Shown here: positions 1-35,614 of the stretch, in pieces
Layout: every line of letters starts with the position of its first letter
How positions within the stretch are numbered: the first letter of the stretch is position 1
Assembly: GCA_000004985.1 (NCBI GenBank)
Contig: GG738947.1
Length of the DNA: 35,614 bases
Source: Naegleria gruberi
Lineage: Eukaryota
Direction: 5' to 3' (one strand)
Program-made: the position numbers and the translations under genes
Notes under the pieces: generated by a model
Database searches by the model: none
What the model was told of the DNA's origin: nothing
What the model saw: the letters and a program-made list of their open reading frames with translations, nothing else

Positions 1-161
1 TAACGTGAAACTATTATCAATTAATTCCAAATCTCAGTAATCTTGATAATTTGTTAAACACGTTTTTTGCACGGATGTTTATTGTCAGTATGTTTTGATA
101 TCCATTTAAGAAAGGCAATTTTCAACAATCATAAAAAGATCACTTTAACATTCCTGGAACG

Positions 162-178
162 AGACACTAGCTTCCCAT
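162..178 (+). repeat. Left arm of a perfect 17-bp inverted repeat, AGACACTAGCTTCCCAT
   Basis: Read by eye from the sequence. Positions 161-180 read gagacactagcttcccatat. The 17-mer at 162-178 is the exact reverse complement of 34716-34732. The bases flanking it on either side do not continue the match. Confidence 0.9.
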
Positions 179-430
179 ATTTTCGCCATTTTAATGTCCT
201 TAGTTTAGTACTTCTTTTATTGATATCGAAGTTCTAATAATTTTCCTCTTTGGTAGCTCAGAATTATCAATATTATGTGTTGCTGTGGTGAGTGAAGGTA
301 CTGTTGGGTTCGATACAGAAGAAGCAGCTGTTGGCATACATGCTCTGACGGATGAACCATTGACAATTTACATTTGCCAATGGATTTATCCTGTTTCTTC
401 TCTGTTTGTTTTGTATTTGTTGCATGTAGT

Positions 431-540
431 AGTTGATTGAGTGAACCATTGATTGAAAACTGTTTCATAGGGAAGCAATTTTACAGAAGAGATTGAACAT
501 TGATTTAACAGTTCAGTTGATTTTACAATCATTTGATTAC
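431..540. repeat. Degenerate low-complexity cluster of TTGATT(G/T) motifs: five copies at 433, 449, 500, 517 and 533, locally about 15-17 bp apart
   Basis: Read from the sequence: agTTGATTgag, caTTGATTgaa, caTTGATTtaa, agTTGATTtta, atTTGATTacc. An 11-bp direct repeat, tgaaccattga, also occurs at 353-363 and 442-452. This fits a decayed tandem repeat or a motif cluster. It is not a clean satellite. Confidence 0.3.
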
Positions 541-726
541 CACTGACCTTCTTCTTTGAAGGCCTGTCTCTTTTCTTTGGTATTTGCAAAGTAGTATTAC
601 CATTCATTTGGGAAGTGTTGGATGAAAAATCAATAATTGAAAATTTGTTGTACTTGGTCATTTGAGGAGCATTAAGCAATGATTGTGTTCTTGTTTTTTA
701 TCATGTCTGTTGTGGACCAGTAACAG

Positions 727-759
727 GTGAGTAACAGTTTTCTAAGGTTTTTAATACAG
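727..759 (+). other. Candidate very short spliceosomal intron (33 nt) with consensus donor CAG|GTGAGT and acceptor …TTAATACAG|
   Basis: The sequence 724-760 is cag|gtgagtaacagttttctaaggtttttaatacag|t. The donor is a perfect match to MAG|GTRAGT, and there is a terminal AG after a T-rich stretch. The reverse complement does not give GT…AG, so the motif is + strand only. I could not build convincing flanking exons: the upstream ATG at 679 reads into a TAA at 721-723. This is a motif-level call only. Confidence 0.2.
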
Positions 760-994
760 TGTGACCCATGGTAGGTCGATATAAGGATTCCGCGGAGAAG
801 CCCTAATAGTATTCGTACCCTTTTATGTTTGGAAAGAGTCAGAAATGAAATGAACGCTCTACTGTAGCTTAATATTATTCTCTATCGATTTTACGCTAGC
901 TTGTGAACATCTTAAATATGAAATTGGTTTCAAATTACATAAAAACACACTTCTCTATAGAGACAGAATGCAACAGTGTTAGTCATTACGTGTA

Positions 995-3900
995 NNNNNN
1001 NNNNNNNNNNNNNNNNNNNNNNNNNNNNNNNNNNNNNNNNNNNNNNNNNNNNNNNNNNNNNNNNNNNNNNNNNNNNNNNNNNNNNNNNNNNNNNNNNNNN
1101 NNNNNNNNNNNNNNNNNNNNNNNNNNNNNNNNNNNNNNNNNNNNNNNNNNNNNNNNNNNNNNNNNNNNNNNNNNNNNNNNNNNNNNNNNNNNNNNNNNNN
1201 NNNNNNNNNNNNNNNNNNNNNNNNNNNNNNNNNNNNNNNNNNNNNNNNNNNNNNNNNNNNNNNNNNNNNNNNNNNNNNNNNNNNNNNNNNNNNNNNNNNN
1301 NNNNNNNNNNNNNNNNNNNNNNNNNNNNNNNNNNNNNNNNNNNNNNNNNNNNNNNNNNNNNNNNNNNNNNNNNNNNNNNNNNNNNNNNNNNNNNNNNNNN
1401 NNNNNNNNNNNNNNNNNNNNNNNNNNNNNNNNNNNNNNNNNNNNNNNNNNNNNNNNNNNNNNNNNNNNNNNNNNNNNNNNNNNNNNNNNNNNNNNNNNNN
1501 NNNNNNNNNNNNNNNNNNNNNNNNNNNNNNNNNNNNNNNNNNNNNNNNNNNNNNNNNNNNNNNNNNNNNNNNNNNNNNNNNNNNNNNNNNNNNNNNNNNN
1601 NNNNNNNNNNNNNNNNNNNNNNNNNNNNNNNNNNNNNNNNNNNNNNNNNNNNNNNNNNNNNNNNNNNNNNNNNNNNNNNNNNNNNNNNNNNNNNNNNNNN
1701 NNNNNNNNNNNNNNNNNNNNNNNNNNNNNNNNNNNNNNNNNNNNNNNNNNNNNNNNNNNNNNNNNNNNNNNNNNNNNNNNNNNNNNNNNNNNNNNNNNNN
1801 NNNNNNNNNNNNNNNNNNNNNNNNNNNNNNNNNNNNNNNNNNNNNNNNNNNNNNNNNNNNNNNNNNNNNNNNNNNNNNNNNNNNNNNNNNNNNNNNNNNN
1901 NNNNNNNNNNNNNNNNNNNNNNNNNNNNNNNNNNNNNNNNNNNNNNNNNNNNNNNNNNNNNNNNNNNNNNNNNNNNNNNNNNNNNNNNNNNNNNNNNNNN
2001 NNNNNNNNNNNNNNNNNNNNNNNNNNNNNNNNNNNNNNNNNNNNNNNNNNNNNNNNNNNNNNNNNNNNNNNNNNNNNNNNNNNNNNNNNNNNNNNNNNNN
2101 NNNNNNNNNNNNNNNNNNNNNNNNNNNNNNNNNNNNNNNNNNNNNNNNNNNNNNNNNNNNNNNNNNNNNNNNNNNNNNNNNNNNNNNNNNNNNNNNNNNN
2201 NNNNNNNNNNNNNNNNNNNNNNNNNNNNNNNNNNNNNNNNNNNNNNNNNNNNNNNNNNNNNNNNNNNNNNNNNNNNNNNNNNNNNNNNNNNNNNNNNNNN
2301 NNNNNNNNNNNNNNNNNNNNNNNNNNNNNNNNNNNNNNNNNNNNNNNNNNNNNNNNNNNNNNNNNNNNNNNNNNNNNNNNNNNNNNNNNNNNNNNNNNNN
2401 NNNNNNNNNNNNNNNNNNNNNNNNNNNNNNNNNNNNNNNNNNNNNNNNNNNNNNNNNNNNNNNNNNNNNNNNNNNNNNNNNNNNNNNNNNNNNNNNNNNN
2501 NNNNNNNNNNNNNNNNNNNNNNNNNNNNNNNNNNNNNNNNNNNNNNNNNNNNNNNNNNNNNNNNNNNNNNNNNNNNNNNNNNNNNNNNNNNNNNNNNNNN
2601 NNNNNNNNNNNNNNNNNNNNNNNNNNNNNNNNNNNNNNNNNNNNNNNNNNNNNNNNNNNNNNNNNNNNNNNNNNNNNNNNNNNNNNNNNNNNNNNNNNNN
2701 NNNNNNNNNNNNNNNNNNNNNNNNNNNNNNNNNNNNNNNNNNNNNNNNNNNNNNNNNNNNNNNNNNNNNNNNNNNNNNNNNNNNNNNNNNNNNNNNNNNN
2801 NNNNNNNNNNNNNNNNNNNNNNNNNNNNNNNNNNNNNNNNNNNNNNNNNNNNNNNNNNNNNNNNNNNNNNNNNNNNNNNNNNNNNNNNNNNNNNNNNNNN
2901 NNNNNNNNNNNNNNNNNNNNNNNNNNNNNNNNNNNNNNNNNNNNNNNNNNNNNNNNNNNNNNNNNNNNNNNNNNNNNNNNNNNNNNNNNNNNNNNNNNNN
3001 NNNNNNNNNNNNNNNNNNNNNNNNNNNNNNNNNNNNNNNNNNNNNNNNNNNNNNNNNNNNNNNNNNNNNNNNNNNNNNNNNNNNNNNNNNNNNNNNNNNN
3101 NNNNNNNNNNNNNNNNNNNNNNNNNNNNNNNNNNNNNNNNNNNNNNNNNNNNNNNNNNNNNNNNNNNNNNNNNNNNNNNNNNNNNNNNNNNNNNNNNNNN
3201 NNNNNNNNNNNNNNNNNNNNNNNNNNNNNNNNNNNNNNNNNNNNNNNNNNNNNNNNNNNNNNNNNNNNNNNNNNNNNNNNNNNNNNNNNNNNNNNNNNNN
3301 NNNNNNNNNNNNNNNNNNNNNNNNNNNNNNNNNNNNNNNNNNNNNNNNNNNNNNNNNNNNNNNNNNNNNNNNNNNNNNNNNNNNNNNNNNNNNNNNNNNN
3401 NNNNNNNNNNNNNNNNNNNNNNNNNNNNNNNNNNNNNNNNNNNNNNNNNNNNNNNNNNNNNNNNNNNNNNNNNNNNNNNNNNNNNNNNNNNNNNNNNNNN
3501 NNNNNNNNNNNNNNNNNNNNNNNNNNNNNNNNNNNNNNNNNNNNNNNNNNNNNNNNNNNNNNNNNNNNNNNNNNNNNNNNNNNNNNNNNNNNNNNNNNNN
3601 NNNNNNNNNNNNNNNNNNNNNNNNNNNNNNNNNNNNNNNNNNNNNNNNNNNNNNNNNNNNNNNNNNNNNNNNNNNNNNNNNNNNNNNNNNNNNNNNNNNN
3701 NNNNNNNNNNNNNNNNNNNNNNNNNNNNNNNNNNNNNNNNNNNNNNNNNNNNNNNNNNNNNNNNNNNNNNNNNNNNNNNNNNNNNNNNNNNNNNNNNNNN
3801 NNNNNNNNNNNNNNNNNNNNNNNNNNNNNNNNNNNNNNNNNNNNNNNNNNNNNNNNNNNNNNNNNNNNNNNNNNNNNNNNNNNNNNNNNNNNNNNNNNNN

Positions 3901-6900
3901 NNNNNNNNNNNNNNNNNNNNNNNNNNNNNNNNNNNNNNNNNNNNNNNNNNNNNNNNNNNNNNNNNNNNNNNNNNNNNNNNNNNNNNNNNNNNNNNNNNNN
4001 NNNNNNNNNNNNNNNNNNNNNNNNNNNNNNNNNNNNNNNNNNNNNNNNNNNNNNNNNNNNNNNNNNNNNNNNNNNNNNNNNNNNNNNNNNNNNNNNNNNN
4101 NNNNNNNNNNNNNNNNNNNNNNNNNNNNNNNNNNNNNNNNNNNNNNNNNNNNNNNNNNNNNNNNNNNNNNNNNNNNNNNNNNNNNNNNNNNNNNNNNNNN
4201 NNNNNNNNNNNNNNNNNNNNNNNNNNNNNNNNNNNNNNNNNNNNNNNNNNNNNNNNNNNNNNNNNNNNNNNNNNNNNNNNNNNNNNNNNNNNNNNNNNNN
4301 NNNNNNNNNNNNNNNNNNNNNNNNNNNNNNNNNNNNNNNNNNNNNNNNNNNNNNNNNNNNNNNNNNNNNNNNNNNNNNNNNNNNNNNNNNNNNNNNNNNN
4401 NNNNNNNNNNNNNNNNNNNNNNNNNNNNNNNNNNNNNNNNNNNNNNNNNNNNNNNNNNNNNNNNNNNNNNNNNNNNNNNNNNNNNNNNNNNNNNNNNNNN
4501 NNNNNNNNNNNNNNNNNNNNNNNNNNNNNNNNNNNNNNNNNNNNNNNNNNNNNNNNNNNNNNNNNNNNNNNNNNNNNNNNNNNNNNNNNNNNNNNNNNNN
4601 NNNNNNNNNNNNNNNNNNNNNNNNNNNNNNNNNNNNNNNNNNNNNNNNNNNNNNNNNNNNNNNNNNNNNNNNNNNNNNNNNNNNNNNNNNNNNNNNNNNN
4701 NNNNNNNNNNNNNNNNNNNNNNNNNNNNNNNNNNNNNNNNNNNNNNNNNNNNNNNNNNNNNNNNNNNNNNNNNNNNNNNNNNNNNNNNNNNNNNNNNNNN
4801 NNNNNNNNNNNNNNNNNNNNNNNNNNNNNNNNNNNNNNNNNNNNNNNNNNNNNNNNNNNNNNNNNNNNNNNNNNNNNNNNNNNNNNNNNNNNNNNNNNNN
4901 NNNNNNNNNNNNNNNNNNNNNNNNNNNNNNNNNNNNNNNNNNNNNNNNNNNNNNNNNNNNNNNNNNNNNNNNNNNNNNNNNNNNNNNNNNNNNNNNNNNN
5001 NNNNNNNNNNNNNNNNNNNNNNNNNNNNNNNNNNNNNNNNNNNNNNNNNNNNNNNNNNNNNNNNNNNNNNNNNNNNNNNNNNNNNNNNNNNNNNNNNNNN
5101 NNNNNNNNNNNNNNNNNNNNNNNNNNNNNNNNNNNNNNNNNNNNNNNNNNNNNNNNNNNNNNNNNNNNNNNNNNNNNNNNNNNNNNNNNNNNNNNNNNNN
5201 NNNNNNNNNNNNNNNNNNNNNNNNNNNNNNNNNNNNNNNNNNNNNNNNNNNNNNNNNNNNNNNNNNNNNNNNNNNNNNNNNNNNNNNNNNNNNNNNNNNN
5301 NNNNNNNNNNNNNNNNNNNNNNNNNNNNNNNNNNNNNNNNNNNNNNNNNNNNNNNNNNNNNNNNNNNNNNNNNNNNNNNNNNNNNNNNNNNNNNNNNNNN
5401 NNNNNNNNNNNNNNNNNNNNNNNNNNNNNNNNNNNNNNNNNNNNNNNNNNNNNNNNNNNNNNNNNNNNNNNNNNNNNNNNNNNNNNNNNNNNNNNNNNNN
5501 NNNNNNNNNNNNNNNNNNNNNNNNNNNNNNNNNNNNNNNNNNNNNNNNNNNNNNNNNNNNNNNNNNNNNNNNNNNNNNNNNNNNNNNNNNNNNNNNNNNN
5601 NNNNNNNNNNNNNNNNNNNNNNNNNNNNNNNNNNNNNNNNNNNNNNNNNNNNNNNNNNNNNNNNNNNNNNNNNNNNNNNNNNNNNNNNNNNNNNNNNNNN
5701 NNNNNNNNNNNNNNNNNNNNNNNNNNNNNNNNNNNNNNNNNNNNNNNNNNNNNNNNNNNNNNNNNNNNNNNNNNNNNNNNNNNNNNNNNNNNNNNNNNNN
5801 NNNNNNNNNNNNNNNNNNNNNNNNNNNNNNNNNNNNNNNNNNNNNNNNNNNNNNNNNNNNNNNNNNNNNNNNNNNNNNNNNNNNNNNNNNNNNNNNNNNN
5901 NNNNNNNNNNNNNNNNNNNNNNNNNNNNNNNNNNNNNNNNNNNNNNNNNNNNNNNNNNNNNNNNNNNNNNNNNNNNNNNNNNNNNNNNNNNNNNNNNNNN
6001 NNNNNNNNNNNNNNNNNNNNNNNNNNNNNNNNNNNNNNNNNNNNNNNNNNNNNNNNNNNNNNNNNNNNNNNNNNNNNNNNNNNNNNNNNNNNNNNNNNNN
6101 NNNNNNNNNNNNNNNNNNNNNNNNNNNNNNNNNNNNNNNNNNNNNNNNNNNNNNNNNNNNNNNNNNNNNNNNNNNNNNNNNNNNNNNNNNNNNNNNNNNN
6201 NNNNNNNNNNNNNNNNNNNNNNNNNNNNNNNNNNNNNNNNNNNNNNNNNNNNNNNNNNNNNNNNNNNNNNNNNNNNNNNNNNNNNNNNNNNNNNNNNNNN
6301 NNNNNNNNNNNNNNNNNNNNNNNNNNNNNNNNNNNNNNNNNNNNNNNNNNNNNNNNNNNNNNNNNNNNNNNNNNNNNNNNNNNNNNNNNNNNNNNNNNNN
6401 NNNNNNNNNNNNNNNNNNNNNNNNNNNNNNNNNNNNNNNNNNNNNNNNNNNNNNNNNNNNNNNNNNNNNNNNNNNNNNNNNNNNNNNNNNNNNNNNNNNN
6501 NNNNNNNNNNNNNNNNNNNNNNNNNNNNNNNNNNNNNNNNNNNNNNNNNNNNNNNNNNNNNNNNNNNNNNNNNNNNNNNNNNNNNNNNNNNNNNNNNNNN
6601 NNNNNNNNNNNNNNNNNNNNNNNNNNNNNNNNNNNNNNNNNNNNNNNNNNNNNNNNNNNNNNNNNNNNNNNNNNNNNNNNNNNNNNNNNNNNNNNNNNNN
6701 NNNNNNNNNNNNNNNNNNNNNNNNNNNNNNNNNNNNNNNNNNNNNNNNNNNNNNNNNNNNNNNNNNNNNNNNNNNNNNNNNNNNNNNNNNNNNNNNNNNN
6801 NNNNNNNNNNNNNNNNNNNNNNNNNNNNNNNNNNNNNNNNNNNNNNNNNNNNNNNNNNNNNNNNNNNNNNNNNNNNNNNNNNNNNNNNNNNNNNNNNNNN

Positions 6901-9900
6901 NNNNNNNNNNNNNNNNNNNNNNNNNNNNNNNNNNNNNNNNNNNNNNNNNNNNNNNNNNNNNNNNNNNNNNNNNNNNNNNNNNNNNNNNNNNNNNNNNNNN
7001 NNNNNNNNNNNNNNNNNNNNNNNNNNNNNNNNNNNNNNNNNNNNNNNNNNNNNNNNNNNNNNNNNNNNNNNNNNNNNNNNNNNNNNNNNNNNNNNNNNNN
7101 NNNNNNNNNNNNNNNNNNNNNNNNNNNNNNNNNNNNNNNNNNNNNNNNNNNNNNNNNNNNNNNNNNNNNNNNNNNNNNNNNNNNNNNNNNNNNNNNNNNN
7201 NNNNNNNNNNNNNNNNNNNNNNNNNNNNNNNNNNNNNNNNNNNNNNNNNNNNNNNNNNNNNNNNNNNNNNNNNNNNNNNNNNNNNNNNNNNNNNNNNNNN
7301 NNNNNNNNNNNNNNNNNNNNNNNNNNNNNNNNNNNNNNNNNNNNNNNNNNNNNNNNNNNNNNNNNNNNNNNNNNNNNNNNNNNNNNNNNNNNNNNNNNNN
7401 NNNNNNNNNNNNNNNNNNNNNNNNNNNNNNNNNNNNNNNNNNNNNNNNNNNNNNNNNNNNNNNNNNNNNNNNNNNNNNNNNNNNNNNNNNNNNNNNNNNN
7501 NNNNNNNNNNNNNNNNNNNNNNNNNNNNNNNNNNNNNNNNNNNNNNNNNNNNNNNNNNNNNNNNNNNNNNNNNNNNNNNNNNNNNNNNNNNNNNNNNNNN
7601 NNNNNNNNNNNNNNNNNNNNNNNNNNNNNNNNNNNNNNNNNNNNNNNNNNNNNNNNNNNNNNNNNNNNNNNNNNNNNNNNNNNNNNNNNNNNNNNNNNNN
7701 NNNNNNNNNNNNNNNNNNNNNNNNNNNNNNNNNNNNNNNNNNNNNNNNNNNNNNNNNNNNNNNNNNNNNNNNNNNNNNNNNNNNNNNNNNNNNNNNNNNN
7801 NNNNNNNNNNNNNNNNNNNNNNNNNNNNNNNNNNNNNNNNNNNNNNNNNNNNNNNNNNNNNNNNNNNNNNNNNNNNNNNNNNNNNNNNNNNNNNNNNNNN
7901 NNNNNNNNNNNNNNNNNNNNNNNNNNNNNNNNNNNNNNNNNNNNNNNNNNNNNNNNNNNNNNNNNNNNNNNNNNNNNNNNNNNNNNNNNNNNNNNNNNNN
8001 NNNNNNNNNNNNNNNNNNNNNNNNNNNNNNNNNNNNNNNNNNNNNNNNNNNNNNNNNNNNNNNNNNNNNNNNNNNNNNNNNNNNNNNNNNNNNNNNNNNN
8101 NNNNNNNNNNNNNNNNNNNNNNNNNNNNNNNNNNNNNNNNNNNNNNNNNNNNNNNNNNNNNNNNNNNNNNNNNNNNNNNNNNNNNNNNNNNNNNNNNNNN
8201 NNNNNNNNNNNNNNNNNNNNNNNNNNNNNNNNNNNNNNNNNNNNNNNNNNNNNNNNNNNNNNNNNNNNNNNNNNNNNNNNNNNNNNNNNNNNNNNNNNNN
8301 NNNNNNNNNNNNNNNNNNNNNNNNNNNNNNNNNNNNNNNNNNNNNNNNNNNNNNNNNNNNNNNNNNNNNNNNNNNNNNNNNNNNNNNNNNNNNNNNNNNN
8401 NNNNNNNNNNNNNNNNNNNNNNNNNNNNNNNNNNNNNNNNNNNNNNNNNNNNNNNNNNNNNNNNNNNNNNNNNNNNNNNNNNNNNNNNNNNNNNNNNNNN
8501 NNNNNNNNNNNNNNNNNNNNNNNNNNNNNNNNNNNNNNNNNNNNNNNNNNNNNNNNNNNNNNNNNNNNNNNNNNNNNNNNNNNNNNNNNNNNNNNNNNNN
8601 NNNNNNNNNNNNNNNNNNNNNNNNNNNNNNNNNNNNNNNNNNNNNNNNNNNNNNNNNNNNNNNNNNNNNNNNNNNNNNNNNNNNNNNNNNNNNNNNNNNN
8701 NNNNNNNNNNNNNNNNNNNNNNNNNNNNNNNNNNNNNNNNNNNNNNNNNNNNNNNNNNNNNNNNNNNNNNNNNNNNNNNNNNNNNNNNNNNNNNNNNNNN
8801 NNNNNNNNNNNNNNNNNNNNNNNNNNNNNNNNNNNNNNNNNNNNNNNNNNNNNNNNNNNNNNNNNNNNNNNNNNNNNNNNNNNNNNNNNNNNNNNNNNNN
8901 NNNNNNNNNNNNNNNNNNNNNNNNNNNNNNNNNNNNNNNNNNNNNNNNNNNNNNNNNNNNNNNNNNNNNNNNNNNNNNNNNNNNNNNNNNNNNNNNNNNN
9001 NNNNNNNNNNNNNNNNNNNNNNNNNNNNNNNNNNNNNNNNNNNNNNNNNNNNNNNNNNNNNNNNNNNNNNNNNNNNNNNNNNNNNNNNNNNNNNNNNNNN
9101 NNNNNNNNNNNNNNNNNNNNNNNNNNNNNNNNNNNNNNNNNNNNNNNNNNNNNNNNNNNNNNNNNNNNNNNNNNNNNNNNNNNNNNNNNNNNNNNNNNNN
9201 NNNNNNNNNNNNNNNNNNNNNNNNNNNNNNNNNNNNNNNNNNNNNNNNNNNNNNNNNNNNNNNNNNNNNNNNNNNNNNNNNNNNNNNNNNNNNNNNNNNN
9301 NNNNNNNNNNNNNNNNNNNNNNNNNNNNNNNNNNNNNNNNNNNNNNNNNNNNNNNNNNNNNNNNNNNNNNNNNNNNNNNNNNNNNNNNNNNNNNNNNNNN
9401 NNNNNNNNNNNNNNNNNNNNNNNNNNNNNNNNNNNNNNNNNNNNNNNNNNNNNNNNNNNNNNNNNNNNNNNNNNNNNNNNNNNNNNNNNNNNNNNNNNNN
9501 NNNNNNNNNNNNNNNNNNNNNNNNNNNNNNNNNNNNNNNNNNNNNNNNNNNNNNNNNNNNNNNNNNNNNNNNNNNNNNNNNNNNNNNNNNNNNNNNNNNN
9601 NNNNNNNNNNNNNNNNNNNNNNNNNNNNNNNNNNNNNNNNNNNNNNNNNNNNNNNNNNNNNNNNNNNNNNNNNNNNNNNNNNNNNNNNNNNNNNNNNNNN
9701 NNNNNNNNNNNNNNNNNNNNNNNNNNNNNNNNNNNNNNNNNNNNNNNNNNNNNNNNNNNNNNNNNNNNNNNNNNNNNNNNNNNNNNNNNNNNNNNNNNNN
9801 NNNNNNNNNNNNNNNNNNNNNNNNNNNNNNNNNNNNNNNNNNNNNNNNNNNNNNNNNNNNNNNNNNNNNNNNNNNNNNNNNNNNNNNNNNNNNNNNNNNN

Positions 9901-12900
9901 NNNNNNNNNNNNNNNNNNNNNNNNNNNNNNNNNNNNNNNNNNNNNNNNNNNNNNNNNNNNNNNNNNNNNNNNNNNNNNNNNNNNNNNNNNNNNNNNNNNN
10001 NNNNNNNNNNNNNNNNNNNNNNNNNNNNNNNNNNNNNNNNNNNNNNNNNNNNNNNNNNNNNNNNNNNNNNNNNNNNNNNNNNNNNNNNNNNNNNNNNNNN
10101 NNNNNNNNNNNNNNNNNNNNNNNNNNNNNNNNNNNNNNNNNNNNNNNNNNNNNNNNNNNNNNNNNNNNNNNNNNNNNNNNNNNNNNNNNNNNNNNNNNNN
10201 NNNNNNNNNNNNNNNNNNNNNNNNNNNNNNNNNNNNNNNNNNNNNNNNNNNNNNNNNNNNNNNNNNNNNNNNNNNNNNNNNNNNNNNNNNNNNNNNNNNN
10301 NNNNNNNNNNNNNNNNNNNNNNNNNNNNNNNNNNNNNNNNNNNNNNNNNNNNNNNNNNNNNNNNNNNNNNNNNNNNNNNNNNNNNNNNNNNNNNNNNNNN
10401 NNNNNNNNNNNNNNNNNNNNNNNNNNNNNNNNNNNNNNNNNNNNNNNNNNNNNNNNNNNNNNNNNNNNNNNNNNNNNNNNNNNNNNNNNNNNNNNNNNNN
10501 NNNNNNNNNNNNNNNNNNNNNNNNNNNNNNNNNNNNNNNNNNNNNNNNNNNNNNNNNNNNNNNNNNNNNNNNNNNNNNNNNNNNNNNNNNNNNNNNNNNN
10601 NNNNNNNNNNNNNNNNNNNNNNNNNNNNNNNNNNNNNNNNNNNNNNNNNNNNNNNNNNNNNNNNNNNNNNNNNNNNNNNNNNNNNNNNNNNNNNNNNNNN
10701 NNNNNNNNNNNNNNNNNNNNNNNNNNNNNNNNNNNNNNNNNNNNNNNNNNNNNNNNNNNNNNNNNNNNNNNNNNNNNNNNNNNNNNNNNNNNNNNNNNNN
10801 NNNNNNNNNNNNNNNNNNNNNNNNNNNNNNNNNNNNNNNNNNNNNNNNNNNNNNNNNNNNNNNNNNNNNNNNNNNNNNNNNNNNNNNNNNNNNNNNNNNN
10901 NNNNNNNNNNNNNNNNNNNNNNNNNNNNNNNNNNNNNNNNNNNNNNNNNNNNNNNNNNNNNNNNNNNNNNNNNNNNNNNNNNNNNNNNNNNNNNNNNNNN
11001 NNNNNNNNNNNNNNNNNNNNNNNNNNNNNNNNNNNNNNNNNNNNNNNNNNNNNNNNNNNNNNNNNNNNNNNNNNNNNNNNNNNNNNNNNNNNNNNNNNNN
11101 NNNNNNNNNNNNNNNNNNNNNNNNNNNNNNNNNNNNNNNNNNNNNNNNNNNNNNNNNNNNNNNNNNNNNNNNNNNNNNNNNNNNNNNNNNNNNNNNNNNN
11201 NNNNNNNNNNNNNNNNNNNNNNNNNNNNNNNNNNNNNNNNNNNNNNNNNNNNNNNNNNNNNNNNNNNNNNNNNNNNNNNNNNNNNNNNNNNNNNNNNNNN
11301 NNNNNNNNNNNNNNNNNNNNNNNNNNNNNNNNNNNNNNNNNNNNNNNNNNNNNNNNNNNNNNNNNNNNNNNNNNNNNNNNNNNNNNNNNNNNNNNNNNNN
11401 NNNNNNNNNNNNNNNNNNNNNNNNNNNNNNNNNNNNNNNNNNNNNNNNNNNNNNNNNNNNNNNNNNNNNNNNNNNNNNNNNNNNNNNNNNNNNNNNNNNN
11501 NNNNNNNNNNNNNNNNNNNNNNNNNNNNNNNNNNNNNNNNNNNNNNNNNNNNNNNNNNNNNNNNNNNNNNNNNNNNNNNNNNNNNNNNNNNNNNNNNNNN
11601 NNNNNNNNNNNNNNNNNNNNNNNNNNNNNNNNNNNNNNNNNNNNNNNNNNNNNNNNNNNNNNNNNNNNNNNNNNNNNNNNNNNNNNNNNNNNNNNNNNNN
11701 NNNNNNNNNNNNNNNNNNNNNNNNNNNNNNNNNNNNNNNNNNNNNNNNNNNNNNNNNNNNNNNNNNNNNNNNNNNNNNNNNNNNNNNNNNNNNNNNNNNN
11801 NNNNNNNNNNNNNNNNNNNNNNNNNNNNNNNNNNNNNNNNNNNNNNNNNNNNNNNNNNNNNNNNNNNNNNNNNNNNNNNNNNNNNNNNNNNNNNNNNNNN
11901 NNNNNNNNNNNNNNNNNNNNNNNNNNNNNNNNNNNNNNNNNNNNNNNNNNNNNNNNNNNNNNNNNNNNNNNNNNNNNNNNNNNNNNNNNNNNNNNNNNNN
12001 NNNNNNNNNNNNNNNNNNNNNNNNNNNNNNNNNNNNNNNNNNNNNNNNNNNNNNNNNNNNNNNNNNNNNNNNNNNNNNNNNNNNNNNNNNNNNNNNNNNN
12101 NNNNNNNNNNNNNNNNNNNNNNNNNNNNNNNNNNNNNNNNNNNNNNNNNNNNNNNNNNNNNNNNNNNNNNNNNNNNNNNNNNNNNNNNNNNNNNNNNNNN
12201 NNNNNNNNNNNNNNNNNNNNNNNNNNNNNNNNNNNNNNNNNNNNNNNNNNNNNNNNNNNNNNNNNNNNNNNNNNNNNNNNNNNNNNNNNNNNNNNNNNNN
12301 NNNNNNNNNNNNNNNNNNNNNNNNNNNNNNNNNNNNNNNNNNNNNNNNNNNNNNNNNNNNNNNNNNNNNNNNNNNNNNNNNNNNNNNNNNNNNNNNNNNN
12401 NNNNNNNNNNNNNNNNNNNNNNNNNNNNNNNNNNNNNNNNNNNNNNNNNNNNNNNNNNNNNNNNNNNNNNNNNNNNNNNNNNNNNNNNNNNNNNNNNNNN
12501 NNNNNNNNNNNNNNNNNNNNNNNNNNNNNNNNNNNNNNNNNNNNNNNNNNNNNNNNNNNNNNNNNNNNNNNNNNNNNNNNNNNNNNNNNNNNNNNNNNNN
12601 NNNNNNNNNNNNNNNNNNNNNNNNNNNNNNNNNNNNNNNNNNNNNNNNNNNNNNNNNNNNNNNNNNNNNNNNNNNNNNNNNNNNNNNNNNNNNNNNNNNN
12701 NNNNNNNNNNNNNNNNNNNNNNNNNNNNNNNNNNNNNNNNNNNNNNNNNNNNNNNNNNNNNNNNNNNNNNNNNNNNNNNNNNNNNNNNNNNNNNNNNNNN
12801 NNNNNNNNNNNNNNNNNNNNNNNNNNNNNNNNNNNNNNNNNNNNNNNNNNNNNNNNNNNNNNNNNNNNNNNNNNNNNNNNNNNNNNNNNNNNNNNNNNNN

Positions 12901-15900
12901 NNNNNNNNNNNNNNNNNNNNNNNNNNNNNNNNNNNNNNNNNNNNNNNNNNNNNNNNNNNNNNNNNNNNNNNNNNNNNNNNNNNNNNNNNNNNNNNNNNNN
13001 NNNNNNNNNNNNNNNNNNNNNNNNNNNNNNNNNNNNNNNNNNNNNNNNNNNNNNNNNNNNNNNNNNNNNNNNNNNNNNNNNNNNNNNNNNNNNNNNNNNN
13101 NNNNNNNNNNNNNNNNNNNNNNNNNNNNNNNNNNNNNNNNNNNNNNNNNNNNNNNNNNNNNNNNNNNNNNNNNNNNNNNNNNNNNNNNNNNNNNNNNNNN
13201 NNNNNNNNNNNNNNNNNNNNNNNNNNNNNNNNNNNNNNNNNNNNNNNNNNNNNNNNNNNNNNNNNNNNNNNNNNNNNNNNNNNNNNNNNNNNNNNNNNNN
13301 NNNNNNNNNNNNNNNNNNNNNNNNNNNNNNNNNNNNNNNNNNNNNNNNNNNNNNNNNNNNNNNNNNNNNNNNNNNNNNNNNNNNNNNNNNNNNNNNNNNN
13401 NNNNNNNNNNNNNNNNNNNNNNNNNNNNNNNNNNNNNNNNNNNNNNNNNNNNNNNNNNNNNNNNNNNNNNNNNNNNNNNNNNNNNNNNNNNNNNNNNNNN
13501 NNNNNNNNNNNNNNNNNNNNNNNNNNNNNNNNNNNNNNNNNNNNNNNNNNNNNNNNNNNNNNNNNNNNNNNNNNNNNNNNNNNNNNNNNNNNNNNNNNNN
13601 NNNNNNNNNNNNNNNNNNNNNNNNNNNNNNNNNNNNNNNNNNNNNNNNNNNNNNNNNNNNNNNNNNNNNNNNNNNNNNNNNNNNNNNNNNNNNNNNNNNN
13701 NNNNNNNNNNNNNNNNNNNNNNNNNNNNNNNNNNNNNNNNNNNNNNNNNNNNNNNNNNNNNNNNNNNNNNNNNNNNNNNNNNNNNNNNNNNNNNNNNNNN
13801 NNNNNNNNNNNNNNNNNNNNNNNNNNNNNNNNNNNNNNNNNNNNNNNNNNNNNNNNNNNNNNNNNNNNNNNNNNNNNNNNNNNNNNNNNNNNNNNNNNNN
13901 NNNNNNNNNNNNNNNNNNNNNNNNNNNNNNNNNNNNNNNNNNNNNNNNNNNNNNNNNNNNNNNNNNNNNNNNNNNNNNNNNNNNNNNNNNNNNNNNNNNN
14001 NNNNNNNNNNNNNNNNNNNNNNNNNNNNNNNNNNNNNNNNNNNNNNNNNNNNNNNNNNNNNNNNNNNNNNNNNNNNNNNNNNNNNNNNNNNNNNNNNNNN
14101 NNNNNNNNNNNNNNNNNNNNNNNNNNNNNNNNNNNNNNNNNNNNNNNNNNNNNNNNNNNNNNNNNNNNNNNNNNNNNNNNNNNNNNNNNNNNNNNNNNNN
14201 NNNNNNNNNNNNNNNNNNNNNNNNNNNNNNNNNNNNNNNNNNNNNNNNNNNNNNNNNNNNNNNNNNNNNNNNNNNNNNNNNNNNNNNNNNNNNNNNNNNN
14301 NNNNNNNNNNNNNNNNNNNNNNNNNNNNNNNNNNNNNNNNNNNNNNNNNNNNNNNNNNNNNNNNNNNNNNNNNNNNNNNNNNNNNNNNNNNNNNNNNNNN
14401 NNNNNNNNNNNNNNNNNNNNNNNNNNNNNNNNNNNNNNNNNNNNNNNNNNNNNNNNNNNNNNNNNNNNNNNNNNNNNNNNNNNNNNNNNNNNNNNNNNNN
14501 NNNNNNNNNNNNNNNNNNNNNNNNNNNNNNNNNNNNNNNNNNNNNNNNNNNNNNNNNNNNNNNNNNNNNNNNNNNNNNNNNNNNNNNNNNNNNNNNNNNN
14601 NNNNNNNNNNNNNNNNNNNNNNNNNNNNNNNNNNNNNNNNNNNNNNNNNNNNNNNNNNNNNNNNNNNNNNNNNNNNNNNNNNNNNNNNNNNNNNNNNNNN
14701 NNNNNNNNNNNNNNNNNNNNNNNNNNNNNNNNNNNNNNNNNNNNNNNNNNNNNNNNNNNNNNNNNNNNNNNNNNNNNNNNNNNNNNNNNNNNNNNNNNNN
14801 NNNNNNNNNNNNNNNNNNNNNNNNNNNNNNNNNNNNNNNNNNNNNNNNNNNNNNNNNNNNNNNNNNNNNNNNNNNNNNNNNNNNNNNNNNNNNNNNNNNN
14901 NNNNNNNNNNNNNNNNNNNNNNNNNNNNNNNNNNNNNNNNNNNNNNNNNNNNNNNNNNNNNNNNNNNNNNNNNNNNNNNNNNNNNNNNNNNNNNNNNNNN
15001 NNNNNNNNNNNNNNNNNNNNNNNNNNNNNNNNNNNNNNNNNNNNNNNNNNNNNNNNNNNNNNNNNNNNNNNNNNNNNNNNNNNNNNNNNNNNNNNNNNNN
15101 NNNNNNNNNNNNNNNNNNNNNNNNNNNNNNNNNNNNNNNNNNNNNNNNNNNNNNNNNNNNNNNNNNNNNNNNNNNNNNNNNNNNNNNNNNNNNNNNNNNN
15201 NNNNNNNNNNNNNNNNNNNNNNNNNNNNNNNNNNNNNNNNNNNNNNNNNNNNNNNNNNNNNNNNNNNNNNNNNNNNNNNNNNNNNNNNNNNNNNNNNNNN
15301 NNNNNNNNNNNNNNNNNNNNNNNNNNNNNNNNNNNNNNNNNNNNNNNNNNNNNNNNNNNNNNNNNNNNNNNNNNNNNNNNNNNNNNNNNNNNNNNNNNNN
15401 NNNNNNNNNNNNNNNNNNNNNNNNNNNNNNNNNNNNNNNNNNNNNNNNNNNNNNNNNNNNNNNNNNNNNNNNNNNNNNNNNNNNNNNNNNNNNNNNNNNN
15501 NNNNNNNNNNNNNNNNNNNNNNNNNNNNNNNNNNNNNNNNNNNNNNNNNNNNNNNNNNNNNNNNNNNNNNNNNNNNNNNNNNNNNNNNNNNNNNNNNNNN
15601 NNNNNNNNNNNNNNNNNNNNNNNNNNNNNNNNNNNNNNNNNNNNNNNNNNNNNNNNNNNNNNNNNNNNNNNNNNNNNNNNNNNNNNNNNNNNNNNNNNNN
15701 NNNNNNNNNNNNNNNNNNNNNNNNNNNNNNNNNNNNNNNNNNNNNNNNNNNNNNNNNNNNNNNNNNNNNNNNNNNNNNNNNNNNNNNNNNNNNNNNNNNN
15801 NNNNNNNNNNNNNNNNNNNNNNNNNNNNNNNNNNNNNNNNNNNNNNNNNNNNNNNNNNNNNNNNNNNNNNNNNNNNNNNNNNNNNNNNNNNNNNNNNNNN

Positions 15901-18900
15901 NNNNNNNNNNNNNNNNNNNNNNNNNNNNNNNNNNNNNNNNNNNNNNNNNNNNNNNNNNNNNNNNNNNNNNNNNNNNNNNNNNNNNNNNNNNNNNNNNNNN
16001 NNNNNNNNNNNNNNNNNNNNNNNNNNNNNNNNNNNNNNNNNNNNNNNNNNNNNNNNNNNNNNNNNNNNNNNNNNNNNNNNNNNNNNNNNNNNNNNNNNNN
16101 NNNNNNNNNNNNNNNNNNNNNNNNNNNNNNNNNNNNNNNNNNNNNNNNNNNNNNNNNNNNNNNNNNNNNNNNNNNNNNNNNNNNNNNNNNNNNNNNNNNN
16201 NNNNNNNNNNNNNNNNNNNNNNNNNNNNNNNNNNNNNNNNNNNNNNNNNNNNNNNNNNNNNNNNNNNNNNNNNNNNNNNNNNNNNNNNNNNNNNNNNNNN
16301 NNNNNNNNNNNNNNNNNNNNNNNNNNNNNNNNNNNNNNNNNNNNNNNNNNNNNNNNNNNNNNNNNNNNNNNNNNNNNNNNNNNNNNNNNNNNNNNNNNNN
16401 NNNNNNNNNNNNNNNNNNNNNNNNNNNNNNNNNNNNNNNNNNNNNNNNNNNNNNNNNNNNNNNNNNNNNNNNNNNNNNNNNNNNNNNNNNNNNNNNNNNN
16501 NNNNNNNNNNNNNNNNNNNNNNNNNNNNNNNNNNNNNNNNNNNNNNNNNNNNNNNNNNNNNNNNNNNNNNNNNNNNNNNNNNNNNNNNNNNNNNNNNNNN
16601 NNNNNNNNNNNNNNNNNNNNNNNNNNNNNNNNNNNNNNNNNNNNNNNNNNNNNNNNNNNNNNNNNNNNNNNNNNNNNNNNNNNNNNNNNNNNNNNNNNNN
16701 NNNNNNNNNNNNNNNNNNNNNNNNNNNNNNNNNNNNNNNNNNNNNNNNNNNNNNNNNNNNNNNNNNNNNNNNNNNNNNNNNNNNNNNNNNNNNNNNNNNN
16801 NNNNNNNNNNNNNNNNNNNNNNNNNNNNNNNNNNNNNNNNNNNNNNNNNNNNNNNNNNNNNNNNNNNNNNNNNNNNNNNNNNNNNNNNNNNNNNNNNNNN
16901 NNNNNNNNNNNNNNNNNNNNNNNNNNNNNNNNNNNNNNNNNNNNNNNNNNNNNNNNNNNNNNNNNNNNNNNNNNNNNNNNNNNNNNNNNNNNNNNNNNNN
17001 NNNNNNNNNNNNNNNNNNNNNNNNNNNNNNNNNNNNNNNNNNNNNNNNNNNNNNNNNNNNNNNNNNNNNNNNNNNNNNNNNNNNNNNNNNNNNNNNNNNN
17101 NNNNNNNNNNNNNNNNNNNNNNNNNNNNNNNNNNNNNNNNNNNNNNNNNNNNNNNNNNNNNNNNNNNNNNNNNNNNNNNNNNNNNNNNNNNNNNNNNNNN
17201 NNNNNNNNNNNNNNNNNNNNNNNNNNNNNNNNNNNNNNNNNNNNNNNNNNNNNNNNNNNNNNNNNNNNNNNNNNNNNNNNNNNNNNNNNNNNNNNNNNNN
17301 NNNNNNNNNNNNNNNNNNNNNNNNNNNNNNNNNNNNNNNNNNNNNNNNNNNNNNNNNNNNNNNNNNNNNNNNNNNNNNNNNNNNNNNNNNNNNNNNNNNN
17401 NNNNNNNNNNNNNNNNNNNNNNNNNNNNNNNNNNNNNNNNNNNNNNNNNNNNNNNNNNNNNNNNNNNNNNNNNNNNNNNNNNNNNNNNNNNNNNNNNNNN
17501 NNNNNNNNNNNNNNNNNNNNNNNNNNNNNNNNNNNNNNNNNNNNNNNNNNNNNNNNNNNNNNNNNNNNNNNNNNNNNNNNNNNNNNNNNNNNNNNNNNNN
17601 NNNNNNNNNNNNNNNNNNNNNNNNNNNNNNNNNNNNNNNNNNNNNNNNNNNNNNNNNNNNNNNNNNNNNNNNNNNNNNNNNNNNNNNNNNNNNNNNNNNN
17701 NNNNNNNNNNNNNNNNNNNNNNNNNNNNNNNNNNNNNNNNNNNNNNNNNNNNNNNNNNNNNNNNNNNNNNNNNNNNNNNNNNNNNNNNNNNNNNNNNNNN
17801 NNNNNNNNNNNNNNNNNNNNNNNNNNNNNNNNNNNNNNNNNNNNNNNNNNNNNNNNNNNNNNNNNNNNNNNNNNNNNNNNNNNNNNNNNNNNNNNNNNNN
17901 NNNNNNNNNNNNNNNNNNNNNNNNNNNNNNNNNNNNNNNNNNNNNNNNNNNNNNNNNNNNNNNNNNNNNNNNNNNNNNNNNNNNNNNNNNNNNNNNNNNN
18001 NNNNNNNNNNNNNNNNNNNNNNNNNNNNNNNNNNNNNNNNNNNNNNNNNNNNNNNNNNNNNNNNNNNNNNNNNNNNNNNNNNNNNNNNNNNNNNNNNNNN
18101 NNNNNNNNNNNNNNNNNNNNNNNNNNNNNNNNNNNNNNNNNNNNNNNNNNNNNNNNNNNNNNNNNNNNNNNNNNNNNNNNNNNNNNNNNNNNNNNNNNNN
18201 NNNNNNNNNNNNNNNNNNNNNNNNNNNNNNNNNNNNNNNNNNNNNNNNNNNNNNNNNNNNNNNNNNNNNNNNNNNNNNNNNNNNNNNNNNNNNNNNNNNN
18301 NNNNNNNNNNNNNNNNNNNNNNNNNNNNNNNNNNNNNNNNNNNNNNNNNNNNNNNNNNNNNNNNNNNNNNNNNNNNNNNNNNNNNNNNNNNNNNNNNNNN
18401 NNNNNNNNNNNNNNNNNNNNNNNNNNNNNNNNNNNNNNNNNNNNNNNNNNNNNNNNNNNNNNNNNNNNNNNNNNNNNNNNNNNNNNNNNNNNNNNNNNNN
18501 NNNNNNNNNNNNNNNNNNNNNNNNNNNNNNNNNNNNNNNNNNNNNNNNNNNNNNNNNNNNNNNNNNNNNNNNNNNNNNNNNNNNNNNNNNNNNNNNNNNN
18601 NNNNNNNNNNNNNNNNNNNNNNNNNNNNNNNNNNNNNNNNNNNNNNNNNNNNNNNNNNNNNNNNNNNNNNNNNNNNNNNNNNNNNNNNNNNNNNNNNNNN
18701 NNNNNNNNNNNNNNNNNNNNNNNNNNNNNNNNNNNNNNNNNNNNNNNNNNNNNNNNNNNNNNNNNNNNNNNNNNNNNNNNNNNNNNNNNNNNNNNNNNNN
18801 NNNNNNNNNNNNNNNNNNNNNNNNNNNNNNNNNNNNNNNNNNNNNNNNNNNNNNNNNNNNNNNNNNNNNNNNNNNNNNNNNNNNNNNNNNNNNNNNNNNN

Positions 18901-21900
18901 NNNNNNNNNNNNNNNNNNNNNNNNNNNNNNNNNNNNNNNNNNNNNNNNNNNNNNNNNNNNNNNNNNNNNNNNNNNNNNNNNNNNNNNNNNNNNNNNNNNN
19001 NNNNNNNNNNNNNNNNNNNNNNNNNNNNNNNNNNNNNNNNNNNNNNNNNNNNNNNNNNNNNNNNNNNNNNNNNNNNNNNNNNNNNNNNNNNNNNNNNNNN
19101 NNNNNNNNNNNNNNNNNNNNNNNNNNNNNNNNNNNNNNNNNNNNNNNNNNNNNNNNNNNNNNNNNNNNNNNNNNNNNNNNNNNNNNNNNNNNNNNNNNNN
19201 NNNNNNNNNNNNNNNNNNNNNNNNNNNNNNNNNNNNNNNNNNNNNNNNNNNNNNNNNNNNNNNNNNNNNNNNNNNNNNNNNNNNNNNNNNNNNNNNNNNN
19301 NNNNNNNNNNNNNNNNNNNNNNNNNNNNNNNNNNNNNNNNNNNNNNNNNNNNNNNNNNNNNNNNNNNNNNNNNNNNNNNNNNNNNNNNNNNNNNNNNNNN
19401 NNNNNNNNNNNNNNNNNNNNNNNNNNNNNNNNNNNNNNNNNNNNNNNNNNNNNNNNNNNNNNNNNNNNNNNNNNNNNNNNNNNNNNNNNNNNNNNNNNNN
19501 NNNNNNNNNNNNNNNNNNNNNNNNNNNNNNNNNNNNNNNNNNNNNNNNNNNNNNNNNNNNNNNNNNNNNNNNNNNNNNNNNNNNNNNNNNNNNNNNNNNN
19601 NNNNNNNNNNNNNNNNNNNNNNNNNNNNNNNNNNNNNNNNNNNNNNNNNNNNNNNNNNNNNNNNNNNNNNNNNNNNNNNNNNNNNNNNNNNNNNNNNNNN
19701 NNNNNNNNNNNNNNNNNNNNNNNNNNNNNNNNNNNNNNNNNNNNNNNNNNNNNNNNNNNNNNNNNNNNNNNNNNNNNNNNNNNNNNNNNNNNNNNNNNNN
19801 NNNNNNNNNNNNNNNNNNNNNNNNNNNNNNNNNNNNNNNNNNNNNNNNNNNNNNNNNNNNNNNNNNNNNNNNNNNNNNNNNNNNNNNNNNNNNNNNNNNN
19901 NNNNNNNNNNNNNNNNNNNNNNNNNNNNNNNNNNNNNNNNNNNNNNNNNNNNNNNNNNNNNNNNNNNNNNNNNNNNNNNNNNNNNNNNNNNNNNNNNNNN
20001 NNNNNNNNNNNNNNNNNNNNNNNNNNNNNNNNNNNNNNNNNNNNNNNNNNNNNNNNNNNNNNNNNNNNNNNNNNNNNNNNNNNNNNNNNNNNNNNNNNNN
20101 NNNNNNNNNNNNNNNNNNNNNNNNNNNNNNNNNNNNNNNNNNNNNNNNNNNNNNNNNNNNNNNNNNNNNNNNNNNNNNNNNNNNNNNNNNNNNNNNNNNN
20201 NNNNNNNNNNNNNNNNNNNNNNNNNNNNNNNNNNNNNNNNNNNNNNNNNNNNNNNNNNNNNNNNNNNNNNNNNNNNNNNNNNNNNNNNNNNNNNNNNNNN
20301 NNNNNNNNNNNNNNNNNNNNNNNNNNNNNNNNNNNNNNNNNNNNNNNNNNNNNNNNNNNNNNNNNNNNNNNNNNNNNNNNNNNNNNNNNNNNNNNNNNNN
20401 NNNNNNNNNNNNNNNNNNNNNNNNNNNNNNNNNNNNNNNNNNNNNNNNNNNNNNNNNNNNNNNNNNNNNNNNNNNNNNNNNNNNNNNNNNNNNNNNNNNN
20501 NNNNNNNNNNNNNNNNNNNNNNNNNNNNNNNNNNNNNNNNNNNNNNNNNNNNNNNNNNNNNNNNNNNNNNNNNNNNNNNNNNNNNNNNNNNNNNNNNNNN
20601 NNNNNNNNNNNNNNNNNNNNNNNNNNNNNNNNNNNNNNNNNNNNNNNNNNNNNNNNNNNNNNNNNNNNNNNNNNNNNNNNNNNNNNNNNNNNNNNNNNNN
20701 NNNNNNNNNNNNNNNNNNNNNNNNNNNNNNNNNNNNNNNNNNNNNNNNNNNNNNNNNNNNNNNNNNNNNNNNNNNNNNNNNNNNNNNNNNNNNNNNNNNN
20801 NNNNNNNNNNNNNNNNNNNNNNNNNNNNNNNNNNNNNNNNNNNNNNNNNNNNNNNNNNNNNNNNNNNNNNNNNNNNNNNNNNNNNNNNNNNNNNNNNNNN
20901 NNNNNNNNNNNNNNNNNNNNNNNNNNNNNNNNNNNNNNNNNNNNNNNNNNNNNNNNNNNNNNNNNNNNNNNNNNNNNNNNNNNNNNNNNNNNNNNNNNNN
21001 NNNNNNNNNNNNNNNNNNNNNNNNNNNNNNNNNNNNNNNNNNNNNNNNNNNNNNNNNNNNNNNNNNNNNNNNNNNNNNNNNNNNNNNNNNNNNNNNNNNN
21101 NNNNNNNNNNNNNNNNNNNNNNNNNNNNNNNNNNNNNNNNNNNNNNNNNNNNNNNNNNNNNNNNNNNNNNNNNNNNNNNNNNNNNNNNNNNNNNNNNNNN
21201 NNNNNNNNNNNNNNNNNNNNNNNNNNNNNNNNNNNNNNNNNNNNNNNNNNNNNNNNNNNNNNNNNNNNNNNNNNNNNNNNNNNNNNNNNNNNNNNNNNNN
21301 NNNNNNNNNNNNNNNNNNNNNNNNNNNNNNNNNNNNNNNNNNNNNNNNNNNNNNNNNNNNNNNNNNNNNNNNNNNNNNNNNNNNNNNNNNNNNNNNNNNN
21401 NNNNNNNNNNNNNNNNNNNNNNNNNNNNNNNNNNNNNNNNNNNNNNNNNNNNNNNNNNNNNNNNNNNNNNNNNNNNNNNNNNNNNNNNNNNNNNNNNNNN
21501 NNNNNNNNNNNNNNNNNNNNNNNNNNNNNNNNNNNNNNNNNNNNNNNNNNNNNNNNNNNNNNNNNNNNNNNNNNNNNNNNNNNNNNNNNNNNNNNNNNNN
21601 NNNNNNNNNNNNNNNNNNNNNNNNNNNNNNNNNNNNNNNNNNNNNNNNNNNNNNNNNNNNNNNNNNNNNNNNNNNNNNNNNNNNNNNNNNNNNNNNNNNN
21701 NNNNNNNNNNNNNNNNNNNNNNNNNNNNNNNNNNNNNNNNNNNNNNNNNNNNNNNNNNNNNNNNNNNNNNNNNNNNNNNNNNNNNNNNNNNNNNNNNNNN
21801 NNNNNNNNNNNNNNNNNNNNNNNNNNNNNNNNNNNNNNNNNNNNNNNNNNNNNNNNNNNNNNNNNNNNNNNNNNNNNNNNNNNNNNNNNNNNNNNNNNNN

Positions 21901-24900
21901 NNNNNNNNNNNNNNNNNNNNNNNNNNNNNNNNNNNNNNNNNNNNNNNNNNNNNNNNNNNNNNNNNNNNNNNNNNNNNNNNNNNNNNNNNNNNNNNNNNNN
22001 NNNNNNNNNNNNNNNNNNNNNNNNNNNNNNNNNNNNNNNNNNNNNNNNNNNNNNNNNNNNNNNNNNNNNNNNNNNNNNNNNNNNNNNNNNNNNNNNNNNN
22101 NNNNNNNNNNNNNNNNNNNNNNNNNNNNNNNNNNNNNNNNNNNNNNNNNNNNNNNNNNNNNNNNNNNNNNNNNNNNNNNNNNNNNNNNNNNNNNNNNNNN
22201 NNNNNNNNNNNNNNNNNNNNNNNNNNNNNNNNNNNNNNNNNNNNNNNNNNNNNNNNNNNNNNNNNNNNNNNNNNNNNNNNNNNNNNNNNNNNNNNNNNNN
22301 NNNNNNNNNNNNNNNNNNNNNNNNNNNNNNNNNNNNNNNNNNNNNNNNNNNNNNNNNNNNNNNNNNNNNNNNNNNNNNNNNNNNNNNNNNNNNNNNNNNN
22401 NNNNNNNNNNNNNNNNNNNNNNNNNNNNNNNNNNNNNNNNNNNNNNNNNNNNNNNNNNNNNNNNNNNNNNNNNNNNNNNNNNNNNNNNNNNNNNNNNNNN
22501 NNNNNNNNNNNNNNNNNNNNNNNNNNNNNNNNNNNNNNNNNNNNNNNNNNNNNNNNNNNNNNNNNNNNNNNNNNNNNNNNNNNNNNNNNNNNNNNNNNNN
22601 NNNNNNNNNNNNNNNNNNNNNNNNNNNNNNNNNNNNNNNNNNNNNNNNNNNNNNNNNNNNNNNNNNNNNNNNNNNNNNNNNNNNNNNNNNNNNNNNNNNN
22701 NNNNNNNNNNNNNNNNNNNNNNNNNNNNNNNNNNNNNNNNNNNNNNNNNNNNNNNNNNNNNNNNNNNNNNNNNNNNNNNNNNNNNNNNNNNNNNNNNNNN
22801 NNNNNNNNNNNNNNNNNNNNNNNNNNNNNNNNNNNNNNNNNNNNNNNNNNNNNNNNNNNNNNNNNNNNNNNNNNNNNNNNNNNNNNNNNNNNNNNNNNNN
22901 NNNNNNNNNNNNNNNNNNNNNNNNNNNNNNNNNNNNNNNNNNNNNNNNNNNNNNNNNNNNNNNNNNNNNNNNNNNNNNNNNNNNNNNNNNNNNNNNNNNN
23001 NNNNNNNNNNNNNNNNNNNNNNNNNNNNNNNNNNNNNNNNNNNNNNNNNNNNNNNNNNNNNNNNNNNNNNNNNNNNNNNNNNNNNNNNNNNNNNNNNNNN
23101 NNNNNNNNNNNNNNNNNNNNNNNNNNNNNNNNNNNNNNNNNNNNNNNNNNNNNNNNNNNNNNNNNNNNNNNNNNNNNNNNNNNNNNNNNNNNNNNNNNNN
23201 NNNNNNNNNNNNNNNNNNNNNNNNNNNNNNNNNNNNNNNNNNNNNNNNNNNNNNNNNNNNNNNNNNNNNNNNNNNNNNNNNNNNNNNNNNNNNNNNNNNN
23301 NNNNNNNNNNNNNNNNNNNNNNNNNNNNNNNNNNNNNNNNNNNNNNNNNNNNNNNNNNNNNNNNNNNNNNNNNNNNNNNNNNNNNNNNNNNNNNNNNNNN
23401 NNNNNNNNNNNNNNNNNNNNNNNNNNNNNNNNNNNNNNNNNNNNNNNNNNNNNNNNNNNNNNNNNNNNNNNNNNNNNNNNNNNNNNNNNNNNNNNNNNNN
23501 NNNNNNNNNNNNNNNNNNNNNNNNNNNNNNNNNNNNNNNNNNNNNNNNNNNNNNNNNNNNNNNNNNNNNNNNNNNNNNNNNNNNNNNNNNNNNNNNNNNN
23601 NNNNNNNNNNNNNNNNNNNNNNNNNNNNNNNNNNNNNNNNNNNNNNNNNNNNNNNNNNNNNNNNNNNNNNNNNNNNNNNNNNNNNNNNNNNNNNNNNNNN
23701 NNNNNNNNNNNNNNNNNNNNNNNNNNNNNNNNNNNNNNNNNNNNNNNNNNNNNNNNNNNNNNNNNNNNNNNNNNNNNNNNNNNNNNNNNNNNNNNNNNNN
23801 NNNNNNNNNNNNNNNNNNNNNNNNNNNNNNNNNNNNNNNNNNNNNNNNNNNNNNNNNNNNNNNNNNNNNNNNNNNNNNNNNNNNNNNNNNNNNNNNNNNN
23901 NNNNNNNNNNNNNNNNNNNNNNNNNNNNNNNNNNNNNNNNNNNNNNNNNNNNNNNNNNNNNNNNNNNNNNNNNNNNNNNNNNNNNNNNNNNNNNNNNNNN
24001 NNNNNNNNNNNNNNNNNNNNNNNNNNNNNNNNNNNNNNNNNNNNNNNNNNNNNNNNNNNNNNNNNNNNNNNNNNNNNNNNNNNNNNNNNNNNNNNNNNNN
24101 NNNNNNNNNNNNNNNNNNNNNNNNNNNNNNNNNNNNNNNNNNNNNNNNNNNNNNNNNNNNNNNNNNNNNNNNNNNNNNNNNNNNNNNNNNNNNNNNNNNN
24201 NNNNNNNNNNNNNNNNNNNNNNNNNNNNNNNNNNNNNNNNNNNNNNNNNNNNNNNNNNNNNNNNNNNNNNNNNNNNNNNNNNNNNNNNNNNNNNNNNNNN
24301 NNNNNNNNNNNNNNNNNNNNNNNNNNNNNNNNNNNNNNNNNNNNNNNNNNNNNNNNNNNNNNNNNNNNNNNNNNNNNNNNNNNNNNNNNNNNNNNNNNNN
24401 NNNNNNNNNNNNNNNNNNNNNNNNNNNNNNNNNNNNNNNNNNNNNNNNNNNNNNNNNNNNNNNNNNNNNNNNNNNNNNNNNNNNNNNNNNNNNNNNNNNN
24501 NNNNNNNNNNNNNNNNNNNNNNNNNNNNNNNNNNNNNNNNNNNNNNNNNNNNNNNNNNNNNNNNNNNNNNNNNNNNNNNNNNNNNNNNNNNNNNNNNNNN
24601 NNNNNNNNNNNNNNNNNNNNNNNNNNNNNNNNNNNNNNNNNNNNNNNNNNNNNNNNNNNNNNNNNNNNNNNNNNNNNNNNNNNNNNNNNNNNNNNNNNNN
24701 NNNNNNNNNNNNNNNNNNNNNNNNNNNNNNNNNNNNNNNNNNNNNNNNNNNNNNNNNNNNNNNNNNNNNNNNNNNNNNNNNNNNNNNNNNNNNNNNNNNN
24801 NNNNNNNNNNNNNNNNNNNNNNNNNNNNNNNNNNNNNNNNNNNNNNNNNNNNNNNNNNNNNNNNNNNNNNNNNNNNNNNNNNNNNNNNNNNNNNNNNNNN

Positions 24901-27900
24901 NNNNNNNNNNNNNNNNNNNNNNNNNNNNNNNNNNNNNNNNNNNNNNNNNNNNNNNNNNNNNNNNNNNNNNNNNNNNNNNNNNNNNNNNNNNNNNNNNNNN
25001 NNNNNNNNNNNNNNNNNNNNNNNNNNNNNNNNNNNNNNNNNNNNNNNNNNNNNNNNNNNNNNNNNNNNNNNNNNNNNNNNNNNNNNNNNNNNNNNNNNNN
25101 NNNNNNNNNNNNNNNNNNNNNNNNNNNNNNNNNNNNNNNNNNNNNNNNNNNNNNNNNNNNNNNNNNNNNNNNNNNNNNNNNNNNNNNNNNNNNNNNNNNN
25201 NNNNNNNNNNNNNNNNNNNNNNNNNNNNNNNNNNNNNNNNNNNNNNNNNNNNNNNNNNNNNNNNNNNNNNNNNNNNNNNNNNNNNNNNNNNNNNNNNNNN
25301 NNNNNNNNNNNNNNNNNNNNNNNNNNNNNNNNNNNNNNNNNNNNNNNNNNNNNNNNNNNNNNNNNNNNNNNNNNNNNNNNNNNNNNNNNNNNNNNNNNNN
25401 NNNNNNNNNNNNNNNNNNNNNNNNNNNNNNNNNNNNNNNNNNNNNNNNNNNNNNNNNNNNNNNNNNNNNNNNNNNNNNNNNNNNNNNNNNNNNNNNNNNN
25501 NNNNNNNNNNNNNNNNNNNNNNNNNNNNNNNNNNNNNNNNNNNNNNNNNNNNNNNNNNNNNNNNNNNNNNNNNNNNNNNNNNNNNNNNNNNNNNNNNNNN
25601 NNNNNNNNNNNNNNNNNNNNNNNNNNNNNNNNNNNNNNNNNNNNNNNNNNNNNNNNNNNNNNNNNNNNNNNNNNNNNNNNNNNNNNNNNNNNNNNNNNNN
25701 NNNNNNNNNNNNNNNNNNNNNNNNNNNNNNNNNNNNNNNNNNNNNNNNNNNNNNNNNNNNNNNNNNNNNNNNNNNNNNNNNNNNNNNNNNNNNNNNNNNN
25801 NNNNNNNNNNNNNNNNNNNNNNNNNNNNNNNNNNNNNNNNNNNNNNNNNNNNNNNNNNNNNNNNNNNNNNNNNNNNNNNNNNNNNNNNNNNNNNNNNNNN
25901 NNNNNNNNNNNNNNNNNNNNNNNNNNNNNNNNNNNNNNNNNNNNNNNNNNNNNNNNNNNNNNNNNNNNNNNNNNNNNNNNNNNNNNNNNNNNNNNNNNNN
26001 NNNNNNNNNNNNNNNNNNNNNNNNNNNNNNNNNNNNNNNNNNNNNNNNNNNNNNNNNNNNNNNNNNNNNNNNNNNNNNNNNNNNNNNNNNNNNNNNNNNN
26101 NNNNNNNNNNNNNNNNNNNNNNNNNNNNNNNNNNNNNNNNNNNNNNNNNNNNNNNNNNNNNNNNNNNNNNNNNNNNNNNNNNNNNNNNNNNNNNNNNNNN
26201 NNNNNNNNNNNNNNNNNNNNNNNNNNNNNNNNNNNNNNNNNNNNNNNNNNNNNNNNNNNNNNNNNNNNNNNNNNNNNNNNNNNNNNNNNNNNNNNNNNNN
26301 NNNNNNNNNNNNNNNNNNNNNNNNNNNNNNNNNNNNNNNNNNNNNNNNNNNNNNNNNNNNNNNNNNNNNNNNNNNNNNNNNNNNNNNNNNNNNNNNNNNN
26401 NNNNNNNNNNNNNNNNNNNNNNNNNNNNNNNNNNNNNNNNNNNNNNNNNNNNNNNNNNNNNNNNNNNNNNNNNNNNNNNNNNNNNNNNNNNNNNNNNNNN
26501 NNNNNNNNNNNNNNNNNNNNNNNNNNNNNNNNNNNNNNNNNNNNNNNNNNNNNNNNNNNNNNNNNNNNNNNNNNNNNNNNNNNNNNNNNNNNNNNNNNNN
26601 NNNNNNNNNNNNNNNNNNNNNNNNNNNNNNNNNNNNNNNNNNNNNNNNNNNNNNNNNNNNNNNNNNNNNNNNNNNNNNNNNNNNNNNNNNNNNNNNNNNN
26701 NNNNNNNNNNNNNNNNNNNNNNNNNNNNNNNNNNNNNNNNNNNNNNNNNNNNNNNNNNNNNNNNNNNNNNNNNNNNNNNNNNNNNNNNNNNNNNNNNNNN
26801 NNNNNNNNNNNNNNNNNNNNNNNNNNNNNNNNNNNNNNNNNNNNNNNNNNNNNNNNNNNNNNNNNNNNNNNNNNNNNNNNNNNNNNNNNNNNNNNNNNNN
26901 NNNNNNNNNNNNNNNNNNNNNNNNNNNNNNNNNNNNNNNNNNNNNNNNNNNNNNNNNNNNNNNNNNNNNNNNNNNNNNNNNNNNNNNNNNNNNNNNNNNN
27001 NNNNNNNNNNNNNNNNNNNNNNNNNNNNNNNNNNNNNNNNNNNNNNNNNNNNNNNNNNNNNNNNNNNNNNNNNNNNNNNNNNNNNNNNNNNNNNNNNNNN
27101 NNNNNNNNNNNNNNNNNNNNNNNNNNNNNNNNNNNNNNNNNNNNNNNNNNNNNNNNNNNNNNNNNNNNNNNNNNNNNNNNNNNNNNNNNNNNNNNNNNNN
27201 NNNNNNNNNNNNNNNNNNNNNNNNNNNNNNNNNNNNNNNNNNNNNNNNNNNNNNNNNNNNNNNNNNNNNNNNNNNNNNNNNNNNNNNNNNNNNNNNNNNN
27301 NNNNNNNNNNNNNNNNNNNNNNNNNNNNNNNNNNNNNNNNNNNNNNNNNNNNNNNNNNNNNNNNNNNNNNNNNNNNNNNNNNNNNNNNNNNNNNNNNNNN
27401 NNNNNNNNNNNNNNNNNNNNNNNNNNNNNNNNNNNNNNNNNNNNNNNNNNNNNNNNNNNNNNNNNNNNNNNNNNNNNNNNNNNNNNNNNNNNNNNNNNNN
27501 NNNNNNNNNNNNNNNNNNNNNNNNNNNNNNNNNNNNNNNNNNNNNNNNNNNNNNNNNNNNNNNNNNNNNNNNNNNNNNNNNNNNNNNNNNNNNNNNNNNN
27601 NNNNNNNNNNNNNNNNNNNNNNNNNNNNNNNNNNNNNNNNNNNNNNNNNNNNNNNNNNNNNNNNNNNNNNNNNNNNNNNNNNNNNNNNNNNNNNNNNNNN
27701 NNNNNNNNNNNNNNNNNNNNNNNNNNNNNNNNNNNNNNNNNNNNNNNNNNNNNNNNNNNNNNNNNNNNNNNNNNNNNNNNNNNNNNNNNNNNNNNNNNNN
27801 NNNNNNNNNNNNNNNNNNNNNNNNNNNNNNNNNNNNNNNNNNNNNNNNNNNNNNNNNNNNNNNNNNNNNNNNNNNNNNNNNNNNNNNNNNNNNNNNNNNN

Positions 27901-30900
27901 NNNNNNNNNNNNNNNNNNNNNNNNNNNNNNNNNNNNNNNNNNNNNNNNNNNNNNNNNNNNNNNNNNNNNNNNNNNNNNNNNNNNNNNNNNNNNNNNNNNN
28001 NNNNNNNNNNNNNNNNNNNNNNNNNNNNNNNNNNNNNNNNNNNNNNNNNNNNNNNNNNNNNNNNNNNNNNNNNNNNNNNNNNNNNNNNNNNNNNNNNNNN
28101 NNNNNNNNNNNNNNNNNNNNNNNNNNNNNNNNNNNNNNNNNNNNNNNNNNNNNNNNNNNNNNNNNNNNNNNNNNNNNNNNNNNNNNNNNNNNNNNNNNNN
28201 NNNNNNNNNNNNNNNNNNNNNNNNNNNNNNNNNNNNNNNNNNNNNNNNNNNNNNNNNNNNNNNNNNNNNNNNNNNNNNNNNNNNNNNNNNNNNNNNNNNN
28301 NNNNNNNNNNNNNNNNNNNNNNNNNNNNNNNNNNNNNNNNNNNNNNNNNNNNNNNNNNNNNNNNNNNNNNNNNNNNNNNNNNNNNNNNNNNNNNNNNNNN
28401 NNNNNNNNNNNNNNNNNNNNNNNNNNNNNNNNNNNNNNNNNNNNNNNNNNNNNNNNNNNNNNNNNNNNNNNNNNNNNNNNNNNNNNNNNNNNNNNNNNNN
28501 NNNNNNNNNNNNNNNNNNNNNNNNNNNNNNNNNNNNNNNNNNNNNNNNNNNNNNNNNNNNNNNNNNNNNNNNNNNNNNNNNNNNNNNNNNNNNNNNNNNN
28601 NNNNNNNNNNNNNNNNNNNNNNNNNNNNNNNNNNNNNNNNNNNNNNNNNNNNNNNNNNNNNNNNNNNNNNNNNNNNNNNNNNNNNNNNNNNNNNNNNNNN
28701 NNNNNNNNNNNNNNNNNNNNNNNNNNNNNNNNNNNNNNNNNNNNNNNNNNNNNNNNNNNNNNNNNNNNNNNNNNNNNNNNNNNNNNNNNNNNNNNNNNNN
28801 NNNNNNNNNNNNNNNNNNNNNNNNNNNNNNNNNNNNNNNNNNNNNNNNNNNNNNNNNNNNNNNNNNNNNNNNNNNNNNNNNNNNNNNNNNNNNNNNNNNN
28901 NNNNNNNNNNNNNNNNNNNNNNNNNNNNNNNNNNNNNNNNNNNNNNNNNNNNNNNNNNNNNNNNNNNNNNNNNNNNNNNNNNNNNNNNNNNNNNNNNNNN
29001 NNNNNNNNNNNNNNNNNNNNNNNNNNNNNNNNNNNNNNNNNNNNNNNNNNNNNNNNNNNNNNNNNNNNNNNNNNNNNNNNNNNNNNNNNNNNNNNNNNNN
29101 NNNNNNNNNNNNNNNNNNNNNNNNNNNNNNNNNNNNNNNNNNNNNNNNNNNNNNNNNNNNNNNNNNNNNNNNNNNNNNNNNNNNNNNNNNNNNNNNNNNN
29201 NNNNNNNNNNNNNNNNNNNNNNNNNNNNNNNNNNNNNNNNNNNNNNNNNNNNNNNNNNNNNNNNNNNNNNNNNNNNNNNNNNNNNNNNNNNNNNNNNNNN
29301 NNNNNNNNNNNNNNNNNNNNNNNNNNNNNNNNNNNNNNNNNNNNNNNNNNNNNNNNNNNNNNNNNNNNNNNNNNNNNNNNNNNNNNNNNNNNNNNNNNNN
29401 NNNNNNNNNNNNNNNNNNNNNNNNNNNNNNNNNNNNNNNNNNNNNNNNNNNNNNNNNNNNNNNNNNNNNNNNNNNNNNNNNNNNNNNNNNNNNNNNNNNN
29501 NNNNNNNNNNNNNNNNNNNNNNNNNNNNNNNNNNNNNNNNNNNNNNNNNNNNNNNNNNNNNNNNNNNNNNNNNNNNNNNNNNNNNNNNNNNNNNNNNNNN
29601 NNNNNNNNNNNNNNNNNNNNNNNNNNNNNNNNNNNNNNNNNNNNNNNNNNNNNNNNNNNNNNNNNNNNNNNNNNNNNNNNNNNNNNNNNNNNNNNNNNNN
29701 NNNNNNNNNNNNNNNNNNNNNNNNNNNNNNNNNNNNNNNNNNNNNNNNNNNNNNNNNNNNNNNNNNNNNNNNNNNNNNNNNNNNNNNNNNNNNNNNNNNN
29801 NNNNNNNNNNNNNNNNNNNNNNNNNNNNNNNNNNNNNNNNNNNNNNNNNNNNNNNNNNNNNNNNNNNNNNNNNNNNNNNNNNNNNNNNNNNNNNNNNNNN
29901 NNNNNNNNNNNNNNNNNNNNNNNNNNNNNNNNNNNNNNNNNNNNNNNNNNNNNNNNNNNNNNNNNNNNNNNNNNNNNNNNNNNNNNNNNNNNNNNNNNNN
30001 NNNNNNNNNNNNNNNNNNNNNNNNNNNNNNNNNNNNNNNNNNNNNNNNNNNNNNNNNNNNNNNNNNNNNNNNNNNNNNNNNNNNNNNNNNNNNNNNNNNN
30101 NNNNNNNNNNNNNNNNNNNNNNNNNNNNNNNNNNNNNNNNNNNNNNNNNNNNNNNNNNNNNNNNNNNNNNNNNNNNNNNNNNNNNNNNNNNNNNNNNNNN
30201 NNNNNNNNNNNNNNNNNNNNNNNNNNNNNNNNNNNNNNNNNNNNNNNNNNNNNNNNNNNNNNNNNNNNNNNNNNNNNNNNNNNNNNNNNNNNNNNNNNNN
30301 NNNNNNNNNNNNNNNNNNNNNNNNNNNNNNNNNNNNNNNNNNNNNNNNNNNNNNNNNNNNNNNNNNNNNNNNNNNNNNNNNNNNNNNNNNNNNNNNNNNN
30401 NNNNNNNNNNNNNNNNNNNNNNNNNNNNNNNNNNNNNNNNNNNNNNNNNNNNNNNNNNNNNNNNNNNNNNNNNNNNNNNNNNNNNNNNNNNNNNNNNNNN
30501 NNNNNNNNNNNNNNNNNNNNNNNNNNNNNNNNNNNNNNNNNNNNNNNNNNNNNNNNNNNNNNNNNNNNNNNNNNNNNNNNNNNNNNNNNNNNNNNNNNNN
30601 NNNNNNNNNNNNNNNNNNNNNNNNNNNNNNNNNNNNNNNNNNNNNNNNNNNNNNNNNNNNNNNNNNNNNNNNNNNNNNNNNNNNNNNNNNNNNNNNNNNN
30701 NNNNNNNNNNNNNNNNNNNNNNNNNNNNNNNNNNNNNNNNNNNNNNNNNNNNNNNNNNNNNNNNNNNNNNNNNNNNNNNNNNNNNNNNNNNNNNNNNNNN
30801 NNNNNNNNNNNNNNNNNNNNNNNNNNNNNNNNNNNNNNNNNNNNNNNNNNNNNNNNNNNNNNNNNNNNNNNNNNNNNNNNNNNNNNNNNNNNNNNNNNNN

Positions 30901-33900
30901 NNNNNNNNNNNNNNNNNNNNNNNNNNNNNNNNNNNNNNNNNNNNNNNNNNNNNNNNNNNNNNNNNNNNNNNNNNNNNNNNNNNNNNNNNNNNNNNNNNNN
31001 NNNNNNNNNNNNNNNNNNNNNNNNNNNNNNNNNNNNNNNNNNNNNNNNNNNNNNNNNNNNNNNNNNNNNNNNNNNNNNNNNNNNNNNNNNNNNNNNNNNN
31101 NNNNNNNNNNNNNNNNNNNNNNNNNNNNNNNNNNNNNNNNNNNNNNNNNNNNNNNNNNNNNNNNNNNNNNNNNNNNNNNNNNNNNNNNNNNNNNNNNNNN
31201 NNNNNNNNNNNNNNNNNNNNNNNNNNNNNNNNNNNNNNNNNNNNNNNNNNNNNNNNNNNNNNNNNNNNNNNNNNNNNNNNNNNNNNNNNNNNNNNNNNNN
31301 NNNNNNNNNNNNNNNNNNNNNNNNNNNNNNNNNNNNNNNNNNNNNNNNNNNNNNNNNNNNNNNNNNNNNNNNNNNNNNNNNNNNNNNNNNNNNNNNNNNN
31401 NNNNNNNNNNNNNNNNNNNNNNNNNNNNNNNNNNNNNNNNNNNNNNNNNNNNNNNNNNNNNNNNNNNNNNNNNNNNNNNNNNNNNNNNNNNNNNNNNNNN
31501 NNNNNNNNNNNNNNNNNNNNNNNNNNNNNNNNNNNNNNNNNNNNNNNNNNNNNNNNNNNNNNNNNNNNNNNNNNNNNNNNNNNNNNNNNNNNNNNNNNNN
31601 NNNNNNNNNNNNNNNNNNNNNNNNNNNNNNNNNNNNNNNNNNNNNNNNNNNNNNNNNNNNNNNNNNNNNNNNNNNNNNNNNNNNNNNNNNNNNNNNNNNN
31701 NNNNNNNNNNNNNNNNNNNNNNNNNNNNNNNNNNNNNNNNNNNNNNNNNNNNNNNNNNNNNNNNNNNNNNNNNNNNNNNNNNNNNNNNNNNNNNNNNNNN
31801 NNNNNNNNNNNNNNNNNNNNNNNNNNNNNNNNNNNNNNNNNNNNNNNNNNNNNNNNNNNNNNNNNNNNNNNNNNNNNNNNNNNNNNNNNNNNNNNNNNNN
31901 NNNNNNNNNNNNNNNNNNNNNNNNNNNNNNNNNNNNNNNNNNNNNNNNNNNNNNNNNNNNNNNNNNNNNNNNNNNNNNNNNNNNNNNNNNNNNNNNNNNN
32001 NNNNNNNNNNNNNNNNNNNNNNNNNNNNNNNNNNNNNNNNNNNNNNNNNNNNNNNNNNNNNNNNNNNNNNNNNNNNNNNNNNNNNNNNNNNNNNNNNNNN
32101 NNNNNNNNNNNNNNNNNNNNNNNNNNNNNNNNNNNNNNNNNNNNNNNNNNNNNNNNNNNNNNNNNNNNNNNNNNNNNNNNNNNNNNNNNNNNNNNNNNNN
32201 NNNNNNNNNNNNNNNNNNNNNNNNNNNNNNNNNNNNNNNNNNNNNNNNNNNNNNNNNNNNNNNNNNNNNNNNNNNNNNNNNNNNNNNNNNNNNNNNNNNN
32301 NNNNNNNNNNNNNNNNNNNNNNNNNNNNNNNNNNNNNNNNNNNNNNNNNNNNNNNNNNNNNNNNNNNNNNNNNNNNNNNNNNNNNNNNNNNNNNNNNNNN
32401 NNNNNNNNNNNNNNNNNNNNNNNNNNNNNNNNNNNNNNNNNNNNNNNNNNNNNNNNNNNNNNNNNNNNNNNNNNNNNNNNNNNNNNNNNNNNNNNNNNNN
32501 NNNNNNNNNNNNNNNNNNNNNNNNNNNNNNNNNNNNNNNNNNNNNNNNNNNNNNNNNNNNNNNNNNNNNNNNNNNNNNNNNNNNNNNNNNNNNNNNNNNN
32601 NNNNNNNNNNNNNNNNNNNNNNNNNNNNNNNNNNNNNNNNNNNNNNNNNNNNNNNNNNNNNNNNNNNNNNNNNNNNNNNNNNNNNNNNNNNNNNNNNNNN
32701 NNNNNNNNNNNNNNNNNNNNNNNNNNNNNNNNNNNNNNNNNNNNNNNNNNNNNNNNNNNNNNNNNNNNNNNNNNNNNNNNNNNNNNNNNNNNNNNNNNNN
32801 NNNNNNNNNNNNNNNNNNNNNNNNNNNNNNNNNNNNNNNNNNNNNNNNNNNNNNNNNNNNNNNNNNNNNNNNNNNNNNNNNNNNNNNNNNNNNNNNNNNN
32901 NNNNNNNNNNNNNNNNNNNNNNNNNNNNNNNNNNNNNNNNNNNNNNNNNNNNNNNNNNNNNNNNNNNNNNNNNNNNNNNNNNNNNNNNNNNNNNNNNNNN
33001 NNNNNNNNNNNNNNNNNNNNNNNNNNNNNNNNNNNNNNNNNNNNNNNNNNNNNNNNNNNNNNNNNNNNNNNNNNNNNNNNNNNNNNNNNNNNNNNNNNNN
33101 NNNNNNNNNNNNNNNNNNNNNNNNNNNNNNNNNNNNNNNNNNNNNNNNNNNNNNNNNNNNNNNNNNNNNNNNNNNNNNNNNNNNNNNNNNNNNNNNNNNN
33201 NNNNNNNNNNNNNNNNNNNNNNNNNNNNNNNNNNNNNNNNNNNNNNNNNNNNNNNNNNNNNNNNNNNNNNNNNNNNNNNNNNNNNNNNNNNNNNNNNNNN
33301 NNNNNNNNNNNNNNNNNNNNNNNNNNNNNNNNNNNNNNNNNNNNNNNNNNNNNNNNNNNNNNNNNNNNNNNNNNNNNNNNNNNNNNNNNNNNNNNNNNNN
33401 NNNNNNNNNNNNNNNNNNNNNNNNNNNNNNNNNNNNNNNNNNNNNNNNNNNNNNNNNNNNNNNNNNNNNNNNNNNNNNNNNNNNNNNNNNNNNNNNNNNN
33501 NNNNNNNNNNNNNNNNNNNNNNNNNNNNNNNNNNNNNNNNNNNNNNNNNNNNNNNNNNNNNNNNNNNNNNNNNNNNNNNNNNNNNNNNNNNNNNNNNNNN
33601 NNNNNNNNNNNNNNNNNNNNNNNNNNNNNNNNNNNNNNNNNNNNNNNNNNNNNNNNNNNNNNNNNNNNNNNNNNNNNNNNNNNNNNNNNNNNNNNNNNNN
33701 NNNNNNNNNNNNNNNNNNNNNNNNNNNNNNNNNNNNNNNNNNNNNNNNNNNNNNNNNNNNNNNNNNNNNNNNNNNNNNNNNNNNNNNNNNNNNNNNNNNN
33801 NNNNNNNNNNNNNNNNNNNNNNNNNNNNNNNNNNNNNNNNNNNNNNNNNNNNNNNNNNNNNNNNNNNNNNNNNNNNNNNNNNNNNNNNNNNNNNNNNNNN

Positions 33901-34487
33901 NNNNNNNNNNNNNNNNNNNNNNNNNNNNNNNNNNNNNNNNNNNNNNNNNNNNNNNNNNNNNNNNNNNNNNNNNNNNNNNNNNNNNNNNNNNNNNNNNNNN
34001 NNNNNNNNNNNNNNNNNNNNNNNNNNNNNNNNNNNNNNNNNNNNNNNNNNNNNNNNNNNNNNNNNNNNNNNNNNNNNNNNNNNNNNNNNNNNNNNNNNNN
34101 NNNNNNNNNNNNNNNNNNNNNNNNNNNNNNNNNNNNNNNNNNNNNNNNNNNNNNNNNNNNNNNNNNNNNNNNNNNNNNNNNNNNNNNNNNNNNNNNNNNN
34201 NNNNNNNNNNNNNNNNNNNNNNNNNNNNNNNNNNNNNNNNNNNNNNNNNNNNNNNNNNNNNNNNNNNNNNNNNNNNNNNNNNNNNNNNNNNNNNNNNNNN
34301 NNNNNNNNNNNNNNNNNNNNNNNNNNNNNNNNNNNNNNNNNNNNNNNNNNNNNNNNNNNNNNNNNNNNNNNNNNNNNNNNNNNNNNNNNNNNNNNNNNNN
34401 NNNNNNNNNNNNNNNNNNNNNNNNNNNNNNNNNNNNNNNNNNNNNNNNNNNNNNNNNNNNNNNNNNNNNNNNNNNNNNNNNNNNNNN
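995..34487. other. Uninterrupted run of 33,493 N (undetermined bases): an assembly or scaffold gap of estimated size, or a hard-masked region
   Basis: Read directly from the sequence. The last real base is a at 994 (…tacgtgta). The first real base after the run is g at 34488 (gga aagag…). Every position between is n. The length is not a round placeholder such as 100 or 1000, which suggests a size-estimated gap or the masking of a real sequence block. Confidence 0.99.
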
Positions 34488-34715
34488 GGAAAGAGAATTT
34501 GTACGAAAGTGCGAGCGAGGGTCTTTTGGAAAATGTACTCGTACTTTGTCAATAAGTTAGATGTCATCCATTTGTTCAATTGTTAGTTGGTTATACTGTT
34601 TATACTTGCAAGTAATCAATCCTTCTGTTGTAAACCAATTTAAACAAGTCGATTTCATTTTACAAACAATCTAAATTAGCAACTGATTGAGAGAGTAAGG
34701 AAAGAAGTTTAAGTC

Positions 34716-34732
34716 ATGGGAAGCTAGTGTCT
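34716..34732 (-). repeat. Right arm of the perfect 17-bp inverted repeat, ATGGGAAGCTAGTGTCT on the + strand
   Basis: Positions 34711-34740 read aagtcatgggaagctagtgtctataatcca. The segment 34716-34732 is the reverse complement of 162-178. The rough chance expectation for a perfect 17-mer inverted match between about 1 kb and about 1.1 kb of sequence is on the order of 1e-4. The AT bias raises this somewhat but does not remove the significance. Confidence 0.9.
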
Positions 34733-35465
34733 ATAATCCACTGTATGGGCTCATTAGCAATCAATTCGCAAGTTATTGAAGAGTGATCACCATTTACAAA
34801 ATCAAAGTTTCAATTGGATTTGCATCTAATTATTCATTGAAAACAAAACATGAGAAAAACAAGTCATAATATGGTCTTTTAGTTGGTAAATATTTCCTAG
34901 CTCAAATTGTAATTAATATTGTTGGCACACTCACTTCAGAGCTAGATCACCCTGGCTGGTGGTTTGATGGGATTGAGTAGGATTTTTGGCTGCAATCTTG
35001 TCCTCACTTTGGGTGCCTTAATTTATCATGTGGCCAACTATTAGATGATAAATTAGAACAAGGATTTAGAAGGAGTGTAATAAATTGTAAAGTGTTTATC
35101 AATAATTTGAAAATAATACTAAACAATGTTTTGAATTATCATAACAGCTGCTGTTGTCTTGATGGTGCAATTTCGATTTTTCGTCCAATTAGTTTGCAAT
35201 AGTTTCCAAAAATAAAAAGAGATTGTTCCAAACACGAATGACATTGTTTTCACATGTCATGTGATGAAATTTTTCATTGTTCATAAATAATAGATGTGTA
35301 ATCCACATTTAGATTTCAAAATTGCCTCTTTCCATCCAATTTACATAACACCAGCACGCAAGACATCCAAATGCTTCCTCCATCACCACTACTGAATTCA
35401 TACTCCAAAGCACGAGGTTCACACATGAAACTGTTGCTCTTGTTGTTGTGGCAAAAACTTAATTT

Positions 35466-35486
35466 TATAAAAGGAGAGGGAAAATG
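35466..35486 (+). promoter_or_regulatory. TATA-like motif TATAAAAG followed 10 nt later by an ATG in AAAATGG context; no gene follows within the window
   Basis: TATAAAAG is at 35466-35473 and the ATG at 35484-35486 (aaaATGg). The reading frame stops after 6 codons (ATG GAC ATG AAA AAG TCT TAA). This is a motif match only and is plausibly chance in AT-rich DNA. Confidence 0.12.
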
Positions 35487-35566
35487 GACATGAAAAAGTC
35501 TTAACACTGTTATTTACATTAGATTTTATTTGCTCTTCAAATTGTCTCTTTGTATTTATTTCACAA

Positions 35567-35580
35567 GATGATGATGATGA
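35567..35580. repeat. Short trinucleotide microsatellite, (GAT)4GA, equivalently (ATG)4
   Basis: The sequence caagatgatgatgatgacatt at 35564-35584 contains 14 bp of perfect 3-bp periodicity. Confidence 0.7.
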
Positions 35581-35614
35581 CATTAATTTAATATTTCTAT
35601 TATTGATATTGAAG

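Follow-up and report, generated by a model that had tools for sequence, protein, structure and literature searches.

A 33.5-kb run of N between two short Naegleria-like flanks is probably a size-estimated scaffold gap

What can be learned from a locus of which nearly all is written as N? The stretch of DNA analysed here, hereafter the window, comprises 35,614 bases. A base count located a single N run at 995..34487, amounting to 33,493 N (94.04%), which bears out the block of that size, covering 94% of the window, reported in the initial annotation. Apart from this run, the window contains no ambiguity codes. Real sequence remains only at the two ends, 994 bases at the left one and 1,127 at the right one, with a composition of A 661, C 320, G 378, and T 762. 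The left flank ends with CATTACGTGTA directly before the first N, and the right flank begins with GGAAAGAGAA directly after the last one. Given that the interval is unbroken N, the earlier statement that its interior cannot be annotated and that the flanks are the sole basis for any claim still holds. Exactly three giant ORFs span the block, and all three are strings of X save for a few terminal residues; the N run had been named before as the source of these ORFs of more than 11,000 aa, and it indeed is. ORF callers should stop at N, as three fake 11,000-aa proteins resulted here, and N-dominated windows should be filtered out ahead of scanning. The features of the window and of its homologues are listed in Table 1.

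Table 1. Features of the window, of the homologous metagenome contig L001, and of the related proteins
Feature	Position	Strand	Description	Basis
Left contig	1..994	.	994 bases; G+C 0.337; CpG observed/expected 0.57	composition
Short repeat AGACACTAGCTTCCCAT	162..178	.	17-bp perfect inverted match to 34716..34732	2% of shuffles reach the score
Gene A	203..661	-	153 codons, stop at 200..202; member of the AT-hook-like family	HMMER, tblastn, HMM
In-frame TAA of gene A	386..388 (codon 92), 368..370 (codon 98)	-	two stop codons	codon listing
Giant ORF	903..34586	+	11,227 aa; crosses the N block	ORF list
Giant ORF	976..34560	+	11,194 aa; crosses the N block	ORF list
Giant ORF	986..34579	-	11,197 aa; crosses the N block	ORF list
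N run	995..34487	.	placeholder for unsequenced or hidden DNA	base count, edge inspection
Right contig	34488..35614	.	1,127 bases; G+C 0.322; CpG observed/expected 0.38	composition
Gene B, 3' end	35583..35614	-	second family member; stop TAA at 35583..35585	tblastn, blastn
P0004			171 aa; ENA metagenome contig L001	
P0005			179 aa; N. gruberi; 89% identical to P0004	
P0006			NAEGRDRAFT_82132; 254 aa; N. gruberi	
P0007			134 aa; N. gruberi	
CDK1/2-type kinase	L001 765..1754	-	intronless; best solved relative human CDK2	375 bits

The non-round length of the block had been taken to indicate either an estimated gap or a hard mask. This pair of options stands, and the geometry of the flanks favours the gap over the mask. 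We consider the N block likely to be a size-estimated scaffold gap joining two short contigs of a draft Naegleria genome, a reading drawn from geometry only. The N run is unbroken between two pieces of real sequence, and its length is neither 100 nor round; 100 N is the default that the NCBI AGP specification assigns to a gap whose size is unknown (type U). The two flanks do not overlap, sharing only local matches of 38 bp and 17 bp, neither of which lies at the gap edges, and the length of each is roughly that of one Sanger read or of a very small contig. In the proposed course of events, the two contigs would have been placed and oriented via the mate pairs of a long-insert clone, and the 33,493 N would stand in for the unsequenced stretch between them. 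The size of the gap would correspond to the insert size of the library minus the clone parts inside the contigs, and a length computed in this way would be non-round. With 35,614 bp in all, the span is that expected of a single clone of fosmid size. Furthermore, the odd length of the window suggests that it was not cut out of a longer record but is a small scaffold in its entirety. We infer that it would be such an entire scaffold, that its contigs would be linked by a mate pair of fosmid size, and that the assembly behind them would be the Sanger one of Naegleria gruberi, a heterolobosean amoeba. Plasmid and fosmid end pairs were reportedly used in the JGI assembly of this species. Scaffolders derive gap sizes from paired-read alignments, and long-jump libraries of about 35.3 kb have been in use (PMC3446322). 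N. gruberi is the only Naegleria genome sequenced by Sanger, and 57.8% of it is coding (PMC9928731), so that 2 kb with one small gene would be unremarkable. The block resembles an AGP gap of type N in being one N run between non-overlapping contigs, with a non-round length and a span that may suit a long insert, but it differs from the usual case in measuring 33.5 kb against the roughly 1-kb contigs that it joins. Such a gap resting on contigs of this size is an unusually weak scaffold join, which speaks against the gap reading.

Alternatively, 33,493 bp of real sequence might have been overwritten with N, which we regard as unlikely; responsible for this would be the data provider, a screen for contamination or vector sequence, or a repeat masker. 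A mask based on coordinates fits the non-round length equally well; an N run of arbitrary length in place of bases is also what RepeatMasker-style masking or a contamination screen leaves behind, and neither edge of the run displays a visible quality drop or a simple repeat. However, repeat masking usually yields many short blocks, not a single one covering 94% of the record. Leaving about 1 kb on each side of 35.6 kb would mimic the size of a fosmid by coincidence, and there is no evident motive for masking in a eukaryotic lineage of non-pathogenic type. Moreover, although the description of the GTDB genome-contig collection admits a few N-masked stretches, exact-match scans did not find the flanks among these contigs, and the window thus does not come from the collection stated to be masked. 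The same scans missed the flanks in metagenome and viral contigs; no unmasked copy was found in the collections searched. In these scans, a 35-mer adjoining the left end of the gap had no exact match in IMG/VR viral, JGI metagenome, or GTDB species-representative contigs, nor did a 27/33-mer of higher G+C content from the right flank in IMG/VR viral, JGI metagenome, or GTDB contigs. Neither flank matched phages or plasmids in low-stringency blastn, and the left flank had no megablast match in E. coli genomes; the collections scanned with flank DNA thus comprised viral, metagenome, GTDB, phage, plasmid, and E. coli sequences, none of them eukaryotic genomes. An exact-protein look-up of two flank ORFs returned no identical protein. 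Whether read as a gap or as a mask, the N block is a data artefact and not a genetic element.

What the window reveals about its source comes from the flanks. A HMMER search with a 103-aa ORF of the left flank (389..697, minus strand) against 1.84 billion cluster representatives returned four matches, three of which are repeat or low-complexity sequences. The fourth, with an E-value of 7e-6, is P0004. Using tblastn, the entire P0004 protein could be aligned to the left flank in a single frame, from position 661 of the window down to 203, which defines the putative gene A. The conserved blocks of gene A are MTKYNKFSIIDF, PKKRDRP, MIVKSTELL, and KIIRTSISIKEVLN, the last one followed by the stop. 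The two sequences share their starts (MTKYNKFSIIDF in gene A vs MTNYNKFSIIEF in P0004), the PKKRDRP/PKKRGRP and MIVKSTE motifs, and the C-terminus IIRTSISIKE(V/L)LN, directly after which both have a stop codon. We also built an HMM from the four family proteins, leaving gene A out, and searched the six frames of both flanks together with 3,600 shuffled frames. The gene A frame scored 64.6 bits and was matched end to end over HMM positions 1–178, whereas the best shuffle reached 10.8 bits.

A profile of gene A and P0004, searched against 5.8 billion proteins, matched only P0004 itself and three proteins of N. gruberi. Likewise, among about 15 billion proteins, the family members found were only these three and the one metagenome protein. 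Between gene A and the closest of the N. gruberi proteins, identity is only 36%, which makes the species, and with it the sequencing technology, less certain than the genus. Gene A shares with the three N. gruberi proteins, all recorded as 'predicted protein', an N-terminal YxKFS(I/V)(I/V)(E/D)F, an AT-hook-like KR(G/D)RP, an MIV(K/T)(S)TE motif, and a C-terminal (I/V)(I/V)RTSISIKE(L/V)LN followed by the stop. Unlike them, gene A carries two in-frame TAA codons, and the glycine of its AT-hook is replaced (KRDRP). Pfam holds no model for this AT-hook-like family, one member of which has a sub-threshold AT-hook match.

The metagenome contig L001 (ENA ERZ929261) is 1,874 bp long and contains the P0004 gene and a convergent kinase gene. 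In the kinase, PSTSIRE replaces the canonical PSTAIRE helix motif, and there is a short insertion, EFKRIEGEKKKRIPIP. The contig and the flanks are close in composition, with a G+C content of 0.34 vs 0.33 and dinucleotide ratios of 0.38 vs 0.47 for CpG, 1.40 vs 1.36 for TG/CA, and 0.60 vs 0.68 for TA, respectively. For both flanks, the symmetrised odds ratios are 0.47 for CpG, 1.36 for TpG/CpA, and 0.68 for TpA. In many eukaryotes, a depletion of CpG combined with an excess of TG/CA is produced by the methylation and deamination of cytosine. The same pattern in the flanks and in L001 is presumably consistent with cytosine methylation in Naegleria. At 32.9%, the combined G+C content of the flanks agrees with the value of N. 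gruberi rather than that of N. fowleri, reported as 33.1% and 35.4%, respectively (PMC4082629).

Other searches of the flanks added little. The longest stop-to-stop ORFs, of 103 aa on the left and 73 aa on the right, do not stand out from shuffles that preserve the dinucleotides (p = 0.06 and 0.57, respectively). The ten longest six-frame ORFs of the flanks had no match in Pfam, a tRNA scan of the flanks found none, and their promoter-like sites were in no excess over shuffles. In Rfam, at E <= 1, the flanks gave only a chance match to ylbH, whose 17 bits fall short of the threshold of 50. No prokaryotic or phage match was found for the flanks at the protein or the DNA level, and their ORF lengths are those of shuffled sequence. 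The flanks are eukaryotic and Naegleria-like, and not prokaryotic or phage DNA; their sole homologues are eukaryotic. We conclude that the window derives from N. gruberi or a close relative within Naegleria, an assignment that draws on one fast-evolving gene family and on composition and is firm only for the genus. A fungal (Candida-like) and a Trichomonas origin, both considered on the basis of composition, were discarded in view of the matches to N. gruberi. Two homologue searches with concatenated six-frame queries (657 aa and 1,986 aa) came back empty, a weak negative, as the 657-aa query held gene A and yet missed its family; the right flank may therefore still hide undetected exons. The family that the concatenated queries missed was recovered by single-ORF HMMER and by the two-sequence profile, and negatives obtained with such queries are not to be trusted. 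On the plus strand of the left flank, a perfect 5' splice-donor-like sequence, CAG/GTGAGT, follows a short ATG-initiated stretch (722..735). It could be the exon boundary of an undetected gene heading toward the gap.

At the opposite end of the window, the right flank bears the 3' end of a second family member, gene B. Its fragment reads (T)SISIIEILN followed by TAA (SISIIEILN in the tblastn fragment), and the remainder of the gene lies beyond the right end of the window. In blastn, the fragment is 87% identical to positions 547–577 of L001 over 31 bp. Adjoining this 3' end, a (GAT)4 run at 35568..35581 encodes a D/S-rich stretch. A 38-bp direct match of 82% identity connects 194..231 with 35577..35614; its score was reached by 0 of 200 shuffles, and the match can be explained by genes A and B being paralogues within the family. 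The two paralogues have the same orientation and lie on opposite sides of the gap, about 35 kb apart. The flanks also share the 17-bp inverted match listed in Table 1. Its left copy lies 22 bp downstream of the stop of gene A, and the match, which does not extend any further, may be due to chance. Reading the two copies as the 17-bp terminal inverted repeats of a transposon that spans the gap was rejected, given that there is no target-site duplication and that p is about 0.02 against shuffles. A simple repeat, consisting of 2.4 copies of a 17-bp unit (TTGATTTAACAGATCAG), is present at 500..538.

The arrangement of the paralogues bears on two further readings of the N block. The hidden 33.5 kb might be an unusual locus, either refractory to Sanger assembly or masked. 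It might consist, for instance, of family members arrayed in tandem, or of a large insertion that is mobile or stems from a giant virus. The array comes into consideration because members of the AT-hook-like family flank the gap in the same orientation, though we hold such a locus to be quite improbable. Very improbable as well is a mis-scaffolding, in which the contigs would not be about 33.5 kb apart but would have been joined via a repeated gene family or a chimeric clone. Such an error would fit the very short contigs, the 17-bp motif common to the flanks, and the 3' ends of one small gene family that both flanks carry in matching orientation. Nevertheless, a shared stretch of 38 bp at 82% is far too short to mislead the mate-pair placement of Sanger-type contigs of about 1 kb, and even then the N block would remain a gap artefact.

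As for gene A itself, the TAA at codons 92 and 98 leave it without an intact ORF, and both fall in the poorly conserved middle of the protein. Two ways of keeping the gene functional in spite of them were rejected. Inspection of the codon listing revealed no canonical GT..AG pair that would remove both TAA as a short intron and keep the frame. A genetic code of the ciliate or hexamitid type, in which TAA is a sense codon, is at odds with the ends of the genes: in gene A as in P0004, a TAA closes the reading frame precisely where the conserved C-terminus stops, the peptides obtained by reading through are unrelated, and the neighbouring kinase gene of L001 terminates at TAG. In the simplest reading, gene A is a paralogue that has probably become a pseudogene, and the lack of an identical protein on record would be accounted for as well. 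Gene A is a previously unannotated member of a small AT-hook-like protein family restricted to Naegleria.
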